Source of the DNA: Nibribacter koreensis
Lineage (GTDB): Bacteria > Bacteroidota > Bacteroidia > Cytophagales > Hymenobacteraceae
Reading direction: 5' to 3'
Assembly (NCBI RefSeq): GCF_039541795.1
Contig: NZ_BAABGX010000002.1
Coordinates: 7,808-71,807, forward strand
Length of the DNA: 64,000 nucleotides
Shown: one piece after another, positions 1-64,000 of the stretch
Position numbering within the stretch: position 1 is the first letter of the stretch
Layout: every line of letters begins with the position of its first letter
Position numbers and translations under genes: made by a program
The notes under the pieces: generated by a model
Seen by the model: only the letters and a program-made list of their open reading frames with translations
The model's database searches: none
What the model was told of the DNA's origin: nothing

Positions 1-82
1 AGAAAACAGCCTAAAAACGAACCTTACAAACCAGTACCTTTGCATCTCAGTAAACCTAGCAACCACCCAACGCTCTTCCCCC

Positions 83-1117
83 ATGGCCAAACGCAAAGCC
101 TCTGCCCCAGAACACTTACCCTCGGTGACGGGTTTGCGCACCAGCGGCGGCACGGCCAAGCAACAAGAGTTCAACCAGTACGTGGCCAGAATCAACTTCT
201 TAAAAGAGCAGTTGGCCAGTCAGCGGGCGGCCTTGTCGCAGGCCAGGGTGCGGGTGCAGAAAGAAGTACAGCCGCTCATTACGCAACTGGTTGAGAAACG
301 CCGCGCCTTCGTGCATCTCCTGGATCGGGCCTATCATCTGGAGTTCTTCCAGAAGCAGGAGAAAGAAAAAATAGCCTTCCTGATCCAGAAACTGGCCTAT
401 GACCTGATTGACACCTACGGCGCCGAGGATCTGAAAGACCTGTATGCGCAGTATGCCCCCAACACATTCGCCCCAGACCCGCAGGAAGAACAAGTACCAG
501 AGATCCCAGAAGAAGAACCTGCGCCCGACATAGAAGATTATGAGGCCTGGGAGGCCCAACAGCAACAGCACCGCGAAGCCCAGCAAAAAGCCCGTCAGAA
601 AGCCAAGAAGCAGAAAGAAAAGGCCTCTGAGCTAAAGCTGGAGCTGAGTTCGCTCACCAAGGCCAGCCGTAAGATCTATACCACGCTGGTCAAACTCCTC
701 CACCCCGACAAAGAACTGGACCCCGAGGCCAGAATCTGGAAGGAAGAGGCCATGAAGCGCATCACCATTGCCTATAACCAGGACGACTTTTTTGAGTTGC
801 TCAGGCTGCAGATGGAATTCCTGCACCTGGAGGAAGAACACCTGGACCAGGTACCCGAAGACCAGCTCACCTACTACCTGAAACTGCTCACCGACCAGAT
901 CCAGGACCTGGAGCGTGAGTTACAGCATTTCCAGACGGGAACGCAGGCCAATTTCTTTCAGCGGTTTGCTGGCACAGAGCGGCAGATGGACCTCAAATTC
1001 AGGAAGGTGAAGAAAGAGTTAAAGGACGAGTTAAGCCAACTGGACCTGGAGCTGAGAGTTTTACAAGAACCCCTGCAACTGCGCGAATTCTTAAAACAAA
1101 TGCGTAACTTCCAGTAG
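83..1117 (+). CDS. J-domain-like coiled-coil protein (DnaJ-domain family, hypothetical)
   Basis: 344-aa ORF. It contains the motif 'IYTTLVKLLHPDKELDPEARIWKEEAMKRITIAYNQDD' with the HPD tripeptide typical of J-domains. The protein is rich in E/K/Q coiled-coil sequence. Confidence 0.5.
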   Translation: MAKRKASAPEHLPSVTGLRTSGGTAKQQEFNQYVARINFLKEQLASQRAALSQARVRVQKEVQPLITQLVEKRRAFVHLLDRAYHLEFFQKQEKEKIAFLIQKLAYDLIDTYGAEDLKDLYAQYAPNTFAPDPQEEQVPEIPEEEPAPDIEDYEAWEAQQQQHREAQQKARQKAKKQKEKASELKLELSSLTKASRKIYTTLVKLLHPDKELDPEARIWKEEAMKRITIAYNQDDFFELLRLQMEFLHLEEEHLDQVPEDQLTYYLKLLTDQIQDLERELQHFQTGTQANFFQRFAGTERQMDLKFRKVKKELKDELSQLDLELRVLQEPLQLREFLKQMRNFQ

Positions 1118-1285
1118 GCGAACACCTTCTGTTTTCGGTTTAGTACCATGCGCTGAATGGCAAGTAAGAACATGTAGAAACCTCGCAAAAATAAGAGGGT
1201 AGTTCTGCCCGCTGTCCTCAACTTCTATAACCGCGCCTGCGTATATTATTACATATCTATATGTAACCTTATAAATAGAGAAGCC

Positions 1286-1477
1286 ATGCACGAACATGAA
1301 TATAGAGCCCGCGGTAACTGGAACGAAATCAAGGGCAAAATGAAGCAAGCGTACGGGGACTTGTCTGATGACGATCTAACTTATGACGAAGGTCAGGAAG
1401 ACGAATGGATCGGGAAACTACAGCAGAAGATAGGCAAGGGAAAACACGAAGTTAAATCCTGGATTGATTCTCTGTAA
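1286..1477 (+). CDS. CsbD-family general stress protein
   Basis: 63 aa. The sequence 'RGNWNEIKGKMKQAYGDLSDDDLTY...GKLQQKIGKGKHEV' matches the CsbD signature (GNW..KGK.K...G.LTDDDL). Confidence 0.75.
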   Translation: MHEHEYRARGNWNEIKGKMKQAYGDLSDDDLTYDEGQEDEWIGKLQQKIGKGKHEVKSWIDSL

Positions 1478-1626
1478 GACAATTCCTCTGGCAGATCCCA
1501 AGGCTTGGCCTGTCCGGTAGAGCGGGGATTTCTTCTGGGTCTGTTACGTTCTTATAGTGAGCGTGACTTTGGGACTCGGGATTGCGATGAAGGGCAAAAG
1601 CGTCATACCTTTTGCAGTTGTTAATT

Positions 1627-1673
1627 CAAAAAAAGGAAAGGCTCTCTTTACCAAGAGAGCCTTTCCTTTTTTT
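1627..1673. terminator. Bidirectional rho-independent terminator
   Basis: A-run, then hairpin GGAAAGGCTCTCTT-tacc-AAGAGAGCCTTTCC, then T-run. It lies between convergent genes ending at 1477 and 1697. Confidence 0.7.
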
Positions 1674-1696
1674 ATGGACTGTTGGGTAGCTGTTTC

Positions 1697-2056
1697 TTAT
1701 TTGGCCGGGCTGGTTTGTGCAACATCCACCAGGGTCTTCATGCCTATAAAGGCCTTCTGCTGGTTGGGCGTCAATATTTCTAAGACAGAGGCAGAGAAGG
1801 CAGACTCAATGGTCGTTAGCTGGGCTACCAGTTCCTGACCAGTCAACGCGGTTTCAGCGGCTTTGATGGCCTCTAGCTTCTTGGTTTCAAACCCTTTTAG
1901 TTTTAGGTACTGCAACTCGTTCAACTGCAAGGTGTTGGCCAGCTCGCGGGCCAAAGTACCGGCAGACGCGCTAGATACCGCCGTAGGCAGCGTGCCCGCC
2001 ATAGAAGAAGTAGCTATAGAAAGGGTCAAAACAAGGGCAAGAGCAAGGCTATTCAT
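1697..2056 (-). CDS. Secreted hypothetical protein
   Basis: ORF 1697..2092. The internal start MNSLALALVLTLSIATSSMAG gives a signal peptide. No recognisable domain. Confidence 0.45.
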   Translation of the reverse strand: MNSLALALVLTLSIATSSMAGTLPTAVSSASAGTLARELANTLQLNELQYLKLKGFETKKLEAIKAAETALTGQELVAQLTTIESAFSASVLEILTPNQQKAFIGMKTLVDVAQTSPAK

Positions 2057-2267
2057 AAAGCAGAAGATAGTTTGTTGGTGTATCTGCTGCAAAGATGCAC
2101 GTATATAGCACTTGCCTATTATTTATTAGGCGAACAGTCTCCTTTGCCAGATGAACACCCTTAAATCTCCGCTCAGTTATATGCTTTTCTAAAGGGAGTA
2201 CTACTAGAACGCTATTTGCTCGGCTAGCCTACTTATTAAACGCTAGACCCGTCCTTACTTATTTCCT

Positions 2268-2519
2268 CTATCTGCTCATACCATGGGCACGTACAAACTC
2301 TTCAAAATGCCGTTCTTCCTGCTGTTCTGCTGCGCTAAGTTCTTCCAGATAGAGGTCACTCTGCCCTCTGGGGGAATAGAATGTCCATTTAAACGTGGGC
2401 CGATGTTTAATGAACAAATAACTGTCTATGAACTCGTCATGGTGGTACACGCCCAACCAGAGCCTCCCACATAGTCCTATCGCGCTTAGCATCCCTGCCG
2501 CCAGTACCTTTCTTTTCAT
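2268..2519 (-). CDS. Small hypothetical membrane-anchored protein
   Basis: Start placed at MKRKVLAAGMLSAIGLCG, which has a hydrophobic N-terminus. The longer ORF 2268..2645 would overlap the ArsC-family gene. Confidence 0.35.
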   Translation of the reverse strand: MKRKVLAAGMLSAIGLCGRLWLGVYHHDEFIDSYLFIKHRPTFKWTFYSPRGQSDLYLEELSAAEQQEERHFEEFVRAHGMSR

Positions 2520-2533
2520 CTGTACCTCCTGCC

Positions 2534-2902
2534 CTACAGGATGGTCAGCACATTCTGGGGCGGACGGCCAATCACGGCTTTGTCTCCGTTCACCACAATG
2601 GGGCGCTCCAGTAAGATGGGGTTTTCTACCAGTACTTGAATCCATTCGTCCTGCGTGAGGTGTTTGCCGGCGTACTGCTCTTTGTAAAGCATCTCTCCTT
2701 TCCTGATGATGTCTTCGGGGGCTAGTTGCAGTTTGGCCAATACGTCTTTTAACTCTTGCGCCGTGGGCGGATTAGTCAGGTAAGACACTACTTCAACGTC
2801 TTGTCCCGCGTTCTGGAGCAAGTCCAACGTCTCGCGGCTTTTACTGCATCTGTTGTTGTGGTAAATGGTGACCATGGCGGGATGGGTTTGGATGAAGGTC
2901 AA
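2534..2902 (-). CDS. ArsC/Spx-family protein (arsenate reductase-like, YffB type)
   Basis: 122 aa. The N-terminal 'IYHNNRCSKSRETLDLL' is the glutaredoxin-type ArsC-family active-site motif. Confidence 0.75.
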   Translation of the reverse strand: MTFIQTHPAMVTIYHNNRCSKSRETLDLLQNAGQDVEVVSYLTNPPTAQELKDVLAKLQLAPEDIIRKGEMLYKEQYAGKHLTQDEWIQVLVENPILLERPIVVNGDKAVIGRPPQNVLTIL

Positions 2903-2925
2903 AGATAAGGATTGTGTTGGATTCT

Positions 2926-2963
2926 CGTTTTTGGCGTGTTTTCTGGGAAACAGGCGGAAAACG
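2926..2963. repeat. 38-bp intergenic palindromic element (degenerate copy)
   Basis: cgtttttggcgtgttttctgggaaacaggcggaaaacg. It matches the family consensus but the two arms are imperfectly complementary. Confidence 0.7.
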
Positions 2964-2989
2964 CCGTTTTGATAGATGGCTGATTGTCA

Positions 2990-3745
2990 ATTGCTGATTG
3001 TTAAAGCATTCCCATCAGGACCGCCGTTGTTGGTGTTCTCACCAACTACCCGAACTGCTTCTCCAGTTGCCATTACTCTCTGGAAAAGACTTGGTGCACT
3101 TGCTTTGGCTGTTCCCTCGGTAATACCGTTTGTTCCGGTGCGAACTCACAGCTTTGTTGCATGGTCTCCGCTAAGCGCTCACGGCCGCGGGGCCTCGTCC
3201 TGGCCCTTCGCACTGCTGTTGTACTCTGGGCCTTTGGCCCCGCCTTTCAGGCGACGAAACAACAGAGGCGCTCAGGACCAAGACTGGTTCTGGTTCCAAT
3301 GCTGCTTAAGCCTGTTGGTTGGAGGTAAAGTCCGTCCCTGTCGCTGCAGAGTCATTCGTGCTGGCGCACGGCTGTAACTATCTGCTGTCCCGTGGGCATG
3401 GTTCAAGTCTTGGACTTGGACCCATGATGCAGGCAGTTTTCAACTGCCGTTGGCCTTCTGCCTAGTGATGCACATTGCTACTTTACCACGCATTGCGTCC
3501 CCCTCCGGAGGGGGTAGGGGGAGGACAAGTACTCCTTCAGACTCAGGACTCAGAACTCAGGACTAAACAAGTATCTTCTGCGCCAAGGACGGCTCCAACC
3601 GCAGACTACCCCCTTGAGGGTTGCCCAAACGGGAGTTTGAGGCACCGAGCGTAGCTCTAAGGGGGGTGTTTACACCAGCAGATAAAACTGACAGAAAGAG
3701 GCAATGGGCCCAAGACAAGGCAGTGCCGTTGTCTCTACAAAAAAG
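2990..3745 (+). repeat. Composite ~750-bp non-coding repeat, copy A
   Basis: About 90% identical to the reverse complement of 8690-9420. Its core also recurs at 13650-13990 and 50900-51430. ORF frames are not conserved between copies. Confidence 0.8.
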
Positions 3746-3894
3746 GCTCCCCTCCTGTTTTAGGAGAAGTTGGAGGTGGTAAAATCTCGATGTTGCATGC
3801 CAAAGACAAGGCAGCGCTTGGTCTCTACTTACTCAGCAATGCCTACCCCCTCATCCTAACCTTCTCCCTCAGGGAGAAGGGACTTGGGTCATTG

Positions 3895-3932
3895 CGTTTT
3901 TGGCCCGTTTTTCAGAAAATAAGCCAAAAACG
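3895..3932. repeat. 38-bp intergenic palindromic element (degenerate)
   Basis: gcgtttttggcccgtttttcagaaaataagccaaaaacg. Confidence 0.7.
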
Positions 3933-3996
3933 TAATAGTAGGCTGTTCATAAGATCCATAACCCAGTACTCAAAACTCAAGACTCAGGACTCAAAA

Positions 3997-5655
3997 CTAT
4001 TCCACCCGTTTGCTGGTCACGTAGAAGTTGGGGTCAACGGTTAGTTCGGCGGCGTTGCGGGAGACGGTGGCTTTCTTCCAGGTGCCGGCCACGGGTTTGA
4101 GCCATTTGGTTTTGCCACTTACTAGCACTTTGACGGGCATAGAGAAGGTGTCCAGGCAGTTGGTCCAGCGATATTCCAGGGTCTTGCCGTTGAGCTTGTA
4201 TTCCAGCACGGGGATGCGGGTGTCACGTAGGTACTGGTCAAAGAAGCCTTTTAAGTTATGGCCGCTTTTCTGGGCCAGGTAGTTCTCAATCTGGGCGCCG
4301 GTCACGGTCTGGTGGTAGAAGTCCTGGTTGAGGCCGCGCAGAATCAGGCGCCATTTCATGTCATTGCCCACCAACTGCCTGATCATGTGGAGCATATTGG
4401 CGCCTTTGGGGTACATGTCACCGGAGCCGGCGTAGTTGACATCATATTTGCCTACAATGGGACGGTCGTTTCTGATGCCTTTCCGGACGCCAATAATGTA
4501 GGCGCTGCTGGCTTCTTTGCCGTAATGGTAGTCTAAAAACAGGTTCTCTGAGTAAGACGTGAAGGCCTCGTGCACCCACATATCAGCTATGTCTTTATAG
4601 GTGATGTTGTTGGCGAACCACTCATGCCCGCTCTCATGGATGATGATGAAGTCAAACTTGAGTCCCCAGCCGGTTCCGCTTAAGTCACGACCCAGGTAGC
4701 CGTTCTGGTATTGGTTGCCGTACGTCACCGAACTCTGGTGCTCCATGCCCAGATACGGCACTTCTACCAGCTTGTAACTGTCTTCATAAAACGGATACGG
4801 CCCAAACCAATGCTCAAAGGCCTGCAACATGCGCGGCACGTCCTTGAACTGGGCTTTGGCCTTTTCCAGGTTCTCTGGCAAGACGTAGTAAATGCAATCC
4901 AAGGGGCCTTTCTCGCCGGGGTAGACTTCAGAGAAGGACACGTAATTGCCAATGTTAAAGTTGACGCCGTAGTTGTTGATGGGGTTGGTGACGGCCCAAT
5001 GGAAGGTTCTGGTGCTGTCTGCGTGTTCTTCAACCTTGCGCAGCCTTCCGTTAGAGACGTCTACCAGCGGCATGGGCACGTTCACCCGTATCATCATGCT
5101 GTCTGGTTCATCATACATGTGGTCTTTGTTGGGCCAGAAGAGGCTGGCGCCGTCGCCCTGCACCGAGGTGGCGATGAACGGATTTCCCTGCGTGTCTTGC
5201 TTCCAGGTGACGCCGCCGCTCCAGGGCGGGTTTACGCTCACCTGCGGTCTGCCGCTGTAATATACGTCTATGCAGTGCTGGGCGCCGGCCACCTGCGGCT
5301 GTTGCAGTTGAATAAACCAGGCGTTGCTGTCCTGGCGTACCACCAGGTTCTGGCCGTTCTGCGTGACGCGGTCAATGCGCATGGGCGCCTGCAAATCTAT
5401 CTGCATAGTTTGGTGCGGTTGCAAGACTTTGTAGCTGATCTTGTTTTGGCCCTGCAGGGTGCTGTCCTTAAGACTTACCTTGATGGACAAGTCATAGTGG
5501 GTCAAGTCCCACCAGGCGCGCTCTGGCGTGATGGAGCCGCGCAACGTGTCTTGCCGCGTGAAGGTGGGCGTGGTCTGGGCCTGGGCGCTAGGGACGGTGC
5601 CTGCCAGAAGCAAGAACAGCGCAAGACCTACGTGCCAAAATTGAGGGGTTTTCAT
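3997..5655 (-). CDS. M1-family zinc metallopeptidase (aminopeptidase N-like), secreted
   Basis: HEXXH motif in 'IIHESGHEWF' followed by a downstream glutamate in 'WVHEAF' (gluzincin pattern). Start chosen at MKTPQFWHVGLALFLLLAGTVPSAQA, which gives a signal peptide. The longer ORF to 5856 runs through a palindromic repeat. Confidence 0.75.
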   Translation of the reverse strand: MKTPQFWHVGLALFLLLAGTVPSAQAQTTPTFTRQDTLRGSITPERAWWDLTHYDLSIKVSLKDSTLQGQNKISYKVLQPHQTMQIDLQAPMRIDRVTQNGQNLVVRQDSNAWFIQLQQPQVAGAQHCIDVYYSGRPQVSVNPPWSGGVTWKQDTQGNPFIATSVQGDGASLFWPNKDHMYDEPDSMMIRVNVPMPLVDVSNGRLRKVEEHADSTRTFHWAVTNPINNYGVNFNIGNYVSFSEVYPGEKGPLDCIYYVLPENLEKAKAQFKDVPRMLQAFEHWFGPYPFYEDSYKLVEVPYLGMEHQSSVTYGNQYQNGYLGRDLSGTGWGLKFDFIIIHESGHEWFANNITYKDIADMWVHEAFTSYSENLFLDYHYGKEASSAYIIGVRKGIRNDRPIVGKYDVNYAGSGDMYPKGANMLHMIRQLVGNDMKWRLILRGLNQDFYHQTVTGAQIENYLAQKSGHNLKGFFDQYLRDTRIPVLEYKLNGKTLEYRWTNCLDTFSMPVKVLVSGKTKWLKPVAGTWKKATVSRNAAELTVDPNFYVTSKRVE

Positions 5656-5712
5656 AACAGTGATTTGGTTGAGAATAGAACGCGCGAAGCAGAAAGCGGT
5701 TGACGTGGTTTT

Positions 5713-5752
5713 CCGTTTTCGGGCTGAATTCTGGAAAACTGGCCGAAAACGC
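5713..5752. repeat. 38-bp intergenic palindromic element (degenerate)
   Basis: ccgttttcgggctgaattctggaaaactggccgaaaacgc. It lies between the convergent 3' ends of the M1 peptidase and the restriction-modification gene. Confidence 0.7.
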
Positions 5753-5767
5753 ATGAACCCCGGTTGT

Positions 5768-8527
5768 TTAGGCTTCTGGAACCACGGCGGCCTTTCTGGT
5801 TTTCTTGGGTTTCTCTTTGGCAAACAGACCGGCGGTGTACTGGGCATACAACTCAAACAGGAACTCCATGCGCTTGGCCTCGCTCACAAACGCCTGCGGA
5901 CGGTAACACAAATCTACGGCCTTGTCCAGGTCTTGGTGCGCCTTGACCAGTTTGGGCGGCATGGTGAGCGGGTCATACAAGTCTGCCAATGAACTGCCGG
6001 TAAACTCTGCCCGTACGTCCAGCACCTTCTGCGCGGCCACTTCTACGGCTTTGACCTGCTTCTCCGAAGGATTTTCTGGCCAAGGGAAGTTGTTGTAGAC
6101 GATGTCATTTGAATAACGGAAGCGACTTTCTAATCTTCCACAAACATTTTTTACCCAAGCCATATGCATTTTGGATGATAATATTCCAAAATGAAAAAAT
6201 GAATCAGTTTTAATAAAAGAGCAAAGATTGCTTGGAATCGTTTCTTTGTTTATAAATCCGATTGGAATATATCTTCGATTTTCAGAAGAAACTAAAGGGA
6301 TAATTATAGCATGCTCTGGATTATGCTTATCCCGAAAGGTAGTAGGAAAATTGGCCAAATTACGAGCCTGTGAATCAGGACTTTTTTCTCTTAGCTCTTT
6401 GACTTTTTTTACCCGGTCTAGAACATAAGGTAAATTCTTTAATTTAATTGGGTCTACATCAACTAGCCACAAGCACCATCTCGACTTACCATTTATAAAT
6501 TCTTCAGAACCTATAAATCTTCTAAAGTAATTTTCAGATAATGGCTCCTTTTGGATAAAATCTTCCTTTTCCTCATCATTAAAAATTAGATTTCCTCCAT
6601 CTATTGCTTTATTTCCTGCTTGCATTGGAAACACATTGCAAATTGGCTTCCCTCGTTTTGAGATTATAGTATCTTTCCCTTCGGTTAAGTAGGGGGTAAT
6701 ATTCATGGCTACATATTCATGAGGCTCTGAGTTGTAACTTTCATATTCATAAATAAACTTCTCATTCACATCGAAGTTGGCAAAACCAATAATCACCACA
6801 TGAACCGCGGCATTTCCTTTTGCTTCGTTCTTCCAGTTGAAGGTGCGGTGCGCGAAATGAATTTTAATCTTGTACCGATTAAATAACTCGTTCCAGAGAA
6901 TACCCACTTGCTCGCCTTGGGCAATAGAATTGGTAGACACAAAAGCAGTTTTAATCTTGGTGTCTTGCATGTACTGCGCGGCTTTTAAATACCAGGCGGC
7001 TACATAGTCTAAAACGCCAGCACCGTTCACGCCCGCAAAAACTTTCTCCATATCAGCTTTCTGCCCAGCGTTTTGGTTTGATTTGCCAATAAACGGCGGG
7101 TTGCCCAGAATGTAGGTGAGTTGGTTTTTGGGGATGACGGTTTCCCAGTCTAGTTGCAGGGCGTTTCCGTGGGTGATGTTGGCAGATTTCTTGAGCGGTA
7201 GGCGCGCAAAATACTGCCCGAACTCCTGACTGATGGCCATGTTCATCTGGTGGTCAATGAGCCACATGGCCACCTCGGCAATGCGCGCCGGAAACTCTTC
7301 GTACTCAATGCCATAGACCATGTCCACGTCCAGCCAGATAATTTCGCGCACATCCAGAATCATCTGCCCAGACTTGTTCATGGCCCGTAAAATCTCAATC
7401 TCCAGCAAACGGAGTTCGCGGTAGGTGATGATGAGGAAGTTGCCGCACCCGCAGGCCGGGTCCAGGAACTTGAGCGTGCTCAGCTTCTTATGGAATTCGG
7501 GGAGGCGGTTCTTATTGGTCTTTACGCTTTCAAACTCGCGCCAGAGCTCATCCAGAAACAGCGGCTTTATGAGCTTGAGGATGTTCTTCTCTGAAGTGTA
7601 GTGCGCGCCCAGGTTTCTACGCTCCTTGGGGTTCATGACGCTCTGGAACAGACTACCAAAAATTGCCGGCGAAATCTTGCTCCAGTCCAGGGCACAGCAG
7701 TTTAGCAGTTGCGTGCGCATTTTGCTGTCAAAGGCGGCCGGCGGCAAAGGCTCTTCAAACAGCTTTCCGTTCACGTAGGGGAACTGGTTCAGGTGCTCGT
7801 CTATGTTCTTGAGGCGCTTGTCTACGGGCGTGTTTAAGATGTAGAACAGCTGACTTAAATGCGCGGCCAGGTCAGAGCCGTCCTCACTGGTTTTCTGCTC
7901 AATGTAATCCTGGAAAAGGCGCTTGTCAAAGATGCTGGTGTCTTCAGAGAAGAGGCAGAAGAGAATGCGCACCAGGTACACCTCCAGCACGTGGCCCTCA
8001 TAGCCAATCTCCTGCAGGCGGTCATGCAGCTTGCCCATGCGTTCGGCGGCCAGAATGTTGACGGGGTCCTCAGACTTATAATGCTTGGTCTGGTAGCCCA
8101 GCAAAAACCCGAACAGCTTTACGTTCTTATACAGGTCCTGCAACAGAAACTCCTGCTGAGTGCCGTCCTCCAGATCATACAGCCTGAAGCGCTCAAAGTC
8201 ACTCACCAGAATGCACTTGGGCAGGTCATATTCCTTGAGTCCGGCAAAATAGTCTTTGGCCTGCGTGTAAGCCTTGTCCAGGTCCTTGCCCTTAGATTTC
8301 ATCTCTACCAGCAGCACGCCCTTCCAGAGCAGATCAATGAACCCGTCCCGTTCGCCCAGCTTCTTGACCTTGTGCTCAAACGTAGAAACGCGCTTACTGC
8401 TTATGCCAAACACGTTGAAGAACTCCACCAGAAAGGGCTTGGCGTCTGCCTCTTCACGGGCGGTGTCTTGCCATTCTTTGGAGAACCTGATGGCGCGGTC
8501 CTTTATCTCATTCCAGCTTAAAGCCAT
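5768..8527 (-). CDS. MmeI-family Type IIL (IIG) restriction-modification enzyme: fused endonuclease, N6-adenine methyltransferase and target-recognition domain
   Basis: 919 aa. N-terminus MALSWNEIKDRAIRFSKEWQ... The PD-(D/E)XK-like motif D-X9-E-X-K is present ('DLLWKGVLLVEMK'). Gamma-class methyltransferase motifs are 'FLDPACGCGNFL' (motif I) and 'ILGNPPFIGK' (motif IV). The long C-terminal region is consistent with a target-recognition domain. Architecture and length match MmeI. Confidence 0.85.
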   Translation of the reverse strand: MALSWNEIKDRAIRFSKEWQDTAREEADAKPFLVEFFNVFGISSKRVSTFEHKVKKLGERDGFIDLLWKGVLLVEMKSKGKDLDKAYTQAKDYFAGLKEYDLPKCILVSDFERFRLYDLEDGTQQEFLLQDLYKNVKLFGFLLGYQTKHYKSEDPVNILAAERMGKLHDRLQEIGYEGHVLEVYLVRILFCLFSEDTSIFDKRLFQDYIEQKTSEDGSDLAAHLSQLFYILNTPVDKRLKNIDEHLNQFPYVNGKLFEEPLPPAAFDSKMRTQLLNCCALDWSKISPAIFGSLFQSVMNPKERRNLGAHYTSEKNILKLIKPLFLDELWREFESVKTNKNRLPEFHKKLSTLKFLDPACGCGNFLIITYRELRLLEIEILRAMNKSGQMILDVREIIWLDVDMVYGIEYEEFPARIAEVAMWLIDHQMNMAISQEFGQYFARLPLKKSANITHGNALQLDWETVIPKNQLTYILGNPPFIGKSNQNAGQKADMEKVFAGVNGAGVLDYVAAWYLKAAQYMQDTKIKTAFVSTNSIAQGEQVGILWNELFNRYKIKIHFAHRTFNWKNEAKGNAAVHVVIIGFANFDVNEKFIYEYESYNSEPHEYVAMNITPYLTEGKDTIISKRGKPICNVFPMQAGNKAIDGGNLIFNDEEKEDFIQKEPLSENYFRRFIGSEEFINGKSRWCLWLVDVDPIKLKNLPYVLDRVKKVKELREKSPDSQARNLANFPTTFRDKHNPEHAIIIPLVSSENRRYIPIGFINKETIPSNLCSFIKTDSFFHFGILSSKMHMAWVKNVCGRLESRFRYSNDIVYNNFPWPENPSEKQVKAVEVAAQKVLDVRAEFTGSSLADLYDPLTMPPKLVKAHQDLDKAVDLCYRPQAFVSEAKRMEFLFELYAQYTAGLFAKEKPKKTRKAAVVPEA

Positions 8528-8599
8528 GGTGTGTTGCGTCTAGAAAGGGAAGGTAGGAAAATTCTATATACCCCGCCTACGTAGTTCCCGCAAGCCCAT

Positions 8600-8637
8600 C
8601 GTTTTTGGCCTGTTTTCTGGATTTCAGGCTGAAAACG
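8600..8637. repeat. 38-bp intergenic palindromic element
   Basis: cgtttttggcctgttttctggatttcaggctgaaaacg. Confidence 0.7.
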
Positions 8638-8689
8638 GGGGGTATAGTTAAGAGTTAAGAGTTATGAGTTAAGAGTTGGATGATGGTAG

Positions 8690-9420
8690 AGACCAGGCAC
8701 TGCCTTGTCTTGGGCGCATTGCCTTCTTCTGCTAGTTTTATCTGCTGGTGTAAACACCCCCCTTAGAGCTACGCTCGGTGCCTCAAACTTCCGTTTGGGC
8801 AACCCTCAAGGGGGAAGTCTGCGGTTATGAAAGGCTCATGGCGCAGACGCAACTTGTTTAGTCCTGAGTCATGAGTCATGAGTCTGAAGGCGCTCCTGTC
8901 CTCCCCCTACCCCCTCCGAAGGGGGACGGAATGCGTGTTAAAGTAGCAATGCCCGGGCAGTTGCAGACTGCGCTCGTCATGGATCCAAGTCAAAGACTTG
9001 AACCATGGCTACGGGAAAGGAGATAGTTACAGCCGTGCGCAGCACGCGTGACTCTGCAGCGACAGAGACCGCCATTATCTTCCATCAGCCAATCAACCAT
9101 CAAGCCCTTACAGGATTGGGACCAAAACCAGTCTTGGCTCTGAGCGCCTCTGTTGTTTCGTCGCCTGAAAGGCGGGGCCAAAGGCCCAGAGTACAACAGC
9201 AGTGCGAAGGGCCAGGACGAGGCCCCGCGGCCTTGAGCGCTTAGCAGACATAATGCAACAAGACTGGTAGTACGCACCGGAAAGAGCGGTCTTACTCAGG
9301 GAACTGCCAAATGCGTGCACCAAGGCATTGGCAAAAGTTATAATAGCTAGAGAAGCAGTTTGGGTCGTTGGTGAGAACACCAACAACGGCGTAAGTTGGT
9401 CCTATGCAACAACAACAACA
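8690..9420 (-). repeat. Composite ~750-bp non-coding repeat, copy B (inverted)
   Basis: Reverse complement of copy A (2990-3745) at about 90% identity. This includes the G/C-rich mini-palindromes at its distal end. Confidence 0.8.
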
Positions 9421-9437
9421 ACAACAACAACAACAAC
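9407..9437. repeat. (CAA)10 trinucleotide microsatellite
   Basis: caacaacaacaacaacaacaacaacaacaac. It produces a spurious poly-Cys ORF on the minus strand. Confidence 0.9.
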
Positions 9438-9813
9438 GGCGACAGACGGTAGCATAGACCATGCATACGCAAGGTGAGGCACATGCCTCAGGGGATTGGA
9501 AATCCCCGACAGAGTAGTTCGGGATTAGAAATCCCGAACAGCGTAGATCTCGAACAGCATAGCAGCGTAGCAGCAGAGACCAACCACGGCGGCGCAGCAG
9601 AGGCAAGTAGTATAGCAACTGGAGAGGCAATCTTAATCGTTGGTGAGGGCGCCAACCAAGGCAGGCTAGAATTGAGAACAGAGAAGAAGCAGACCCACCA
9701 ACTGGGATTCAGGCAGAGAGATAGTCAACCTAAATCGGAAGCAACAGAACTAATTTGCTTGCGGACCCAAGCGGACGCTGGCGCCATGTCAAACGCCTCA
9801 GGCAAGGCTTCCT

Positions 9814-9852
9814 CGCTTTTAGCCTGATTCCCAGAAAACAAGCTAAAAACGC
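9814..9852. repeat. 38-bp intergenic palindromic element (inverted-loop orientation)
   Basis: cgcttttagcctgattcccagaaaacaagctaaaaacgc. Confidence 0.7.
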
Positions 9853-9857
9853 AGACG

Positions 9858-11207
9858 CTAAGCAACTGCCACAAGGGAGGTAGAAGCAGCAACAAGTCCC
9901 TCCGGCACCAACGGCACCTCTACAAAGAAACTCACGCCAGAAACAGGGTGGCTTTCAAACCAGATGCGGCCGTTCTGGGCTTCTACAAACTCCCGGCAGA
10001 GCACCAAGCCTAAGCCCACGCCCTTCTCTTGTTGGGTGCCATAGGTGGTGCCGCTGTTAAGCAAGAAAATGTCTGGCGAAAGAAGCGCGGGTTGGCCGTT
10101 GCCGCTGTCGGTGACGGTTAAGAGCAGAGAGCCGTCCTGCTTTTGGGCGCTCACCTGCACGGTGCCGCCAGAGTTGGTGAACTTAACGGCGTTGTTGACC
10201 AGGTTCCTGACAATTAACTGCAGAAACTCTACTTCAGCGATGATGTGGACCGCTTGGTCTAGCGCATACGTCAAGGTAATGTCTTTGCGGCGCGCAATGT
10301 CCTTGAACAGCTCCAGGGTAGAAGACAGCGCCTGGTGGACGTTGATAGACGTCAAGGCCTTCTTGCTCCCGTCCATCTGACTTTTAGACCAAGCCAGTAC
10401 GTTGGTGAGCATGTCCAGGGTGGTCTGGGTATTCTGCAGGAGCTGCGTTTTAATCTGCAGGCGTTGCTCAGGGGGCATTTCGGCCTTGGTCAAGAACTGA
10501 AGGTAGCCTTGAATGTTCGCCAAGGGCGCGTGCAGGTCATGTGATATGATGGACAACAGCTTGGTCTTCTCCTGGTTTAGCTTTAGCAAGGCTTTGTTGG
10601 CTTGTTCGGTGGCCAGGCGGGCGTTGTTGTAGTGGTTGAGCAAGAAGACGGTACACACCCGTATGAGCACAATTACAATGAGGTAGGTGGTGACCATGTC
10701 AATAAAACGGGTCTCCCGGCTGAGGTAGCGCCCAAGGATGACTTCTGGGTACAAGTACTCCACCAAAGCCAGACTTAAAATTAGCCCTACGTTGACGCTG
10801 GTCCAAACCCAGTAGCGGCCTTTGGTAGCCACCACCAGAATAGGAAAGAAAAACAAGGACAGCAGCACCAGCGTGGGGCCGGTAATGCCGTCATTGAAAA
10901 AGTAATTAATGCCCAAACCCGCATGCACGGACAAAGACAGGATTAAAAAACTGCGGTGGTACCTGCCTTTGAACCTGGACAGATAAAACGCATAGGTCAC
11001 CAGTCCCAGCAAAAAAATAGTAACGAAGAATGGGCCGTACAGCGCAGAGATGATGTTGAACGGAATGTTATACCCCACGCCTATGATGGTGATGAGACAG
11101 AAGGTGTTGTAAACACGTTGCTCCATGGAGAATTCCTTAGCCGAACCCACCAAATGTACCCATGTCTGCTTTATCTTCTCCCGTACTCCCGTCACGCTAC
11201 GTATCAT
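9858..11207 (-). CDS. Sensor histidine kinase with N-terminal polytopic membrane sensor domain
   Basis: H-box in 'IISHDLHAPLANIQGYLQFL'. N and G boxes in 'NLVNNAVKFTNSGGTV...VTDSGNGQP...GVGLGL'. Six to seven N-terminal TM helices. Confidence 0.8.
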   Translation of the reverse strand: MIRSVTGVREKIKQTWVHLVGSAKEFSMEQRVYNTFCLITIIGVGYNIPFNIISALYGPFFVTIFLLGLVTYAFYLSRFKGRYHRSFLILSLSVHAGLGINYFFNDGITGPTLVLLSLFFFPILVVATKGRYWVWTSVNVGLILSLALVEYLYPEVILGRYLSRETRFIDMVTTYLIVIVLIRVCTVFLLNHYNNARLATEQANKALLKLNQEKTKLLSIISHDLHAPLANIQGYLQFLTKAEMPPEQRLQIKTQLLQNTQTTLDMLTNVLAWSKSQMDGSKKALTSINVHQALSSTLELFKDIARRKDITLTYALDQAVHIIAEVEFLQLIVRNLVNNAVKFTNSGGTVQVSAQKQDGSLLLTVTDSGNGQPALLSPDIFLLNSGTTYGTQQEKGVGLGLVLCREFVEAQNGRIWFESHPVSGVSFFVEVPLVPEGLVAASTSLVAVA

Positions 11208-11473
11208 TCTTAAGCGGCCTTAAACCGGCACAAAGATACTAGGTATAGATATAAGTTAATTGCACTATAAAAAGAATGTAGCAACATGAAATAGCATCGT
11301 ATAAACAATTTTTAAAGGCTATTTTAAGTCATATACTCAATGTTATCAACCTTAAAAGAATCCCACCCAGGTTAGACTGGTTTAAACAATTGTCTATTTC
11401 AAAATTTAACAATATCAATATAGATTAAAATTATCTAGGCTAGATACAAATCATTTATAACCGTGGCAAAAAT

Positions 11474-11523
11474 AACAAGGGCACCTTCTGTGCAGATGGT
11501 CTGCCGTAGAAGGTGCCCTTGTT
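11474..11523. terminator. Hairpin terminator downstream of M28 peptidase gene
   Basis: aacaagggcaccttct-gtgcagatggtctgccgtag-aaggtgcccttgtt. Stem of 14 bp. Confidence 0.6.
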
Positions 11524-11573
11524 CAATTAGGTTAACAGCGCTCTATTAATCAGAATGCCATTACTGGTTACAC

Positions 11574-13181
11574 TTAATCCAAACCGCCTTTACGGGTGGG
11601 TTTGTTCTGCGTAGGCCAAGTGCCCGGCTGCCCTGTTCTAGGGTTTACCGGCAAGACAATGCGCTCTCTGGATGTTTTGGCTGGATCTTCGCTGGCCATG
11701 TAGGCTAAGATGGCGGTTAAGATGGCATTGCTGCGCACATCATCAAACACAATCTTGTCATAGGTGTCGCGGTTGGTATGCCAGGTGTAGGTGCCGTATG
11801 ACCAGTTCAAAGAGCTCAGGGAAAATGCCGGGGCGCCCGCCGCTACAAATGAGGCATGGTCTGACCCGCCCCCGCCCGGCGTACCCGGGAAGTTGGTTTC
11901 AATAGGCTGACGGATAGACGCCGGTACCGCAGACAGCCAGCGGCCAATGTAATCATACGAGTGCAGAAAGCCCTGACCCGAGATGTTCACCACGCGGCCC
12001 GTACCGTTGTCCTGGTTGAAGACCGCCTGGATGTTCTTCACAATCTCTGGGTGATCTTCTACAAACGCGCGTGAGCCGTTCAAGCCCTGCTCCTCACTGC
12101 CCCAGTGGCCTACCAGGATGGTGCGCTTAGGGTTAGGATAGAGTTTCTTTAAGATGCGCATGGCCTCCATCATGACAATGGTACCAGTCCCGTTGTCTGT
12201 AGCGCCAGAACCGCCGTCCCAAGAGTCAAAGTGCGCTGACAGGATCACGTACTCATCAGGCTTCTCAGAGCCTTTGATTTCTGCAATGGTGTTGAAGGCC
12301 GGCACTACGCCTAATTCCTTCGCATTCACCTTGATGTTGATTTTAGGCTTGTCGCCGGCTTCTACCATGCGGTACAGCATGCCGTAGTCTTCCAGGGCAA
12401 TGTCTACCGTAGGGATTTTCTTGGTAAAGGCATTGAAAATCTTGTTCACGCCAAACCCCGCTGACCAGTTGGACATGACAATACCTGCGGCGCCGGCTTT
12501 CTCCAGCACCGCGGGCAAGGTGCGGGTGGTATAACCAGTTTTGGCCAGTTTGTTGCGCCAGGCTTCGGTTTGCGCCGTGCGTTGGGCTTTCATTTTGTCA
12601 AAAGAGGCTGCGGTGGCAAATTCCTGCCAGTTATAGTCTGGTCTACCAGTGGGCTGGTACATAGAGATCATGACCAGTTTGCCTTTCACATTTGGCAACC
12701 ATTGTAAGAAAGAAACGGAGTCGGTGATTTCTGCCGGCAGGGTAATCAGTTCGGCGGTGACGCCTTTGCCTTTGGTGGCCGGGCTCCAGGCCAGCTGCAT
12801 GCCCTCTAAGGATTTTACCCTAGGTGCTACCATCTCTATTTGTGACGTGCCTCTTTCCCAGCCACGCCATTCGCCCCATTTCTCGTTGCGGGCCATGATG
12901 CCCCAGCCTTTGTACTTCTCAATGGCCCAGTCGTTGGCCTGCTTCATTTGGGGCGAGCCCACCAGACGCGGGCCAATTTTATCCAAAAGTTCATAGGCCA
13001 GGCGCTCTAGCTGCGAATTCTCGGTGGCTTCCTTCACAATGGCTTCCACCATCGGGTTTTTAGGTGCTTGCGTCTGCGCGTTGTTGGGCGTTTGGGCCTG
13101 CCCTACCTGGGCAGACAAGAGCAAGGCCGCCAGCAGGGCCTTGGGCAGGTGATGGGTATAGCGTTTCATCATAGTTTTCAT
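11574..13181 (-). CDS. M28-family zinc peptidase with PA domain, secreted
   Basis: Signal peptide MKTMMKRYTHHLPKALLAALLLSAQVGQAQ. The motif 'LSAHFDSWDGGSGATDNGTGTIVMMEAMRIL' is the M28 metal-binding signature. Confidence 0.8.
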   Translation of the reverse strand: MKTMMKRYTHHLPKALLAALLLSAQVGQAQTPNNAQTQAPKNPMVEAIVKEATENSQLERLAYELLDKIGPRLVGSPQMKQANDWAIEKYKGWGIMARNEKWGEWRGWERGTSQIEMVAPRVKSLEGMQLAWSPATKGKGVTAELITLPAEITDSVSFLQWLPNVKGKLVMISMYQPTGRPDYNWQEFATAASFDKMKAQRTAQTEAWRNKLAKTGYTTRTLPAVLEKAGAAGIVMSNWSAGFGVNKIFNAFTKKIPTVDIALEDYGMLYRMVEAGDKPKINIKVNAKELGVVPAFNTIAEIKGSEKPDEYVILSAHFDSWDGGSGATDNGTGTIVMMEAMRILKKLYPNPKRTILVGHWGSEEQGLNGSRAFVEDHPEIVKNIQAVFNQDNGTGRVVNISGQGFLHSYDYIGRWLSAVPASIRQPIETNFPGTPGGGGSDHASFVAAGAPAFSLSSLNWSYGTYTWHTNRDTYDKIVFDDVRSNAILTAILAYMASEDPAKTSRERIVLPVNPRTGQPGTWPTQNKPTRKGGLD

Positions 13182-13333
13182 GTTTGCTAATTTAGGAAAG
13201 GATTACCGTCTGGCAACAGATAAATCTTACGCACAGGCGTTTGGCCGCTTTCCTTTATGAAAGCAGCCTCTCTTCCTAGAAACTTATTTGCCTTATATTT
13301 ACTTTATAGGGTACCCCCATACCATAGACGCAC

Positions 13334-13588
13334 ATGCTAGAATATTCTATTTTTAGAAAGCTGCCGCCTTGGATGCAAGTGCAAGAGTTGGCCCAGAAAG
13401 GCGCTTTCCTAGCTTTAAGACACCATAAGGACTGGACCGTCCAACTCTATTACATTGACAACCGCTTTGTAGAAGTCTGGGGCCGGGGCGGCTTGCACAT
13501 CGTCAGTACGTTTTATGAACCTGCTAATGCCTTGCACGTGGTGGAGCCATATTTAGGGACGATGGAGGTGCAGGATTTGTATCTGTAG
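13334..13588 (+). CDS. Hypothetical protein
   Basis: 84-aa ORF with no recognisable motif. It sits in its own intergenic window. Confidence 0.3.
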   Translation: MLEYSIFRKLPPWMQVQELAQKGAFLALRHHKDWTVQLYYIDNRFVEVWGRGGLHIVSTFYEPANALHVVEPYLGTMEVQDLYL

Positions 13589-13649
13589 TTTGGTTTTTTT
13601 GTTAGGAATTTCTGAGGTGGAGGGCAAGATTATTTTTAGCTGTTGTTGG

Positions 13650-14200
13650 TGTTCTCACCAACGACCAAGATTGCCTCTCTAACTGCTGTAGTGCATTTGT
13701 GCACTTCCGTTGGCTAATCCCTAGGTAATACCTTGTGCTCCGGTGCGTACTATCTTTCTTGTTGCATTTTGTCCGCTAAGCGCTCACGGCCGCGGGGCCT
13801 CGTCTTGGCCCTTCGCACTGCTGTTGTACTCTGGGCCTTTGGCCCCGCCTTTCAGGCGACGAAACAACAGAGGCGCTCAGAACCAAGACTGGTTTCGGTC
13901 CCTTTCTGCTGAGACTAGATGATAGATTCAGGTTTTTGCATGTAAGTTCAGCTGCTGTCGCTGCAGAGTCACTCGTGCTGCGCACGGTTTGCTTTATCTT
14001 GGTTCACGAGAGCGGCCGACTGCCGGTTGTAGCGTCGCTCCGCGGAACGACGTGGTCCAACGCAGCATTGGCCGCGCTATCCCGGTTGGCACTGTTCTCT
14101 GAAACAGAAGATTCATTCATTCCCAGAAAGAGGTTTCTATTCTGCCAGAGGCGTTCCCGTTACATGGGGGCACGTCGTTCCGCGGAACGACGTTACGTTA
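13650..14200 (+). repeat. Composite repeat, copy C (partial, diverged 3' half)
   Basis: The core 'ccgctaagcgctcacggccgcggggcctcgtcttggccc...ggcgacgaaacaacagaggcgctcag' is shared with copies A, B and D. The tail carries two 20-bp palindromes, cgtcg(c/t)tccgcggaacgacg, at 14031-14054 and 14174-14193. Confidence 0.65.
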
Positions 14201-14208
14201 ACAGGTGT

Positions 14209-14246
14209 CGTTTTTAGCTCCATTCCCGGAAATCAGCCCGAAAATG
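14209..14246. repeat. 38-bp intergenic palindromic element (degenerate)
   Basis: cgtttttagctccattcccggaaatcagcccgaaaatg. Confidence 0.6.
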
Positions 14247-14323
14247 ACTCAAAGGATACAAGCCGTTTTAAGAGAAAGACAATTGTCCTTGGGTACCGGT
14301 GTGCAAGCCTGTAAGTTTGTGGC

Positions 14324-14998
14324 ATGGAAGAGCAATTTTTCACTGACTACCGGAGCCGCATCGTGCAGTTCTTGCAGGCAAACGCTATGTTGCTGGCCCA
14401 GTACCACAGTACGCAAGTTCAGGTAAATGCCCAAGAAGTGCTTCTACAACAAGGAGCCCATCCCAAAGGCATTTATGTATTGGCTTCGGGTCTGGTAAAG
14501 GTTACGCGCACTACCGCCAACGGACAACTTTTTACCTTGGGCGTATTTGGTCCCGGCGAGATGGAGGGTGACGTAGAAGCCATTTTGGGCATGCCTTACA
14601 TCTGCACAGTGCATACCCTCACACACTGCTCATTCCATTACCTGGAGCAGGCACAATTCCTTCAGATGCTGGCTCAGGAACCTGACTTCAATTTGCTGGT
14701 GCACAAGGCCATAGCGTCTAAACTGGCTAATACCTCTTTGCAAACTTCCATCCAGAGCACCAACCGGCTCTACTACACGCTTTTGATAGTTTTGCGCGAA
14801 CTCTCCCAAGTCCAGGACCTCCACGTCACCAAAAGCCTGCTCACTGAGTTCTTAGGCACCTCGCAGCGCAACCTAAACCGCCTGCTGGGCCAGATGGAGG
14901 ACGAAGGAATTTTACATGTAAAAGGAAGCCAAATACAGCACATCCATAAACCTCTAGTTGAGAAAAGAATCACCACGTATGACCACGAAATACACTAA
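14324..14998 (+). CDS. Crp/Fnr-family transcriptional regulator (cNMP-binding domain plus C-terminal HTH)
   Basis: 224 aa. The beta-roll region 'GIYVLASGLVKVTRTTANGQLFTLGVFGPGEMEG' is followed by a C-terminal HTH segment 'TEFLGTSQRNLNRLLGQMEDEGIL'. Confidence 0.7.
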   Translation: MEEQFFTDYRSRIVQFLQANAMLLAQYHSTQVQVNAQEVLLQQGAHPKGIYVLASGLVKVTRTTANGQLFTLGVFGPGEMEGDVEAILGMPYICTVHTLTHCSFHYLEQAQFLQMLAQEPDFNLLVHKAIASKLANTSLQTSIQSTNRLYYTLLIVLRELSQVQDLHVTKSLLTEFLGTSQRNLNRLLGQMEDEGILHVKGSQIQHIHKPLVEKRITTYDHEIH

Positions 14999-15635
14999 AC
15001 ACCCTATCACCGTGCAGGGCTGGGACCGCGAAGAGCAGTTCAATTTTTTCAAAAGCTTCACCCAGCCGTTTTTCAATGTGCACACAGAGATAGACATCAC
15101 GCCGCTCTATACTTATTGTAAGCGCACCCAGACGTCTGTGTTTATGGCCTATTTGTACGTGACCTTGCAGGCCGCCAGAACCGCTGACAATTTCTTGTAC
15201 CGCCTGGACAACGGACAACCGGTCAAGTATGAGGGGCTGGACATTTCCACCACGTTGCTTAAAGACAATCAGACCATAGCCTTCGCACATTTTCCTTTCC
15301 AGGATTCTTTAGCCGAATTCTGCGCTTCTGCCCAAGCCATTAGTCAGGAGGTAAAATCCAGCCCCAAACTATTTCACGGCTACCAAGGCCCCGACAACCT
15401 GCATGTCACCACCCTGCCCTGGTTTCCCTTTAAAGGGATGGAGCACGCGTTTATGATCAATGACCAAGAAGCTGGTATTCCTAAAATAGCGTTCGGGCAG
15501 TTGGAAAAGCGTGAGCATGGCGTTTTCCTGCCGTTGAGCATTGCCCTGCACCACGCGCTGGCAGACGGCTTTCACATACACCTGTTCCTTCAGCAAATGA
15601 GCGGCTACATCAACGCATTTGACTTTGCTGGTTAA
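14979..15635 (+). CDS. cat: Chloramphenicol O-acetyltransferase, type A (CAT family)
   Basis: The active-site region 'LSIALHHALADGFHIHLFL' corresponds to the CAT catalytic-His motif HHAVCDGFH. Overall length and the N-terminus 'ITVQGWDREEQFNFF' are CAT-like. Start set at MTTKY. The ORF's first ATG at 14958 overlaps the end of the upstream Crp-family regulator gene. Confidence 0.8.
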   Translation: MTTKYTKHPITVQGWDREEQFNFFKSFTQPFFNVHTEIDITPLYTYCKRTQTSVFMAYLYVTLQAARTADNFLYRLDNGQPVKYEGLDISTTLLKDNQTIAFAHFPFQDSLAEFCASAQAISQEVKSSPKLFHGYQGPDNLHVTTLPWFPFKGMEHAFMINDQEAGIPKIAFGQLEKREHGVFLPLSIALHHALADGFHIHLFLQQMSGYINAFDFAG

Positions 15636-15848
15636 GTGATTGATGTGGAGATTTGGAGATTTGAAAATGTGGAGATGCCTAAATTGAACCTTTCACTTTG
15701 TCACCCTGAAAGTGGCACATCCTGCGGGCTTGGTTTGGGAGACTTGTGGGTTGGCTAGACAGTTCATAGTCTCTGATGGCATTCTCTTCCATATTTTGAA
15801 AACAATCCCCATGGACACATCTTCAAATTTCCACATCTCCACATAAAT

Positions 15849-15888
15849 CCGTTTTTAGTCTCTTTTGGCCAAAACATGCTAAAAACGC
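15849..15888. repeat. Palindromic element, variant with cttttgg/ccaaaag core
   Basis: ccgtttttagtctcttttggccaaaacatgctaaaaacgc. Confidence 0.6.
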
Positions 15889-15971
15889 ATTCTATCATTC
15901 TCCTTCTTCGTCGCATTCCCGTTAAACCAATTTCTAATTTTTAACTTCTAATTTCTAATTACAAAAAGAAC

Positions 15972-16214
15972 ATGGTTCAACGCGAAGTAACCGATAAAGA
16001 CAACCTTACCTGGACGTGCGTGCAAGCCTATGCGGGCCTAGAGGGAGATGCCGCTGAAAAAGCCACTGAGCTCAGTGAGACGGACGCTGGCAAAGTGACC
16101 GTAGTCTGCACTCCCAGCGGCCAGGCCCAAACCGTACGGCTAGAAGTTGCCAAAGACTGGCTAGACACTTTATCAGACGATGAACTGGTGCAACAGATTG
16201 AGCAGAATAGGTAA
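15972..16214 (+). CDS. Hypothetical small acidic protein
   Basis: 80-aa ORF bounded by palindromic elements. No motif recognised. Confidence 0.35.
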   Translation: MVQREVTDKDNLTWTCVQAYAGLEGDAAEKATELSETDAGKVTVVCTPSGQAQTVRLEVAKDWLDTLSDDELVQQIEQNR

Positions 16215-16274
16215 CAGCATCGTTCCCTGAGATATCCAGCGTAGCTTGCACACTACTCATATGCAGTGGAAACT

Positions 16275-16328
16275 CCCATAATCGTTTTTGGCCTCTTTTG
16301 ATTAAAAGAGGCCAAAAACGATTATGGG
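16275..16328. repeat. Palindromic element, extended near-perfect 54-bp palindrome
   Basis: cccataatcgtttttggcctcttttgattaaaagaggccaaaaacgattatggg. Confidence 0.8.
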
Positions 16329-16415
16329 AGTTTTTTGAATGGTCTAAATCTAAACGGACTTCTATTAAAACCATTCAAAAAAACTGATGTTCCTCCCGAA
16401 GGAGATATGCCCTCA

Positions 16416-17918
16416 TCACCTTAACTCATTGCTCAGGCGCCAATCATTGTAATTCCAGGACTGCCACTCTTTTTGCGCTTCTCCCCTCAAATACTCCAGC
16501 TCCCATTCCGCCAAAGATTTTTTTTGATTGTCAGTGAAGGCGTGCCTGGATAAGGCAATATCCTCTTTCAAGAGAGAGAGGTTAGAATTAGACAAAGTGA
16601 ATAGATATGCAAGGTCTGGCGACTTGGCATAGGTCAGGTTGAATCTAGTAAGCACTCTGTCCCAGTTCACGGTAGAGAAGACCACCAGAAGTACGTACAC
16701 TGCCCAGCCATTCATTCTAAACAGATACCAGTTGGTCTTAACCTTGGACACTTTTATGTAACTAAAGATCAATCCTATTCCAGTTAAGATGAGGTAGGTG
16801 TACACCCCAATGCGTTTATAAGTCAGACCAGTACCTGTTATGTAAATGCTATTCTTGGTGAGCGTAAGGAGTACCAACACCATGTTTAGTCCCAGCCACA
16901 CGTAGGCTAACTTTTTTAAAGATTGGTTCTTGCTGTAGAAGTTCAGGTTTTCTCTGAATAAATATAAAAGAATGGCAATGGCTAAAAGGATAGTGAAGAT
17001 GAGAGTATATACGCCTTGATGTAAATACTCTGAATAGGGTATGCCCTCAGGAAGGTCACCTATGAAGAGATAATACGCGTCGGACAGTATAAATACAAAA
17101 AGGAGTCCATTCAGCAGGGCCAGTAGCAGCACGCCCGTTTTCAATTCATTCTTCAATGCCATGGTATTAAAAACCCTTTGAGCATATTTTTTGACCCGGC
17201 AAAGATGATTAGGTGCCAACTCATCCACCTTAGCCAATTTTGTTAGGATCAAGGGCCTGAAAAAACAAACTAACAACCACGCTCCAAACAAAGTAAACCA
17301 CACCCATGGCCAGGAAATAAAGTCAAAGTTTATAAAACTTAGTACATGCTCAAATCCCATGCTGGAGTTCTTGTAAAGCCACAGGAAAAGAAAGAATATC
17401 ACCAAAGGAAGCCCAACCACGGAAATCCGATGTTTACTGGTTGGAACAAACGACAAAGTGGCAAGCTGTTGCTCTTGGGTAGAATCCTTAGAAACCATCA
17501 ATGCTTTAACAGGTGCCGCTATCAAGGACCAGATAGCATATAGGGCCGCATAAAAGATGGAAGCAGAAGGCGCGGTGCTAAACACGGCTAAAAGTGCAAG
17601 GGAAATAACATTAGCCAAAATAGACAAGCCAGAATTTACTACAACAACGCTGAAGGCAGAGATAAGGCAGGCAAAAGCAGTGATCAGCCAATTTCTGTTA
17701 AGCATTTCCCTCCTTTCCTTCTGGAAAGTGAGTAAGGCAATCAAAAGCACTGTAAACAGCAGGTAATTAACTCCCGCAGTCTGGCTATAGAATAGATAAC
17801 TGTAGGCAATGGTGGCAACGGGGAGGTTCCAATTTTTCTTTTTCATATAGGTGAGAATAGTAAGGTGCACGACACTATTATATTGCATAGTACTTTGTGT
17901 TACAAAGTTAATTTTCAT
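16416..17918 (-). CDS. Polytopic membrane protein (DUF4153/DUF4173-like), function unknown
   Basis: At least 10 predicted TM helices and a C-terminal soluble region. The true start may be MKKKNW at 17843, because the first ATG lies inside an operator-like palindrome. Confidence 0.5.
   Translation of the reverse strand: MKINFVTQSTMQYNSVVHLTILTYMKKKNWNLPVATIAYSYLFYSQTAGVNYLLFTVLLIALLTFQKERREMLNRNWLITAFACLISAFSVVVVNSGLSILANVISLALLAVFSTAPSASIFYAALYAIWSLIAAPVKALMVSKDSTQEQQLATLSFVPTSKHRISVVGLPLVIFFLFLWLYKNSSMGFEHVLSFINFDFISWPWVWFTLFGAWLLVCFFRPLILTKLAKVDELAPNHLCRVKKYAQRVFNTMALKNELKTGVLLLALLNGLLFVFILSDAYYLFIGDLPEGIPYSEYLHQGVYTLIFTILLAIAILLYLFRENLNFYSKNQSLKKLAYVWLGLNMVLVLLTLTKNSIYITGTGLTYKRIGVYTYLILTGIGLIFSYIKVSKVKTNWYLFRMNGWAVYVLLVVFSTVNWDRVLTRFNLTYAKSPDLAYLFTLSNSNLSLLKEDIALSRHAFTDNQKKSLAEWELEYLRGEAQKEWQSWNYNDWRLSNELR
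17892..17908. promoter_or_regulatory. Operator-like palindrome ACTTTGT-gtt-ACAAAGT (site 1)
   Basis: Inverted-repeat arms are 6 or 7 bp, depending on whether the 5-nt or 3-nt spacer reading is used. It is duplicated 71 bp away in the divergent promoter region between the membrane protein and S9 peptidase genes. Confidence 0.4.
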
Positions 17919-17962
17919 TAAAAAAGGCCATAGTTGACCTTATCTTCTATCACTTTACATAG

Positions 17963-17979
17963 TACTTTGCGTTACAAAG
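17963..17979. promoter_or_regulatory. Operator-like palindrome ACTTTG-cgtta-CAAAGT (site 2)
   Basis: Second copy of the motif, embedded in the repeated 30-mer catagtactttgYgttacaaagttaat. Confidence 0.4.
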
Positions 17980-18266
17980 TTAATCTCACCAAAAAGAAAT
18001 CAAAACTTTTATCCGTGTTTATTTACAACGCAGTCCTGCTTCGTGAATAAACAATAGCTATCATAGGCCTAATGAAGTCTATACAGCTGACTCTCTAAAA
18101 GGATTGTGCAAAGAATTATCCTACCTGAGTTATTATTGGTTGAATTACGCCAACATGCTCATCTTTCCACAAGAAGAGATAGGTGGTTACTAAAGTTATT
18201 TTTCTAGATTTAAAGAATGGCTTATAGAAAGCCGGCTGTACTCCAACCTCCACACACCAACCTGAC

Positions 18267-20432
18267 ATGAACAAAAAATGTATGGCTTTCCTGCTTTTCT
18301 GGTGGGTGAGCTTTTCCTATGGCTACGCGCAGCAACAGAATGGCAACCTGGTCCAGATCACAGACATGCTCAAGATCAAGCAGATGGGATCGGTAGCTTT
18401 GTCGCCGGATGGCAAGCAGGTGGCCTTTACCGTGACCAGTATTGAGCCAGACGCTGCCCAGAAAAACGAGTTCAAGTACGTGACGCAGCTGTACCTGCAA
18501 CCCACCAATGGCAGTGCACCAGCACGTCAGCTTACCTACGGCACCAGCAATTCTACCCAGCCCACCTGGAGCCCAGACGGTAAGCAACTAGCTTTTGTGC
18601 GCGTGGCAGAAGGTAAGGCTCAGATCTTTTTGCTTTCCTTTGCCGGTGGCGAGCCTGTCCAGTTGACCAAATTCAAATACGGCGCCAGCCAACCGCGCTG
18701 GAGCCCCAACGGACAGCAGATTCTGTTCACCTCGGGCTTTGCGTTAAGGGAGTTGTTGGCAGACTCGCTGTTGAACCCTGGCCGTGATGTGCCAAGATGG
18801 TCGTATGAGAAACCGGGTTTCTTTCAGAACGAGCATTTAAAGCCTACTACCTCCAAAGCCAACCCAGACGGATCGCTGGCCGAGATAAGAACCTACTTGG
18901 ACCAGAACGAAAAGGATAACAAGGCCAAGGTCATCAACCAGTTGTCTTTTCAGGAGGAGTCTACCACGTCCTCATCCATCAACCTGTCGCATGTGTTCAT
19001 CATGGATGCCAAACCTGGGGCCACACCAAAGGATTTGACGCCCGGCTTCGTGTCCAGTTCCAACGCCCAGTTTGTGAACAACGGCCAGCAGGTGGTCTTT
19101 GAAGGCGATGCTTCTGCCGAAGAAAATCCTACCCGGGCACTGGAGAATTCCATCTATATCATTAATGCTAATGGGTCAAATCTAAAGACCCTGGTGTCTA
19201 AAAAAGGCTTCTCTTACAACGGTGTGAGTGTATCCCCGTCTGGTAAGATGTTGGCCTTCCAGTACAGCCCGGTCATGCAAGTGGCCAATCCTGTGCTGGC
19301 AGTGATGCCCGTGAACGGTTCAGCTGCCAACATGACCTCCATAGCCTATGACCGTACCAAGAGCAACCTTACCTGGGACGAGAAAGACCGCACCGTGTAT
19401 TTTGTCTCTCCGTCCAATGGCGGGTTTGTCTTGAACCGTGCCGATGTAAAAAGCAAGAAAGTCGCCCAGCTCACTGACTTTAACAGCGGCGTGAACAGCT
19501 TTGATGTAGAGAAGGGGCAGTTGGTGTTTGTAAAGACCGAAGTTGCCAACCCTAATGAGTTGTATAGCGCTAACACGGATGCCAAAAATACCAAGCGCCT
19601 TACCTCTTTCAACCATGACTGGGTGAAGGACAAGAAACTAAGCCAACCCGAAAAGCACACCTTCACCAACAGCAAAGGCCAGACCGTAGAGTACTGGGTC
19701 ATGAAGCCCACCAACTACGTAGCTGGTCAGAAATATCCGTTGCTGCTGGAGATTCACGGCGGGCCAACGGCTATGTGGGGACCCGGCGAAGGCAGCATGT
19801 GGCACGAGTACCAGTATTTTGCCGCCAAAGGCTACGGCGTAGTCTATGCCAACCCACGCGGTTCTGGGGGTTACGGCGAAGAATTCATGCGCGCCAACAT
19901 CAAGGACTGGGGCGCTGGTCCGGCCAGTGACGTTTTAACGGCGCTGGACAAAACCGTGGCAGAAGGCTGGGCTGATACGTCCAAACTTGCCATCACGGGT
20001 GGCTCATATGGCGGCTACCTGGTGTCCTGGATCTTGGGTCATGACAAACGGTTCAAGGCGGCCTGCTCGCAGCGCGGCGTCTACGACTTGACTACCTTTT
20101 TTGGCGAAGGAAATGCCTGGCGCCTAGTACCCAACTATTTTGGCGGCTACCCTTGGGAGGCCGAGCACAAAGCCATCATCCAGAGTGAATCGCCGTTCAC
20201 CTACGTGCAGAACATCACCACGCCGCTCATCATCTTCCATGGGGAGAATGATCTGCGCACCGGCGTCATCCAAAGTGAAATGCTCTACAAGGCCCTCAAA
20301 ATCCTGAACCGCCCAGTAGAATATGTTCGGCACCCGGGCGCTACCCATGAGATCACGCGCACGGGCAATAACCGCCAGCGCATTGACCAGATGCTAAGAA
20401 CTTATGAGTTCTTTGAACGATACCTTAGATAA
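18267..20432 (+). CDS. S9-family serine peptidase (prolyl oligopeptidase / acylaminoacyl-peptidase type) with N-terminal beta-propeller
   Basis: Signal peptide present. Repeated 'SPDGKQ/WSPNGQQ' TolB-like propeller blades. Nucleophile motif 'ITGGSYGGY' (GxSxGG). A C-terminal 'HPGATHEI' region probably contains the catalytic His. Confidence 0.85.
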   Translation: MNKKCMAFLLFWWVSFSYGYAQQQNGNLVQITDMLKIKQMGSVALSPDGKQVAFTVTSIEPDAAQKNEFKYVTQLYLQPTNGSAPARQLTYGTSNSTQPTWSPDGKQLAFVRVAEGKAQIFLLSFAGGEPVQLTKFKYGASQPRWSPNGQQILFTSGFALRELLADSLLNPGRDVPRWSYEKPGFFQNEHLKPTTSKANPDGSLAEIRTYLDQNEKDNKAKVINQLSFQEESTTSSSINLSHVFIMDAKPGATPKDLTPGFVSSSNAQFVNNGQQVVFEGDASAEENPTRALENSIYIINANGSNLKTLVSKKGFSYNGVSVSPSGKMLAFQYSPVMQVANPVLAVMPVNGSAANMTSIAYDRTKSNLTWDEKDRTVYFVSPSNGGFVLNRADVKSKKVAQLTDFNSGVNSFDVEKGQLVFVKTEVANPNELYSANTDAKNTKRLTSFNHDWVKDKKLSQPEKHTFTNSKGQTVEYWVMKPTNYVAGQKYPLLLEIHGGPTAMWGPGEGSMWHEYQYFAAKGYGVVYANPRGSGGYGEEFMRANIKDWGAGPASDVLTALDKTVAEGWADTSKLAITGGSYGGYLVSWILGHDKRFKAACSQRGVYDLTTFFGEGNAWRLVPNYFGGYPWEAEHKAIIQSESPFTYVQNITTPLIIFHGENDLRTGVIQSEMLYKALKILNRPVEYVRHPGATHEITRTGNNRQRIDQMLRTYEFFERYLR

Positions 20433-20501
20433 TGATTAATGACTAGTGATGAATGATTAATAAGTAGAGTTAGCAAGGCCGTTCCCATGGGAGCGGCTTT
20501 G

Positions 20502-20540
20502 CTGTTTTTGGCCTATATTCTGAAAAACAGGCCAAAAACG
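20502..20540. repeat. 38-bp intergenic palindromic element
   Basis: ctgtttttggcctatattctgaaaaacaggccaaaaacg. Confidence 0.7.
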
Positions 20541-20945
20541 CAAGAGCCCGATCCCTTCTCCCTGAGGGAGAAGGTTAGGATGAGGGGGTTGACGGTAATA
20601 ATGTAGAGACCAGACACGGCCTTGTCTCCCACGCATTGTCTTTATCTGCTTTCTTCTACTCTTAATGCGTTAATCATTCCGGGCCTTCATAGGGGGACGA
20701 TATGCGTGATTTAATTGTAGAGACAAGGCACTGCCTTGTCTCACGCGCATTGCTTTCTGCTGCTGACTTTACCATCCCATCTCCTCCTAAATAAGGAGAG
20801 ATGCTTTTTCATCTTCTGGTGTACCCCCCCTTCGCCCCCCTCAAGGGGAGAATCACCGGCTTGAGGCGTTCTTGGTATAAATACTCTCAGGTTTTCTAGA
20901 CGCTAAGAGGTCTCTTGAGTAATCGCGGTAGTAAAGGAATACATA

Positions 20946-20985
20946 GTGTTTTTGGCTTATTTTCTGGAAAACAGCCTAAAAACGG
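20946..20985. repeat. 38-bp intergenic palindromic element
   Basis: gtgtttttggcttattttctggaaaacagcctaaaaacgg. Confidence 0.7.
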
Positions 20986-21025
20986 CAAGGCCTGAATCTG
21001 GTAGATTCAGGCCTTGCCGTTTTTG
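20985..21025. terminator. Bidirectional hairpin terminator
   Basis: A-run, then ggcaaggcctgaatct-ggtag-attcaggccttgcc, then T-run. It lies immediately 3' of the desaturase gene. Confidence 0.7.
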
Positions 21026-21048
21026 TCGTTAGGTTCAGGTATGGGAGC

Positions 21049-22116
21049 TTATGCAGCTTTGGCCAGGTATCTCAAGTGTGAAATGTGAGAAGCAATGGCC
21101 GTTCTTGTTTTTTCGTACTCAATATACGGAATCTTATACTCTGCGCAAGTCTGTTTGATGATTTTGCTAATCTCAGGGTAATGCACGTGTGAGATTTTTG
21201 GGAACAGATGGTGCTCAATCTGGAAGTTCAACCCGCCCGTCAACCAAGAAACCACTTTGTTTTTAGTGGCAAAATTGGCCGTGGTGCGCAGTTGGTGAAT
21301 GGCCCATTCATCTTCAATTTTGTTGGTTTCAACAGTGGCCACCGGGAAATGCGCGTCTTCTACGGTATGCGCCAACTGGAACACAATGCTCAAGACTAAG
21401 CCGGTAAACATGCCATACACCAAGAAACCTACCAGCCAAGGCAAGAACCCAACCATGTAAATAGGCACCACCACAAACATGATAAAGTGTTGTACTTTGA
21501 ACGCCCAAAACGAGATATGGTCGGCGCGCTTCATTTTCTTTAGTGGAATGTCGCCCACTTTCTGAGTAAAGTACTTCACATAGTCTGTGAAGAAGATCCA
21601 GTAGATGTACAGCATGGCATACGCACCCCAGAAGTAAAAATGCTGGTATTTGTGGATGCCCAAATGCTTTTGATTCTCACAAAGACGCAAGAACGGACGT
21701 GCGTCCAGGTCATCGTCTACGCCGTCAATGTTGGTGTACGTGTGGTGAATGACGTTGTGCTTGGTGGTCCACATGAAAATGTTGGCACCCATCACGTTCA
21801 AGGAAAGCCCGGCCAACTCGTTCAGCCATTTCTTCTTGCTGAAGCTACCATGACCACCGTCATGCATCACGTTAAAACCAATGGCGGCCGTTACGCCGCC
21901 CAGCAACACGCACTCTAATAGCGCCACCCACACGTTTGGGGTGAAGAACACCAGGTGCACGTACAATAAGATTAAGCTGGAGATGAGGATGATCGCTTTG
22001 GTGTAAAGCTTATAGTTACCAGTGGGAGAAGTACCACGATCGGTGAAATACTGGTTAATTCTGTTTTTCAGCTCTGCGTGAAAGCCAGTGGGTTGCAAAA
22101 ATCTTGGCGTAGCCAT
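21049..22116 (-). CDS. Membrane fatty-acid desaturase family protein
   Basis: Three histidine boxes: 'HDGGHGSF', 'HNVIHHTYTN' and 'HHLFPKISHVHY'. Several TM helices. Confidence 0.85.
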   Translation of the reverse strand: MATPRFLQPTGFHAELKNRINQYFTDRGTSPTGNYKLYTKAIILISSLILLYVHLVFFTPNVWVALLECVLLGGVTAAIGFNVMHDGGHGSFSKKKWLNELAGLSLNVMGANIFMWTTKHNVIHHTYTNIDGVDDDLDARPFLRLCENQKHLGIHKYQHFYFWGAYAMLYIYWIFFTDYVKYFTQKVGDIPLKKMKRADHISFWAFKVQHFIMFVVVPIYMVGFLPWLVGFLVYGMFTGLVLSIVFQLAHTVEDAHFPVATVETNKIEDEWAIHQLRTTANFATKNKVVSWLTGGLNFQIEHHLFPKISHVHYPEISKIIKQTCAEYKIPYIEYEKTRTAIASHISHLRYLAKAA

Positions 22117-22267
22117 AAATAATAATTAGGTGATGGGAAGGCTACAGAATGAATAAAGGCCTTCGGCACAAATTTATATCTATAACTGACTTTAAAGGTA
22201 ACGCTTTCTACGCAAGTTTTAATTCAACAGCCATTTGAATGGGGTAACTTTTTAATTTAGAAGCGCA

Positions 22268-22306
22268 CCGTTTTTAGCCTATTTCTCTTAAAACAGGCCA
22301 AAAACG
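22268..22306. repeat. 38-bp intergenic palindromic element
   Basis: ccgtttttagcctatttctcttaaaacaggccaaaaacg. Confidence 0.7.
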
Positions 22307-22449
22307 CCTTTTAATGTCATAGTAGAAATACGGATTATAGAGGCAGTTGGACTTAGCTGAAGCGATGAAATTTTATAAATATTTTTCTTGTAAGTGACTG
22401 GTTCAAGAATAAATACGATTCTTCTTGGCGAGTGCTATACATGCATAAT

Positions 22450-22489
22450 CCGTTTTAGGGCTGTTTTCTGGAAAACGGCCCTAAAACGG
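22450..22489. repeat. 38-bp intergenic palindromic element with compensatory arm changes
   Basis: ccgttttagggctgttttctggaaaacggccctaaaacgg. Both arms carry complementary substitutions (GGG/CCC). Confidence 0.75.
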
Positions 22490-22512
22490 ATCATTGAAAA
22501 AGATTTTAGAGA

Positions 22513-23076
22513 TTACCCTTTCTGCACGTCATCTGCGGTGGGGCCGTACATGCCCGGCACCGGAACGTCCAACAGCCTCAAATATACAGACAGCTGCCCC
22601 CGGTGATGAATGAGGTGGTTCATGGCTACGCTTCTTATTACGTCGGCTTTGGGCCGCGTGAAGATAGTGTGCATTCCATGGCGCAAGGTCCAGGTTTGGG
22701 CAAAGTCATCTGTGCTGGCACTGGTAAGCGCCTGCGTCACGCTGGCCACAACTTGGTCATGGTAGGCCAGCAATTCTTGCGTGGACGAAGGCACAAACGG
22801 AGTATACTTTTGCTGGACAAAGTCCATCTCCTGGGTACGCAACACGGTGGCTACAAACATCTCCGGAATCTCTGCCACGTGTGCCGCTAATTTACCCAAG
22901 GGCATGCTCTTGGTATGCGGTTTCCAATCAAACTTATCTGCCGGAATCCGTTCCAGCATCCGGCGCGTGCTTTTGGCTTCCTGGGTAAATTCTTTGAGTA
23001 GAACCTGGTTTAATTCCATAAGTGCAGAGGTTAGAAATAGGGTAGCTGATAAGTAGTTTTGGTGCGTTTTTAACAA
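22513..23076 (-). CDS. DinB/YfiT-family protein (DinB_2 metal-dependent hydrolase fold)
   Basis: The sequence 'HLIHHRGQLSVYLRLLDVPVPGMYGPTADD' is the DinB-superfamily four-helix-bundle signature. Confidence 0.7.
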   Translation of the reverse strand: MLKTHQNYLSATLFLTSALMELNQVLLKEFTQEAKSTRRMLERIPADKFDWKPHTKSMPLGKLAAHVAEIPEMFVATVLRTQEMDFVQQKYTPFVPSSTQELLAYHDQVVASVTQALTSASTDDFAQTWTLRHGMHTIFTRPKADVIRSVAMNHLIHHRGQLSVYLRLLDVPVPGMYGPTADDVQKG

Positions 23077-23107
23077 AACCCTCTTGAGCTTCCTGTAATA
23101 ATTAAGT

Positions 23108-23521
23108 CTATTTTATTCTTTCATCTAGGTACGCATCATCCCCATTGACGAAGGCTTCTAGAAGTTGTGCTGCCTGTTCTTTGGTCTGGTCAAGTAGTTC
23201 TGTGGTGTATTTCTCATCATGCTTTTTGACCAAGCCAAACAGACTCTTCACTATTTTTGGACGTCTGTAAAAGACATAGAATATGGTTTGTCCCTTGTCA
23301 ATTAATGCAGACAAAAGCATTTCCCTTTTCTGGTCTCTTTGGGATATGTTTAACGTGGGAGAAGAATGGAAATCATCAGTTGCCGCCACTTCCATTTTAT
23401 GAAGCCATTTTTCCCATGGCCATTCCAAGAACGTCTGTTTTAGTTTATAACCTTCTATGTAGCCCAAATCTACCTCTTCAGGTTGGAATGGATCTGAAAA
23501 TGCATGGTGGAAAACGGCCAT
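23108..23521 (-). CDS. Hypothetical protein (137 aa), immediately downstream of the giant AAA+ gene
   Basis: Same strand as the giant AAA+ gene with a 47-bp gap. No recognisable motif. Confidence 0.45.
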   Translation of the reverse strand: MAVFHHAFSDPFQPEEVDLGYIEGYKLKQTFLEWPWEKWLHKMEVAATDDFHSSPTLNISQRDQKREMLLSALIDKGQTIFYVFYRRPKIVKSLFGLVKKHDEKYTTELLDQTKEQAAQLLEAFVNGDDAYLDERIK

Positions 23522-23568
23522 AGTATTTAGATTAAATGACTAGTCTTATAATAAACAAAATTGCTGTT

Positions 23569-26500
23569 TTAATTCTCTCCTATCATCAACTTGCTCTCTG
23601 CTTTCTTTTCTCCCAGCACTTGCTTTATTCCTTCGAGCCCCTCAGAAATGTTCTCCATCTGCGCCAGTACCTGCCCTACCTGGTTGCCCGCTCCGCCAAA
23701 ACCGTTGAGCTTGTTGTTGCGCACAAAGGTGACTTTGATGTCTTCCCAGCGCTGGATTTCCTCTGGTGTGGCAATGTTAATGAGCTGTTTGAACTTGAGC
23801 ATGTTGGCCTCGGCGCCGGTGGTCAAGGTCTGGGACTCTGACTGGTAATGGGACAAGATAAGCGTGTGCAGTTCCTGGTCGTTCATGATGGGCATCACCT
23901 TCTCGGCGAGCTTGTTCATGTTGCGATACGAGCCCTGCATCTTGAACGGCGGCTCAGTGCGGTACTCGTCTGCCTGGGCGGCAGATTTAATGTACTCCAG
24001 GTTCACCTTCAGGATCACGTCCCGTATGGTCAGCAGTTTCTTGAGCACCGACACGTACTCGTTGATTTCTTCGGCGGTGTGGCTGGCTTCCAGTTCCAAG
24101 CCTTCGCCGTTGCCCGTTTCCGCTAGCTTCACCAGTGCATACACGTCTTTCTGGCTCTTGGCAGAGAGTTTAGCCAGCACGGTGTTAGACGTCATGGCAT
24201 TCTCCAGATAGCTTAGCTTGAACACGTCTTCGGTGTCGCCCAGAATGTCACCCAGGTTGTAAATATCGGCGCGGTTGGCCAGCATGTCAGGGATTCTGAA
24301 CTTGTCGCCGGTCTCAGTGTACGGGTTACCAGCCATGACTACGCACACTTTCTTGCCTCTGAAGTCATACGTCTTGCTTCGGCCTTTGTACACGCCCTCA
24401 ATCTTGCGCTGGGCATCACACAGGGAGATGAACTTCTGCAAGAACTCAGGATTACAGTGCTGGATGTCGTCCAGGTAAATCATGACATTGTCGCCCATCT
24501 CAAAGGACAGGTTCAGCTTTTCCAGCTCCTCGCGGGCGGCGGCATTGGGGGCTTCGGTTGGGTCAAGCGCCGTGACCTGGTGCCCGATAGCCGGTCCGTT
24601 GATCTTCATGAAGATGATGCCCAGACGGTTGGCAATGTACTCCATGAGCGTGGTCTTGCCGTATCCCGGAGGCGACAAGAGCAAGAGCATGCCCATGAGG
24701 TCGGTGCGCTTGGTTTCGCCGGCTGTGCCCATCTGCTTGGCCAGGTTGGCGCCAATAAGCGGCAGGTACACCTGGTCAATGAGTTTGTTGCGTACAAACG
24801 AAGACATGACCCGAGGCTTGAACTCCTGCAGGCGCAGTTCCTCTTCAAACGTGACGGTCATCTGGTGCTTGAGCGCATGGAATTCTTTAAACTGGCTCAC
24901 CACCTGCGTCTCATACTGGCCCAACTTCTGCTGGAAGCCATGGAAATGCAACGGGTATTGCTGTTCCTGCAACAACGGGTGACTGCCTTGCATGCCTGCT
25001 AAGGTCTCGCGCAGATTTGCGTGCACCACTTGCTTGGGCTTTAACTCCTGCAAGAGCAACAACACCGCCGCCTCGGGCACATATTCTTCTGCGTCTGCTT
25101 GATTAGTTTGAGTGGCAAAGGCTTTCAGCCAATGTGCCATCAGTTCATATTGCTCTACTTTGTTCTCTTCTAAGGCCCCGGCAGATGCCTCAAACATGGC
25201 CCAGGCCTTTTTCTCTGTGAGGTACTGATGGAAGTTCTGCACCAGCTCGGCGGCCAGTGCACTCGTCACAAACTGGTCACCGCGGGTAAGCTCAAAGAAA
25301 AGATACTCGCCGGCCGCGGTGGCATTGGCTTCTGGTAATAAACCGGTCTCCTGCTGTAAAGCCTGTAGCTCACGTTGTAAATCTGCCTTGATGTTGTCAA
25401 ACTGATGCGTTTCTGGGAACACCTGCAAAATGGCGCCCACGCCTTTGAGCTGATGATGGAACAGTTGTTTTTGGCCTTCTTTCATGAAAACAGCCCAAAA
25501 ACAACGGGCGGCGGCGCGGTCAACGGCTGTGTAGCGGAGCAAGTCTGCGGTTTTAAACAAACGCACCAAGGTACTTAAAATTAGCACCGCGTCATGGTCG
25601 TGCACGCCTTTCAAATACCCTTCATTAAAGCGCACGGACATGAATTTCTGCACGTATTCCGTCAGCTCCTCCGCTTTAAGTTTATGCAGTTCATCCAGGG
25701 TGAATAGACGTAGACTTCCTTCTGCGGCCTCTCCCGTAGCAGACGAATTTTTAGCTAGTTGCGCGGCTTGCAGAATCTGGAAGGCCAAGTATTCGGCACG
25801 ATAGACTTGGTTGTTCTCTGAGATAAGCGACTGCTCCCAAACGGGTCTGTAACTCAGGAAACGCTCATCGGTGATTTTCTCAAAGAAGCTGGTGCCGGTG
25901 AGGTGGTAGTACATGGCGTCCTCGCGGTGCACAATGCTCAGTTCCAGCGGCTGGGTATTCACCGTGAAATGGTGCGTCCCGAACTTGAGCACGTTCTGCC
26001 CGTCCACGAACAGCTCGCTTTTGTCTTTGAGCTGGCGTACGGCGTCTTCGCGTAACGTTTTCAGGCGGCTCTGGATGGCATCTGCCTTCACGGTATCGCC
26101 CATGGCCAAGAGCTCGTCTACGGTGGTGCGCACCTTCTCCAGCATTAAGTCAGACGCGAAGTAGCCGTTAATCTCAGCCACGGTGTCTAGCTTGCTGATG
26201 CGGCTTTGTACGGCTTTGAGAATGCGGTCGGCGGCTTGTTGCAGGGTGGTGGCGCGTTTGTTGCGGGCTTCCTGCAGGGCTACTTTCTTGCTTTCAAACG
26301 CAGAGTAAATCTCTTCGCGCTTGTCTGCAATGATTTCTAAAAAGGCGTCAAACTCAGAGAAGCGCCCTTCCAGCTCCTCCAACTGCACCATGAGCTTGGT
26401 CAGGTACTCTTCGCACTTCTGAGGCGTGTCACAGACGTCCAAAAAGTTGATGACGCTCTGACTGATGAGCTTGATTTGGGCATTAAATTCGGCCTGACCT

Positions 26501-28554
26501 TCAGAGCTCAGCAACTCTTGGCGTTTGCGTTTAAGGGTAGCTTTGGTTTTGTTAAAGGAGGCGTAGATGGTAGAAATGGCGTCTACAATGCGCGTGGTTT
26601 GGGTAGCGTCCTCAATCTTGAGGTTGCTTACAATCTCAATGAGCATTTCCAGCTCACTGCTCACGCCCGCAATCTCTTTCTCGGTGGCATCTGCTTCTAC
26701 CACTTTGGCAATCTTGTCAATGCCCTGCGTGATCTCCCCTACCCGTTTTTCATAGGGCACCAGGGCATCTGGCTTGAGCAAGAAGGCCACCGTCTGGTTG
26801 GCAATCTCCTGACTGAAGCCCTGCAACTGCGCCTCATAGTCTTCAATGCGCGTCAAGTCTGCGTAGCGCAGTTCCTTTAAAGAAATGACCTCGCCGCGCA
26901 CGGCACGCAGATCAGCCAGGGACTTGACAAAGTCATTGATGTGCCCGTTGCTCTGGACCTTCAGCTTGGATATCAAGTCACCAGCCAGGCCCAACACCTG
27001 GTCTACCTGCGCTTGTGTGCTTTTGCGTATGCTGATGACTTTCTCAAACTCCTCCACCGCGGCGGTGGCCGTCTGCCGGATGGCACCTACTGGTTCTGCC
27101 AAACCGAACGTCTCTTTCTGGTTCAGCCAGTGATACGAGTCCAGCAGGTCTGTAGTAATTTTAATGAGGTCCAGGTACAGGTTGTCATAGGAATCCTCTT
27201 TGTTGACCAGCGTCAGAATCTCGGTGCACTCGGCCATGGCCTGCACAATCTCCTTGTTGCCTATCTTATATAGGTAAGAGTCCTTGGTAACTGGTATGCT
27301 GAAGTTAGAGCCAATGTACGGCGTCTGCCAGATCTGGAGCGCATGGTGCTTTTTGGGTTCTTCGTCTGCCCTGAAATAGCATAACTCGCCGTTCTCATAA
27401 ATGGCGTAGCCGTGGCAGATGATGGGGCTTTCAATCTTCTGGGTGATCAGGTTGTAGCTCAACAGCAGGTACACGCCCGAATCCTTGTTGTAGAAGACGT
27501 ACAGGAAATCTTCGCCGTTGGGCGAGGTTATGCGCTTCTCAAACAACATCTCCTGCAAGCCGTTGTCAAAAGACTTGAACTCGCCGGTTTGCAGGTAATA
27601 GCCATACGCGTAAATGATGCCTTGGCTTTCTGGCAAAAACACGCAACAGTCCTGGATGGCGTCAATGCGGCGCGCTTCCTTCAGTTTGGCGTTGTAGACA
27701 ATGTAGCGGTAGGCATTCTCGCGGTACGGCCTGATCTTGAGCAGAATGAGGTTACCGATGATGGAATAATACAGCTCTGAGTCGTCCAGGGTCTGGTCTT
27801 TGTCCTCCACCGGCTCTGAGTAAATGCCCTGGCCCGAGTCAGTGTTGTCCTCTACCTTGATGGTAAGGTCGCCGTTGATGGTTTCTACAAAGACTTTGTC
27901 CTCAATGGAGATGTGCGGGTGCTTGCCTTTGCGCTGGGCCTCGCGGGGTACGCGCTTCCAGGCGAAGTCGTGCTGATTGGGGAACTGGTACTCATGGTCT
28001 GAGCGGTTGTCCAGATAGGTGAGCGTACCGCCCTGAATGGCCCATTTAAAGGTCTTGATGTCATTAACGCCTTTGCCAATCCTGAACACCATGAACAGGT
28101 GCACGCCCATGACGGCAAACTTGACAAACTGCGTGTTCTTGTAGTATTTGTACAGCTTCTGGAATTCGTCCTGAAAGGCGGCGTTCTGGATGAGGTCCAG
28201 TGGCTGGTGATGGAACTGGTGCCCTTCATAAGAATAGACACTGAACACGTCGCTCAGCTCTATTTCTGTTTTTAAGCCCAGGTGCACGTTGTAGCCAAAC
28301 AGCAGGAAATTTCCCACCGGCACCATGTCATAGGGCACGCAGTTGTGCTCCGTAGTGACACGCTCGGTGGCCAGCAACTTGGTCTCAATCGCTCCGAAGA
28401 CCTCTTTCCGTTCCTGGTTTAGCTGGTCCAGCAGACCGCGCAACTCCCCGCCACTTTTGGCCAGACGGTTACGCAGAATCTCATAGGTGCCGCCTTCTAG
28501 TTGAACTGGATTGGTTGTGGAAGAGGTATTATTTTCAGAAGTAATAGTGCTCAT
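23569..28554 (-). CDS. Giant multidomain protein (1661 aa) with a C-terminal AAA+ ATPase module of the MoxR/McrB/dynein (AAA_5) type, an N-terminal beta-rich domain and a long central helical region
   Basis: Uninterrupted 4986-nt ORF. Walker A 'LLLLSPPGYGKTT' lies near residue 1235. Walker B 'VMIYLDDIQHCNPE'. Sensor 1 'VVMAGNPYTE'. An Arg-finger-like motif 'RIPDMLANRADIY'. The N-terminal roughly 450 aa are beta-strand rich; the central roughly 700 aa are helical or coiled-coil. Confidence 0.8.
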   Translation of the reverse strand: MSTITSENNTSSTTNPVQLEGGTYEILRNRLAKSGGELRGLLDQLNQERKEVFGAIETKLLATERVTTEHNCVPYDMVPVGNFLLFGYNVHLGLKTEIELSDVFSVYSYEGHQFHHQPLDLIQNAAFQDEFQKLYKYYKNTQFVKFAVMGVHLFMVFRIGKGVNDIKTFKWAIQGGTLTYLDNRSDHEYQFPNQHDFAWKRVPREAQRKGKHPHISIEDKVFVETINGDLTIKVEDNTDSGQGIYSEPVEDKDQTLDDSELYYSIIGNLILLKIRPYRENAYRYIVYNAKLKEARRIDAIQDCCVFLPESQGIIYAYGYYLQTGEFKSFDNGLQEMLFEKRITSPNGEDFLYVFYNKDSGVYLLLSYNLITQKIESPIICHGYAIYENGELCYFRADEEPKKHHALQIWQTPYIGSNFSIPVTKDSYLYKIGNKEIVQAMAECTEILTLVNKEDSYDNLYLDLIKITTDLLDSYHWLNQKETFGLAEPVGAIRQTATAAVEEFEKVISIRKSTQAQVDQVLGLAGDLISKLKVQSNGHINDFVKSLADLRAVRGEVISLKELRYADLTRIEDYEAQLQGFSQEIANQTVAFLLKPDALVPYEKRVGEITQGIDKIAKVVEADATEKEIAGVSSELEMLIEIVSNLKIEDATQTTRIVDAISTIYASFNKTKATLKRKRQELLSSEGQAEFNAQIKLISQSVINFLDVCDTPQKCEEYLTKLMVQLEELEGRFSEFDAFLEIIADKREEIYSAFESKKVALQEARNKRATTLQQAADRILKAVQSRISKLDTVAEINGYFASDLMLEKVRTTVDELLAMGDTVKADAIQSRLKTLREDAVRQLKDKSELFVDGQNVLKFGTHHFTVNTQPLELSIVHREDAMYYHLTGTSFFEKITDERFLSYRPVWEQSLISENNQVYRAEYLAFQILQAAQLAKNSSATGEAAEGSLRLFTLDELHKLKAEELTEYVQKFMSVRFNEGYLKGVHDHDAVLILSTLVRLFKTADLLRYTAVDRAAARCFWAVFMKEGQKQLFHHQLKGVGAILQVFPETHQFDNIKADLQRELQALQQETGLLPEANATAAGEYLFFELTRGDQFVTSALAAELVQNFHQYLTEKKAWAMFEASAGALEENKVEQYELMAHWLKAFATQTNQADAEEYVPEAAVLLLLQELKPKQVVHANLRETLAGMQGSHPLLQEQQYPLHFHGFQQKLGQYETQVVSQFKEFHALKHQMTVTFEEELRLQEFKPRVMSSFVRNKLIDQVYLPLIGANLAKQMGTAGETKRTDLMGMLLLLSPPGYGKTTLMEYIANRLGIIFMKINGPAIGHQVTALDPTEAPNAAAREELEKLNLSFEMGDNVMIYLDDIQHCNPEFLQKFISLCDAQRKIEGVYKGRSKTYDFRGKKVCVVMAGNPYTETGDKFRIPDMLANRADIYNLGDILGDTEDVFKLSYLENAMTSNTVLAKLSAKSQKDVYALVKLAETGNGEGLELEASHTAEEINEYVSVLKKLLTIRDVILKVNLEYIKSAAQADEYRTEPPFKMQGSYRNMNKLAEKVMPIMNDQELHTLILSHYQSESQTLTTGAEANMLKFKQLINIATPEEIQRWEDIKVTFVRNNKLNGFGGAGNQVGQVLAQMENISEGLEGIKQVLGEKKAESKLMIGEN

Positions 28555-28640
28555 GGTGGTAAAGGTTGTACCTCACCCCCAGTCCTCTCTTAGATGAGAG
28601 TATACTAATTTATTTGGGTGAAGTAGAATTTGGTACAAGT

Positions 28641-28679
28641 CCGTTTTTGGCTTGTTTCTGAGAAATCAGGCTAAAAACG
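28641..28679. repeat. 38-bp intergenic palindromic element
   Basis: ccgtttttggcttgtttctgagaaatcaggctaaaaacg. Confidence 0.7.
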
Positions 28680-28765
28680 ACTGTTTAATTAAGAATTCAA
28701 TATTCAATTTTACTTTATCCTGAGGCTCAATATCGAGTCAATGGAATAAGGCGCGTAGCCTCTAC

Positions 28766-29341
28766 CTACTTTCTCGTTTTATAAGAGATGAGTGAAAATA
28801 TTTCAGGATTCTGGCTTGAGCATTTTATCGTCACACTATCACCTATTGAGAGGTTTTTATCATTCCAAATTTCCTGATGATACTGTTTTCCAGATAATGT
28901 ATATTGAAATACTGCGTACTCCCTGCTGTTTCGACCCGTCTTCATGTAAATAGTTTCTACTTTTCCAGATACCACCTCGCCATATTTCTCCAATTGTCCA
29001 TTTTGGTAAAAGGTAGAAATTGCAAAAAGTGAGAAAAACATTAGGAAAAGGAGTATAACGCCCAACAATACATTACTAATTCTACCCCATCTACTATCAG
29101 GAAAAACTTGAAGGCGCCATACACCGAACCCTATAGTACTTATCATCACTAGACCAATGGCCATTTTTGGAAGGACACTGTCGTATGTATGAGAATAAAA
29201 TACATGTAAGAGAACACCAATAACAAACGCCAAAGCTAATCCCCACGCAATCAATCGGTTTTGAGAAGCCTCGCGGGCTTTTATCATTTCTCTTACTCGC
29301 CTAATTTGGTCAGCGGATGGTCGCTTAGTTTGTGGGCTCAC
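28766..29341 (-). CDS. DUF3592-like membrane protein (paralog 1)
   Basis: Three to four N-terminal TM helices plus a C-terminal beta-rich domain 'EKYGEVVSGKVETIYMKTGRNSREYAVFQYTLSGKQYHQE...IKCSSQNPEIFSLI'. It is a paralog of the adjacent gene. Confidence 0.55.
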   Translation of the reverse strand: MSPQTKRPSADQIRRVREMIKAREASQNRLIAWGLALAFVIGVLLHVFYSHTYDSVLPKMAIGLVMISTIGFGVWRLQVFPDSRWGRISNVLLGVILLFLMFFSLFAISTFYQNGQLEKYGEVVSGKVETIYMKTGRNSREYAVFQYTLSGKQYHQEIWNDKNLSIGDSVTIKCSSQNPEIFSLISYKTRK

Positions 29342-29403
29342 TTTAATGATCAGTTTTTAACTTATTGTTTAAAACTTCCTAGCATATGGCTTGAACTAAA
29401 AGT

Positions 29404-29946
29404 TTAATACAGATTATTCTCTTGAGGGAAGACCATAGTAAACAATTCAGGATCTTGACTTGAGCACCTCAATTGGATTCTTTCGCCAATTTTGAGATGG
29501 TATTTCTCATTATTCACTTCCTGCACATACCTTTTAGTATTTATATAGTAGTGAATCACAGCTGTTTCAGTGGTGGATTTATAACCTCGTTTCAAATAGA
29601 TCAAATCTACTTCCCCATTGGCAGAAACACCATATTTCTCTAACTGATAGCTTTCATAAGCATCTTGCCCCTGGATCAACCCAAAGAAAAAAACTGCATA
29701 AATCAGAAGACCTATCCAATAATTAGCAAACCTATTCCACTTTGATTTGGGAATGACATAAAACCAAGAGTAATGCACAGCAGCAATACTCCCAATCGGA
29801 AACCAAATACCCAAGTCAGTTATATAACTGTCATAATGGTAAGCATGAAAAACAAACAAGTAGACACCAACAAAAAACGATGGAATGGCTACCCACGTGG
29901 CAACTACTCGTCCATCTATTGATCTACTTCTGGGTTTGCTTCTCAA
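29404..29946 (-). CDS. DUF3592-like membrane protein (paralog 2)
   Basis: Same architecture as paralog 1. The C-terminal segment 'EKYGVSANGEVDLIYLKRGYKSTTETAVIHYYINTKRYVQE...LRCSSQDPELFTMV' aligns with the neighbour. Confidence 0.55.
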   Translation of the reverse strand: MRSKPRSRSIDGRVVATWVAIPSFFVGVYLFVFHAYHYDSYITDLGIWFPIGSIAAVHYSWFYVIPKSKWNRFANYWIGLLIYAVFFFGLIQGQDAYESYQLEKYGVSANGEVDLIYLKRGYKSTTETAVIHYYINTKRYVQEVNNEKYHLKIGERIQLRCSSQDPELFTMVFPQENNLY

Positions 29947-29985
29947 TCTGTTTAATTACCGTTACTACCTACTGCAACGCCCCCC

Positions 29986-30666
29986 TTAGTTCTTCAACTG
30001 GGCAAGTTGTTGTTTCAGTTCTTCTACCTTATTGGCCTCAGACTGCTGGTCACGTTTAAGTTTGATTTCTTTCTCGCGGGCGGCCTGCTTGTAGTTTTTG
30101 AATTCTTCGCTTACTTCTTCAAAGGCGTCTATCTTCTCCTGGGCCTCGGCGTTGCTTTTCTTGTACATGACAGCAAAAACCGCCGCTAATACGCCTAAAC
30201 CTAGAATGATGCCCAAGCTCAGCCACACGTACACTTGCTTGTCCATGTCAAGGCCCAGCACAGAAAGGCTGGCTACGTCATGGGCGCCTTGCTGAATCTG
30301 CTGCTCTTTCTTGGCGTTCTCCTGCTGTAAGGCCACTACCTTCGCTTTCTGGTCGGCTAGCTCTTGTTGCGTTTTGGCCAGGGCCACGGCGGTTTCTTTG
30401 CCTGCATTCTTGATGCTCTGTTCCCTTACCCGTAAAGTGTCCTGAACGCTTTTAGATAAGGCATCAAAACTGCTTTCCCGCACTACTCTATAGGCCTGGC
30501 CGTTTTCTGAGTAAGAAGAAGACCTGAACTTTAAGGAGTTGAACTGTTGTGGCAAGGTATAGGCGGCCCGGTTTTTGGCCGGCGCGGCAGGTTTGGCTGG
30601 AGCTTGCGCCATGGCAGATGTCAAGACCGAAGCACTAAACAAAAGGGAAAGGGTAAGAGCTTTCAT
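29986..30666 (-). CDS. Secreted/bitopic coiled-coil protein, hypothetical
   Basis: Signal peptide MKALTLSLLFSASVLTSAMAQA. Q/K/E-rich coiled coil on either side of a TM helix 'VWLSLGIILGLGVLAAVFAVMY'. Confidence 0.5.
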   Translation of the reverse strand: MKALTLSLLFSASVLTSAMAQAPAKPAAPAKNRAAYTLPQQFNSLKFRSSSYSENGQAYRVVRESSFDALSKSVQDTLRVREQSIKNAGKETAVALAKTQQELADQKAKVVALQQENAKKEQQIQQGAHDVASLSVLGLDMDKQVYVWLSLGIILGLGVLAAVFAVMYKKSNAEAQEKIDAFEEVSEEFKNYKQAAREKEIKLKRDQQSEANKVEELKQQLAQLKN

Positions 30667-30807
30667 GGGGATAAAATCAAAGTCAAAAAATATTACCTCT
30701 GAAAATAAAGCTACTGATTTCCGGTGAAGGGTAAAAGCATACGCCCACTCTTCTCAGGTTTTTCAAATTTTTTTCCAGGGTAATACCATTCACAACGACC
30801 GCTCCCC

Positions 30808-30845
30808 CGCTTTTAGCCTCTTTTCCTGAAAATAAGCCAAAAACG
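30808..30845. repeat. 38-bp intergenic palindromic element
   Basis: cgcttttagcctcttttcctgaaaataagccaaaaacg. Confidence 0.7.
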
Positions 30846-30914
30846 ATTCTTCCCTCAAGCCTCCTTCCTGCGCCTCCTCTCACTTGGAGAAGAGGCGCTT
30901 AGAAAGAGTTTTCT

Positions 30915-33086
30915 TTAGTTTAAGGTATACACCGGCTTGTCACCAAGACCCAGGGCCGTGGCCGTAGACGTCAGTTCCTTGAGCGTGTTGGCCGTGGCGT
31001 CATCCAGGGTCTTCTGTTGCATCATCTTCAAGAGCAGGGCAGAAACGCTTAGGTTACGCACATCTTCGGTGTCCATGCCAAACTGCGTGATGAAGCGCTG
31101 TAGGTTGGCTTTGAAGTCAATGTGGCCGTTGCCGTCCTTCTGGAAGAAGGCTTCTTTCACGGTACCCAGCACTTCGCTGTTGGTCACCAGGCGGTCTACC
31201 TGCTTGCCCTTGGTGATGGAGCCTACTATCTGATCAAAGAACATGGTCTCACCGCCTACAATGTCAATCTTGGCAGCTTTGAGGGCCTCAGAAATCACGC
31301 TGGCCTGGGCCGCGGCAATCTCTTTCTGGATGTCAATGTGGGCCAGTTCAATGGCTTTGTCTTTCTCCAGGCGTAGCTTGAACTCTTCGTGCTCTTTGCC
31401 TACGCCGTCCAGTTTCTTCATGGCGTCTGCCTTCTCTTCAATGCCTTTGGCTTCTACGGTGAACTTCTCTCCGCTTACACGGGCTTCCGCTAAACCGCGC
31501 TTCTCCTCGGCAGAGGCCAGGTTGGCGATGATAGAAGCGTCTGCCAAGCCTTTCTCCTGGGTTACTTTGGCGGCTACCATTCCTAGTTTCTCGTCGGCTT
31601 CGGCTTGGGCCTCTGCTTGAACTTTGGTGGCTTTAGCGGTGGCTATGGCCTGGCGCTCGGTTACGTTGGCTTCGGCCTCGCCTTCTTTCTGACGGGCGGC
31701 GGCTTTGGCTTCCATTACCTGGGCTTCAGACAAACCAACGGCGGCGGCTTGCGTGGCCTCGGCTTCAGCCATTACTTTGATGGCTTGGGCGCGGTTGATG
31801 GAAGAGGTCTTCTCGGCTTCGGCGTCAATCAACAACTGCTCAGCTCTAAACTCAGCGGCGGCTTTGGCAGCCTCAGCACCTTTGATCTCTTTCACCAGGG
31901 CTTCTTCGGCTTCCATAGTGGCCGTCGTGATGGCGACAGATTTGATACGCTCGGCTTCGGCGAAGGCTTTGGTGTCTTTGATTTTCTCTTCTTCCTCTAC
32001 CACCGCTTTCTCTACTACCACGCGCTCTTTGATGATGGCCTGGATGTTCTTACGCTCTTCTTCTACGGCTTTATCTTTCTCAATCTGAGCCAGAGCCACA
32101 ATGCGTTGCATTTCGTTTTCTTCTAACAGCTTAGCTTGCTCTACGCGTACCGTTTCAATGGCATCTGTACGTTGCTTGCTACGCTCGGCCACCAAAATCT
32201 GGCGGTCACGGTTCTGTTCTGATATCTGCACTTCTTCATCGGTGGCAATGCGGGCTCTTTCTGAGATCATGCGTTGCTCCTGGGTTACTTTCTCAATCTC
32301 GGCAGATTCTCTGGCTTTGATGGAGGCAATCTCGCGGCGTTGCTTTTCCTGGTTCTCGGCTAGTTGCTTTTCCAGCTCCAGAATAGTCTCTTGCGCTTCT
32401 ACGTTTTGCTTTTTGATGGTCTTCTCGCGCTCGCGTTCAATCAGGTTGGCCTGTACTTTCTGCTTGGCAGTCAGGTCAATGATCTTCTTGATACCTTCGG
32501 CGTCCAGGATGTTGTTCTCATTGAGGCTAGAAAGCGGCGTCTGCTCTAAGTAATCAATGGCACAGTCATCCAAAATATAACCGTTCAAGTCTGTTCCAAT
32601 GGTGGCCAAGATCTGGCGCTTGAACTCGTCGCGGCTTTGGTACAGGTCCACGAAGTCAAAATGCTTGCCCACGGTCTTCAAGGCTTCTGAGAACTTGGCA
32701 TCAAAAAGGCTCTCTAAGGCCATTGGGTCTGAGGCGCGCTTACAGCCAATGGACTGCGCCACGTTCACCACGTCCTCGGCGGTTTTATTCACGCGCACAA
32801 AGAAGTTCACTTTGATGTCGGCGCGCAGGTTGTCTTTACAGATCAAGCCTTCTGTGCCGGTGCGGGCAATGACAATGGTTTTGAGGGTGATGTCCATCAT
32901 TTCCAGCTTGTGGATGATGGGCACCACGAAGATGCCGGAGAAGGATACTTTGGTATCGCCCATACCGGTACGCACCATGGCTTCGCCCTGAATGGCCTTG
33001 CGGTACATCTTTATGATGACAATAAAGAGCCCGAAGACAATCACCGCCAGCATGATGGTGGTGGCTAGAGTAAGAGATTGAAACAT
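30915..33086 (-). CDS. yqiK: Flotillin-family SPFH/band-7 protein (YqiK-like) with extended E/A-rich coiled-coil tail
   Basis: N-terminal TM helix, then an SPFH domain ('GEAMVRTGMGDTKVSFSGIFVVPIIHKLEMMDITLKTI...'), then a very long EA-repeat coiled coil. Confidence 0.8.
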   Translation of the reverse strand: MFQSLTLATTIMLAVIVFGLFIVIIKMYRKAIQGEAMVRTGMGDTKVSFSGIFVVPIIHKLEMMDITLKTIVIARTGTEGLICKDNLRADIKVNFFVRVNKTAEDVVNVAQSIGCKRASDPMALESLFDAKFSEALKTVGKHFDFVDLYQSRDEFKRQILATIGTDLNGYILDDCAIDYLEQTPLSSLNENNILDAEGIKKIIDLTAKQKVQANLIEREREKTIKKQNVEAQETILELEKQLAENQEKQRREIASIKARESAEIEKVTQEQRMISERARIATDEEVQISEQNRDRQILVAERSKQRTDAIETVRVEQAKLLEENEMQRIVALAQIEKDKAVEEERKNIQAIIKERVVVEKAVVEEEEKIKDTKAFAEAERIKSVAITTATMEAEEALVKEIKGAEAAKAAAEFRAEQLLIDAEAEKTSSINRAQAIKVMAEAEATQAAAVGLSEAQVMEAKAAARQKEGEAEANVTERQAIATAKATKVQAEAQAEADEKLGMVAAKVTQEKGLADASIIANLASAEEKRGLAEARVSGEKFTVEAKGIEEKADAMKKLDGVGKEHEEFKLRLEKDKAIELAHIDIQKEIAAAQASVISEALKAAKIDIVGGETMFFDQIVGSITKGKQVDRLVTNSEVLGTVKEAFFQKDGNGHIDFKANLQRFITQFGMDTEDVRNLSVSALLLKMMQQKTLDDATANTLKELTSTATALGLGDKPVYTLN

Positions 33087-33098
33087 AAGCTTGATTAA

Positions 33099-33719
33099 TT
33101 AAAGGGATTCAAAAGGTTCTATTAAATACAGTTGGTTTTCGGGGAGGTAATCTATGACCAAGGCGGTTTCGCCTTTCTTGGCAAGATGGCCTTGGGTAGT
33201 TTTGACGTTGAGCAACAGCGGCGAGCCTTTGGTTTTGACCGAGGCCTGCCCTACCTGGTCTTCATTGGCAGGTAATAGAATGGTGCACAGTTGGCCAATC
33301 ACGTTCATTTTGGGCGCTTCCTCGGTTTCCATGACCGTGAACAACTTCACGAAAGGCCAGGTAAGCAACTTAGCCAGAAACAAGCACACAAACCCAATGG
33401 GAAATAGTAGCAATACTCCCAACCAGCTGTCCTGTGTGCCCAAGGTATGGTTCACGCCCACGCTCAAGGCCCAAAACGGCAGCGCGAAGAATGACAGAAA
33501 AAACATGAGCGGCAGGCGGCCCAGGTTAAAGAAGGCCAGAGCCGAGTTCAACCAGGCAATGGAGGCAATTCCGTCAGCGTCCGCGTCTAAGTCAATGTCC
33601 AGAGAGCTAATGTCCAGCAGGCCTACAATCACAATGACCCAATAGATAAGGACAAAAAGAAGCAAGCCAGAGGCAAAGGCGTTTGCGCTGGAAAAAGAGG
33701 CTTGTAAAAGTTCAATCAT
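33099..33719 (-). CDS. yqiJ: NfeD-like / YqiJ-family inner-membrane protein with C-terminal OB-fold
   Basis: Four TM helices and a C-terminal beta domain 'GQASVKTKGSPLLLNVKTTQGHLAKKGETALVID'. It sits directly upstream of the flotillin gene, which is the conserved NfeD-flotillin pairing. Confidence 0.7.
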   Translation of the reverse strand: MIELLQASFSSANAFASGLLLFVLIYWVIVIVGLLDISSLDIDLDADADGIASIAWLNSALAFFNLGRLPLMFFLSFFALPFWALSVGVNHTLGTQDSWLGVLLLFPIGFVCLFLAKLLTWPFVKLFTVMETEEAPKMNVIGQLCTILLPANEDQVGQASVKTKGSPLLLNVKTTQGHLAKKGETALVIDYLPENQLYLIEPFESL

Positions 33720-34039
33720 ACGCGGGTGGAATCTCTCCTATAAATCTACACATTCTCCTTTGATTCTTCTGGCATTTGAAGCCGACGGACAGAAATAATT
33801 CCTGCCGCCTGCCCTCACAACGCGTTCTGCCCCTTGCGTCTACCTTTATATCAGCAGAACGCCAAAGGTTAGTCAGCATGCTCCTTTTTCTATTTGCACC
33901 GGCGGTACCTTGGCCATCATTTGCATTTCTGCGGGAGTGGTCAACAGCCAAATGCCCATGGCCGCGAAAAACATAAACCCAAGTTTGCCCACCGTTTCTA
34001 GAGTTAAAAGTTAAGAGGAATGAGTTTAGGGTTGGTGGT

Positions 34040-34077
34040 CGTTTTTGGGCTGTTTTCTGGAAAACAGCCCAAAAACG
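34040..34077. repeat. 38-bp intergenic palindromic element, perfect
   Basis: cgtttttgggctgttttctggaaaacagcccaaaaacg. Confidence 0.8.
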
Positions 34078-34081
34078 CTCC

Positions 34082-34828
34082 TTATTCTGCTGGCGTGGCA
34101 GTGGTGGACTGCGGTTCTGACGGCGTGGCAAAGCCTAGCTTGGCTTTAAGAGCCTCTACTTCTTTGGCAGACTTCTGCGCCGAACTGCTTTCCAGCGCCT
34201 TCTCAATCTCCTGGTCAATGGAACGGCTCTCGTTGGCAATCTCTCCATACGACTCGGCCAAGGCTTCTTCTACCGCCACTTTCTCCTTCATGCGCTCCAG
34301 CAGGGCTACCGTACCAGATGAGTCTATCTGCGCCAGTTGCTTGTTGATGGTCTTGGTGGCGTTGCTCACGGTCACCCTGGACTTTAACACGCGCAGTTCA
34401 TTCTCCCATTTGCTGATGGTAGACCTAAGCGTCTTAATGTTGGTGTCCATCTGGGCCACAGATTTCTCAAACTTAGCCTGGTCTTCTTGCGCAGAAGCGG
34501 CCAACGCCGTGTTCTCTTCTTTCTTCACCAGCGCCTCGCCGGCCAGACGATCCGCGTCTGCAGAGCTTAATTCGCCTTTGTGGGCCCGTTGCAAGAGTTG
34601 TACCGCCTTGTTTTCATAATCCTGCGCCTTGGCGCGGTAGGTTTCCACGTCGTTGCGCGACCGGATGGCCATGGACTTAACCTCGGCTAGGCCTCTCAGG
34701 CTTTTGTCCAGGTCTTCTTTCATGTCCCGGATGCCCTGCTCGGTTAACTTGATGGGGTTCTCCAGTTGGTCTACCGCTGAGTGGGCCTCGGCCTGGCCTA
34801 TCTTAAAGATGCGTTTTAAAATATTCAT
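34082..34828 (-). CDS. pspA: PspA/IM30/Vipp1-family protein (phage-shock protein A; bacterial ESCRT-III superfamily)
   Basis: 248 aa. The N-terminus 'MNILKRIFKIGQAEAHSAVDQLENPIKLTEQGIRDMKEDL' matches the PspA pattern (M..F.R......N..LD..EDP....Q.IR.M...L). All-helical coiled coil. Confidence 0.8.
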   Translation of the reverse strand: MNILKRIFKIGQAEAHSAVDQLENPIKLTEQGIRDMKEDLDKSLRGLAEVKSMAIRSRNDVETYRAKAQDYENKAVQLLQRAHKGELSSADADRLAGEALVKKEENTALAASAQEDQAKFEKSVAQMDTNIKTLRSTISKWENELRVLKSRVTVSNATKTINKQLAQIDSSGTVALLERMKEKVAVEEALAESYGEIANESRSIDQEIEKALESSSAQKSAKEVEALKAKLGFATPSEPQSTTATPAE

Positions 34829-34839
34829 GTGCGTGGTCT

Positions 34840-35238
34840 TTAGTTTTTTGAGAATTGAATGAGTTGGTCTGAGTATTCGCTCAGTAAAAGCGCAAGCGAG
34901 TTGAGGGAGGCCTCAATCTCATGAAGGTCCAATCGGGCCATTTGCAGGGTGTCCCTGAAGATGAGCTTCTGCCCGGTCTCATCCAGCACGAAGGCGCCAT
35001 GAATGATGTCCCGGTTTTTCTGGAGCAGGCTTTGGCAGATTTCCACGGTCAGCTGGGGCAGGTCCATCAGGTACTGCTCCATAATAAGGAGCGGGTCTGT
35101 ACAGCCAATAACCAGGTTGGTGATGCCCAAGCTTTCCTTGTCTACCACAAACACGCAGTCTCTGGAGTCTTCCAGCTTAATCTGGAAGTCCAGTTCCAGC
35201 AGGTAATCTTTCACTTTCAGGAAGTAGTTGTTTTCCAT
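34840..35238 (-). CDS. YbjN-like domain protein (putative sensory-transduction regulator fold), hypothetical
   Basis: 132 aa. The start overlaps or abuts the pspA stop. YbjN-family proteins are frequently encoded next to pspA. Confidence 0.45.
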   Translation of the reverse strand: MENNYFLKVKDYLLELDFQIKLEDSRDCVFVVDKESLGITNLVIGCTDPLLIMEQYLMDLPQLTVEICQSLLQKNRDIIHGAFVLDETGQKLIFRDTLQMARLDLHEIEASLNSLALLLSEYSDQLIQFSKN

Positions 35239-35252
35239 AGTATGTCTTTATG

Positions 35253-35465
35253 CTATTGCTCTGTTTCTGAATAGGTAGCAGGCCTTAGATTGTATATCTT
35301 TTGAAATAAAAAATGCACCAGGTAATAGATGAAGCCCCAGATAAGTAAGTCTACCAGAAACTTACCCGTGATAATGCCTTCTTTAAAAACATGATAGTCA
35401 AACCCCAGGGCTGCCTTCACCACTGTCACCAAAATGAAGGTGATGAAAAGCTTGAGTGTATACAC
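35253..35465 (-). CDS. Small two-TM membrane protein, hypothetical
   Basis: 70 aa with two hydrophobic helices. First gene of the minus-strand pspA block. Confidence 0.4.
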   Translation of the reverse strand: MYTLKLFITFILVTVVKAALGFDYHVFKEGIITGKFLVDLLIWGFIYYLVHFLFQKIYNLRPATYSETEQ

Positions 35466-35777
35466 TACTTATTTTACACTCATGTTTTTCTATTTGGGGC
35501 ATTCCCCTACTGCAATCTACACTTTTAACAACTTTTCTCTGGCTGGTCTGTGCTCCTTTTTCCTTGTTTCCTTTTCTGCTCAAAATCCTGACAATGGTTA
35601 TACTTCTCTATTCAATCTCCTAAAAGTGGCTAGTTTCTTAAATTTTGGGGCATTGCTCATATATGTAGCAGCATTTTCAATTATACTCCCTATATTGTCC
35701 CTGTTTGTAGGGCAATTATACTACAAAAAATAGATACGCTCAAAATTGTAGCAGGTTTATTTTTAAAAATATTTTTT

Positions 35778-36572
35778 ATGTCGTGCATCGGGAAGAACAT
35801 AAAGAAAATTAGGACGGTCAAGAATTTGAGCCAGGCCGGTTTCGCGCAACTCTTTGATCTGGCGCGCCCTAGCGTGGGTGCCTATGAAGAAGGCCGCTCT
35901 GAACCTAAGATTGAGACGCTGGTACAGATTGCCCGGCATTTTGGGGTGAGCCTGGACTTAATGATCACAAAGGAACTCACCATCAATGACTTGTATGGGT
36001 TTGACATCTTCAAGCGAGATCTACCCCAAAGCCAACTGCTCAAAAAAGTAGCAGAGCCATCAATCTCTGCTTCCTCTACCGTGTTAGTGACGGCCCAAGC
36101 TTTGCCCGCCTATCTTTCACAGGGACAGGACGCCACGTTTCTCCAATCCCTGCCCGTTATTCAGTTACCTAGCCAGGTGCAGACGCTTCATAGAGCGTTT
36201 GAGCATACCGGTCTAGAGATGGAATACCAGCAGCAAGGCATTTTAGAAGGTGATGTTCTATACGCGGCCTCTGTGCCCTTGAATGCGCATCTTTTACAAC
36301 CGCAAGCCGTGTACGTGGTGGTGACGGCCACCCAAATCGTGACCCGGCGCTACCAGGGGCTGAGCCACCATAACGAGCTGTTTTTAAAGGCGGATAATCC
36401 AGCGTACGAGGTTGCGTTGGTACCCATGGGAGACGTGAAAGAGCTTTGGCAGGTGCAGGGCGTGTATAGTACTCGCTTAACTTTACCCACTCCTATAGAA
36501 ACACGTTTAGCCAAGCTGGAGCACCAGGTACAGGAACTGCAACTGCAAAAGAAAGCAGAGCAGGCAAAGTAA
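35778..36572 (+). CDS. XRE-family HTH regulator with C-terminal S24 (LexA/cI)-like domain
   Basis: N-terminal HTH 'IRTVKNLSQAGFAQLFDLARPSVGAYEEGRSEPKIETLVQIARHFGVSLD'. The C-terminal beta domain resembles the S24 peptidase fold. Confidence 0.65.
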   Translation: MSCIGKNIKKIRTVKNLSQAGFAQLFDLARPSVGAYEEGRSEPKIETLVQIARHFGVSLDLMITKELTINDLYGFDIFKRDLPQSQLLKKVAEPSISASSTVLVTAQALPAYLSQGQDATFLQSLPVIQLPSQVQTLHRAFEHTGLEMEYQQQGILEGDVLYAASVPLNAHLLQPQAVYVVVTATQIVTRRYQGLSHHNELFLKADNPAYEVALVPMGDVKELWQVQGVYSTRLTLPTPIETRLAKLEHQVQELQLQKKAEQAK

Positions 36573-36591
36573 AAGAAACTCATCTCTCTTT

Positions 36592-36630
36592 CCGTTTTTG
36601 GCCTGTTTCCTGGAAAAGAGGCCAAAAACG
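36592..36630. repeat. 38-bp intergenic palindromic element
   Basis: ccgtttttggcctgtttcctggaaaagaggccaaaaacg. Confidence 0.7.
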
Positions 36631-36704
36631 AGTTGGAGTTGCACTTAAATCCCACTTCAACTCTTATCTTCACTTTTCAACTTATCAGCCTTTAGGCCTA
36701 CGCC

Positions 36705-37190
36705 ATGTCTCTGAACTCCTTCTTCTCTCCCTCTTCTACTAAAATAAAGAACGGCGTCTATTTCAGTCCCGGTGAAGAGTGCCTGAACGCCATCATCTCT
36801 TTTATTCTGGCGGCCAACGCCTCCTTGAAAATCTGCGTGTTCACCATTTCTGATGACCGCATTACCCGGGCTATTTTGCAGGCCTACCAGAGAGGCATTG
36901 CCGTAGAACTGCTCACGGACAATGAGAAGCTGTTTGACAAGGGCTCAGACATCAGGGAGCTGGCCATGGCGGGGATTGAGATTAGAGTAGACAATACGCC
37001 CAACCACATGCACCATAAATATGCGGTCATTGACCAGAAGCACGTGCTCACGGGCAGTTACAACTGGACCAGAAGCGCCGCGCTCTACAACCATGAGAAC
37101 GTGCTGGTCTCCTCAGACCCGCAACTGGTAAAGCCTTACTTAATAGAGTTTGACACGCTATGGGCAGAGATGGTGGCCTTTGAAGGCTAA
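36705..37190 (+). CDS. Single-HKD phospholipase-D-superfamily nuclease (Nuc-like)
   Basis: 161 aa. HKD motif 'HHKYAVIDQKHVLTGSYNWTRSA' (HxKx4Dx6GSxN). The size matches Nuc-type dimeric endonucleases. Confidence 0.75.
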   Translation: MSLNSFFSPSSTKIKNGVYFSPGEECLNAIISFILAANASLKICVFTISDDRITRAILQAYQRGIAVELLTDNEKLFDKGSDIRELAMAGIEIRVDNTPNHMHHKYAVIDQKHVLTGSYNWTRSAALYNHENVLVSSDPQLVKPYLIEFDTLWAEMVAFEG

Positions 37191-37269
37191 ACCTCAGCCA
37201 TAAACCCAACCTGACTTTTTTCCTCTTCTTTAGACAGAAACCGTAATCGCCGGTCACTTACCCCAGCCC

Positions 37270-37683
37270 ATGCTCACTCTGCTTGACTGCGTCTACCTCA
37301 TTTCCTGTGACTTTTACAAGTCAAGAGAAGCAGATTCTTTTAAGGCGATCGGTGCCGTTATGATGGGTGCCCTTTTCTTGTTTAACCTGTTGTTGCTGGT
37401 ATTTGTGTTTGAGCCATACTATACCAGTAGATGGGGAGAAAACTTTATTTATGCGGCAGCTTTATACAGCACGGCGCTATATGTCTTGGTGCTAATGCCG
37501 GCGCTGTATGTGCGGTATTTTAGAGTCACCAATTATGAAGCGGTGCTGAGAAAACTGCAAGAGATGGCAGAAGGCAAAAAGATACTTTACCTGGTTTTAG
37601 CCCATGGCTATGCGGTCTCTTCGGTGCTCATGTTTTTCACCTATGTTTTCTATAAAGGCGGGCAGGTAAACGGCTGGTGGTAA
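37270..37683 (+). CDS. Hypothetical four-TM membrane protein
   Basis: 137 aa, hydrophobic. No motif recognised. Confidence 0.4.
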   Translation: MLTLLDCVYLISCDFYKSREADSFKAIGAVMMGALFLFNLLLLVFVFEPYYTSRWGENFIYAAALYSTALYVLVLMPALYVRYFRVTNYEAVLRKLQEMAEGKKILYLVLAHGYAVSSVLMFFTYVFYKGGQVNGWW

Positions 37684-37768
37684 TGCCATACATGTTCTAA
37701 CCAGTCTGCCTCTTGGCTTAGGGCCTCTTCTAGTATACTGTCCAGCGGTTGCAACCAATAGAGGCAAC

Positions 37769-37809
37769 CGCGTTTTTGGGCTGTTTCCTGGAAAACAGGT
37801 CAAAAACAG
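37769..37809. repeat. 38-bp intergenic palindromic element
   Basis: cgcgtttttgggctgtttcctggaaaacaggtcaaaaacag. Confidence 0.7.
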
Positions 37810-37875
37810 AAAACCCTTCCGGTTTAAGGGAAGGGCTCTGGTTCATAGTTTTATTTTGGATAGGAACAGGATGCG

Positions 37876-38181
37876 TTACGCTCTCTTGTAAGAGCTGGGG
37901 AGCACATGGTACATGCCAAGTTTTACCGGACCATTCTTAAGCTCAGCAATGGCGGCTTTGGTAATATAGTAACTGGTAAAACTAGCCATGTTGCAACTGG
38001 TCAGGTACCCATGGCACTCCAATACTTTGCAACAGGCTATTACCCGCTCCAGGGGTACGCCAGACATGACACTGATGGTGTCTGGTGACAAGGGTAAATG
38101 AACCGGTGACGGATCTCCCTTCACTAACCTGTATATAGCTTTCAGCACGATATCTTCTTCTCTCATACGGGGGAGGCTCAA
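37876..38181 (-). CDS. Hypothetical protein (possible winged-helix fold)
   Basis: 101-aa ORF. Weak evidence. Confidence 0.3.
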   Translation of the reverse strand: MSLPRMREEDIVLKAIYRLVKGDPSPVHLPLSPDTISVMSGVPLERVIACCKVLECHGYLTSCNMASFTSYYITKAAIAELKNGPVKLGMYHVLPSSYKRA

Positions 38182-38345
38182 CTTATATTTGCCTAGTCTA
38201 AAACGAAACAGAAATCAGGATGTTGCTTAAAAATAGTATTTATACGGATAATTTAAATTCAAAAAACCCTATTTAATGCGTTTCAGGCCCGTTTACGTGT
38301 TTCTCACAAGCCTGACTTTCTTTAAAAATTCATAAAACTAATGGT

Positions 38346-38385
38346 TCGTTTTTGCCCTGATTTCCAGAAAACGGGCCAAAAACGA
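38346..38385. repeat. 38-bp intergenic palindromic element (inverted-loop orientation)
   Basis: tcgtttttgccctgatttccagaaaacgggccaaaaacga. Confidence 0.7.
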
Positions 38386-38501
38386 ATACATCTCAAACAG
38401 GGGCTGGCCACTTCTATTAAGGTTAGAATTGCTAAGTTTACCGTAAGTATCTTATCCGGGCTTTATATCGTTTTGATAAAAGCCACACAAGCATTCTGTA
38501 T

Positions 38502-39710
38502 TTGCCTATGTTTCAAGTTAACTTAAGACCCTACCGCGATTTCTTCAGGTCAGCCTCTGCTGGCGGCATCATCTTGATGGTTTGTTTAGTTGTTTCTTTG
38601 GTCATCGCCAACTCGCCGTTGGGAGATGAGCTGGAGGCGCTTCTGGCTACCGAGATTGGCTATGCATCATCTGGTTTAGACCTGCGCTACTCAGTGCTGC
38701 TCTGGATCAATGACGGCCTCATGGCCATATTCTTTTTGCTGGTAGGTCTTGAGATTAAGCGTGAACTGGTGGAGGGAGAGCTTTCTTCTTTGAAAAAGGC
38801 ATCCTTCCCGGTGTTTGCGGCGGTGGGTGGCATGTTAATACCGGCAGCCATTTACGGTCTCTTAAACCAAGGCACGGATACGGCCAGCGGCTGGGGCATT
38901 CCCATGGCCACAGACATTGCCTTCGCCATTGGCATCTTGTCCTTGCTGGGCAGACGCGTACCGCTCACGCTCAAGGTATTTTTGACGGCCCTGGCCATTG
39001 TTGATGATTTGGGTGCCATTCTGGTCATTGCTATTTTCTATTCCAAAGAGATGCAATTGACTTACCTACTGTATGCGGCGGGGGTGTTTGCCTTGCTGTT
39101 TGCCTTTAACAAGCTGGGCGTAAAAAGCATCATCTTCTATCTGGTGCCGGGCGTGTTCATGTGGTATTTCATTCACCACTCAGGCGTGCACGCCACCATT
39201 GCCGGCGTACTTACGGCCTTTACCCTGCCTACTACGCCGGGCAAAGAAGAGTCGCCGCTGGAGAAATTGGAACATGCGCTCACCAAGCCCGTCAACTTTC
39301 TCATCATGCCCATTTTTGCGCTGGCCAACACCAACATAGCCTTAGAGCTAAACATGGTAGACGGCTTGTACAGCTCACTAGGCCTGGGCATTATTCTGGG
39401 TCTCTTCTTGGGTAAGCCGGTTGGCATCTTTGCTCTATCCTGGCTTTCTGTAAAACTTGGCATTAGTGATTTACCAAAAGGTGTCACCTGGACGCAGGTG
39501 CTGGCCTTGAGTTTTCTGGCGGGCATTGGCTTTACCATGTCCATCTTTGTGGCCTTGCTGTCCTTTAGCAACCCAGAGTTCCAGACAGAAGCCAAGTTCT
39601 CAATTCTGGTGGCCTCCTTTATCTCTGGCTTAACCGGGTACCTGCTCTTGCGTCGGTATGCCACCCGCCATCCAGAGATTGCTCTGGCCAACCAAGCCCA
39701 GCAATCGTAA
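38502..39710 (+). CDS. nhaA: Na+/H+ antiporter NhaA
   Basis: 402 aa with 12 TM helices. NhaA signature 'ALAIVDDLGAILVIAIFY' and 'FFLLVGLEIKRE'. Confidence 0.85.
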   Translation: MPMFQVNLRPYRDFFRSASAGGIILMVCLVVSLVIANSPLGDELEALLATEIGYASSGLDLRYSVLLWINDGLMAIFFLLVGLEIKRELVEGELSSLKKASFPVFAAVGGMLIPAAIYGLLNQGTDTASGWGIPMATDIAFAIGILSLLGRRVPLTLKVFLTALAIVDDLGAILVIAIFYSKEMQLTYLLYAAGVFALLFAFNKLGVKSIIFYLVPGVFMWYFIHHSGVHATIAGVLTAFTLPTTPGKEESPLEKLEHALTKPVNFLIMPIFALANTNIALELNMVDGLYSSLGLGIILGLFLGKPVGIFALSWLSVKLGISDLPKGVTWTQVLALSFLAGIGFTMSIFVALLSFSNPEFQTEAKFSILVASFISGLTGYLLLRRYATRHPEIALANQAQQS

Positions 39711-39782
39711 ATCTAAATAGACTTATCAAACTAAGCGCCTGCCCTCAATTTCAACCAGGGGCACCCACTTAGTTTGACTGAG

Positions 39783-39822
39783 TGGTTTTTGGCCTGTTTT
39801 CCGGAAAACAGGCCAAAAATGG
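39783..39822. repeat. 38-bp intergenic palindromic element
   Basis: tggtttttggcctgttttccggaaaacaggccaaaaatgg. Confidence 0.7.
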
Positions 39823-40935
39823 CTAGGCGCGTTCTTCTTCCTGCCCGTCTTTCTTATGGTATTTAGAATTGGCGTTGGCCAAAAGCAGCTGCCGGATGCG
39901 GGCTATGTGCAGTTTGAGCTCGTCTGCCCGCTCCTGTTGGCTTTCTGACCAGTAGTGGTGGCCTCTGCGCCGGTCTTGTTGAGCCATGGCTTGGAGCATG
40001 GTGCGGCGCTCCTCTAGCATGCGCATGGCAATCCAAAGTGTCTCTTCCAGTGCTTCTACATTGGCATTCAGGAAAGAATCTTGCGTGAAGGCGTGCCCCA
40101 CGTGGCACCGGTAGTGCTTTACATGCCCGGTGCTTACCTCCCATAAGGCGCCGCCGCAGTCTGGGCAGGAAAAAGCCGAGCGGGGTCCCATCAGTTCTGT
40201 GTCTGTTATTCCCCCCGAGTCCAGCATGAGGCGTTCGGCTATCTGGGCTTCATAGGCAATGTCTTCGGGAATGACTTCTTGTGAGGAAGCCGGCACATAC
40301 ACCAGTTCCTTCAACAGCTCGCCCATCTCTGCCACTTTCACCACATAGTCCACCTCCATCATGTCCAGCACGCTCTGGGGCATGTCTGGGTATTCTGCCT
40401 CTGCGGGGCTTTGCACCATGGTGATGCCACCGCTGCGCTTGATCATCTCCATGCCCACGGTGCCGTCCTGCAACATGCCGGTGAGCACAATGCCAATGAC
40501 CCTGCTGTCATAGGCTGCGGCGGCAGACCTGAACAAGGGATCAATGGCGGGCCTGAACAGGTTTTCCCTAGGCCCTTTGGTCACCAGCATCCTTCCCTTT
40601 TGCAGCAGCAGGTGGTTGTCTTGGGGCACAAAATACACATTACCGTGCTCTATGGCCTGCTCATGCTGGGCCACCTGGCACTGCAACGGCGTGCATTTAC
40701 TTAAGCGCTCCACCAGAATCTGGGAGTTGGATTCTCTGGCCAGGTGCTGGACTATGAAAATGGACGCAGGCAGGTTGGCAGGCAACTGGGACAGCAGGCT
40801 GGTGAGCACGCTCATACCGCCGGCAGAGGTGCCAATGACAATGATATCATGGTGCAAAAATTTCATCTTGTGGCGGTGGTGGCTTGTCCTGTTCATACGA
40901 GCAATGGGTACCAAGAGGTAATGCAAGGAAGGCAA
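39823..40935 (-). CDS. Stand-alone CheB-type protein-glutamate methylesterase domain protein with C-terminal Zn-ribbon/helical extension (no REC domain)
   Basis: 'IIVIGTSAGGMSVLTSLL...IFIVQHL...GIVLTGMLQDGTVGMEMIKRSGGITMVQSP' is the CheB methylesterase catalytic core. C-terminal 'CPDCGG...HYRCHVGH'. Alternative start MKFLHHD at 40866. Confidence 0.75.
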   Translation of the reverse strand: MPSLHYLLVPIARMNRTSHHRHKMKFLHHDIIVIGTSAGGMSVLTSLLSQLPANLPASIFIVQHLARESNSQILVERLSKCTPLQCQVAQHEQAIEHGNVYFVPQDNHLLLQKGRMLVTKGPRENLFRPAIDPLFRSAAAAYDSRVIGIVLTGMLQDGTVGMEMIKRSGGITMVQSPAEAEYPDMPQSVLDMMEVDYVVKVAEMGELLKELVYVPASSQEVIPEDIAYEAQIAERLMLDSGGITDTELMGPRSAFSCPDCGGALWEVSTGHVKHYRCHVGHAFTQDSFLNANVEALEETLWIAMRMLEERRTMLQAMAQQDRRRGHHYWSESQQERADELKLHIARIRQLLLANANSKYHKKDGQEEERA

Positions 40936-41154
40936 TTAACCGCCTGCCCCTGTAGGACCAAATCACGGCCCGGGCCTCCGTATTAATCCGTATTCTTGTT
41001 TGGAACGACCTCTTTTTAGTGGAGTGTGAGGGGTAATTTGTACCTTGTAGGATTCAAAAACACAGGCTTGGTGTGTGGTTTAAGACAGGTCCTCTCCTGC
41101 TTTTCTGACGCCCCGGCGCAAGACCCATGCCTGCCTGCTACGTACACCAATTCA

Positions 41155-44136
41155 ATGGAGAGAGAAGAGATAGAACAACCTGCCATTACAGAGGATTTTT
41201 CTAGAAAAGGGGCCTCTGCCAAAAGCCCCGAAGAAAGCCGCCCGGCAGACAAGCACCATAACACTTTTCAGGTGGTGGGCTTGGGCGGTTCTGCGGGTTC
41301 TTTAGAGGGGTTTGAACAATTCTTCCAGCATGTGGGTACTAGTACAGGCATGGCCTTTGTGGTGGTGCCGCACCTGGACCCTACCCAAAAAGGCCTGATG
41401 ACCGAAATCATCCAGCGCTATACCTCCATGCCCGTAGTAGAGGTTACGGATGGCTTGACTATTGAGGCAGACCATGTCTATGTAGTACCCTCCAACAAAG
41501 AGACCTCACTAGAGAAAAACGTCTTTCAGCTACACCAGCCCGCCCAGCCCAACGGCCAACGCATGCCCATAGACTTCTTCTTTGAGAGCCTGGCCATGAA
41601 CCGCCGCGAGCACGCCATTGGCATCATCTTCTCCGGCATGGGCTCAGACGGGGCGGTGGGCGTTAAGATGATCATGGAGAACTTTGGGATGGTGATGGTG
41701 CAAGACCCCAATACCGCCCGCTTTGACAGCATGCCCCGCAACGCCATTAAGACCGAGTTTGTTGACCATGTGTTACGGGTAGAGGATATGCCCGAAAAGC
41801 TTCTCTCCTACGCCCAGATGCCGCCTATCAAAGGCAAGTATGTGGAGGAAGCGCACAAGTCCACCCAGATGCTGCAGAAAATCTTCTCGCTCATCCGCAA
41901 CAAGACGGGCCATGACTTCTCACTATACAAACGCAATACCATCTTCAGGCGCATAGAGCGGCGCATGAACAGCCACCAGATAGTCCAGTTCTCTGAGTAC
42001 GTGCACTTTTTACGGGAACACCCTCAGGAGGTGGAGCTCCTGTTTAAAGAGTTGTTGATTGGCGTGACCAAGTTCTTCAGAGACGCAGAGGCCTTTTCTC
42101 TTCTGCAGGACAAATACCTGCCAGAACTGCTTCAGGACAAGCAGGAGGGTGACACGGTGCGGGTGTGGGTGGCCGGCTGCTCTACCGGTGAAGAGGCTTA
42201 TTCTGTTGCCATGCTGCTGCAGGAAACCATGGACAAGCTCAACCTGCACTTAAAAACCCAGATTTTTGCCACCGACATTGACCCAGACGCCATTGAGAAG
42301 GCCCGTGATGCCTGCTACCTGGAGAACATTGTGGCAGACGTGAGCCCAGAGCGCCTGAGGCGGTTCTTCAACAAGATGGACGGCTACTACCACGTCAAGA
42401 AAGAACTGCGCGAAATGGTGGTGTTTGCCGTGCACAACGTAAACCGCGATGCGCCTTTCACCAAGCTGGACATGCTCACCTGCCGCAACCTGCTCATCTA
42501 TCTCTCCGCAGATTTGCAAAAGAAGCTGTTCCCGGTGTTCCATTACTCCTTAAAACCAAACGGGCTGTTGTTTTTGGGTTCGTCTGAGACTTTGTCTGGC
42601 TTCCCAGACATGTTCAACACCCTGGACACCAAATGGAAAATCTCACGCCGCTCAGACAACAACATCCCACTCGCGCGGCTGGTAGAATTCCCGTTCACCT
42701 TCAACTCCTTTGAAACCATTAAAACGCAACCAGAACCGCCTATTGCCGTGAAGAAAGAATCTAACATGAACGGTGTCATCCAGCGCGTTCTCTTACAGCA
42801 GTTTGCCCCGCCCACCGTCATCATCAACCCCAAAGGGGATATTTTTTATGTACACGGGCGCACCGGGCGGTACTTAGAGCCTGCCCAGGGCCAAGCCACC
42901 CTCAACATCTTTGACATGGCGCGCGAAGGCCTCCATTTTGAACTGGACAATCTGGTCACCAGAGCCTGCGTGCTCAATGAGTCTGTGCGCACCGAGGATG
43001 TACAGGTAAAGACAGATGCCGGCCCCAAGTACATTAACCTGACGGTGACGCCGCTCCAGGAGCCAGACGCGCTCACGGGCATGCTCATGGTGGTCTTGGA
43101 AGACAAGCCCGCCCCCAAGGTGCGCAAAAACCGCAAAGACAGTCCAGAAGAAGCCTCTGCCAAGGATGCGCGCATACAGGAGCTGGAAAAAGACTTGCTG
43201 TACACCAAACAACGCCTGCAAACGGTCATAGAAGAAATGAACTCCTCTCTGGAAGAACTCAAGTCTACCAATGAAGAACTGCAGAGCGCCAATGAGGAGT
43301 TGCAGAGCACCAATGAGGAGGCCATGACCAACAAAGAAGAGATGCAGTCTCTCAATGAAGAGCTCATGACCATCAACCTGCAGTTCCAGACCAAGGCAGA
43401 AGAGCTTACCAACTCAAACAATGACATGCGCAACCTCCTGGACAGCACAGAGGTGGCCACCATCTTCCTGGACAATGCACTCAACGTCAAAAACTTCACG
43501 CCGCAGGCCACCAAGGTATTCAATTTGATACGGGCAGACATTGGCCGCTCCATCACACACATTGTCTCTAACCTTAAATACAAGCACATAGCAGAAGACG
43601 TGCAAGAAGTCTTGGAGCGCCTGCGTAGTAAAGAGGTGCATCTGCAAACCGTAGATGAACAGAACTGGTTCTCCATGCGCATTCTGCCCTACCGCACCCT
43701 GGACAACTTCATTGACGGCGCCGTGGTCACGTTTACCAACATCACCAGCTTTAAAAACCTGGAGGCCAGCGTAGCCGCTACCAGCCAGTATGCCGCCAAC
43801 ATCATTGACATCATTCAACAACCGCTCCTGGTCCTGGATGGAGACCTGCGCGTGGAGTGCGCCAGCAATGCCTTCATGGACACGTTCCAGTTAATACCAG
43901 AGCAGCTGACAGGGCAACTGCTGTTCCATCTGGGCAATGGCCAGTGGGATATTCCGGCCTTGCGGCGGTTGATGGCCAAAGTGATACAAGAACACCAGGA
44001 AATCAAGAACGAGGTAATAGAGCATGAGTTTCCGGTGCTGGGGTACCGTAGAATGATTTTAAACTCGCGCCGGGTAGAGCAAACAGAAAGCAAACCGTTC
44101 AAGATTCTTCTGGCCATGGAGGTCTTTGAGAAATAA
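41155..44136 (+). CDS. CheB methylesterase / CheR methyltransferase fusion with PAS domains and a heptad coiled-coil linker
   Basis: N-terminal CheB core 'FQVVGLGGSAGSLEGF...VVVPHLDP'. CheR SAM-methyltransferase region 'VRVWVAGCSTGEEAYSVAMLL'. Coiled coil 'TNEELQSANEELQSTNEE'. C-terminal PAS domains. Start set at MEREEIEQ; the ORF extends upstream to 41026. Confidence 0.8.
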   Translation: MEREEIEQPAITEDFSRKGASAKSPEESRPADKHHNTFQVVGLGGSAGSLEGFEQFFQHVGTSTGMAFVVVPHLDPTQKGLMTEIIQRYTSMPVVEVTDGLTIEADHVYVVPSNKETSLEKNVFQLHQPAQPNGQRMPIDFFFESLAMNRREHAIGIIFSGMGSDGAVGVKMIMENFGMVMVQDPNTARFDSMPRNAIKTEFVDHVLRVEDMPEKLLSYAQMPPIKGKYVEEAHKSTQMLQKIFSLIRNKTGHDFSLYKRNTIFRRIERRMNSHQIVQFSEYVHFLREHPQEVELLFKELLIGVTKFFRDAEAFSLLQDKYLPELLQDKQEGDTVRVWVAGCSTGEEAYSVAMLLQETMDKLNLHLKTQIFATDIDPDAIEKARDACYLENIVADVSPERLRRFFNKMDGYYHVKKELREMVVFAVHNVNRDAPFTKLDMLTCRNLLIYLSADLQKKLFPVFHYSLKPNGLLFLGSSETLSGFPDMFNTLDTKWKISRRSDNNIPLARLVEFPFTFNSFETIKTQPEPPIAVKKESNMNGVIQRVLLQQFAPPTVIINPKGDIFYVHGRTGRYLEPAQGQATLNIFDMAREGLHFELDNLVTRACVLNESVRTEDVQVKTDAGPKYINLTVTPLQEPDALTGMLMVVLEDKPAPKVRKNRKDSPEEASAKDARIQELEKDLLYTKQRLQTVIEEMNSSLEELKSTNEELQSANEELQSTNEEAMTNKEEMQSLNEELMTINLQFQTKAEELTNSNNDMRNLLDSTEVATIFLDNALNVKNFTPQATKVFNLIRADIGRSITHIVSNLKYKHIAEDVQEVLERLRSKEVHLQTVDEQNWFSMRILPYRTLDNFIDGAVVTFTNITSFKNLEASVAATSQYAANIIDIIQQPLLVLDGDLRVECASNAFMDTFQLIPEQLTGQLLFHLGNGQWDIPALRRLMAKVIQEHQEIKNEVIEHEFPVLGYRRMILNSRRVEQTESKPFKILLAMEVFEK

Positions 44137-44186
44137 AGGCAAAGGAGGCGGTCTCCCCGCTTTTACAGGTTCTGAACGCAGGTAAC

Positions 44187-47100
44187 ATGAGTAAAGAGAG
44201 AAAAACACCTATGAGCATGACGCAGAACTTCTCCCTGCTTCGGCAAGAGGCCGAGAAACTTCAGAAACCTGTAAGCGAGGAAGATGTCCAAAACATGTCT
44301 CCGCATGAGGTGCGCCAGCTCATACAGGAACTGCAGATACACCAGGTAGAGCTAGAAATGCAGAACCATCAGATGCACCTGGCCACGCAAGAACTAGAAG
44401 CCGCCACCCGCAAATACCAGGACCTCTACCACCATGCCCCCTTTGGGTACGTGACCCTGGATGAACACGGCATCATTGAAGAGGTAAATGCCAAAGGCAA
44501 TCAGTTGCTGGAAGCTACCAGAGACCGGTTGGTAGCCCGCCGCTTTAGTCAGTTCATCCACCCAGACAGCTTGGACGCCTATTATGGCTTCTTCCGGAAC
44601 GTGCTGCTATCAGACAAGCCCCAGACCATTGAACTGCAGTTATTGGCAGGCAACACCCGTACCTTTTATGCCCAGGTAGAAGGCCTGTTGTTGCGGCGCC
44701 CCAATGACACGGACCAATGCCGCCTGGCATTTGTAGACGTGACCGAACGCAAGGAAGCGCACCAAGAACTGTTTAACAAAGAGACTCTGCTGTCTGCCGT
44801 CATCAACAACTCGCTCAACGCCATTCAGGTATTAAAAGCCGTGCGCAATGCCCAAGGCCAACTCATAGACTTTGAATGGGTGTTGCTCAACAGAACGGCA
44901 GAGGTCTTTCTGGATTACACCCAGCAACAATTAGGCAAAAAACGCCTTTCTGAGGTTTTGCCCGGCCTCATGGCAGAGCCGGTCTTCTCCAGACTGGTAG
45001 AGGTAGTAGAAAGAGAACAGCCCACCACGTTTGCGGCCCACCTGCCCTGGCAAAAGCAAGACCGCTGGATTAACTGCGTGGCCGTGAAACTGGAGGATGG
45101 CCTGGTGCTCACCTCTGAGGACGTCACCCAGCAGCGCATAGCCAATGAACGATTGCAGGAAAGCCAACTTCTGGTCAAGAAGATGGCAGAGGCCATGCCA
45201 GATTTTCTTTATGTAGAAGATTTACAGCTGGGCCGCAACGTCTACAACAACCGCAATTTCCTGCATTTTCTGGGCTACACAGACCAGGACATCACCGGCC
45301 ACCCGCGCCAGTTGCTGGACACCCTCTATCATCAAGAAGACGCACACCTGTTGTTTGGCAGACATAACCGGTATAAAGAAGTGCCAGATGGGCAGTTTTT
45401 GGAATACATGGTGCGCATTAAAGACAAGCAAGGCGACTGGCGAAGCATCCACTTTAGGGAGACGGTGTTCAAGCGCGGAGCCAATGGCATTCCCATTCAA
45501 CTGGTGGGCACCGCCCAGGACCTCACTGAAAAACTGCGCGCAGAGCAGAAACTACGCCAGATGCACAAGACCATCAGTGCCATTCTGGAAAGTTTGCCCA
45601 TCATCATCTGGCGCATTGACGCAAAGGGTTGCATTTTAGAATCCATGGGTTCTGGCTTGCAGCGGCTAGGCTACCAGGACCATGAGCTGGAAGGCAAGTT
45701 TATTACAGACGTCAACCCCAGCATTGTTCCCAACATCGCCTCTGTGCTGGCGGGCAACTCAGACATTTTTTTAGGCGAGTCTGAGGTGAACGGCCAGAAA
45801 GTATATAAGCAAAACTACTTCGTCTATGACCCAGAAACCAAGGACGGCATAGGCTTCTGCCTGGATGTGACTGAACAGAAAACCGCCGAAGCCGAAGTCC
45901 TTCACCGCAACATGGTGCTGGACCAGCTGTTGCAACACCTGCCCCTGGTACTGGCGGTCCTAGATCTGCAAGGAAACTACCAGGAGATTAGAGGAGCCGG
46001 CCTGCGCGCCGTGGGCATAGAGGACAATGCCTTAAAGGGGAAGAGCCTTTATGAGGTCTTCCCTCACCTTAAAGCCAACATACAGGATATACTGGACGGC
46101 CAGGTGAAAACCTTTACCGCTTCATTTACACATCAAGGCAAAGAAGTCTATTTTCAAAACTTTGGATTCCTGGATAAGGAAAAGCAACTGGGCATTGCGT
46201 TTGGCATAGACATCACAAACGTACATGAGACGCAGGAGAAGCTGGTCATGGAAAAGGAATTCTCTGAAAACCTTCTGGAGACGCACATCAATGGCATAGT
46301 AGCCTTTGATAAAGACTTGAACGTGACGGCCTGGAACAAGGCGATGGAAGAGATTACCGGTTACCCTAAGGCTAAGGTGCTAGGCAAGTCGGCCCAGTCT
46401 TTTCTGGCCAAAGGGAAACAGTCAGGCCTTAAGCAGAATTTAAAACGCGTCTTAAAAGGCTCATTGGTGACCATGCGGCACCTGCCCTTCCTTCCGCAGG
46501 ACAAGTCCTTTGAGGTAAACCTGGCACCGCTCTTTGGACCCAACAAAGAGGTAGCGGGCGTCTTGGGCGTGGTATGGGATGTGACTGCCCAAAAAGCGAA
46601 ACAGAAGGCAGAAACCCAGTTTGAGCTGTCCCAACAGAAAGCCGTAATGGAGGCTGTCCTGGCCACCCAGAATGAGGAGCGCAAGCGCATTGCCGAGGCC
46701 CTCCACAACAGCCTGGCCCAGCTGCTATATGCCGCCAAACTCAACCTGGAAGAACTACAGACCGAAGTATCTGACGGCTCCACCTTCCTTAAGCCTCTAT
46801 CAAGGGTCTCTGGTTTTTTAGAGGACGCCATCAAAGAAACCCGTACTCTGGCCCATGAGCTTATACCCAGGGCGCTGCAGGACTTGGGCCTTAAGTCTGC
46901 CCTCAAGGACCTGGCTACCCGGCTTACCTCAAGATCGTTGTCCATTCAATGCATTGTCACTGGCTTTGACGCGCCTACAGACTATGCCCTTGAGACGCAC
47001 ATCTTCAGGTTTGTGCAGGAACTCCTGAACAATATCATGAAACACGCGCAAGCCACCGAAGCACTGGTGCAAGTGGTAGACCAGGGCAGAAAAGTGCGCA

Positions 47101-47276
47101 TACGGGTAGAGGACAATGGCAAAGGCATGACTACCCAGCAAATAAAGGATAGCAACGCAAAAGGCATGGGCTTGAAAACACTCAAGAGCCGGGTTCATCT
47201 GCTGCAAGGCCATTTAACCATTGACTCTTCGGGCACAGAGGGCACCACGGTCACCATTGAGATCCCCACTAAATAA
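44187..47276 (+). CDS. Multi-PAS sensor histidine kinase, HisKA_3 (NarL-partner) type
   Basis: 1029 aa. At least four PAS-like segments. HisKA_3 H-box 'ERKRIAEALHNSLAQLLYAAKL'. HATPase_c region 'LLNNIMKHAQATE...DNGKGM...GMGLKTLKSR'. Confidence 0.8.
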   Translation: MSKERKTPMSMTQNFSLLRQEAEKLQKPVSEEDVQNMSPHEVRQLIQELQIHQVELEMQNHQMHLATQELEAATRKYQDLYHHAPFGYVTLDEHGIIEEVNAKGNQLLEATRDRLVARRFSQFIHPDSLDAYYGFFRNVLLSDKPQTIELQLLAGNTRTFYAQVEGLLLRRPNDTDQCRLAFVDVTERKEAHQELFNKETLLSAVINNSLNAIQVLKAVRNAQGQLIDFEWVLLNRTAEVFLDYTQQQLGKKRLSEVLPGLMAEPVFSRLVEVVEREQPTTFAAHLPWQKQDRWINCVAVKLEDGLVLTSEDVTQQRIANERLQESQLLVKKMAEAMPDFLYVEDLQLGRNVYNNRNFLHFLGYTDQDITGHPRQLLDTLYHQEDAHLLFGRHNRYKEVPDGQFLEYMVRIKDKQGDWRSIHFRETVFKRGANGIPIQLVGTAQDLTEKLRAEQKLRQMHKTISAILESLPIIIWRIDAKGCILESMGSGLQRLGYQDHELEGKFITDVNPSIVPNIASVLAGNSDIFLGESEVNGQKVYKQNYFVYDPETKDGIGFCLDVTEQKTAEAEVLHRNMVLDQLLQHLPLVLAVLDLQGNYQEIRGAGLRAVGIEDNALKGKSLYEVFPHLKANIQDILDGQVKTFTASFTHQGKEVYFQNFGFLDKEKQLGIAFGIDITNVHETQEKLVMEKEFSENLLETHINGIVAFDKDLNVTAWNKAMEEITGYPKAKVLGKSAQSFLAKGKQSGLKQNLKRVLKGSLVTMRHLPFLPQDKSFEVNLAPLFGPNKEVAGVLGVVWDVTAQKAKQKAETQFELSQQKAVMEAVLATQNEERKRIAEALHNSLAQLLYAAKLNLEELQTEVSDGSTFLKPLSRVSGFLEDAIKETRTLAHELIPRALQDLGLKSALKDLATRLTSRSLSIQCIVTGFDAPTDYALETHIFRFVQELLNNIMKHAQATEALVQVVDQGRKVRIRVEDNGKGMTTQQIKDSNAKGMGLKTLKSRVHLLQGHLTIDSSGTEGTTVTIEIPTK

Positions 47277-47280
47277 GACC

Positions 47281-47328
47281 GCCTTCGTTTTTGGCTTGTT
47301 TTAGGGAAAACAGGCCAAAAACGAAGGC
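47281..47328. repeat. Palindromic element, extended 48-bp perfect-arm copy
   Basis: gccttcgtttttggcttgttttagggaaaacaggccaaaaacgaaggc. Confidence 0.8.
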
Positions 47329-47351
47329 GCCAAAGGCAAGCTTGCCTCTTT

Positions 47352-47738
47352 CTATTTCAGTTGTAGGGCCGCTTCTTCTTTAGAAGGCACTATGGTCATG
47401 ATCATATGTAGACCAAGCAGTTCAAATACGTTGCGCACCTGGTCACTCATGCCATAAAGCACCATGGGAATGTGCAGACTATCCAGGGTGCCTAAGTGCG
47501 AGATAAAAACGCCCAAGCCCGCAGAAGATATGTATTGAAGCTTCTGGCAGTCAATCCAGAGTTGGGAGATAGGCCGAATGAGCGCATCTTCTATGGCGCG
47601 GTCCACCTCCAGGCACGTGGATGCATCCATCTCTCCTTCTAAGCGCAGGATGTAGGCCTGTTGCTCTTGTTCTATTTCAATCTTCATGGCCTCATGGGTT
47701 TTGTTTTTGAAAATAAGAAAAAGTATTCTCTTTTTCAA
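47352..47738 (-). CDS. STAS-domain anti-sigma-factor antagonist-like protein
   Basis: 'ILRLEGEMDASTCLEVDRAIEDAL...LWIDCQKLQYISSAGLGVF' shows the SpoIIAA-like fold with a conserved phosphorylatable-Ser region. Confidence 0.7.
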   Translation of the reverse strand: MKKRILFLIFKNKTHEAMKIEIEQEQQAYILRLEGEMDASTCLEVDRAIEDALIRPISQLWIDCQKLQYISSAGLGVFISHLGTLDSLHIPMVLYGMSDQVRNVFELLGLHMIMTIVPSKEEAALQLK

Positions 47739-47750
47739 CGGGCAGGTGCC

Positions 47751-48125
47751 TTATGTTTGTTTATCAGGCTGTTGCACGTACTGGAGAGCATTTTGCAGCG
47801 TAGGTTTTATGGTGACCAGAGAGTCAAAGCCAGAGCTGCTCACCGTTGCTTGAATGTCTTTGCGCATGTTATAGAGCACCAGCTCTTTCTTTTGCGCCTG
47901 TAAATTTGAGAGGTAGGGTAATAAAAGCCTAAGGCCTGAGGGGGTTACCTGCGTGATGCTTCCAAAATCCACCAGAACAAAGGAGCTCTTGAAGGGCGCG
48001 GCCTCCCGCAAGGCGTTTAAGAGGGTTTCGGCGTACTTTTCATCCAGGCTCCCGTGAAGAATAACCAATGGCGTATGCCCCGCCAATAGGGTTGCCTGCA
48101 CGCTTTTTTCATTTCTGCTTTCCAT
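47751..48125 (-). CDS. STAS-domain protein (second, tandem)
   Basis: 'FVLVDFGSITQVTPSGLRLLL' and the overall SpoIIAA-like pattern. Confidence 0.6.
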   Translation of the reverse strand: MESRNEKSVQATLLAGHTPLVILHGSLDEKYAETLLNALREAAPFKSSFVLVDFGSITQVTPSGLRLLLPYLSNLQAQKKELVLYNMRKDIQATVSSSGFDSLVTIKPTLQNALQYVQQPDKQT

Positions 48126-48361
48126 ACCTGTCGCCTCTTTATACCCTAGCAGTCAACTATTTACAAATATAAATTTAACATTGAAACTTTACAGATGGGT
48201 AAATACTATAAAAACTAGTACAAATACGCATTCTTCACCCGGGGGCATATTTTACGTATGAGAAGTGATGCTTGAGAAGATGCTAAGCTGTATTTTTAAT
48301 TATTGATTGTGGTTGTACCTCAAGAACGCCCACATAACGTAAAGGCTTACCCCCAAATACT

Positions 48362-49012
48362 ATGATAAAAGTTATTTTAGCAGATGACCATACCTTGATT
48401 AGAGATGGATTGAAGTCACTTCTAAAGTCTGACAGGTCCATTCAGGTCATTGGCGAGGCAGAGAATGGCGCTAAGCTACTAGAACTGCTAGAAACCCACA
48501 CCCCAGACGTGGTCATGCTTGATTTGAACATGCCGGTCATGGATGGTTTTGAGGCGCTCACGCACCTGCAGGCCAAACATCCGCATGTAAAAGTCTTGGT
48601 CTTAACCATGCTAGACCAGGATAGTTATGTGACCAAAGTACGCACCGCCGGCGCCATGGGCTACGTACTCAAGTCGGCGGGCCGTACCGAGCTCATCCAC
48701 GCCATTAAAACCGTAGCCGACAACAACTCCTACATTTGCTCTGAGGTGGCTTTAAACCTTTTGAACCGCGTCAACAACGGCCCGGCTGTACCTTCTGAGG
48801 GGTCTGGCAAGACACCATCTGATTTGTCTAAGCGGGAAATGGAAGTACTACGGCTTATAGCAGAAGGATACACCAACGCAGAGATTGCAGACAAGCTCTT
48901 CGCCAGCAAGCGCACCATAGAATCACACCGGCAGCACTTGATTGAGAAGACCAAAGCCAAAAACACGGCTACGCTTATCAAATACGCCATCCAGCAGGGC
49001 TTGATTGACTAA
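48362..49012 (+). CDS. Response regulator, NarL/LuxR family (REC plus LuxR HTH)
   Basis: 'MIKVILADDHTLIRDGL...VVMLDLNMPVMDG' is the REC domain. C-terminal 'LSKREMEVLRLIAEGYTNAEIADKLFASKRTIESHR' is the LuxR-type HTH. Confidence 0.85.
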   Translation: MIKVILADDHTLIRDGLKSLLKSDRSIQVIGEAENGAKLLELLETHTPDVVMLDLNMPVMDGFEALTHLQAKHPHVKVLVLTMLDQDSYVTKVRTAGAMGYVLKSAGRTELIHAIKTVADNNSYICSEVALNLLNRVNNGPAVPSEGSGKTPSDLSKREMEVLRLIAEGYTNAEIADKLFASKRTIESHRQHLIEKTKAKNTATLIKYAIQQGLID

Positions 49013-49022
49013 GCGTTAAACC

Positions 49023-49088
49023 AAAACCTCCCTTGCAAGCAGAAGCCAGCGCCTAAAGACGCTGGCTTCTGCTTGCAAGGGAGGTTTT
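49023..49088. terminator. Bidirectional terminator with unusually long (29-bp) perfect stem
   Basis: aaaacctcccttgcaagcagaagccagcg-cctaaaga-cgctggcttctgcttgcaagggaggtttt. Confidence 0.8.
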
Positions 49089-49120
49089 ACACGGGCTTGG
49101 AAACCAAGCTCCTCTAGATG

Positions 49121-49363
49121 TTATTTTTTATTGAGGGCTGAGAGTCTTAAGACATTGTTACCCACTTCTGTCTGTTGGATGTAGGCCTGCTTTAATTCTT
49201 TTAGCCTGCAAACAGCGTCTTTGATGGTAGATGGATCTGTAGCAAGAAGCATGTTGTTCTTTAATAGCTTCTCTATAGGCTGCATAGCCGCTTTTTTCTT
49301 TGCTGTGATACTCATAGGAGTGTAATCAAAAGAATTTGGGAAACCACATACTAGGGGGAACAA
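49121..49363 (-). CDS. Hypothetical small protein
   Basis: 80-aa ORF convergent with the response-regulator gene. Confidence 0.3.
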   Translation of the reverse strand: MFPLVCGFPNSFDYTPMSITAKKKAAMQPIEKLLKNNMLLATDPSTIKDAVCRLKELKQAYIQQTEVGNNVLRLSALNKK

Positions 49364-49707
49364 CGAAGCTACGGTTACTTTTTTATTTTCACAACCTTTT
49401 ATTATATGAATAATTTAAGGGTTTGTTGCATCATTAATTTTAACTACCTTTACTTTGAACGTTAAAGAGATTGACATGCAACCATTTCTGGGATTCCTAT
49501 TTTTCTTTCTAGGCTTACTGGCATCGTTGGTGACTTGGTTGTTGAACCTCATCTTCGGGTAGTCTTTTCCTTCCTTCGCTCCTTTTCTTTCCTGCACAGG
49601 ATTCTACGCTTGTGTGCCTTATTTTCTTTTCCCTGCCCCGCTAGGGGTTGCTAAAAATCAGCGTACTTTTGTACCCCCATTTGCCTGCGTTCGTTTGATA
49701 GGTTGGA

Positions 49708-50724
49708 ATGGCTTGCCCAACAGATTCTATGGCTACACCTTCGTCCTCCTCTCCTATTAGGTTAATGGCGCTTATGTTAGGACTGGCCTTTGTGCTGCTC
49801 AGCATAAAGTTCATTGCCTTTTTCATCACCCACTCCAATGCCATCTTCACCGATGCCCTGGAGTCTATCATCAACTTTGTGACGGGGGGCTTTGCCTTAT
49901 ACAGCGTTTATTTAGCCGCTAAACCCAAAGACCAGGACCACCCCTACGGCCACGGCAAGATTGAATTCCTATCCTCTGGGTTTGAAGGCACCCTCATCTT
50001 ATTGGCGGGCGTGGCCATTATCATCAAGTCCATTTACAACCTCCTCTATCCGCACCCCATTGAAAGCCTGGATTGGGGTATTCTGCTCACGGCCGTTACC
50101 GGCGGGGCCAATTACCTGGCTGGCCGCTACCTGGTGCGCACCGGCACCCACCAGCATTCGCTTACCATCATTGCCAACGGCAAACACTTGCTCACAGACG
50201 CTTATACCAGCGTGGGCCTCATCATTGGCTTGGTGGCCATTTACTTCTTTGAGTATGTCTGGCTAGATGCCGTGGTGGCCATCATTTTTGGGTCTATCAT
50301 CACCTATACCGGCTATGGGCTGGTGCGCAACTCCATCTCTGGGGTGATGGACGAAGCAGACCATGAGCTCATTACCCGCATCATTTCTGTCTTAAACCAG
50401 CGCCGCAGGCAAAACTGGATTGACCTGCACAACATGCGCGTCATTAAATACGGCCGTCAACTGCACATAGACTGTCACCTAACCCTGCCCTGGTACTTTA
50501 ATCTGGTGGAATCCCACGCCGAGGTAGAGGCCTTGCAAGAAATCATCACCGAGGAGCTAGGTGACGTAGTGGAGTTGTTTGTTCACCTTGACCCTTGCCT
50601 GCCTCCAGACAGCTGCAAGCTCTGCACCAAGGCAGACTGCCACGTGCGGGAGAATGCCTTCATTGGCCGGGTGGAATGGACGTTGGAGAACGTGATTGAA
50701 AATGAAAAGCATGTGTTGATTTAA
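49708..50724 (+). CDS. Cation diffusion facilitator (CDF) family divalent-cation efflux transporter
   Basis: 'HSNAIFTDALESIINFVTG', 'DHPYGHGKIEFLSSGFEG' and a C-terminal cytoplasmic domain. The true start is possibly a downstream Met. Confidence 0.8.
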   Translation: MACPTDSMATPSSSSPIRLMALMLGLAFVLLSIKFIAFFITHSNAIFTDALESIINFVTGGFALYSVYLAAKPKDQDHPYGHGKIEFLSSGFEGTLILLAGVAIIIKSIYNLLYPHPIESLDWGILLTAVTGGANYLAGRYLVRTGTHQHSLTIIANGKHLLTDAYTSVGLIIGLVAIYFFEYVWLDAVVAIIFGSIITYTGYGLVRNSISGVMDEADHELITRIISVLNQRRRQNWIDLHNMRVIKYGRQLHIDCHLTLPWYFNLVESHAEVEALQEIITEELGDVVELFVHLDPCLPPDSCKLCTKADCHVRENAFIGRVEWTLENVIENEKHVLI

Positions 50725-50727
50725 GCG

Positions 50728-50771
50728 ATGCGTTTTTGGCCTGTTTTCCAGAAAATAGGCCAAAAACGCAT
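50728..50771. repeat. Palindromic element, extended 44-bp copy (inverted-loop orientation)
   Basis: atgcgtttttggcctgttttccagaaaataggccaaaaacgcat. Confidence 0.8.
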
Positions 50772-50899
50772 TTTCAATTGTCTATTGGTAAGGTGGCTTG
50801 TTGGTTTTTAGTTTGCTTTTTGTGGTTGATGGTTTGGTCATCCACAAACAAGGTTGTCTTTCCAATTGAGACGTCTCTTATTGTTGGTATTCTCGCCAA

Positions 50900-51430
50900 T
50901 GCCTAAGACTGCCGCTCCAGCTGCAAGTACCCTTGCCACTGCTTTGGTGCACTTCCCTGAGCTGTTCTCTTGGCAATACCGCCTTTACCGGTGCGCACTA
51001 CCTTTCTTGTTGCATAGCCTCCGCTAAGCGCTCAAGGCCGCGGGGCCCCGTCTTGGCCCTTCGCACTGCTGTTGTACTCTGGGCCTTTGGCCCCGCCTTT
51101 CAGGCGACGAAACAACAGAGGCGCTCAGGACCAAGACTGGTTCTGGTCCCAATGCTGCTCAGACTTGTTGGTTGGTTCTGGTGTTTGCAGGCAACGACGG
51201 GTACTGTCGCAACAGAGTCATTCGTGCTGGCGCACGGCTGTAGCCATCCGCTGTCCCTTGCGCGTGGTTCAAGTCTTGGACTTGGACCCATGATGCAGGC
51301 AGTTTTCAACTGCCGTTGGCCTTCTGCCTAGTGATGCACATTGCTACTTTACCACGCATTGCGTCCCCCTCCGGAGGGGGTAGGGGGAGGACAGGGGCGC
51401 CTTCAGACTCAAGGCTCAGGACTCATGACT
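50900..51430 (+). repeat. Composite ~750-bp non-coding repeat, copy D (core plus G/C mini-palindrome tail)
   Basis: Shares the core and the tail 'cttctgcctagtgatgcacattgctactttaccacgcattgcgtccccctccggagggggtagggggagg' with copy A. Confidence 0.8.
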
Positions 51431-51603
51431 AACGAGTAGCGTACGGCAGGGCCTGCGAGCGTCTGCGCCAGGAAACACGCTATACACCCTTACTACTGCA
51501 CGGGGTAGGTGGGTCTGGGTAATGGGTAAAATCTTATCTCCGGAGACATTAGGTTTTACGCAGAGCGACGCTACGAATCATGGAGAGACAACAAATACTG
51601 CAT

Positions 51604-51644
51604 CTCGTTTTTGCCTTGTTTTCTAGGAAATAGCCAAAAAACGG
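51604..51644. repeat. 38-bp intergenic palindromic element (degenerate)
   Basis: ctcgtttttgccttgttttctaggaaatagccaaaaaacgg. Confidence 0.6.
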
Positions 51645-51658
51645 TTTGCCTAAACAAA

Positions 51659-52798
51659 CTACTGCTTGTCTGCTTTAGGCGTAGGTTTTAGCCAAAGATC
51701 ACTCACGATGGGGTAATGGTCTGATAGCTTCTGCCGAATGGCGCGGTACCCGCTCCCCACCAGCCGCTTGTCATGCAAAAGGTAATCAATGCGCAGAATA
51801 GAGAACATGCCGTCATAAGTATTGCCTAATCCCCAACCGCTCTCAATAAAGGCATCCTGCAGCCCTTTGCTAATTTTATTATACGTGAACGAGGCCGGCG
51901 GATCATTGAAATCGCCGCACACAATGACGGGGTACGGAGACTGTTGAATGTGCCGGGCTACCACCTCTACCTGCCGGGCCCGCTTAATGGCTCCCACCTT
52001 TAAGCGCATGATGATGTTGCGCGAGGCCGTGACCTTTTCCTCATTGGTGGGCTTAGCATTGGGGTTGCCCAAGAACTCGTAATCCTCACGCTTAAAACGG
52101 TTAGACTGTAGGTGCACATTGTACACTCGTAGGGTATCCTGTCCCACCTTTATGTCGGTGTAAATGCAGAGATTGTTCGTCTCTTCATTAAACATAATAT
52201 TTCCCCTTCTAACAATAGGATACGTACTAAAAGTGGCTATTCCCCAGTGGTCGGTTTGGCGCTTGGTCTCGGTGTAGGCTACGTGTTTCTGGGTGGTCTT
52301 CTGAAGGTGCAGCAAGGTATCCAGGTTGTTGCGGCCTGCCTTGGACGAGGTATAAAACTCCTGAAAACACACCACGCTGGGAGCCTCGTCCTGCACCATT
52401 TTAAAGATCTTTTCGCGGGTTAAGGGGTTACCAGTCCAATTGTACAAATCAAAGAGCCTGGCATTAAAGGTAAGCACCCGCACTCGTTCTGCCACGGCAG
52501 GCACCTCTGCCGGAAACAGATTAAGTTGTACCTGGGCCCGAAGGTTGTCCAACCCAATCAACAAAACAAACAAAGAGATGAACAACGCCCGGCTTTTCAC
52601 CAACAACCAGTACACCACAAAAAGCAGGTTTACTAGTAAGACCCCTGGATAGGTAAGTGCAAACAGACTGGCGGGCCAGAAAACGCCCGGGTTAATATAA
52701 GAGCAAATATGCGCCAACAGCAGCCACGTCGCTACTCCAATATTAAGGAGCACGATCAGCTTAAACAGAAAACTCCTTCTGGTTTTTTGGGTAGCCAC
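51659..52798 (-). CDS. Endonuclease/exonuclease/phosphatase (EEP) family protein with N-terminal membrane anchor
   Basis: Three N-terminal TM helices. EEP motifs 'VVCFQEF', 'IVCGDFND' and 'SDHYPIVSD'. Confidence 0.7.
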   Translation of the reverse strand: MATQKTRRSFLFKLIVLLNIGVATWLLLAHICSYINPGVFWPASLFALTYPGVLLVNLLFVVYWLLVKSRALFISLFVLLIGLDNLRAQVQLNLFPAEVPAVAERVRVLTFNARLFDLYNWTGNPLTREKIFKMVQDEAPSVVCFQEFYTSSKAGRNNLDTLLHLQKTTQKHVAYTETKRQTDHWGIATFSTYPIVRRGNIMFNEETNNLCIYTDIKVGQDTLRVYNVHLQSNRFKREDYEFLGNPNAKPTNEEKVTASRNIIMRLKVGAIKRARQVEVVARHIQQSPYPVIVCGDFNDPPASFTYNKISKGLQDAFIESGWGLGNTYDGMFSILRIDYLLHDKRLVGSGYRAIRQKLSDHYPIVSDLWLKPTPKADKQ

Positions 52799-53397
52799 CG
52801 CAACAGGTTAAGATGAAACTCTCAGGTTTAAAGATACGCATACTGCAGTTGGAACGGAAAGCTCCTTGCCAGAAACTACAAATCTGAGACGGGATCGCAG
52901 ACTACTAAAAATCAACTTCTGGTCTGAGCGCCCGTACAAGTTTAGAACGGGATAAAAGCCCAATCAAGTATCCAAACAGTCTCTATTCTACCCTACTTAA
53001 AGTTTATGTTTCTATAAGAACGGTGAAGCCACTGGTTTATACCATTGTATACTTTTACCCACCCGAATTAAGACTGGGCGTGGAACATCGTAAATCTGAA
53101 GTTTAAGCAATAAAAGCAGCCCTTAGCGATTAAATACAGGTTGGTAAAAGATTAAGTTGAGCCTTTAAATACAAGAAAAGGACATTTTACGGCGTAGATA
53201 GCATGCTTTCCTCATCTCTGTCGTCGTTTTGCTGGCCTGTAACCTAGAAACATCTTATCCATCCAGCTTCTTACCTACCTGACAGGCTGTCATACTGTGT
53301 TTATAGAAATCTATAATCCAATATTCTAGAACCACTCTTTTAAGGTGTTACTTTAGGTTCATTTTATAAGATGTGTGCGGGTTTGAAAGTTGACTAG

Positions 53398-54495
53398 CTA
53401 AAACATGGTAAGTTGTTTCCCGGCCCGGGGAGTGAACTGTGTGAAGTCATATGGCGGCATGGACCTTCCCGAAAAGCATTTCTGGTAGTAGACTTTGAAG
53501 AGAGATTTGATGGTTTCAGCCCACTGACCCTCCCCTTGCATGCGCCGCCCAAACTGACTATCGTTTAAGGATCCGCCGTGGCAGGACTTGATTTGGTCCA
53601 GCACTTTAGCCCCTCTGTCTGGGTAGGCCTTCATAACCCAATCCTCAAAAATCTCCCCAATCACTCCGTTCAACCGCACCACGGTATAGGCCGCCGAGAG
53701 CGCTCCCGCATTGGCAGCGGCTTGCAGAATGGACGGGATCTCCTGGTCGTTCAAGCCCGGGATGACGGGCGCTACCATGACATTGACGGGCAAGCCGGCC
53801 TCGGCCAAGGTCTTCACCACGGCTAATCTTCTTATACCCGTGGCCGTGCGCGGCTCCATTTTTTGACGCAATTCTTCCTGTAAGGTGGTGATGGAGATGT
53901 TCACGTGCAGCAGCTGGTGCTTGTGCAGTTCTTGTAATATATCCAGGTCTCTTAGAATAAGGGCGTTCTTGGTAATGACGCTGACCGGGTGCTTGTACTG
54001 GAGCAAAACCTCTAACAACTGACGGGTGATTTTGCGCTTGGCTTCTATGGGTTGGTAGCAGTCTGTGTTGCCTGCCAGCATGATGGGGCGCACCTTCCAG
54101 TTTGGGTTTTCCAGTTGCTGTTTGAGCACCTGCGGCGCGTTTTCCTTGACTATGATTTTCTGCTCAAAATCCAGCCCGGCACCCAGGCCCCAATAGGCAT
54201 GGGTGTTGCGCGCATAGCAATAGACACACCCGTGTTCACAGCCTTGGTAGGGGTTCATGGAGTAGCTTAAACCTAAGTCTGGGGACGTTACTTCATTGAC
54301 AATCTTCTTGGGTTTCTCTACAAGAAACTGCGTCTTTGCCGGGGGCAGCCACTCCTCGTCTAGGCCCTCCAGGTGTTCTACTACCTACTCTTGTTGAAGG
54401 TATGGATTACCTGGATTGAACTGCGCTCCTCTTCCCTTCTGTGCCCCGGCGTTTTTAAAAGGTGCTGACGCAACTTGGCCTCTCTGCTCTTCCAT
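53398..54495 (-). pseudogene. Radical-SAM DNA-repair photolyase-like (SplB/COG1533) gene interrupted by an in-frame TAG
   Basis: The downstream part (from 54258) carries the CxxxCxxC radical-SAM motif 'NPYQGCEHGCVYCYAR'. The same frame continues upstream without a start codon ('...VEKPKKIVNEVTSPDLGLSYS'). A TAG at 54385-54387 separates it from an N-terminal segment MEEQRGQVASAPFKNAGAQKGRGAQFNPGNPYLQQE that matches the family N-terminus. Confidence 0.6.
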
Positions 54496-54791
54496 AGCTA
54501 AATTTATTAGCTTTTAAAGACTTGTCAAAGCAAAACAGAACCAAATATTTTAGCAATCAAATAACGTATTGAAGGTCAATCCTGTACGCAATTTTCTTTT
54601 ACATACTTGATTTGAGGAAGAAGAGCATTCCAATCAAAGGTAAGGAAGGCATTTTTGAACAAGCACGCGTGAATAGTGCCTCTAGAACATGACAATAAAC
54701 GCTTGTTTTTTTGAGAGTGCACTTCGGCTTGAATTATAATGCTTCCGTATGAGAGGGGGTATTATATGTGTTACTACTAAATTACCTAACT

Positions 54792-55160
54792 ATGAAAAAG
54801 AACAATTTTAATTGGCTGGCAGGCATTGCACTAGTATCCATGATGGCGCTATCTTCTTGCGGGAGCAACAAAGAAGACCAGGCCAATGGCACCACGCCAA
54901 ACAACCCCACGGTGAGCAATGGCGCTATGGACAATGGCACTAGCTCTACCACTGACATGGAGACGCCTACCACCACGGGCATGGACACTACCACTACCAC
55001 CACAACAGGGACAACCACCGGAACCACCAGCACTACCATGGGCACGACCACTGGCACTACTACTACCGGAACCACAGGCACTACCGGGACCACTGCTACT
55101 ACTACGGGCTCTACAGGTACCACTTCAGGCGGAACTACGGCTGGCACCACTGGCAGATAA
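54792..55160 (+). CDS. Thr/Gly-rich low-complexity lipoprotein
   Basis: Lipobox 'ALSSCG' is followed by roughly 90 aa of T/G repeats encoded by repetitive DNA. Confidence 0.55.
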   Translation: MKKNNFNWLAGIALVSMMALSSCGSNKEDQANGTTPNNPTVSNGAMDNGTSSTTDMETPTTTGMDTTTTTTTGTTTGTTSTTMGTTTGTTTTGTTGTTGTTATTTGSTGTTSGGTTAGTTGR

Positions 55161-55173
55161 GCATAGATGACAT

Positions 55174-55218
55174 AAAAAGACAAGGCGACCCATACCTATG
55201 GGTCGCCTTGTCTTTTTA
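55174..55218. terminator. Bidirectional hairpin terminator
   Basis: aaaagacaaggcgaccc-atacctat-gggtcgccttgtcttttt. Confidence 0.8.
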
Positions 55219-55261
55219 TGTGGGAGGGTAATAGAAACCCTACTTTACATATTTATTAAAA

Positions 55262-55666
55262 TCATGGACATTGTTGTAGCTGCGCCTTTACCTCATCCAA
55301 TGACATGCGGGTGGCCGGGTTCTTAAACTCGCTGTGCAGGTAGTTAAGAATGTTGGTAATGTCTGCCTCGGTGAGGCCTCTGTTACCGGGCATGGCCTGG
55401 TTATACATTCTACCGTTCACCTGAATTGGTCCGTTAATGCCGTTTCTTATCAGGCAGGCTAGCTCTTCACGGTGCTTGTCCAGGTAATCCGCTCCGGCTA
55501 GCGGCGGAATCACGCCTCTCAGTCCTTCGCCGTTGTCCAGGTGGCAGTTGGCACAGTGGCGGCCGTACAACAGCTTTCCTTCTTTACCTCTTTCTGTAAA
55601 ACAACCGGCCAGCACTGCCCCAAGGCCCAAAGAACACAGCACTATCAAGGCTCTCGTCAAGAACAT
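55262..55666 (-). CDS. Class-I c-type cytochrome
   Basis: Signal peptide and haem-binding motif 'CANCHLDNGEG' (CxxCH). Confidence 0.8.
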   Translation of the reverse strand: MFLTRALIVLCSLGLGAVLAGCFTERGKEGKLLYGRHCANCHLDNGEGLRGVIPPLAGADYLDKHREELACLIRNGINGPIQVNGRMYNQAMPGNRGLTEADITNILNYLHSEFKNPATRMSLDEVKAQLQQCP

Positions 55667-55669
55667 GGC

Positions 55670-56320
55670 TTATTTCTTCTCTTCTTGAAGGAGCAAATCT
55701 ATGTCTTTCATCAGCTTGTCCACGTCTGGTGCCATAGTACCGTCATAATGCCCTCTAATGTGCCGTTGGCCGTCCACCAACAAGAAGGCACCGCTGTGCG
55801 CGAAACCGCCAGGCGCATTTTTGTCTTCCAGCGCGCTGGTCATGTAATGCTTCTGGGCCATATCTAGAATGGTGTCTTTGTCTCCGGTCAAGAAGTGCCA
55901 TTTCTTGCTGTCTACGCCCAGACGTTCTGCGTACTCTTTCAAGACGGCTACTGTGTCATGGGTGGGATCTATGGAGTGCGAAAGCAAAATCACGTTAGGA
56001 TTGTCCTTGTACTTCTCATACACGCGCAGCATTTGGCTTTTCATCTTAGGGCAGATAGAAGGACAGCTGGTGAAGAAAAAATCAGCTACGTAGATTTTAC
56101 CGGCCACCGTTTCTTGGGTCACCCGTTGGCTGTCCTGGTTGAAAAACGCGAAGTCAGGGATGGAATGGTAGACGGTGTCTACCTTGGGCGTACCGTCCAC
56201 CATGGTCACTTTGGGCTCACGAGAGCCCAGAATAGGCAGCTTCTTAGCTTCTTCAGGTTTAGCTTGACAGCCGGCCAAGGCTAAGGAAAGCAGGCCGACA
56301 TAGACAATAGACTTGGTCAT
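55670..56320 (-). CDS. SCO1/SenC-family thiol-disulfide/copper chaperone
   Basis: Motif 'FFFTSCPSICPKM' (CxxxCP) in a thioredoxin fold. Start set at MTKSIVYVGLLSLALAGC, which gives a lipoprotein signal. Confidence 0.8.
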   Translation of the reverse strand: MTKSIVYVGLLSLALAGCQAKPEEAKKLPILGSREPKVTMVDGTPKVDTVYHSIPDFAFFNQDSQRVTQETVAGKIYVADFFFTSCPSICPKMKSQMLRVYEKYKDNPNVILLSHSIDPTHDTVAVLKEYAERLGVDSKKWHFLTGDKDTILDMAQKHYMTSALEDKNAPGGFAHSGAFLLVDGQRHIRGHYDGTMAPDVDKLMKDIDLLLQEEKK

Positions 56321-56324
56321 GAGT

Positions 56325-56792
56325 TTACTTGTTGGAAGGATCCAAAGCCTTGGCCTGGGCCAGGCTTTTTTGAATTTGTTGCTGAATGGCTTCAATCTCC
56401 TGCTTTTCTTTTTGCAGGTACTGCATGGCTGCGTCTTGAGAGAGTGAGTCTGGTGCCTGATAGGAGCGCATCCATTGCATCATGGCGTCATCTGCTTTGA
56501 TGAGCTCCAGAATGGTTTTACCGTATTGCTCTTTTAAGGCTACGTTGCCGTTAGGCAGTGAGTCTGCCTGTTGTGACAGGCGTTTACGCTCCAGGTACAG
56601 CTCTCCGTATTTAGCCATAGCCGAATCATGGGTGGCCATCACTTCGTCTTTGAGCAGGTCTACCTGGGTTTTCTCCGGAGCCTTCTCTACTTTAACGGTG
56701 TTGCCGCGGTCACAGCCCAGGCAAAATGCCAGACCCAGTCCTAAAAGCCAGTGATTTGTTTTCATCCTTTTTACCATCAAAAGGTTTAACAT
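56325..56792 (-). CDS. Hypothetical lipoprotein, first gene of the SCO1/cytochrome c operon
   Basis: Lipobox 'LGLGLAFCLGC'. Helical and Q-rich. Ends 4 bp before the SCO1 start. Confidence 0.5.
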   Translation of the reverse strand: MLNLLMVKRMKTNHWLLGLGLAFCLGCDRGNTVKVEKAPEKTQVDLLKDEVMATHDSAMAKYGELYLERKRLSQQADSLPNGNVALKEQYGKTILELIKADDAMMQWMRSYQAPDSLSQDAAMQYLQKEKQEIEAIQQQIQKSLAQAKALDPSNK

Positions 56793-56868
56793 GCGGCAAA
56801 GGTAGAACCTACATCTCTAGAACGCACAGGATTTCATGAGATTATCTAGGCACGCGTTTTAAACCCCA

Positions 56869-56907
56869 CCGTTTTTGGGTTATTTTCTGGAAAACATGCC
56901 AAAAACG
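56869..56907. repeat. 38-bp intergenic palindromic element
   Basis: ccgtttttgggttattttctggaaaacatgccaaaaacg. Confidence 0.7.
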
Positions 56908-56950
56908 ACGGGTATGGTCCTACCACCTTCCTACCCTCTTTTTAAAGGAT

Positions 56951-56982
56951 AAAAAAAGGCCACCCTTTTTGGATGGCCTTTC
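56951..56982. terminator. Hairpin terminator 3' of the disordered-protein gene
   Basis: aaaaaaaggccaccc-ttttt-ggatggccttt. Confidence 0.6.
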
Positions 56983-56998
56983 TAATGATTGCGCTGGG

Positions 56999-57991
56999 CT
57001 ACCAGTTAAAATCTTCTCTGGATGGTGGCTGAGCGCCTTGCCCGCGCACGTGCCCGCTCATGGGGTCAAAACGGCGGTCTCTTCCCTCCTGGCTTCTATA
57101 GTCTTCTGAGTGACCAAAGCTGAGCGAGCCGGCCATGTTGCCGTAGTTCTCACTTCTGTTGCCTTCGCCCTCTTGATTGTGGTGCTCGCGTCTTGGGGCG
57201 TTGTAATTCATCATGGAACTGTTCTCACGCTGGGCACGGCGGTCAAAGCCGCTTTGCATGTAAGATCCGCCTCCTATCATATTGCCGTATTCGCCCCGGT
57301 TGTAATGTGACAGCGAAGAGTCATAAATTTCATACTGGCTGTCATCTCCCCGGCGGGACCCGTCATTGGTGCCCGGGTTTCTGACAGACCCGCTGGAGCC
57401 CACGTGCTCTGAGGGCTGCCACCCTCTGGTATTGTCTGCTCCTTGTGACCCGTACCGGCTGGTGCCGTCATACTGCTCACGTTCACCGGGGGCAAAGCTG
57501 TTATGGTCGCGGTAGGCGCCATAGAACTGGCGCTGGCCTTGCTGTTGCTGCCCGCCACCATGGCCGCTGGTAGAATTAAAACCTATAGAGGAGTTTTGGT
57601 GAGAGCCACCTCTTGAACTTCCCCAGCCCTGGGCGCCGCCGTAGCTGCCCATGTTGCCGTAATTGCGGCTGGCCCCTTCTAAACTGCTGTTGCTTTCATT
57701 GGACAATTGCCTAGGGTGGTCATAGCGCTCTCCCTGGCGGCCAGAGTCTCTGCCGAAGTCTTGGTGACTGCCTTCCCAGCGCATGGAAGAAGATTGCCCT
57801 TCATGGTACGTTGGGTAGCCGTGACGCCCAGGCAGGTCCGCCCCTCTGTCATCCTCTGACAGATGACGTCTGTTCTGGTCACGGTAGCTGTCTTCTGCAC
57901 TAAAGCGGTAGGCACCGCGGTACTGATTTTCGTCTACGCGGCCTGGGTTACCCTGACGCCCGTAGTCCTTATTCTCCTGATTTCTATTCAT
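56999..57991 (-). CDS. Intrinsically disordered G/S/Y/R/N/Q-rich protein (hydrophilin/LEA-like), hypothetical
   Basis: 330 aa with almost no hydrophobic residues. Repeated YG, RG, SGG and QQ motifs. Uninterrupted ORF. Confidence 0.55.
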   Translation of the reverse strand: MNRNQENKDYGRQGNPGRVDENQYRGAYRFSAEDSYRDQNRRHLSEDDRGADLPGRHGYPTYHEGQSSSMRWEGSHQDFGRDSGRQGERYDHPRQLSNESNSSLEGASRNYGNMGSYGGAQGWGSSRGGSHQNSSIGFNSTSGHGGGQQQQGQRQFYGAYRDHNSFAPGEREQYDGTSRYGSQGADNTRGWQPSEHVGSSGSVRNPGTNDGSRRGDDSQYEIYDSSLSHYNRGEYGNMIGGGSYMQSGFDRRAQRENSSMMNYNAPRREHHNQEGEGNRSENYGNMAGSLSFGHSEDYRSQEGRDRRFDPMSGHVRGQGAQPPSREDFNW

Positions 57992-58047
57992 AACTCAACT
58001 AGGTTTATGGTACATGAATAGTATAGCTTAACGAGGGCAAAGCGCTT

Positions 58048-58088
58048 CCGGTTTTTGACCTGTTTTCTGGAAAACAGGCCAAAAACAG
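58048..58088. repeat. 38-bp intergenic palindromic element
   Basis: ccggtttttgacctgttttctggaaaacaggccaaaaacag. Confidence 0.7.
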
Positions 58089-58115
58089 ATAAAGCACGTT
58101 AGCTTCAGGAGGCAG

Positions 58116-58382
58116 TTATTTGGTTCTCAGGTTATTAGCGTTGCTGCCATCCAGGTTATGCGTATCCTCTTCATTTCTAGCGGCTACGTTCCCTTCAGAC
58201 TGTTCGCCTTCTGGCTCGGTGTCCAGATAGTCTGTTTCTTTGGCTTGCAGGGGATCACCGCCAATGTCTGGCTTGGCAATGTTCTCTGCCTCTGAGTGGT
58301 TGCCGGTGGTAGGCGAAGGGTTGCTGTCTGGCAGTTTCTTGCTCTCGTCTGAGTTGGTAATCATGTCTTGGTCAATGGGCAT
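58116..58382 (-). CDS. Small acidic disordered protein, hypothetical
   Basis: 88 aa rich in D/E/N/S/T. Confidence 0.35.
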   Translation of the reverse strand: MPIDQDMITNSDESKKLPDSNPSPTTGNHSEAENIAKPDIGGDPLQAKETDYLDTEPEGEQSEGNVAARNEEDTHNLDGSNANNLRTK

Positions 58383-58494
58383 GGTTTCTATGCGTTAGGT
58401 GTAGATATAGTATTTATACGCACGCCAAGCTCTTTTAGTAAACCTGCTCCAGTTACCAAATCATTACCATTGCGTTTACCAGTAAATAAAAAAT

Positions 58495-58536
58495 CCCGTT
58501 TTTGGCCTGTTTTCTGGAAAACAGGCCAAAAACGGG
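58495..58536. repeat. 38-bp intergenic palindromic element, perfect consensus copy
   Basis: cccgtttttggcctgttttctggaaaacaggccaaaaacggg. Confidence 0.85.
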
Positions 58537-58561
58537 ACGCATATCCTAATCCGGGACGTGA

Positions 58562-59194
58562 TTAGTTGTCGCTGAAGGGCTCCATCTTGATTTTCTCAAT
58601 CATGAGGTACTTCTTGAACTCATGCAGCATCTTGTTCATCTCTACGTCCTGCTCTTCCATTCTCAGGCGCTCAGCGTCGGCAGAGGCAATGGCGGTGCGC
58701 AATTGCTCCAAGCTGATGGCCATGTGGTCACGGGCGCCTTGGGCACGCTCCTTCAAAGCCTCATCCATCTCAGTGCCTTGCAGATTTTTATCCAACTCCT
58801 GCAGGCAGAGTTCCAGGAAAGGAATCATGTCCCAGGGGTTGTTAGGACGGTTCCAGGTGAATTCAATATTGTCGCGGCGGCATTTGTAGCGGTTAGACTT
58901 CCAGCCCAGTTCATTGGTGGCCACGCTTACTTTCTTAAGCATGTCAGACTTGCCGCAGTTGGGGCACTGCGCCTGGTCCTGTATGATGCCGCGCAAGGTC
59001 TCTGTCTTCTCCTGTACCTGCTCTCTAAAGTCGGCGTGAGCGTATATTTTCTCTGTGAGGCGCTCACAGGCGGTGTTGAGTTCTTCGTGCTCTTGGGTCA
59101 ACGCTCCCTCCTGCGCCAAGCGCTCACCCCGCTTTTTAAAAAAGGTGATCAGCTTGATGACTTCGCGTTCGTTCTCTGTGAGGTTCTGCTTCAT
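58562..59194 (-). CDS. Hypothetical helical protein with putative zinc ribbon
   Basis: 210 aa. Contains 'CPNCGKSD...YKCRRD' (CxxC...C). Confidence 0.4.
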   Translation of the reverse strand: MKQNLTENEREVIKLITFFKKRGERLAQEGALTQEHEELNTACERLTEKIYAHADFREQVQEKTETLRGIIQDQAQCPNCGKSDMLKKVSVATNELGWKSNRYKCRRDNIEFTWNRPNNPWDMIPFLELCLQELDKNLQGTEMDEALKERAQGARDHMAISLEQLRTAIASADAERLRMEEQDVEMNKMLHEFKKYLMIEKIKMEPFSDN

Positions 59195-60112
59195 TGGGGC
59201 GTGTTTCTTTTCTTCTCAAAGATACAAAAAAGGCGCGAAAGATGCTGTAACGGACGGCTATAGGCCAAGGGCATAAAAAAAGCCCTTCAGAAATGAATCT
59301 GAAGGGCTGTAAAAACAGGAGCCAGCGGAACAAGTGTCATCAGTGTCTGTAGCATATCCCCCAATAAGCGCCAGAACCTTTGTCTCTCTTGCCGAAGCAA
59401 AAGTGCCCCGCTGCTCCTTTATATCAAGAACGTCTACCTGTTGTATACGTTTTGTTCTTTCAACTGTGTCAAAGGTAGTGGGATAATTTAAGCCGGCTAT
59501 TGAAATTCGGTGAGTTTATCCTCTTGCTAGCCGAAGTACTCCATTTTCCGGTTAAACCAAATCTTTCATTTGGTGTCTGCCCCTTCCTTTTACCAACTCT
59601 CTAAAGTTATCAGATTCCTTTCTATCCTGCAATAGATTTCTAAAAAATTTATCAAAAAAATCTAAGGTTTCAGCCAGTAAGCAGCTCAGAAAAATAATCC
59701 TATTTGGTATTAATTAAAAAAAGATAGGTTTTTACGAACTCTCTGAACTTAAGTTTCAATTTTAGATGTTACGCCGTTCAAATGATCTAATTTAACATCA
59801 CTATTCTAATCTTAAAAACCCAGGGCTTATAAAGCACCAGTGGCATTTTGACAAGAACAGTACAATTTAAGTTTACTATGAGAAACTCTTACTTGCCCGT
59901 TAGATTATATTTCAAGCCCTCTCCCTCTCTTTTTCTCAGCCTTTTAATGTCCATAAGCAGTCCCACTGCCTTGGAAAACCGTTTTGTGCGCCCCGCTTTT
60001 CTGGCGGCCCGGTAACGCAACAGCTGCCTAGATTTTAAGAATAGGCCAGAGCTTGCTGCTTTTGCCTGCCCAATTAAGAAAGTTTTTCACCGTGAGCACT
60101 CTAACTGGCCCC

Positions 60113-63100
60113 ATGGCGTGTATTAAAAAGTATTTCAATTTACTACCGTTCTTTCTCCTGTTGTCTTTTGCCTCTTTTGCGCAAACCTGCCCAGACTTGC
60201 CCAACGCAGCGCTAGAGGATGTCAACAAGGAAAATTTCATCAAATGTAGTCCGGTGATAGGGCCATTTGAGTTTAACCTTTCGGTTAAGAACATTTCCAC
60301 CACTAAAGCCACCAACCAGTCTTATCTGATTGAATGGGGCGATGGCTCCCAGAACACCTACGGAGCGTCTTTCTCTACGGCCACCCACTTGTACAAGACC
60401 AGAGGCAAGTTTGACATGAAGGTGACGGTCACCAGCCTGAGCGGCTGCACCTCTTCTAAAACCTATGCTGTCTACAATGGCACCAACCCGGGCTTCGGAC
60501 TGCAAAACATTGGCAACACGTCTTCTTGCGCGCCTGCCACCTACACCTTCAACATTACGGGTACCAGCAACAACTCCCCCACTACGGCCTACAAGATCTG
60601 GTTTGATGATGGCAGTGACACCTTGTACTTCAATCAAGACAACATTCCGGCCAGCATTGAGCATGTTTTTGAATCTTCCTCTTCTAAAAAAGAGAACGGC
60701 TTTACCATTTCTGGGGTGGCCATTGACTGCTACAACCGCAAGACGCCTGCCACCATCAGTGGCTTTGTGGTTTCTGGCAATCCTAAGTCTGCGTTTGAGT
60801 TTAAGTCGGCTACGCGTTGCGTGGACAGCATCATTAAATTAAAAGACACGTCTACCGGTGGCTTTAACCCTTACAACCCCAACAACAGCGGTGGCTACAA
60901 CCGAAAATGGAAGATTGAACCCGCCACCGGCTGGAGCTTTGTCAATGACACTGATGAGTTCTCTGAGGAGCCAGAGGTTATCTTTACTGCCTCGGGCCAG
61001 TACAACATCACCCTTACCATCACCCCGGTAGGCAACAGCGCCGTTTGTCCAGGAGATGAGCACAGCGAGTTGATCACCATTGAAGACCCAACCAAAGCCG
61101 CCTTTACCTTAAGACCAGATCAACTGAACAGCTGTGCGCCCAACACCTTTGCGGCGCAGAACCTGAGCACCGGCACCAATGTGGCTTACACCTGGTCTGT
61201 CACTCCGGCTACTGGATTTGTATACGCCCAAGGAAACTCCACGTCTGCTCACCCGTCCTTCACGTTCCAAGAGGCAGGGACCTATAGAATCACGCTCACG
61301 GCCAAGAATACCTGCGGCACTACCACTTATTTTGAAGATGTCACGGTACTAAACAAGCCAACGGTTTCCTTACCAGCCAATGCCCAGTACTGCGGTCCGC
61401 AGACCCTGGTGTTTGGCCCATCAAATGCCGCACATACACCCGTGTACAATGCACAAGGAAGCAGAATCACGCGCTACCAGTGGAGCCTAGACAGCCAAGA
61501 CGGAGCGCAGTTCCTGGAGCCGGGCATGGCCAGCGAGGCCTATCCAGCTATTGTTTTCACTAAGGCGGGCGTTTACCAAGTACGGGTACAAGCCTGGAAC
61601 GATTGCGGTGAATCTGTGGCAACCAACCAAACGGTGACCATCTACGCCCTTCCTGCTGCTCCCGTGGTGGCCCCGGTCTTGGTCTGCAAAGGAACCTCGG
61701 CCACCCTAGAAGCATCTGGCGAGGTGACTACCTACAAGTGGTATGCGTCTGCAACGGCTACCTCTCCCTTGTATACTGGCGTCACCTTTACCACGCCGGT
61801 CTTGCAAACCACTACCACCTACTATGTAGAGGCCTTGTCTGAGAATGACTGTGCCAGTTCTAGCCGTACACCTGTTACAGTGACGGTGCAAGACCAACCA
61901 GTGGCGCCTGTGATCAACAGTAATCCGGCTATCTGCGCCAACAGCAGGGCGGTCTTGGAAACGGCTGTACCTAACTCCAGAATTGAGTGGTTCTCATCAG
62001 CTACTAGTGAAGCTCCTTTCTTTGTAGGTAATATTCTGGACACGCTCCTCACGTCCACCACCACCTTTTATGCAGGAAGCATCACCGAAGCGGGCGACTG
62101 TAGATCTTTGACCCGCACCAAGGTGACGGTGACCGTTCATCCAAACATTTACAGCAACACCATCACCACCTTGTCAAGAGGCATCTGCGAGGGAAGCGAG
62201 ACAGGCATCATTGTAGCCAGCGCACCCAAGGGTGGATTTGGCTCGCCAACCTTCCAATGGCAGATGAGCATAGACGGCCAGACCTTCACGGACATTTCAG
62301 GTGAAACAAAGCAGAACCTTCCCTCCAGGGCATTAACCAACACTACCTGGTTTAGAAGAACCGTGACCTTGGGCGCTTGTACTGAGAACACAGAGGCTAT
62401 CAAGATTGCAGTAGTACCGCCTATCACTCAGAACGTAATCATAGCCCCGGCCGACTTCATCTGCGCCGGCACGGTTCCACCAGCCTTAGAAGCTGCCCCG
62501 TTACTTGGCGGCGACGGCTCTGAGCCCACTTTTATCTGGGAAAGCAGCGCCTCTGAGAACGGTACCTACACCTTAGCCAAAGGAGCTGGCACGTTGACTT
62601 CCTTCCAGCCAGACGCTCTGCCTAACAGCCGCTGGTTCCACCGCAAGGTCATCATCAATGGTTGTGAGAGTATTTCTGCGCCAGTTGAAATCAAAGTGAA
62701 TCCATTGTCACTCCCTCCAACGGTAAGCGCCACCAGAAGCACCATTTGCAGTGGTTCCACCACAGAACTAAAGGCCACGGCACCTAGCGGACCTTACTCT
62801 TGGTATGACGCCGCCACAGAAGGTAATTTGCTACATACAGGCAACACCTTTGTCACTCCGGTTTTGACCAACAACACGGGTAGCTCCATTACAGTGACTT
62901 ATTATGTGCAGTCTGAGGCTACCGGTGGTTGTACCGTAAGCAGAACGGCCGTTAAAATTACGGTAGAATCAGAAATCACCAACAATACCATCCTGGAGGT
63001 GGCCCGCGTGTGCGCCGGCGAATCTCCTTCTATTAGAGGATTGGTACCGGCTGGTGGAACAGGATCTCCAGTGTACACCTGGCAATACAGCCTGGACGCT

Positions 63101-64000
63101 GGTGATGAGAAGGTCTTCAAAGATGCTACAGGTAATACCAAAAACAGCGTAACCTATACAGCCGCTAACTTAGGGCAGACCACCTGGTTTAGACGCAAGG
63201 TGAAACTGGGAACGTGCGAGTCTTACTCCAACACGGTACAAGTAGTTGTAACACCGGCCCTAGCCAACAATGCTTTGCCAGCCGCGCTTAAATTCTGCGA
63301 AGGCACCACGCCTCCGCAGCTTGCAGGAACAGGAGACGTGACGGGTGGTGATCCAATAGAAGGCATCCAGTACCGCTGGGAAATGAAGACCTCCCTGGCA
63401 GATACCTTTGGCCCTGCGCCCGGAGACAACACCAATGCCACCTATCAACCCACAGACATCACGCAACCTAATACTTGGTTTAGAAGAGTAGCCGTATCTG
63501 GAAGCTGTCAATTAGAGAGCAATACGCTGGTGTTGCAAATGTCACCAAAACCAGCCTTGCCGGTGCTAGCCAAGACCAGTTTGGAAGTATGCGTAGGCGG
63601 TGGCGCTACCTTAAATGCCATCCCTAAAGCAGGCGTGACCTTCCAGTGGTTTGACCAGGCGGGCACTTTGCTAAAAACTGGCAACAGCCTGCCTATTGCA
63701 GCTGCTGATTTGACTGAAGCAAGACCTTACATCTATTATGTAGAAAGCAAGACGGCTGATGGTTGTTTATCTTCTGACCGCGTGGCTGTTACAGTGAAAA
63801 TATTACCATTGCTAAGCGCGTCTTTGGCCACTGGTGAGCAGTCTGTTTGCATGGGTTCTGCCCCAACCAAACCACTAACAGCCACTGCCCCAACCGGCGG
63901 CAACGGACAGTACCATTACCAGTGGCAGTCTACCACAGACCTGAGCAAGCCTTTCAAAAACACATCCTATGAAGATACGTTGGCTACCTACCTGCCAGGT
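60113..64000 (+). CDS. Giant secreted cell-surface adhesin (partial, runs off the window end): PKD domain, Ig-like domains and SprB-type repeats. This is a likely T9SS or gliding-associated cargo.
   Basis: Open frame of 1296 or more codons with no stop from ATG 60113 to the window end. It is absent from the ORF track because it has no stop. Signal peptide MACIKKYFNLLPFFLLLSFASFAQT. PKD-like motif 'IEWGDGSQNTYGAS'. Repeated modules of about 90 aa, 'C.G....L.A.......W......TG..F.TPVL...TTYYVEA', alternate with SprB-like repeats 'C.G...G.I....GG...P.Y.WQ.S.DG..F.DI'. Confidence 0.8.
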   Translation, partial: MACIKKYFNLLPFFLLLSFASFAQTCPDLPNAALEDVNKENFIKCSPVIGPFEFNLSVKNISTTKATNQSYLIEWGDGSQNTYGASFSTATHLYKTRGKFDMKVTVTSLSGCTSSKTYAVYNGTNPGFGLQNIGNTSSCAPATYTFNITGTSNNSPTTAYKIWFDDGSDTLYFNQDNIPASIEHVFESSSSKKENGFTISGVAIDCYNRKTPATISGFVVSGNPKSAFEFKSATRCVDSIIKLKDTSTGGFNPYNPNNSGGYNRKWKIEPATGWSFVNDTDEFSEEPEVIFTASGQYNITLTITPVGNSAVCPGDEHSELITIEDPTKAAFTLRPDQLNSCAPNTFAAQNLSTGTNVAYTWSVTPATGFVYAQGNSTSAHPSFTFQEAGTYRITLTAKNTCGTTTYFEDVTVLNKPTVSLPANAQYCGPQTLVFGPSNAAHTPVYNAQGSRITRYQWSLDSQDGAQFLEPGMASEAYPAIVFTKAGVYQVRVQAWNDCGESVATNQTVTIYALPAAPVVAPVLVCKGTSATLEASGEVTTYKWYASATATSPLYTGVTFTTPVLQTTTTYYVEALSENDCASSSRTPVTVTVQDQPVAPVINSNPAICANSRAVLETAVPNSRIEWFSSATSEAPFFVGNILDTLLTSTTTFYAGSITEAGDCRSLTRTKVTVTVHPNIYSNTITTLSRGICEGSETGIIVASAPKGGFGSPTFQWQMSIDGQTFTDISGETKQNLPSRALTNTTWFRRTVTLGACTENTEAIKIAVVPPITQNVIIAPADFICAGTVPPALEAAPLLGGDGSEPTFIWESSASENGTYTLAKGAGTLTSFQPDALPNSRWFHRKVIINGCESISAPVEIKVNPLSLPPTVSATRSTICSGSTTELKATAPSGPYSWYDAATEGNLLHTGNTFVTPVLTNNTGSSITVTYYVQSEATGGCTVSRTAVKITVESEITNNTILEVARVCAGESPSIRGLVPAGGTGSPVYTWQYSLDAGDEKVFKDATGNTKNSVTYTAANLGQTTWFRRKVKLGTCESYSNTVQVVVTPALANNALPAALKFCEGTTPPQLAGTGDVTGGDPIEGIQYRWEMKTSLADTFGPAPGDNTNATYQPTDITQPNTWFRRVAVSGSCQLESNTLVLQMSPKPALPVLAKTSLEVCVGGGATLNAIPKAGVTFQWFDQAGTLLKTGNSLPIAAADLTEARPYIYYVESKTADGCLSSDRVAVTVKILPLLSASLATGEQSVCMGSAPTKPLTATAPTGGNGQYHYQWQSTTDLSKPFKNTSYEDTLATYLPG

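Follow-up and report, generated by a model that had tools for sequence, protein, structure and literature searches.

A 64-kb stretch of DNA from the soil bacterium Nibribacter koreensis (the window) contains a dense family of 38-bp palindromes, here designated PAL, which are probably REP-like dispersed palindromes of the Nibribacter/Rufibacter clade, kept as hairpins at the 3' ends of transcription units in a REP-like role. Within the window, 26 copies are complete and one more is truncated at the window start, about one per 2.4 kb. This density is far beyond chance and bears out the first-pass annotation of this DNA, which had described a dense repeat family of at least 26 copies at about one per 2.5 kb. 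No account of this family, or of any repeats in Rufibacter, Nibribacter or Hymenobacteraceae, was found in the literature searched.

Each PAL unit consists of two 18-nt arms, CGTTTTTGGCCTGTTTTC and GAAAACAGGCCAAAAACG, separated by a centre of exactly 2 nt. The consensus given in the first-pass annotation had a 3-nt loop and gave no match in the window at up to 3 mismatches, and its description of the copies as perfect palindromes applies to only two of them (34040 and 58497), in which all 18 pairs are Watson-Crick; the others have 10-17 of 18. With G-U counted, 87.8% of the pair cells within the window are paired, leaving 12% unpaired. Column identity averages 87%, with T4-T6 and A33-A36 invariant, and the consensus both begins and ends with CG, which are mutually paired; flanking positions are not conserved. 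The 11-mer core GGCCTGTTTTC has 24 matches in the window at up to 1 mismatch (1.98 expected), 23 of them inside full palindromes, and a degenerate PAL 38-mer has 7 matches (0 expected). Folding of the consensus hairpin gave -24 kcal/mol (z = -7.3). The copies are singletons, the closest pairs starting 182-576 bp apart with unrelated DNA between, and direct flank repeats of at least 3 nt, indicative of target-site duplication, were found at none of the 25 copies checked. A search of the whole window with Rfam covariance models produced no match at gathering score. Copies occur in both orientations, as had been annotated, with a centre dinucleotide of TG in 12, CA in 4 and another sequence in 10. 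TG is not significantly commoner than CA (P = 0.077), and orthologous copies can have opposite centres; orientation thus carries no information.

With respect to genes, 25 of the 26 full copies are intergenic, in line with the annotation; the sole exception, at 25466-25503, lies inside a gene. The further statement that the elements occupy nearly every intergenic gap was too strong, since PAL was found in 22 of the 38 gaps of at least 45 bp. Occupancy differed between convergent (6/8), tandem (15/23) and divergent gaps (1/7; Fisher P = 0.028), with convergent and tandem gaps together accounting for 21 of 31. The distance from PAL to the 3' end of the transcription unit has a median of 28 nt, and is at most 30 nt in 12 of 23 cases. 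Copies in convergent gaps include 16283-16320, 39784-39821 (1 nt past the stop of a CheB-like gene on the minus strand and 73 nt past that of NhaA on the plus strand) and 47286-47323 (9 nt and 28 nt from its two stops). Copies past the stops of minus-strand genes are located at 3895-3932 (M1 peptidase, 64 nt), 5714-5751 (MmeI family, 16 nt), 9814-9851 (histidine kinase, 6 nt), 20947-20984 (fatty-acid desaturase, 64 nt), 30808-30845 (a 723-aa gene, 69 nt), 34040-34077 (PspA, 4 nt), 51606-51643 (EEP family, 15 nt), 58050-58087 (28 nt) and 58497-58534 (27 nt), the last being identical to the consensus. The copy at 36593-36630 lies 20 nt past the stop of a plus-strand HTH_3 gene, and those at 15850-15887, 20503-20540, 22451-22488 and 50731-50768 follow the stops of genes for a CAT-family protein (214 nt), an S9 peptidase (70 nt), DinB (24 nt) and a CDF transporter (6 nt), respectively. 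A further copy (22269-22306) lies in the gap between the DinB and desaturase genes, that at 37771-37808 has unique hairpins on either side, and two are found upstream of gene starts: 2926-2963, 24 nt from an ArsC-family gene and with 14 of 18 Watson-Crick pairs, and 38347-38384, 117 nt from NhaA. The truncated copy at 1-19 consists of the right arm only, GAAAACAGCCTAAAAACG, with 2 mismatches.

The annotation had also suggested that the elements may act as terminators, and canonical terminators they are not. An intrinsic terminator has a GC-rich hairpin followed by a U-tract; in PAL, T5 lies 5' of the core stem and A5 lies 3' of it, the reverse of terminator polarity. A T-run follows only about 3 of 20 copies (16283, 50731 and 58497), where it has been gained from the flanks and PAL forms the apex of a hairpin followed by the T-run. 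Most copies thus have no T-run after the hairpin, and their sequence does not imply termination activity. At 20503, 20947, 37771 and 39784, PAL supplies the T-tract to a unique hairpin upstream; GTTTTT of the 20503 copy is directly 3' of the hairpin at 20472-20503, and the 20947 copy has AAAAACG in common with the hairpin at 20978-21024. We considered whether PAL always follows a unique terminator hairpin, and rejected this, as hairpins abut PAL at 6 of 50 flanks, compared with 5-10% in controls, leaving a few striking cases only. Unique hairpins of the order A-run/stem/T-run are present in three gaps that lack PAL, the two convergent ones and a tandem one that follows the response-regulator gene.

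The genic copy (25466-25503, minus strand) is a PAL-like 38-mer in frame within a DUF3686/AAA 'DNA repair ATPase' gene, where it codes for CFWAVFMKEGQKQ. It takes the place of 13 codons in this conserved gene without changing its length; insertion was rejected as its origin because no indel was present relative to 14 orthologues.

Matched substitutions in the two arms, previously annotated, are exemplified by TTTTAGGG...CCCTAAAA at 22451, and the complementary flank extensions were likewise found, with 13 nt at 16283, where the perfectly complementary arms reach 30 nt, 6 nt at 47286 and 3 nt at 50731. Extensions of at least 3 nt occur in 5 of 25 copies, compared with 0.4 expected. Within the window the covariation signal is modest, double changes affecting 11 cells where shuffles give 6.0 +/- 2.2. 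It is clear when the window copies are compared with their positional orthologues in Rufibacter sp. DG15C and XAAS-G3-1: compensatory changes numbered 8 in one comparison, where 0.89 were expected (a result reached in 0 of 5000 permutations), and 3 in another, where 0.55 were expected (P = 0.007). One example is the DG15C orthologue of PAL 58497, in which C10:G29 has been replaced by G:C and the centre is flipped (TG versus CA). The PAL arms change together, through selection on pairing, template-switch correction between the arms, or both. Sense-strand mismatches comprise 18 G-U and 17 A-C, and these equal numbers give no sign of one RNA strand as the selected unit. The earlier proposal, in which selection acts on the hairpin and not on the sequence, is too simple: the sequence, with its mean identity of 87%, is strongly conserved too, and symmetric arm changes can also arise without selection.

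PAL is not restricted to the window: the family was found in Rufibacter species, and among the genomes sampled the consensus is identical in N. koreensis, XAAS-G3-1, R. ruber and R. immobilis. In metagenome contig L013 the family consensus has moved from T7:A32 to G:C. No matches were found in samples from Pontibacter (25 kb) and Botryobacter (19 kb), nor in viral contigs. In DG15C, whose orthologous copies include those of 56870-56907, 58050-58087 and 58497-58534, all six PAL positions lie at equal or near-equal distance from stop codons, that of 58050 at an equal one. Identity between the window and DG15C is 78% in PAL, 53% in the rest of the gap and 74-81% in coding DNA; for XAAS-G3-1, where the orthologue of PAL 28642-28679 is located at L010 9866, it is 75% in PAL and 44% in the rest of the gap. 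PAL at orthologous sites is thus about as conserved as coding DNA.

Orthologous copies also have derived variants in common, 9 against a mean of 5.4. The pair TTTTAGGG/CCCTAAAA of PAL 22451 is common to the Rufibacter orthologues, being present at the orthologous R. tibetensis site and, as TTTTGGGG/CCCTAAAA, in XAAS-G3-1; the right arm of PAL 20947 has C29/T31 in common with its R. tibetensis orthologue. With PAL present in the majority of 3' gaps, insertion may have taken place independently at some of the sites treated as positionally orthologous; at several PAL sites, the common variants and identical spacing argue against this. In R. tibetensis the family has decayed in sequence, and each PAL site there has either a diverged, PAL-derived copy inside a 28-35 bp hairpin or, as behind the CDF gene, a canonical terminator. 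This decay implies that the consensus sequence is dispensable there.

Several copies adjoin a second repeat, BIG, a non-coding element of about 0.7 kb. BIG_A (3017-3741, plus strand) lies between PAL 2926, which adjoins its 5' leader, and PAL 3895, 154 nt past its end. BIG_B (8684-9411, minus strand) lies between PAL 9814 and PAL 8600-8637, the latter 47 nt past its 3' end, and BIG_C (50843-51588, plus strand) between PAL 50731, which adjoins its leader, and PAL 51606, 18 nt past it. BIG_D (13619-14201, plus strand) is a shorter copy followed after 8 nt by PAL 14209-14246, the most degenerate of all with 10 of 18 Watson-Crick pairs. The BIG copies have an invariant 170-nt core. A coding gene was rejected on the basis of a negative codon score, indels between copies that shift the frame and no Pfam domain in six frames. 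Rfam matches over 2900-3960, the BIG_A region, were at chance level, and searches for tRNA and tmRNA genes and for BIG in plasmids and metagenome contigs yielded nothing. That the PALs are strictly the termini of BIG was also rejected, given a 3' PAL spacing of 8 to 154 nt and no 5' PAL at BIG_D. BIG_C is absent from the orthologous DG15C gap, which consists of 6 nt, one PAL (aligning to PAL 50731) and 15 nt, where the window has 6 nt, PAL, BIG_C, PAL and 15 nt. This arrangement suggests that PAL may be an insertion or recombination point for BIG, a suggestion that rests on one gap compared with one relative.

PAL most closely invites comparison with the REP/BIME elements of Enterobacteria and Pseudomonas and with REPINs, which are extragenic palindromes of 20-40 bp present in hundreds to thousands of copies (PMC3733652, PMC6006769); PAL is an imperfect, high-copy extragenic palindrome of 38 bp, counted at 26 full copies and one partial copy in 64 kb. 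Like REP/BIME, it avoids divergent promoter gaps and follows gene 3' ends where the gap is convergent or tandem, shows no target-site duplication, has a consensus common to related species and may be a target for other mobile elements. It differs in being paired from first base to last, with no unpaired 5' GTAG tetranucleotide or close variant at the hairpin foot and no short tail, in occurring as single units rather than inverted, head-to-head dimers, in its arms with T5 and A5 tracts, and in its occurrence in Bacteroidota. An unpaired GTAG or CGTC tag is the defining mark of the REP super-families (PMC3733652). CGTC-tagged REPs (dRS3, RPE-4/6), which occur in Bacteroidetes, are also small palindromes without a dedicated transposase nearby, and intragenic units are known; unlike PAL, they have an 8-9 bp stem, a 4-5 nt loop, an unpaired CGTC head and a CCA-like tail (PMC3733652), whereas PAL has a paired head (CGTT), a paired terminal CG, 18-nt arms around a 2-nt centre and no tail.

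Other known systems resemble PAL in some respects. Rickettsia palindromic elements also occur in frame within conserved protein-coding genes, but these insert 100-150 bp and thereby extend the protein, whereas the PAL-like 38-mer replaces codons. Bidirectional intrinsic terminators are likewise dyad-symmetric hairpins between gene ends and appear interchangeable with PAL at orthologous sites, but their order is A-run/stem/T-run, that of PAL is T-run/stem/A-run, and PAL mostly lacks a downstream U-tract. The inverted pairs of Neisseria DUS and Haemophilus USS have a similar density and lie at gene ends, but these 9-12-mers also occur singly, on both strands, in and between genes, and PAL half-sites are found (23 of 24) only in full palindromes. 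MITEs have terminal inverted repeats plus a target-site duplication, and PAL shows no such duplication. BIG, in turn, recalls the REP-targeting insertion sequences (IS1397, ISKpn1, IS621-type) and integron attC sites in that its position coincides exactly with a palindrome boundary and it is flanked by two palindromes; it differs in having no ORF or Pfam domain, and no recombinase was identified.

Several other explanations of PAL can be set against these data. A purely selfish family of REP/REPIN type, mobilized by a RAYT (Y1 HUH transposase) from another part of the genome and merely tolerated at gene ends, is a rather doubtful reading. It would suit a short, high-copy palindrome without target-site duplication; the consensus common to four genomes and its lineage-specific shift in L013 fit co-evolution with a recognizing enzyme, and the decay in R. 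tibetensis would be expected if that enzyme had been lost there. It is countered by the absence of an unpaired GTAG or CGTC tag (PMC3733652), by singletons in place of inverted dimers, by the coding-like conservation of orthologous copies and by the hairpins that persist in R. tibetensis. As the annotation had stated, the window contains no RAYT gene: no Y1 transposase was found among its approximately 47 ORFs (Pfam/NCBIfam), nor in about 190 kb of related loci, a weak test, in which tblastn with E. coli RayT and IS608 TnpA sequences on these loci gave only noise. We think it unlikely that PAL is instead a dedicated bidirectional, U-tract-independent terminator module that spread because it supplies termination: the reversed polarity of its tracts, a downstream T-run in so few copies and the lack of enrichment of abutting hairpins oppose this, set against its position right after stop codons, the canonical terminators at orthologous R. 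tibetensis sites, the four copies that lend a T-tract to an upstream hairpin and the three at a hairpin apex next to a T-run. Little credence is given to the broader proposal that PAL is a near-universal 3'-end mark maintained by selection, a U-tract-independent hairpin replacing terminators, and also the attachment site at which structured, protein-free BIG, with its 170-nt core unknown to Rfam, would integrate by palindrome-to-palindrome recombination.

Recognition of the sequence rather than the hairpin, by a nucleoid protein, gyrase or another DNA-binding protein or as a DNA-uptake signal, is very improbable. The strong sequence conservation with its invariant T and A positions, the spacing of the consensus T and A tracts in phase at about 10.5 bp, a density similar to that of uptake sequences and the location of the sole genic copy in a 'DNA repair ATPase' gene all agree with such a site, but free half-sites are lacking, the compensatory changes point to pairing, and R. 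tibetensis loses the sequence and keeps the hairpins; competence is not known in Hymenobacteraceae, which also counts against an uptake signal. A somewhat better case, though still an unlikely one, can be made for the matched arm changes and flank extensions being a mutational by-product, since symmetric arm changes and outward extension of the palindrome can arise without selection when template switching in quasipalindromes copies one arm onto the other. Perfect complementarity reaching into the lineage-specific flanks of 16283 and 47286, perfect 28-35 bp stems in R. tibetensis, far beyond what terminators need, and the flipped centre at 58497 are consistent with this process, which leaves unexplained the persistence of PAL at 3' ends, its coding-like conservation and the 12% of unpaired cells, and which may act alongside selection rather than replace it.

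In the reading that we propose, PAL is a REP-like palindrome whose unit forms a hairpin of 17-18 bp from whichever strand is read and lies just past a transcription unit's 3' end. Its copies would have been spread by a copy-and-paste process without target duplication that presumably started before the species split, and since then would have been held at unchanged positions and kept as hairpins. Their likeliest role is of the E. coli REP type, in which a stable 3'-end hairpin would block 3'-to-5' RNA decay and help to end or insulate units; PAL would not be a classical U-tract terminator. It may also have provided the point at which BIG was inserted or recombined.

REP-like elements have been studied best in Proteobacteria, and there is continuing debate over whether they parasitize the genome or are of use to it. 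PAL offers an unusually clean test case for this question: it is very dense, simple in geometry and retained at equal positions in species between which the remaining intergenic DNA can no longer be aligned, and genomes with the consensus intact contrast naturally with R. tibetensis, which keeps hairpins only. Two side effects of such repeats are seen as well, the rewriting of coding sequence, in the genic copy that lies in frame, and the guiding of other insertions, in BIG with its flanking PALs. PAL could also reveal whether, in Bacteroidota, transcripts are ended or protected by long hairpins that lack a U-tract.

Inverted-repeat and half-site scans resolved the intergenic palindromes into a 38-bp unit, PAL, in which two 18-nt arms, CGTTTTTGGCCTGTTTTC and GAAAACAGGCCAAAAACG, stand at a constant spacing of 2 nt. 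The first-pass annotation had proposed a consensus with a 3-nt loop, which found no match in the window at up to 3 mismatches. Its family of at least 26 palindromes was borne out: the window contains 26 full copies, named here by their start positions, plus one right arm truncated at 1-19, far above expectation. The description as perfect palindromes applies only to 34040 and 58497, the other copies forming 10-17 of 18 Watson-Crick pairs. With ≤1 mismatch allowed, 24 occurrences of the 11-mer core were counted (1.98 expected), and a degenerate 38-mer matches 7 times (0 expected). In a profile search of the window, the 26 copies scored 27-51 bits and the gap down to noise was empty; there are therefore no old, decayed copies in the N. 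koreensis genome by this search. Half-sites on their own were never found in the window by half-site and 11-mer scans, which argues against a motif of the uptake-sequence type. An Rfam search of the whole window returned no match, and no target-site duplications were found at the PAL copies. Both TG and CA centres are present, as previously described. The centre is TG in PAL 58497-58534 and CA in its orthologue from Rufibacter sp. DG15C (L014 17891-17928), with aligned flanks, so the centre can flip and the apparent orientation of a copy is uninformative.

The PAL consensus folds as a hairpin with 17 bp in the stem and 4 nt in the loop (-24 kcal/mol, z = -7.3). Its GC core is preceded by a T5 tract and followed by an A5 tract, the opposite of a bidirectional terminator, and the flanking DNA supplies a T-run at only three copies (16283, 50731 and 58497). 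By itself, PAL thus does not qualify as a classical intrinsic terminator. The GTTTTT of PAL acts as the T-tract of an adjoining upstream unique hairpin at 20503, 20947, 37771 (both sides) and 39784. Unique hairpins abutting PAL are not enriched (6 of 50 flanks, against 5-10% in controls). Read in the sense direction of the upstream gene, the copies have balanced numbers of G-U and A-C mismatches (18 and 17), and thus no RNA strand of PAL is singled out. The palindrome reaches at least 3 nt into the flanks in 5 of 25 copies, compared with 0.4 expected, and the flank extensions reported earlier were recovered at 47286, 50731 and 16283.

Genes were placed in the window using ORFs, a codon-usage score and Pfam/NCBIfam matches. 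Nearly all PAL copies (25/26) are intergenic, at a median of 28 nt from where the nearest upstream unit ends (≤30 nt in 12 of 23). In gaps ≥45 bp long, PAL occupies 6 of 8 convergent, 15 of 23 tandem and 1 of 7 divergent gaps (Fisher P = 0.028). Unique long hairpins with the ordinary order of A-run, stem and T-run stand instead in both PAL-free convergent gaps and, in one tandem gap, behind the response-regulator gene (1628-1673, 55170-55221 and 49023-49088). Together with 20978-21024, these hairpins have perfect or near-perfect arms of unusual length (21-32 nt) at gene ends without or beside PAL, and are probably ordinary bidirectional terminators. The sole copy fitting neither a 3' end nor the larger repeat described below is PAL 38347-38384, 117 nt upstream of the NhaA start; it is preceded by 538 bp of AT-rich DNA without a convincing gene (37809-38346). 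Orthology to DG15C identifies two genes of the window as coding for sensor proteins, 41026-44136 (CheB/CheR/PAS) and 44187-47276 (PAS/HisKA_3). A restriction-modification gene of the MmeI family (type IIL) is complete at 5768-8527 (-); it likewise occurs beside a PAL in Rufibacter sp. XAAS-G3-1 (L010 22713-24992).

The first-pass annotation had further suggested that the hairpin, rather than its sequence, is under selection. Within the window, covariation gives a modest signal: the paired fraction of pair cells is 87.8%, compared with 85.9% in shuffles, and 11 cells show double changes against 6.0 ± 2.2, a value reached in 9 of 500 shuffles. Positional orthologues provide stronger evidence. 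Across six gaps compared with XAAS-G3-1, PAL columns are 75% identical and the remaining gap 44%. Orthologous pairs have 9 derived states in common, whereas mismatched pairs have a mean of 5.4, and 1.5% of derangements reach 9. The same comparison contains 8 compensatory double changes against 0.89 expected with randomised partners, and none of 5000 permutations was as high. In the closer relative DG15C, all six PAL positions are kept, and their distances from the stop codons are unchanged or almost so. PAL identity here is 78%, near that of coding DNA (74-81%), compared with 53% for the remaining gaps, and the comparison yields 3 compensatory changes where 0.55 would be expected (P = 0.007). 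The matched two-arm variant noticed previously was confirmed at PAL 22451 (TTTTAGGG...CCCTAAAA). The orthologous site in R. tibetensis also has TTTTAGGG/CCCTAAAA, and that in XAAS-G3-1 has TTTTGGGG/CCCTAAAA; judged from these sequences, the variant is an old one.

Two types of site were observed at the orthologous positions of R. tibetensis, where PAL matches are only weak and diverged. In one, a diverged PAL core lies inside a perfect 28-35 bp hairpin whose outer arms are lineage-specific: L015 5607-5668 (-45 kcal/mol), 17905-17975 (-54 kcal/mol) and 18333-18385 (-46 kcal/mol), and L009 18573-18622, with an overall range of -35 to -54 kcal/mol. The other is an ordinary terminator, such as AAAAAGCCCTGCACTT-CTC-AAGTGCAGGGCTTTTTT directly after the CDF gene. 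Since these sites hold either a hairpin or a terminator, the 3'-end hairpin niche is conserved even without the PAL sequence. Perfect symmetry extends deep into flanks that are not conserved, which suggests that the palindromes grow by mutation, one arm being copied onto the other. Arm copying of this sort is well established for template switching in quasipalindromes; the process may act beside selection or replace part of it.

The apparently non-coding stretches between pairs of PAL copies are themselves copies of a larger repeat of ~0.6-0.75 kb, BIG: BIG_A (3017-3741, +), BIG_B (8684-9411, -), BIG_C (50843-51588, +) and the shorter BIG_D (13619-14201, +). A fifth, partial copy lies on a Rufibacter-like metagenome contig (L013 12642-12929, -). 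The four window copies are 78-85% identical overall, with a GC-rich core of ~170 nt (roughly window 3165-3340) identical in 4 of 4. BIG has a negative codon score, no Pfam domain in any frame, no Rfam match and no tRNA-like gene, and no match to it was found in the plasmids or metagenome contigs searched. RNAalifold predicted many helices, with a slight advantage for the + strand in the orientation used here, and in L013 one long-range predicted helix has G:C flipped to C:G. Each of the five copies has a PAL 8-154 nt beyond its 3' end, and in BIG_A and BIG_C the 5' leader extends right to a PAL. PAL serves as the insertion point for BIG in one gap comparison, that of the CDF/EEP gap. In DG15C this gap is 60 bp, consisting of 6 nt, one PAL and 15 nt without BIG; in the window it consists of 6 nt, PAL, BIG_C, PAL and 15 nt. 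Thus BIG and one PAL arrived either exactly at a PAL boundary or through PAL-to-PAL recombination, and such arrival would explain why PAL 2926, 8600 and 14209 stand before gene starts.

Two further small hairpin families, AGAGACAAGGCA..GCCTTGTCTCT and CCTTCTCCCTNAGGGAGAAGG, are found both at BIG tails and within the gap at 20.5-20.9 kb (3802-3826, 8688-8712, 20605-20629 and 20719-20743; 3860-3880 and 20554-20574). The BIG_D tail contains a short CCGCGG-centred palindrome (ACGTCGTTCCGCGGAACGACGT) twice, at 14033-14052 and 14172-14193, 139 bp apart. The stretch between PAL 9814 and BIG_B contains a (GTT)n tract of roughly nine repeats in the BIG_B leader (~9415-9450, -); part of the BIG 5' end is also tandemly duplicated there (9599-9662). 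The intergenic DNA of the window is a mosaic of several hairpin repeats.

A PAL-like 38-mer at 25466-25503 lies in frame within a DUF3686/DUF7902/AAA gene (23569-28554, -) and encodes CFWAVFMKEGQKQ. Fourteen orthologues align at this site without an indel. The segment is common to all Rufibacter and Nibribacter sequences, which match the PAL consensus at 29-31 of 38 nt. Pontibacter has LFWKVFASDKKRQ, where the match is confined to the FW.VF part (~15/38 nt, codons read by eye). The likeliest history is that a left-arm-like segment was overwritten by PAL before the Rufibacter/Nibribacter split, in a conversion-like event over 13 codons, and was then kept as protein. Such an overwrite would mean that the family predates that split and, as length did not change, that PAL sequence can spread without insertion.

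One 1661-aa protein encoded in the window has 100% identity to a protein of Nibribacter koreensis. In a scan of one genome per species, the matches listed came only from Rufibacter species (immobilis, ruber, hautae and XAAS-G3-1). More copies were present in DG15C and L013, and searches of Pontibacter (25 kb of one genome), Botryobacter ruber (19 kb) and viral contigs found none. N. koreensis, XAAS-G3-1, R. ruber and R. immobilis share the same consensus; that of L013 is changed at two pairs (T7:A32 to G:C and C1:G38 to T:A). The first-pass annotation had raised a REP-associated tyrosine transposase (RAYT) as mobilising enzyme and reported none in the window. Pfam/NCBIfam searches agree, with no transposase or Y1 HUH domain among ~47 ORFs, and tblastn with RayT and IS608 TnpA queries, a weak test, gave only noise.

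Dispersed short palindromes that lie at the ends of genes are well known as a kind of element, and PAL is most likely a REP-like family of the Nibribacter/Rufibacter clade. The tag and dimer features that define RAYT-type REPs are both missing in PAL, and those defining CGTC REPs are likewise not found (PMC3733652). We therefore file PAL as REP-like in behaviour, rather than as a proven member of either class. Untagged palindrome families have been noted before (PMC3733652); our literature search found no description of PAL repeats, and the family appears to be undescribed so far. As an RNA hairpin at 3' ends, PAL could act as a decay barrier or a termination helper, as E. coli REPs do, and it may have spread by a single-strand hairpin route.

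With its very high density, full pairing and deep positional conservation, a species that has hairpins only, an in-frame genic copy and a companion element that targets it, PAL is a good model for such repeats. Its interest would rise further if PAL proved to be a U-tract-independent terminator, or BIG a new structured mobile RNA.

Follow-up and report, generated by a model that had tools for sequence, protein, structure and literature searches.

The ERIC/IRU, Correia, RUP and BOX sequences are MITE-like bacterial repeats that fold when transcribed and carry terminal inverted repeats and, mostly, short target duplications; selfish intergenic repeats normally conserve their ends. HEARO and the omega RNAs associated with IscB and TnpB are structured RNAs that belong to elements of the IS200/IS605 type; they are often present in many copies, some of which are ORF-less. 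To our knowledge, repeat families of Bacteroidota beyond gut Bacteroides are almost undescribed, and a full-text literature search returned no relevant paper on repeats of this kind, or on RNA motifs, from Hymenobacteraceae or Rufibacter. The BIMEs of E. coli and the NIMEs of Neisseria are mosaics of REP or dRS3 palindromes and other short motifs, and REPs end in a GTAG or CGTC tag (PMC3733652). REPINs are non-autonomous palindromic repeats that are mobilised by RAYTs, persist vertically and have long been conserved (PMC3116915, PMC5581495).

We analysed a repeat in 64 kb of Nibribacter koreensis DNA (hereafter the window), which a first-pass annotation had proposed to be either a non-autonomous mobile element of the MITE or SINE kind or a multi-copy structured RNA. 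N. koreensis is a soil bacterium of the Hymenobacteraceae (Bacteroidota), and the M28 peptidase (11574-13181) and J-domain protein (83-1117) of the window match this species at 100% identity. We call the repeat E, its best-conserved part core K, a separate repeat family that follows E in two copies module C, and an abundant palindrome of the window REP38. E resembles BIMEs and NIMEs in being intergenic and non-coding, in consisting of separable modules in varying order, in lying amid an abundant palindrome and in varying in presence between relatives; it differs from them in its much longer cargo (~560-870 bp) with a ~160-nt core that has a conserved long-range fold, and REP38 has neither the GTAG/CGTC tag of REPs nor a linked cognate RAYT. 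With ERIC, Correia, RUP and BOX it shares its size class, its multiple copies, an intergenic position often at gene 3' ends, a richness in hairpins and the existence of short and long variants; as in those families, a mini-element (found in Rufibacter) comprises the two ends without the interior, and copies act as recombination substrates. However, terminal inverted repeats and target duplications were not found in E, and those families are conserved most at their ends, whereas E is conserved most in its internal core.

HEARO and omega RNAs offer a precedent for a structured multi-copy non-coding element that is both RNA and mobile DNA and has ORF-less intergenic copies. Unlike them, E has no Rfam match to HEARO or IS605-orfB, no IscB, TnpB or Y1-transposase ORF adjoins any of the nine copies that we compared, and no variable guide-like segment abuts a fixed end of E. 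REPINs share with E the character of vertically persistent, non-autonomous palindromic repeats, and a RAYT gene is present in N. ruber; E is, however, not a simple inverted REP doublet, and that RAYT has ~125-bp palindromes of its own. E is built as a mosaic in the manner of BIMEs, and its internal core is conserved, pairing included, between genera, which is unusual for selfish intergenic repeats. Should the core be RNA, it would be a candidate for a new class of RNA and might serve as the handle of an undescribed mobility system.

Copies of the element in the window

Self-BLAST of the window recovered the repeat in both orientations at essentially the places given by the first-pass annotation. 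Nucleotides 3022-3738 matched 9391-8686 (82.2% over 732 nt, 727 bits, E=0), 3027-3566 matched 50881-51432 (84.8% over 554 nt, E=8e-179) and 3023-3371 matched 13639-13987 (77.8% over 361 nt, E=3e-77), so that the repetition is far beyond chance. Separate repeat detection in the window recovered the same families, and a profile search (nhmmer) placed the copies at 3015-3579, 9399-8844, 50870-51444 and 13628-14016. The count of four copies, given earlier as three full and one partial, holds, but only copies 1 and 2 span ~720 bp, because copy 4 is without the last ~150 bp (module C); the partial copy, formerly drawn from 13650 to 14200, is real but ends after ~380 bp, near position 14016. The genes flanking the copies are mutually unrelated: they encode an ArsC-like protein, an M1 peptidase, an MmeI-type restriction-modification enzyme, a histidine kinase, an M28 peptidase, a Crp-like regulator, a cation-diffusion transporter and an endonuclease/phosphatase-family protein. 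The coordinates of these and other features are collected in Table 1.

Table 1. Positions of element copies, their parts and neighbouring features in the window
Feature	Position	Strand	Remarks
Copy 1, E and module C	3022-3738	+	self-BLAST query region 2701-4100
Copy 1, E part	3022-3585	+	5' hairpin, variable linker, K, second conserved block, hairpins, G/C tail, heptads
Copy 1, core K	3145-3308	+	covariance-model match of 179.8 bits, identity profile, covariation
Copy 1, G/C tail	3499-3530
Copy 1, GACTCAG heptads	3540-3564
Copy 1, module C	3597-3738	+	separate repeat family
Copy 2, E and module C	8686-9391	-	inverted relative to copy 1; core K 9270-9107
Copy 3	13639-14016	+	truncated, ends after second conserved block; core K 13750-13913
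Copy 4, complete E without module C	50881-51445	+	core K 50998-51161
Diverged extra fragment of E 5' end (fifth, fragmentary)	9597-9667	-	hairpin GTTGGCGCCCTCACCAAC and ~50 nt, upstream of copy 2; nhmmer E=8e-7
REP38 left of copy 1	2925-2964
Other REP38 near copies	3894-3933, 8599-8638, 9814-9852, 14208-14245, 50730-50769, 51605-51643
Further REP38 examples	16282-16321, 36592-36631, 58496-58535
REARRANGEMENT: segment between inverted copies 1 and 2	3739-8685		~5 kb; M1 peptidase 3997-5856, MmeI-type enzyme 5768-8527
MmeI-family type IIG restriction-modification gene	5768-8527	-	complete, all five MmeI domains

Identity between copies had been put at about 90%. Over whole copies we measured 78-85%, distributed very unevenly along the element: a 113-nt stretch (3176-3288) was 94-100% identical among the four window copies and contained a 75-nt run with zero differences, whereas most other 30-nt bins were 47-77% identical. 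In the alignment of copies 1 and 2, the tract 3597-3727 was 95% identical to 8696-8826, against 82-88% for the rest.

The motif GTTGGTGnnnnCACCAAC had been taken for an inverted motif flanking the element. It is instead a single hairpin, GTTGGTG..CACCAAC, confined to the 5' end of each copy (3029-3046, 9384-9367 and 13645-13662, with a degenerate form at 50883), and the 'ag' and 'tt' variants listed for it are merely its two orientations. One extra GTTGGTGnnnnCACCAAC hairpin, at 9639-9656, is part of the fifth, fragmentary 5' end. Short tandem repeats lie near the copies at 3540-3564, 3968-3998, 8646-8677, 8860-8884 and 9407-9437; they comprise the heptads GACTCAG, ACTCAAA and AGTTAAG and a perfect (CAA)10/(GTT)10 microsatellite immediately upstream of copy 2.

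Modular organization of the element

E is ~560 bp long and consists, in order, of the 5' hairpin GCCGTTGTTGGTGTTCTCACCAAC, a variable linker, K, a second conserved block (CTGTCGCTGCAGAGTC...GCGCACGG), two hairpins (GGTTCAAGTC/GACTTGGACC and GGCAGTT/AACTGCC), the G/C tail GTCCCCCTCCGGAGGGGGTAGGGGGAGGAC and the GACTCAG heptads. Module C, of ~140 nt, follows the 3' end of E in copies 1 and 2 and occurs there in a shortened form in an N. ruber locus (L073).

E is a mosaic of modules that are found separately elsewhere. In R. radiotolerans (L065), K stands alone as ~150-170 nt at 21164-21336 and 18358-18187, module C stands alone at 18110-18040, and in a mini-element without K (17882-17771) a stretch of 45 nt joins the 5' hairpin to the G/C tail. 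Module C is also found alone in N. ruber (L001 13480-13572), where it lies between two REP38 palindromes.

Internal hairpins, which the first-pass annotation had reported, are borne out both in E and in the fold of K, each with compensatory pairs; the local hairpins of E outside K have 7 such pairs (vs 2.7±1.2). A long-range helix CCGGUGCG/CGCACGG across E was considered and rejected: it is invariant except in the Nibribacter-like contig L002, where it is broken without compensation, and a local hairpin CGUGC..GCACG is favoured.

Smaller repeats also recur in these spacers. An intergenic module (~83% identical) is present at 3804-3931 and 20627-20504 and adjoins REP38 at both places, and the hairpin AAGACAAGGCAGYGC..GGTCTCTAC recurs at 3710-3738, 3799-3828 and 8715-8686. 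A second family of small palindromes, GGGATTnCnAATCCC, is common to Nibribacter and Rufibacter and is clustered in the window at 9500-9545 and in L065 at 17930-18000 and 21340-21470.

Conserved fold of core K

We aligned K from eight sequences: the four window copies, one each from L002 and N. ruber, and two from Rufibacter. Two blocks were invariant in all eight, (A/G)GCGCTCA(C/A)GGCCGCG(G/A)GGCC and AGGCGCTCAG, on either side of a variable middle, and K contains two invariant GCGCTCA motifs. These blocks are identical between genera whose orthologous proteins share only 44-80% identity, and K is ~100% identical in copies whose flanks differ by 15-50%. Its G+C content is 58-69%, against ~50% for the genome.

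In the predicted consensus structure, K begins with a small 5' hairpin, after which comes a long irregular stem whose far end is a junction bearing two small hairpins. The stem would be built of CGUCYUGG/CCARGAC, then CGC/GCG and CU/AG, then CUGUUGU/ACAACAG. The long-range helix CGUCYUGG/CCARGAC shows three distinct compensatory states, with the forms GUCUUGG/CCAAGAC, GUCCUGG/CCAGGAC, GUCUUU/AAAGAC and GCCUU/AAGGC, and the inner helix is swapped for CUUGCGGCC/GGCCACAAG in one Rufibacter copy. As apical hairpin, the four N. koreensis copies all have GGGCC/GGCCC, and L002 and the two N. ruber copies have GGGAC/GUCCC; such species-specific variants of K are common to the copies within one species.

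Over the alignment, 91.5% of cells were paired and 11 of the 40 pairs had double-sided changes. Shuffled alignments gave 3.4±1.4 compensatory pairs, none of 500 reaching 11, and controls in which the partners were slid by 1-3 columns gave 2-5 pairs. Since the sequences represent only about four independent lineages, these statistics are modest and supportive only; judged by covariation across those lineages, pairing in K is conserved.

The folded form of K may be RNA or single-stranded DNA. Pairs of K with G-U cells are about as numerous as those with A-C cells, so that neither strand is favoured, and the consensus folding energies of the two strands are similar; the single-sequence folding z-score was -5.8 for the minus strand vs -2.3. 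Around K, no conserved Bacteroidetes-type promoter (TTTG...TAnnTTTG) or terminator was found at a fixed position. The earlier suggestion of a multi-copy structured RNA is thus supported as to structure, by compensatory changes in the core across Nibribacter and Rufibacter, but not by any consistent promoter, terminator or strand signal.

Several specific readings of K were set aside on inspection by eye. Pairing of its loops with REP38, in the manner of a bridge RNA, would rest on a 7-nt match that is lost in the N. ruber-type K, although REP38-like palindromes persist in N. ruber. The helices or core motifs needed for an HDV-like, hammerhead or twister ribozyme are not kept in the Rufibacter copies, and a small minus-strand ORF starting at ATG(C/A)AACAA beside K stops after 5-31 codons at differing places in each copy.

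Coding capacity, known RNA families and mobile-element hallmarks

As the first-pass annotation had held, the copies share no conserved reading frame: they are offset by indels of 1, 11 and 13 nt, stop-free frames differ from copy to copy, and the invariant 75 nt show no variation of the third-position or synonymous type. These features support the element being non-coding. Rfam at gathering score gave no match anywhere in the window; with the threshold relaxed to E<=10 for copy 1 and the Rufibacter locus, only chance-level matches to unrelated families appeared, so that no known RNA family explains the repeat; the families without a match include group I and II introns, HEARO, IS605-orfB and ribozymes. 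ARAGORN found no tRNA- or tmRNA-like gene in the window and Rfam no tRNA match. Viral contigs and PLSDB plasmids contained no match to the element.

E is small, non-coding and multi-copy, as a MITE would be (560-720 bp, no conserved frame, four copies in 64 kb). Terminal inverted repeats are absent, in that the 5' end, GCCGTTGTTGGTG..., is not an inverted copy of either 3' end (the heptads or the end of module C). No short direct repeats were seen at the boundaries of copies 1-4 or L002, where the diverged intergenic flanks preclude base-level mapping of the junctions. By its lack of terminal inverted repeats, E fails a defining test of a MITE. A SINE assignment calls for a tRNA-like or polymerase-III-type head and a partner reverse transcriptase, and neither was seen with ARAGORN, Rfam or inspection of the neighbouring genes. 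No transposase, integrase or reverse transcriptase is encoded in the window or beside any of the nine copies, and neither transposase homology nor a conserved frame marks E as a fragment of a protein-coding IS. Assignment to a MITE- or SINE-like family is not supported. E does combine abundant REP38 with other modules in varying order, as REP/BIME mosaics do, but no cognate RAYT flanked by the same palindrome was found in the window, and the only RAYT seen, in N. ruber, has a different palindrome beside it. Like structured RNAs in general, it has covariation-backed structure, in K and in other E hairpins, across about four lineages.

Distribution among relatives and turnover of sites

Related DNA was gathered through orthologues of the window proteins. 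It comprised loci from N. ruber (L001, L073), a Nibribacter-like metagenome contig (L002), Rufibacter sp. DG15C (L072), R. radiotolerans (L065) and five other Rufibacter lineages (L064, L067-L071, L074-L075). In ~327 kb of Hymenobacteraceae DNA, the K covariance model matched nothing beyond the copies already known except a single further K in N. ruber (L073 2452-2621, 158.6 bits), which belongs to an extra copy at 2367-2876 between GH92 and amino-acid permease genes. No E or K was found in ~110 kb from the five other Rufibacter lineages. Core-pattern scans of genome contigs (0 hits, then 5) and metagenome contigs (56) gave none that matched the element beyond the pattern (nhmmer best E 0.08), the hits lying in unrelated, mostly G+C-rich organisms; these scans missed the copies known from N. 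ruber CP047897 and from JGI contig Ga0613709_000220, both of which match the patterns. On our best reading, E is lineage-specific and occurs in the Nibribacter/Rufibacter group.

The sites of E are not conserved between species. In N. ruber and L002, a copy of E separates the fatty-acid desaturase gene from the S9-peptidase gene; the corresponding spacer of the window contains other modules and no K. The spacer between the transporter and endonuclease genes, which holds copy 4 in the window, measures 60 nt in Rufibacter sp. DG15C and contains one REP38, whereas in the window it comprises a REP38, ~870 bp with copy 4 among them, and another REP38; divergence of the flanks prevents the junctions of this ~870-bp extra segment from being mapped. 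The element is absent from the copy 3 site in N. ruber. The spacer between the histidine-kinase and M1-peptidase genes holds one REP38 in L002 and a REP38-module C-REP38 arrangement in N. ruber. Truncated copies also occur (copy 3 and L001). The supposed mobility of the element is indirectly supported by orthologous sites that are filled in one species and empty in another and by its patchy presence, but no insertion junction, terminal inverted repeat or partner transposase was found.

A block at 83-2902, with genes for a J-domain protein (HPD motif; 83-1117), CsbD and an ArsC-like protein, is conserved in Nibribacter and Rufibacter, and in R. radiotolerans it is bracketed by two inverted copies of K. 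Copy 1 and a Rufibacter copy (R2) occupy equivalent positions beside this block. The idea that K is an ancient syntenic gene there was nevertheless dismissed, since the block occurs without K in N. ruber and R. roseus; the neighbourhood is a variable spot rather than an ancient gene locus.

REP38 palindromes and the N. ruber RAYT

REP38 is a 38-bp perfect palindrome, CGTTTTTGGCCTGTTTTCTGGAAAACAGGCCAAAAACG, with 26 copies in the window, in almost every intergenic spacer, and it is common in relatives (N. ruber and Rufibacter spp.). It has no GTAG or CGTC end tag. Every copy of E is set among REP38 copies, and every K or E is followed by a REP38 within ~220 nt; as the distance from REP38 to the element ranges from 22 to 423 nt, there is no fixed junction between the two. 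A REP38-like palindrome at 25466-25502 (E=7e-8) lies inside a 1661-aa ORF (23569-28554) whose orthologue has DUF3686/AAA domains, and could represent an intragenic REP.

A gene for a REP-associated tyrosine transposase (RAYT; NF047646, 99.3 bits) is present in N. ruber at L073 14098-14628. The gene is flanked on both sides by REPIN-like palindromes of ~125 bp (L073 13950-14074 and 14681-14808), with a third copy at L073 4563-4731, and none of these occurs in the N. koreensis window. Mobilisation of E by this RAYT through REP38 is not supported: with a different flanking palindrome that is absent from the window, the enzyme cannot be tied to REP38 or to E.

Possible nature of the element

E has the behaviour of an intergenic element that is mobile or unstable, and it fits no described family. 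To the reading that it is a lineage-specific, non-coding, non-autonomous and modular intergenic element, with a structured core under selection, we give about an even chance. E (~560 bp, with the 140-bp module C in two copies) would have spread to, or been lost from, intergenic sites since the species diverged. It may move, or have moved, by means of a trans-acting function that E does not itself encode, and K could be the part recognised by that function or by the host. Selection would keep K while the linkers decay, and the 5' hairpin, G/C tail, heptads, module C and REP38 would be separable pieces that recombine. Given a core that is ~100% identical and a remainder that is 15-50% different, selection on every copy (that is, a host function) or gene conversion fits at least as well as selfish spread. 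As the main alternative, we find it possible, though not probable, that K, or all of E, represents paralogous structured ncRNA genes, for a trans-acting RNA or the RNA of a ribonucleoprotein. Such genes would be gained through duplication and also lost, and the REP38 hairpin downstream of them would act as the 3' end or as a stabiliser. Strong local conservation with compensatory pairing, the long-range helix included, argues for such genes, as do the blocks that stay identical between genera despite the divergence of orthologous proteins, a core ~100% identical although its flanks have diverged by 20-50%, the REP38 that follows every K and the high G+C content. They are harder to reconcile with the missing fixed promoter and terminator, the equal standing of the two strands in G-U vs A-C counts and folding energies, the toleration of truncated copies, the absence of the element from syntenic regions of close relatives and the lack of an Rfam family. 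RNA genes and a mobile element are not exclusive, HEARO-type RNAs being both, and an RNA of this kind could itself be part of a mobile element, as HEARO/omega-type RNAs are. K may also be a new structured RNA class of the Hymenobacteraceae, either a scaffold or recognition RNA of a mobile system that is still undescribed, as that of the HEARO/omega RNAs was at one time, or a self-processing RNA, for which the 560-bp element would be the vehicle and the core of each copy would be kept by selection; this we likewise find possible but not probable.

The repeat might also be a passive by-product of recombination and duplication among REP38 palindromes, a functionless mosaic like BIMEs and NIMEs in which gene conversion keeps the core uniform. 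The 26 REP38 in 64 kb that bracket the copies, the two REP38 at the filled site vs one at the empty site, the differing orders and combinations of modules and the 95% tract shared by copies 1 and 2 (3597-3727 vs 8696-8826 within an alignment of 82-88%), which resembles a conversion tract, would all suit this account. We nevertheless think it improbable: conversion inside one genome does not account for blocks shared unchanged by Nibribacter and Rufibacter or for compensatory changes by which pairing is maintained, and the variable distance between REP38 and the element leaves no fixed junction. An origin of the copies by decay of a protein-coding gene or insertion sequence seems very improbable indeed. 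Each copy has long stop-free stretches in several frames (e.g., ORF 2976-3377), but these frames differ between copies that are separated by the indels noted above, the best-conserved 75 nt show no third-position variation at all, the frame through K meets stop codons in both Rufibacter copies (by eye), and no transposase domain was found nearby. Pure recombination debris and decayed coding sequence are both unlikely, and an element with a selected core remains our preferred interpretation.

Inversion of a 5-kb segment between copies 1 and 2

Whatever their function, the copies seem to reshape the chromosome: the inverted pair of copies 1 and 2 probably flipped a 5-kb block that carries a restriction-modification gene. 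In six related loci (L001, L002, L065, L066, L070 and L071), the M1 peptidase gene is opposite in strand to the M28 peptidase gene, and it is convergent with the histidine kinase gene wherever the latter is present. In the window, the genes for the M1 peptidase, the histidine kinase and the M28 peptidase (11574-13181) all lie on one strand. Copies 1 (+) and 2 (-) form the exact limits of the flipped block, and reversing the inversion between them restores the arrangement common to the six loci. From this gene order, we infer that the inversion probably arose by homologous recombination between the two copies, and the 95%-identical tract 3597-3727/8696-8826 could be an associated conversion tract.

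The slot of the MmeI-family gene within this block is occupied by a different, 1267-aa type IIG enzyme in N. ruber and by none in L002; with contents that differ in this way, it is a variable defence spot.

Follow-up and report, generated by a model that had tools for sequence, protein, structure and literature searches.

What does an ATPase of 1661 residues do in a bacterium, and which of its neighbours does it serve? The question is raised by a gene in the window, the whole 64,000-nucleotide stretch of Nibribacter koreensis DNA that was analysed, where it lies in a same-strand block with genes for PspA and for flotillin-like and YqiJ/NfeD-like proteins. The initial annotation of the DNA regarded its product as an uncharacterised AAA+ machine and a possible partner of PspA or flotillin assemblies. 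The gene and the regions of its product are as follows.

23569-28554, minus strand: giant gene, an uninterrupted ATG open reading frame of 1661 aa encoding a predicted beta-propeller, a coiled coil and an AAA+ ATPase
27130-28446, minus strand: DUF3686 domain, residues 37-475 (Pfam E 3.4e-191)
26005-27129, minus strand: long-helix/coiled-coil scaffold, residues 476-850 (AF2 helices 427-848)
26515-26769, minus strand: DUF7902, residues 596-680 (Pfam E 7e-28), inside the coiled-coil scaffold
24820-26004, minus strand: small beta domain (855-895) and second all-helical domain, residues 851-1245 (AF2)
25588-25608, minus strand: family-conserved motif GVHDHDA, residues 983-989
23755-24819, minus strand: single AAA+ module, residues 1246-1600, with conserved N-linker, alpha/beta core and helical lid

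The reading frame is intact, as first described, and its product is 100% identical to an NCBI Nibribacter koreensis protein (P0001). By its Pfam matches (DUF3686, DUF7902 and AAA/AAA_5) the protein is no orphan; it is a member of a large, already catalogued bacterial family that has more than 5000 homologues and occurs in at least 587 species genomes. The family is abundant among Planctomycetota and Verrucomicrobiota loci, and one homologue (P0072) is plasmid-borne. The term uncharacterised holds for this large AAA+ machine in the experimental sense, full-text literature searches for DUF3686 and PF12458 having found no paper on the family, but not in the sense of unclassified.

The beta-rich N-terminus and the helical centre of the first description are both borne out by the AF2 models (mean pLDDT 83 and 79). 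In the DUF3686 region an N-terminal helix (21-53) precedes strands 59-410 (pLDDT about 85-92), which are modelled as a beta-propeller of roughly 6-7 blades, counted from the strands. Its Foldseek matches are generic propellers at 7-11% identity (E about 1e-5), namely CyRPA, prolyl oligopeptidase and the clathrin terminal domain. The second helical domain extends the centre to about residue 1245; residues 851-1245 are modelled mostly above pLDDT 89 and resemble no Pfam or PDB family in sequence. In their GVHDHDA motif the family alignment shows no variation at G983, H985 and D988, and conservation of at least 90% at D986. No TM segment is predicted in the giant protein, whereas the flotillin-like and YqiJ-like proteins have them.

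A propeller with a helical stretch of about 800 residues behind it could also belong to a structural coat, a clathrin/protocoatomer-like lattice lying under the membrane with flotillin, in which the AAA+ domain would be a nucleotide switch for the lattice's own assembly. The Foldseek matches include the clathrin heavy-chain terminal domain with linker as well as the clathrin D6 coat (E 5.6e-5 to 2e-4), and the abundance in Planctomycetota and Verrucomicrobiota speaks for the same reading. However, TM-scores of 0.15-0.22 at 8-10% identity point to a match to generic propellers, the helical part consists of long coiled helices with no clear alpha-solenoid, and conservation peaks at the ATPase site, suggestive of a working enzyme. 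A coat is thus a decidedly unlikely reading.

NCBI names the protein "DNA repair ATPase", and the Pfam description of DUF3686 says the same. Apart from these names, that function could draw on weak RuvB matches in the Walker A region (E about 1e-3), but they span only about 35-45 residues at the P-loop and reach 22.6 bits vs a cut-off of 282. Pfam finds no nuclease, helicase, STAND, SMC/Rad50-type ABC head or DNA-binding domain, in agreement with the initial annotation, and all conserved neighbours are membrane-scaffold genes. The name was probably taken over from "ATPase involved in DNA repair" annotations of the SbcC/SMC type on account of a coiled-coil likeness; it finds no support here, and a role in DNA repair is scarcely credible.

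Conservation along the protein is highest in the AAA+ module, where both PF00004 (29 bits) and AAA_5 (24.3 bits) exceed their cut-offs. Its motifs are present exactly as first described; their conservation was judged on an alignment of 38 diverse homologues down to 30% identity.

24649-24675, minus strand: Walker A SPPGYGKTT, residues 1294-1302
24460-24480, minus strand: Walker B IYLDDIQ, residues 1359-1365
24364-24405, minus strand: predicted pre-sensor-1 beta-hairpin, residues 1384-1397, between helix alpha3 and strand beta4
24271-24336, minus strand: sensor-1 MAGNP (1407-1411) through candidate arginine finger R1428, motif NPYTExG..F.IPDMLANR

Walker A is invariant from residue 1294 to 1301 (SPPGYGKT), with T1302 conserved to at least 90%; D1362, D1363, I1364, Q1365 and H1366 are invariant at Walker B, as are G1409, N1410, P1411, Y1412, T1413 and R1428 further on. 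R1428 is a candidate arginine finger by its position in the sequence. The second acidic residue of Walker B is Asp, not Glu, family-wide, and since it occupies the usual place of the catalytic Glu, hydrolysis may be slow or regulatory. After beta2 the sequence reads NGPAIGH and has no aromatic pore-loop-1.

Foldseek places NorQ/CbbQ closest to the AAA+ part and M. sedula Vps4 second (E 3.5e-3), and the MoxR type is the one that the ATPase most resembles. The likeness to NorQ/CbbQ (PDB 9qh4, 6l1q, 5c3c) is weak, with 13-17% identity and Foldseek E >1e-3, and the differences are several: no VWA-domain partner gene of the NorD/CbbO type is conserved near the giant gene, a helix-2 insert is not clearly seen in the model, the ATPase carries an N-terminal fusion of some 1250 residues made up of propeller and helices, and its Walker B has DD, not DE. 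The classical AAA clade, including Vps4, lacks a pre-sensor-1 hairpin. Such a hairpin is predicted here (DSSP strands at fragment positions 525-530 and 533-538 of the AF2 model, confidence 70-80), Pfam finds no MIT domain, and the aromatic pore loop is missing; the ATPase is therefore not Vps4-like, and a Vps4-type reading of the ESCRT-III parallel in the initial annotation is not supported.

The block around the gene comprises further features, all minus-strand genes being read from 35238 to 23108.

36705-37190, plus strand: small PLD/HKD-superfamily protein beside the regulator (PLDc_2 E 1.3e-29)
35778-36572, plus strand: divergent XRE-type HTH regulator (HTH_3 E 2.6e-11)
34840-35238, minus strand: CesT/Tir-like (YbjN) chaperone-fold protein (PF22550 E 3.5e-51), first gene of the block
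34082-34828, minus strand: PspA/IM30 (bacterial ESCRT-III superfamily), 248 aa (PF04012 E 3.5e-36)
34040-34077, minus strand: strong 17-bp hairpin, four bases past the pspA stop (-26.5 kcal/mol, z -7.1)
33099-33719, minus strand: YqiJ/YuaF-like (NfeD-type) multi-TM protein, 206 aa (YqiJ_N E 0.01)
30915-33086, minus strand: flotillin/YqiK-like protein (divergent SPFH/Band-7), 723 aa, with N-terminal TM segment
29986-30666, minus strand: 226-aa protein with hydrophobic signal-peptide-like N-terminus, coiled coil and one predicted TM (residues 143-171)
28766-29341 and 29404-29946, minus strand: two paralogous small DUF3592-like membrane proteins
28643-28680, minus strand: degenerate version of an intergenic palindrome that recurs in the genome, just upstream of the giant gene and past the DUF3592 genes
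23108-23521, minus strand: 137-aa open reading frame downstream of the giant gene, a real gene but not a conserved partner
22451-22488: strong hairpin after DinB

Given this direction of transcription the giant gene does not head the block, as had been thought, but is second from its 3' end. The block is probably not one single operon. The hairpin at 34040-34077 belongs to a palindrome family that recurs at gene ends throughout the genome; it probably acts as a transcription terminator or attenuator between the CesT-PspA and the yqiJ-flotillin genes, and the one at 28643-28680 (-11.7 kcal/mol, z -2.0) may be a weak terminator. The giant gene is split from flotillin by 2.3 kb of inserts and the weak hairpin, and from pspA by the strong one, so that co-transcription is uncertain here.

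The window's flotillin-like protein has no Pfam or PDB sequence match; NCBI names it "flotillin family protein", and Band_7 is matched by 4 of 31 orthologues (best 3e-13). YqiJ_N matches 8 of 26 orthologues of the YqiJ-like protein (best 1.5e-5), which UniRef calls "DUF1449 family protein". A Rufibacter orthologue of the HTH regulator shows a weak C-terminal Peptidase_S24 match. The PLD/HKD gene recurs in Rufibacter and in four sampled loci (L008, L009, L074, L076) as a sporadic accessory.

The DUF3592-like pair and the 137-aa reading frame are lineage-specific insertions of low GC3 (0.35 and 0.36 for the pair, 0.41 for the 137-aa frame, vs 0.59-0.71 for the core genes). The pair is indeed paralogous (33% identity, E 2e-30), but the family match is marginal: one member scores 24.7 bits, under the cut-off of 25.3, and the other has no Pfam match. 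They are missing in Rufibacter and have no profile match in the 80 sampled loci; unrelated DUF3592-like genes occupy the same gap in L007 and L032. The 226-aa protein, "Secreted protein" in UniRef, is 69% identical to a 223-aa gene product of the close relative Rufibacter, the one place where it recurs, and has no match in the 80 loci. The 137-aa frame, which follows the giant gene as first reported, has a 50%-identical orthologue in Rufibacter tibetensis (L081, 15765-16202), is missing from all 80 other loci and has no Pfam, NCBIfam, PHROG or PADLOC match. The flotillin-to-giant gap is a hot spot of variable cargo, with DUF559, PD-(D/E)XK and toxin-antitoxin genes.

The 80 related loci were sampled from Bacteroidota, Planctomycetota, Verrucomicrobiota/Lentisphaeria, Desulfobacterota and Clostridia, five phyla in all, and the upstream fractions refer to loci whose flanks are long enough. 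Of all neighbours the flotillin-like gene is the best conserved: in 60 of 63 such loci it immediately precedes the giant gene on the same strand, with a median gap of about 80 nt, an adjacency that, like the others, does not demonstrate physical interaction. It is lacking within 7-10 kb in L011, L023 and L035. For a YqiJ/NfeD-like gene the upstream count is 53 of 61 loci. PspA takes an upstream place in 19 of the 27 Bacteroidota loci and in none of the 34 others; the CesT-like gene occurs in 18 Bacteroidota loci, and the HTH regulator keeps its divergent position in 18 loci. CesT-PspA and the regulator are additions of Bacteroidota only. In two Phycisphaerae loci PspA comes right after the giant gene (L027: PF04012 E 2.4e-13), a second, independent arrangement. 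No further gene family is conserved around the giant gene. The neighbourhood first noted in the window is thus conserved elsewhere as regards flotillin/NfeD and, within Bacteroidota, PspA, but not as regards DUF3592 or the 137-aa frame.

Vps4, an AAA+ ATPase, remodels ESCRT-III polymers. The giant protein could be its functional analogue, dedicated to disassembling PspA: propeller and coiled coil would recognise PspA polymers, the AAA+ ring would recycle the subunits, and flotillin would be a membrane platform only. As in the Vps4/CdvC-ESCRT-III systems of archaea and eukaryotes, an AAA+ ATPase is encoded with an ESCRT-III-superfamily protein, though remodelling of a membrane-bound polymer is only proposed for the giant ATPase. 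PspA and its CesT-like partner share the same-strand block in the window and in those 19 Bacteroidota loci, in the two Phycisphaerae loci PspA is the next gene after the giant one, M. sedula Vps4 is the second structural match, and a Vps4-like ATPase appears absent in bacteria (2025 review), which leaves the niche open. However, PspA is never upstream outside Bacteroidota, where flotillin is nearly always present, so linkage is primarily to flotillin; the predicted pre-sensor-1 hairpin sets the ATPase in another AAA+ lineage, Pfam finds no MIT domain, and the NGPAIGH loop has no aromatic residue; and in the window a strong DNA hairpin lies between pspA and the genes that follow it. We consider this reading improbable.

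SPFH cages pair with AAA+ machines, as HflK/C does with the AAA+ protease FtsH that it encloses, and the present module likewise joins an AAA+ machine to an SPFH-family scaffold and to the gene of an NfeD/YqiJ-type membrane partner. A quality-control motor in or at the flotillin cage, unfolding or extracting membrane-protein clients corralled by flotillin/YqiJ, would fit this arrangement, but neither the giant protein, YqiJ nor any conserved neighbour has a protease domain, the giant protein has neither a canonical aromatic pore loop nor a TM segment, and its closest folds are the MoxR-type remodellers NorQ/CbbQ, not unfoldases. Such a motor seems improbable.

PspF of Proteobacteria is also an AAA+ protein tied functionally to PspA in an envelope-stress locus, but it is an NtrC-type enhancer-binding protein with an HTH, and profile searches with the giant protein gave no HTH or sigma-54 activator match. 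Regulation of the window locus probably falls to the divergent XRE-HTH protein.

A part in anti-phage defence or abortive infection is very unlikely. The nearby PLD/HKD gene has weak DrmC-like matches (4.8e-12), and the cargo hot spot and the plasmid-borne homologue would speak for such a part, but no PADLOC model fits the giant protein (best mad8, 6e-4, P-loop region only) or the core neighbours, which agrees with the first impression that it is none of the named giant defence proteins. The only PHROG match is to a clamp-loader P-loop, the module is vertically conserved with synteny stable across phyla, unlike defence islands, and regulator and neighbours fit an envelope-stress Psp context.

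A dedicated AAA+ partner for PspA or flotillin had been expected to be new. That claim fails, since exactly this operon has been described (Ravi, Anantharaman, Aravind, Gennaro et al., mSystems 2024, PMC11237479; bioRxiv 2020). In their Table S3 the Dokdonia donghaensis locus (ANH61663.1) runs from a divergent cHTH+protease through CesT_Tir, PspA being the entry itself, to YqiJ-YuaF, Band-7/flotillin and "Betapropeller+Coiled-coil+AAA-ATPase", which is equivalent to Pfam DUF3686 + DUF7902 + AAA; some proteobacterial versions carry a PLD gene, and ATP-dependent, ESCRT-like membrane remodelling was proposed (PMC11237479). Domain architecture, gene order, the divergent regulator and the occasional PLD are shared with the window, which differs in the 226-aa and two DUF3592-like genes between flotillin and ATPase and in the clade-specific 137-aa gene after it. 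The initial annotation is thus confirmed in part as an observation and supported in part as an interpretation.

The reading we favour, with about an even chance of being right, is that a conserved membrane-scaffold module has its cytoplasmic AAA+ ATPase in the product of the giant gene; the intact, invariant ATPase site and the near-obligate flotillin adjacency in five phyla support it, as does the matching functional proposal made for this operon in PMC11237479. Three genes form the core of the module, a yqiJ/nfeD-like gene, flotillin (yqiK-like) and the propeller/coiled-coil/AAA+ gene, which Bacteroidota extend upstream with the CesT/Tir-like chaperone, PspA and the divergent HTH(-S24) regulator; flotillin/YqiJ would be the primary partner and PspA a lineage-specific addition. 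The C-terminal MoxR-like domains would oligomerise, presumably as a hexamer, and the propeller on its long helical arm would dock to the cytoplasmic flotillin cage and/or PspA polymers. Local remodelling of the partner by the ATPase would be likelier than Vps4/ClpB-like processive threading, because the canonical aromatic pore loop is missing and NorQ/CbbQ are closest. Its most likely role would be ATP-driven remodelling of sub-membrane flotillin and/or PspA scaffolds, in which ATP turnover would power their assembly, disassembly or turnover under envelope stress.

The giant protein of the window is encoded on the minus strand, and the product is 100% identical to a Nibribacter koreensis protein (Hymenobacteraceae, Cytophagales) that carries the NCBI name "DNA repair ATPase."

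23569-28554, minus strand: giant gene, ATG start, 1661 codons, no interruption

DUF3686 (PF12458) covers residues 37-475 (E 3.4e-191, with the whole profile aligned, 1-448 of 448), the central coiled-coil/helical region contains DUF7902 (PF25472; residues 596-680, E 7e-28), and the protein ends in one AAA+ domain, where the Pfam matches to AAA (PF00004, 29 bits) and AAA_5 (PF07728, 24.3 bits) at residues 1290-1413 both exceed the curated cut-offs. In the AlphaFold2 models (residues 1-900, mean pLDDT 83; residues 860-1661, mean pLDDT 79) a helix (21-53) is followed by an all-β domain (59-410), long helices (427-848), a small β domain (855-895), a second helical domain extending to ~1245, an α/β ATPase core and a helical lid. 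The reading frame and the three-part anatomy described in the initial annotation, a β-rich N-terminal domain, a helical scaffold and a C-terminal ATPase, are thus correct. No transmembrane segment is predicted. Propeller folds head the Foldseek list for the β domain, and the N-terminal domain resembles generic propellers with six or seven blades (7-11% identity). These matches raised the idea of a coat-like structural role, as for clathrin and the protocoatomer, but with such low TM-scores the resemblance goes no further than propellers in general, and such a role is quite unlikely. The helical middle domain, which is modelled with confidence, contains a GVHDHDA motif (residues 983-989, window 25588-25608). 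Across the family, G983, H985 and D988 do not vary, and conservation of D986 is at least 90%. The surrounding region has no Pfam or PDB family match, and the motif could be a metal-binding or interface site.

The family is large. Of the candidates scored in a word-indexed search, 5492 proteins were relatives at E ≤ 1e-10; the top 120 share an identical Pfam set and a length of ~1630-1710 aa. With the first 1200 residues as query, exhaustive HMMER searching of clusters formed at 50% identity returned 1434 with E ≤ 1e-3, of which 451 reached E ≤ 1e-30. Relatives are present in at least 587 genomes in a scan of one genome per species, which returned 80 loci from Bacteroidota, Planctomycetota, Verrucomicrobiota/Lentisphaeria, Desulfobacterota and Clostridia (loci are designated L here). 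In Hymenobacter sp. DG25B, the annotation places one close homologue (P0072, 61% identity) on a plasmid.

The ATPase motifs quoted initially were all located: Walker A at 1294-1302, Walker B at 1359-1365, sensor-1 at 1407-1411 and the arginine at R1428. They are invariant in a 38-sequence family alignment extending down to 30% identity, with the exception of T1302, which is at least 90% conserved. The Walker A consensus GxxGxGK[ST] is satisfied by PPGYGKTT (1295-1302), of which positions 1295-1301 are invariant. The Walker B sequence, VMIYLDD, includes the Mg-binding Asp, and its second acidic residue is Asp, not Glu, in 38 of 38 sequences; DnaA too carries a DDIQ Walker B. Sensor-1 N1410 and R1428, both invariant, show the typical 18-residue spacing, and the position of R1428 makes it a candidate trans-acting arginine finger.

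The AlphaFold2 model predicts a β-hairpin (1384-1397) between helix α3 and strand β4, that is, a pre-sensor-1 hairpin. The helix-2-insert clade, to which the MoxR/AAA_5 group belongs, combines such a hairpin with a β-hairpin insert in helix 2. The latter is not evident between β2 and helix α2 in the model, which is mostly coil at 1320-1337 with a pLDDT of only ~50-75 there. The classical Vps4/p97 clade is defined as lacking the pre-sensor-1 hairpin, so the model would place the ATPase domain outside it. The loop after β2, NGPAIGH, does not have the aromatic residue of threading pore loops, and N1319, G1320, P1321, G1324 and H1325 are invariant in a 27-sequence Bacteroidota alignment (identity ≥59%). 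Neither the single sequence nor a profile of the 38 family sequences found a solved relative in the PDB; the sequence matches, to p97/VAT, NVL, RuvB and Rix7 (E ~1e-4 to 1e-3), are confined to ~35-70 residues at the P-loop, and those to p97/VAT and Rix7 span the P-loop only. An AAA+ α/β Rossmann-type core and the helical lid are present, and comparison of the predicted fold confirms an AAA+ domain, with NorQ ranked first by Foldseek (E 1.8e-3) and also the commonest match, followed by M. sedula Vps4, RuvB and CbbQ. The label "MoxR-like" used in the initial annotation is reasonable, because these model and loop features occur together with an AAA_5 match above cut-off and the nearest structures are MoxR proteins. 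It is nevertheless weakly supported. The VWA-domain partner gene typical of MoxR ATPases is absent here, and none is conserved in a clustering of all genes from the 80 loci.

For the gene neighbourhood, profiles from the window's neighbour proteins were searched against all ORFs of the 80 loci, and all genes were also clustered independently. Only five families recur: a flotillin-like protein, a YqiJ-like protein, PspA, a CesT/Tir-like protein and a divergent HTH regulator. Flotillin lies immediately upstream of the giant gene on the same strand in 60 of the 63 loci with at least 2.6 kb of upstream flank, with a median gap of ~80 nt, and YqiJ precedes flotillin in 53 of the 61 loci with enough flank. 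Among loci with enough flank, 19 of the 27 from Bacteroidota have PspA upstream, as against none of the 34 from other phyla. CesT and the HTH regulator occur in 18 loci each, belonging without exception to the Bacteroidota. Three loci (L011, L023, L035) contain the giant gene with no flotillin found within 7-10 kb. The window follows the order YqiJ, flotillin, three inserted genes, giant gene, and shares with 18 Bacteroidota loci an extended layout in which CesT/Tir and PspA lie upstream and the HTH regulator is divergent (PF22550, 3.5e-51; PF04012, 3.5e-36; HTH_3, 2.6e-11). Genes on the far side of CesT include the following.

35778-36572, plus strand: divergent XRE-type HTH regulator, possibly with an S24-like C-terminal half, conserved in 18 Bacteroidota loci
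36705-37190, plus strand: small PLD/HKD protein, after the HTH regulator in the window and in Rufibacter, with weak DrmC-like PADLOC matches
39823-40935, minus strand: stand-alone CheB methylesterase-like gene
41026-44136, plus strand: 1036-aa fusion protein with CheB, CheR and PAS domains

L008, L074 and L076 have PLD genes too, there located downstream of the ATPase gene. The CheB-like gene adjoins the CheB-CheR-PAS fusion, an unusual chemotaxis-type signalling pair for a Cytophagales genome.

The gene-neighbourhood check thus bears out the proposed linkage to flotillin and PspA, and conserved synteny supports a functional association of the giant ATPase with both. The universally shared partner is flotillin/YqiJ rather than PspA. 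Two Phycisphaerae loci carry a PspA gene ~30 nt downstream of the giant gene (L027, 6790-7479, PF04012 E 2.4e-13; L073, 4766-5449); this order is independent of the CesT-PspA-first order of the Bacteroidota, which supports a real functional link to PspA. A strictly PspA-directed, Vps4-like role is nevertheless improbable. It would suit the co-encoding of an ESCRT-III superfamily gene (PspA) here and in those 19 Bacteroidota loci, but PspA linkage is lineage-specific while flotillin linkage is universal. In addition, Vps4 and CdvC carry an N-terminal MIT domain, whereas the giant protein has no MIT match in Pfam at an E threshold of 0.01 and its N-terminus is a propeller, and their classical core has an aromatic pore loop 1, in contrast to the predicted pre-sensor-1 hairpin and the non-aromatic loop of the giant ATPase.

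The 723-aa flotillin-like protein of the window gave no Pfam or PDB sequence match of its own, and its identity is therefore drawn from orthologues. Band_7 is matched in 4 of 31 of these (48-81% identical to the window protein; best 3.3e-13), and the family profile matches E. coli QmcA at 1.2e-3. The protein is named flotillin/YqiK by NCBI and JGI and has a TM-like segment at residues 1-33. The YqiJ-like protein shows a weak YqiJ_N match here (E 0.01), which is also found in 8 of 26 orthologues (best 1.5e-5).

A conserved operon of this kind was described by Ravi, Anantharaman, Aravind, Gennaro and colleagues (mSystems 2024, PMC11237479; bioRxiv 2020). It includes CesT/Tir-PspA, a YqiJ/YuaF membrane protein and sometimes a PLD hydrolase, with shortened flotillin-YqiJ(-ATPase) operons being more widespread, and ATP-dependent, ESCRT-like membrane dynamics were proposed for it (Ravi et al., 2024). 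Pfam CesT_Tir_1, which matches the first gene of the block, corresponds to the CesT/Tir-like family defined in that study, and the Dokdonia donghaensis entry of its Table S3 has the gene order of the window, including the divergent cHTH+protease gene (Ravi et al., 2024). The window protein resembles the ATPase of the published operon in its propeller, coiled coil, single AAA+ domain and gene context. The locus is an ordinary member of this system, with lineage-specific insertions. The suggestion of a new AAA+ partner for PspA or flotillin is therefore unsupported, because family, operon and hypothesis were already in print. The literature yielded no experimental paper on the family under DUF3686 or PF12458.

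SbcC, Rad50 and SMC proteins have a split ABC head flanking the coiled coil, whereas the NTPase motifs of the giant protein are found only in the contiguous C-terminal AAA+ domain, and no SMC or SbcC model in Pfam or NCBIfam matches it. The name "DNA repair ATPase" appears to derive from coiled-coil annotation transfer; a function in DNA repair would be in keeping with the P-loop similarity to RuvB but has no support beyond it, and is extremely improbable. As the initial annotation had noted, the protein does not correspond to any named giant defence protein: no profile for DruE, Avs/STAND, BrxC or other PADLOC systems is fitting, the sole PADLOC matches being mad8 (6e-4) and IetA (8e-3), both at the P-loop region. 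On the PADLOC and PHROG results the defence-system reading was set aside, and phage defence is very unlikely as the role of the family.

The two DUF3592 paralogues and the 137-aa ORF had been noted alongside the giant gene. Profile searches of the 80 loci gave no match for either DUF3592 protein, the 226-aa protein or the 137-aa protein, so none of these four counts as a conserved partner. The DUF3592 and 137-aa genes are also strong compositional outliers: against a GC3 of 0.59-0.71 in core genes, the DUF3592 pair has 0.35-0.36 and the 137-aa gene 0.41, which points to recently acquired DNA on either side of the giant gene (window 28766-29946 and 23108-23521). Rufibacter tibetensis, whose giant protein is 88% identical, lacks the DUF3592 pair, carries the 226-aa coiled-coil gene and has an orthologue of the 137-aa gene (50% identical) two genes downstream. 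The module does not include the DUF3592 pair or the 137-aa ORF, which were inserted recently. The flotillin-to-ATPase junction (window 28555-30914) is an insertion hot spot (L001, L003, L004, L007, L015, L016, L026, L028, L032, L034, L038, L049, L055, L071), and in ~25 loci the gap holds 350-1700 nt of unrelated cargo. This includes DUF559 endonuclease-like genes (L003, L004, L049), PD-(D/E)XK genes (L034, L071), a small ORF pair resembling a toxin-antitoxin system (L055), a transposase-like gene (L015), lipoproteins and unrelated DUF3592-like genes (L007, E 3e-8; L032, E 1e-3), the last having come to light through reading of the gap ORFs and a Pfam scan. DUF3592-like small membrane proteins have been independently acquired in at least three lineages (the window, L007 and L032).

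The giant gene had also been placed at the head of a 12-kb block; all block genes are on the minus strand, so it lies near the 3' end. The block is moreover broken up by copies of CGTTTTTGGSC...GSCCAAAAACG, a near-perfect intergenic palindrome whose family is spread genome-wide (26 half-sites vs. 2.0 expected).

16283-16320, 22451-22488, 34040-34077, 36593-36630, 50731-50768 and 58497-58534: palindrome pairs; 28643-28680: degenerate copy

Those pairs that were checked against ORF ends lie just past stop codons. The palindromes have stabilities of -26 to -30 kcal/mol and probably represent a terminator or REP-like element of the species. Strong hairpins lie 4 bases past the stop codon of pspA (-26.5 kcal/mol, z -7.1) and after the DinB gene (-30.5 kcal/mol, z -9.6), and a weak, degenerate one closely precedes the giant gene (-11.7 kcal/mol, z -2.0). 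Due to these gene-end palindromes, the block more likely forms two or three transcription units than a single operon. A sigma-70 promoter scan was uninformative (18 sites vs. 15 expected); Bacteroidota promoters differ from the sigma-70 consensus. The 362-nt spacer between pspA and yqiJ probably holds regulatory sequence. A 139-aa TTG ORF that covers this spacer (33712-34131, minus strand), overlapping the 3' end of pspA and the hairpin, looks spurious.

The giant protein belongs to an established family with this domain anatomy and a conserved catalytic site, and its gene stands in near-obligate adjacency to the genes for a membrane-anchored flotillin and the YqiJ membrane protein across five phyla. 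In the proposed mechanism the AAA+ domains would form a ring, while the propeller, carried on a helical arm, would recognise the flotillin assembly on its cytoplasmic side and also, in those lineages that have them, PspA polymers, which the CesT-like chaperone would handle. ATP turnover may then remodel the flotillin/PspA scaffolds during envelope stress, and the divergent HTH(-S24) regulator would control expression. Scaffold remodelling with flotillin/YqiJ as the primary client, a ranking based on the universal linkage to flotillin as against the lineage-specific one to PspA, has roughly an even chance of being right. A quality-control or extraction role, analogous to that of HflK/C-FtsH, is unlikely. 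Within scaffold remodelling, a more specific and tentative possibility is that the family is the missing bacterial ATP-driven remodeller, MoxR-derived, of flotillin (SPFH) cages and, in some phyla, of PspA/ESCRT-III polymers. It would assemble, disassemble or recycle these scaffolds, and may be functionally equivalent to Vps4 while not homologous to it; according to a 2025 review, bacteria appear to lack a Vps4-like ATPase. Ravi et al. (2024) have already put the remodeller idea forward as a prediction from genomic context.

For annotation, the locus brings three corrections: the name "DNA repair ATPase" is unsupported, flotillin/YqiJ is the universal partner, and the DUF3592 and 137-aa genes are insertions. 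More broadly, the giant ATPases, present in at least 587 species genomes from five or more phyla, are a concrete and widespread candidate for the assembly and disassembly of flotillin cages and PspA/Vipp1 polymers. If scaffold remodelling were shown, it would matter for envelope-stress biology, and the novelty would lie in the experimental demonstration itself and in regarding flotillin, in place of PspA, as the main client.
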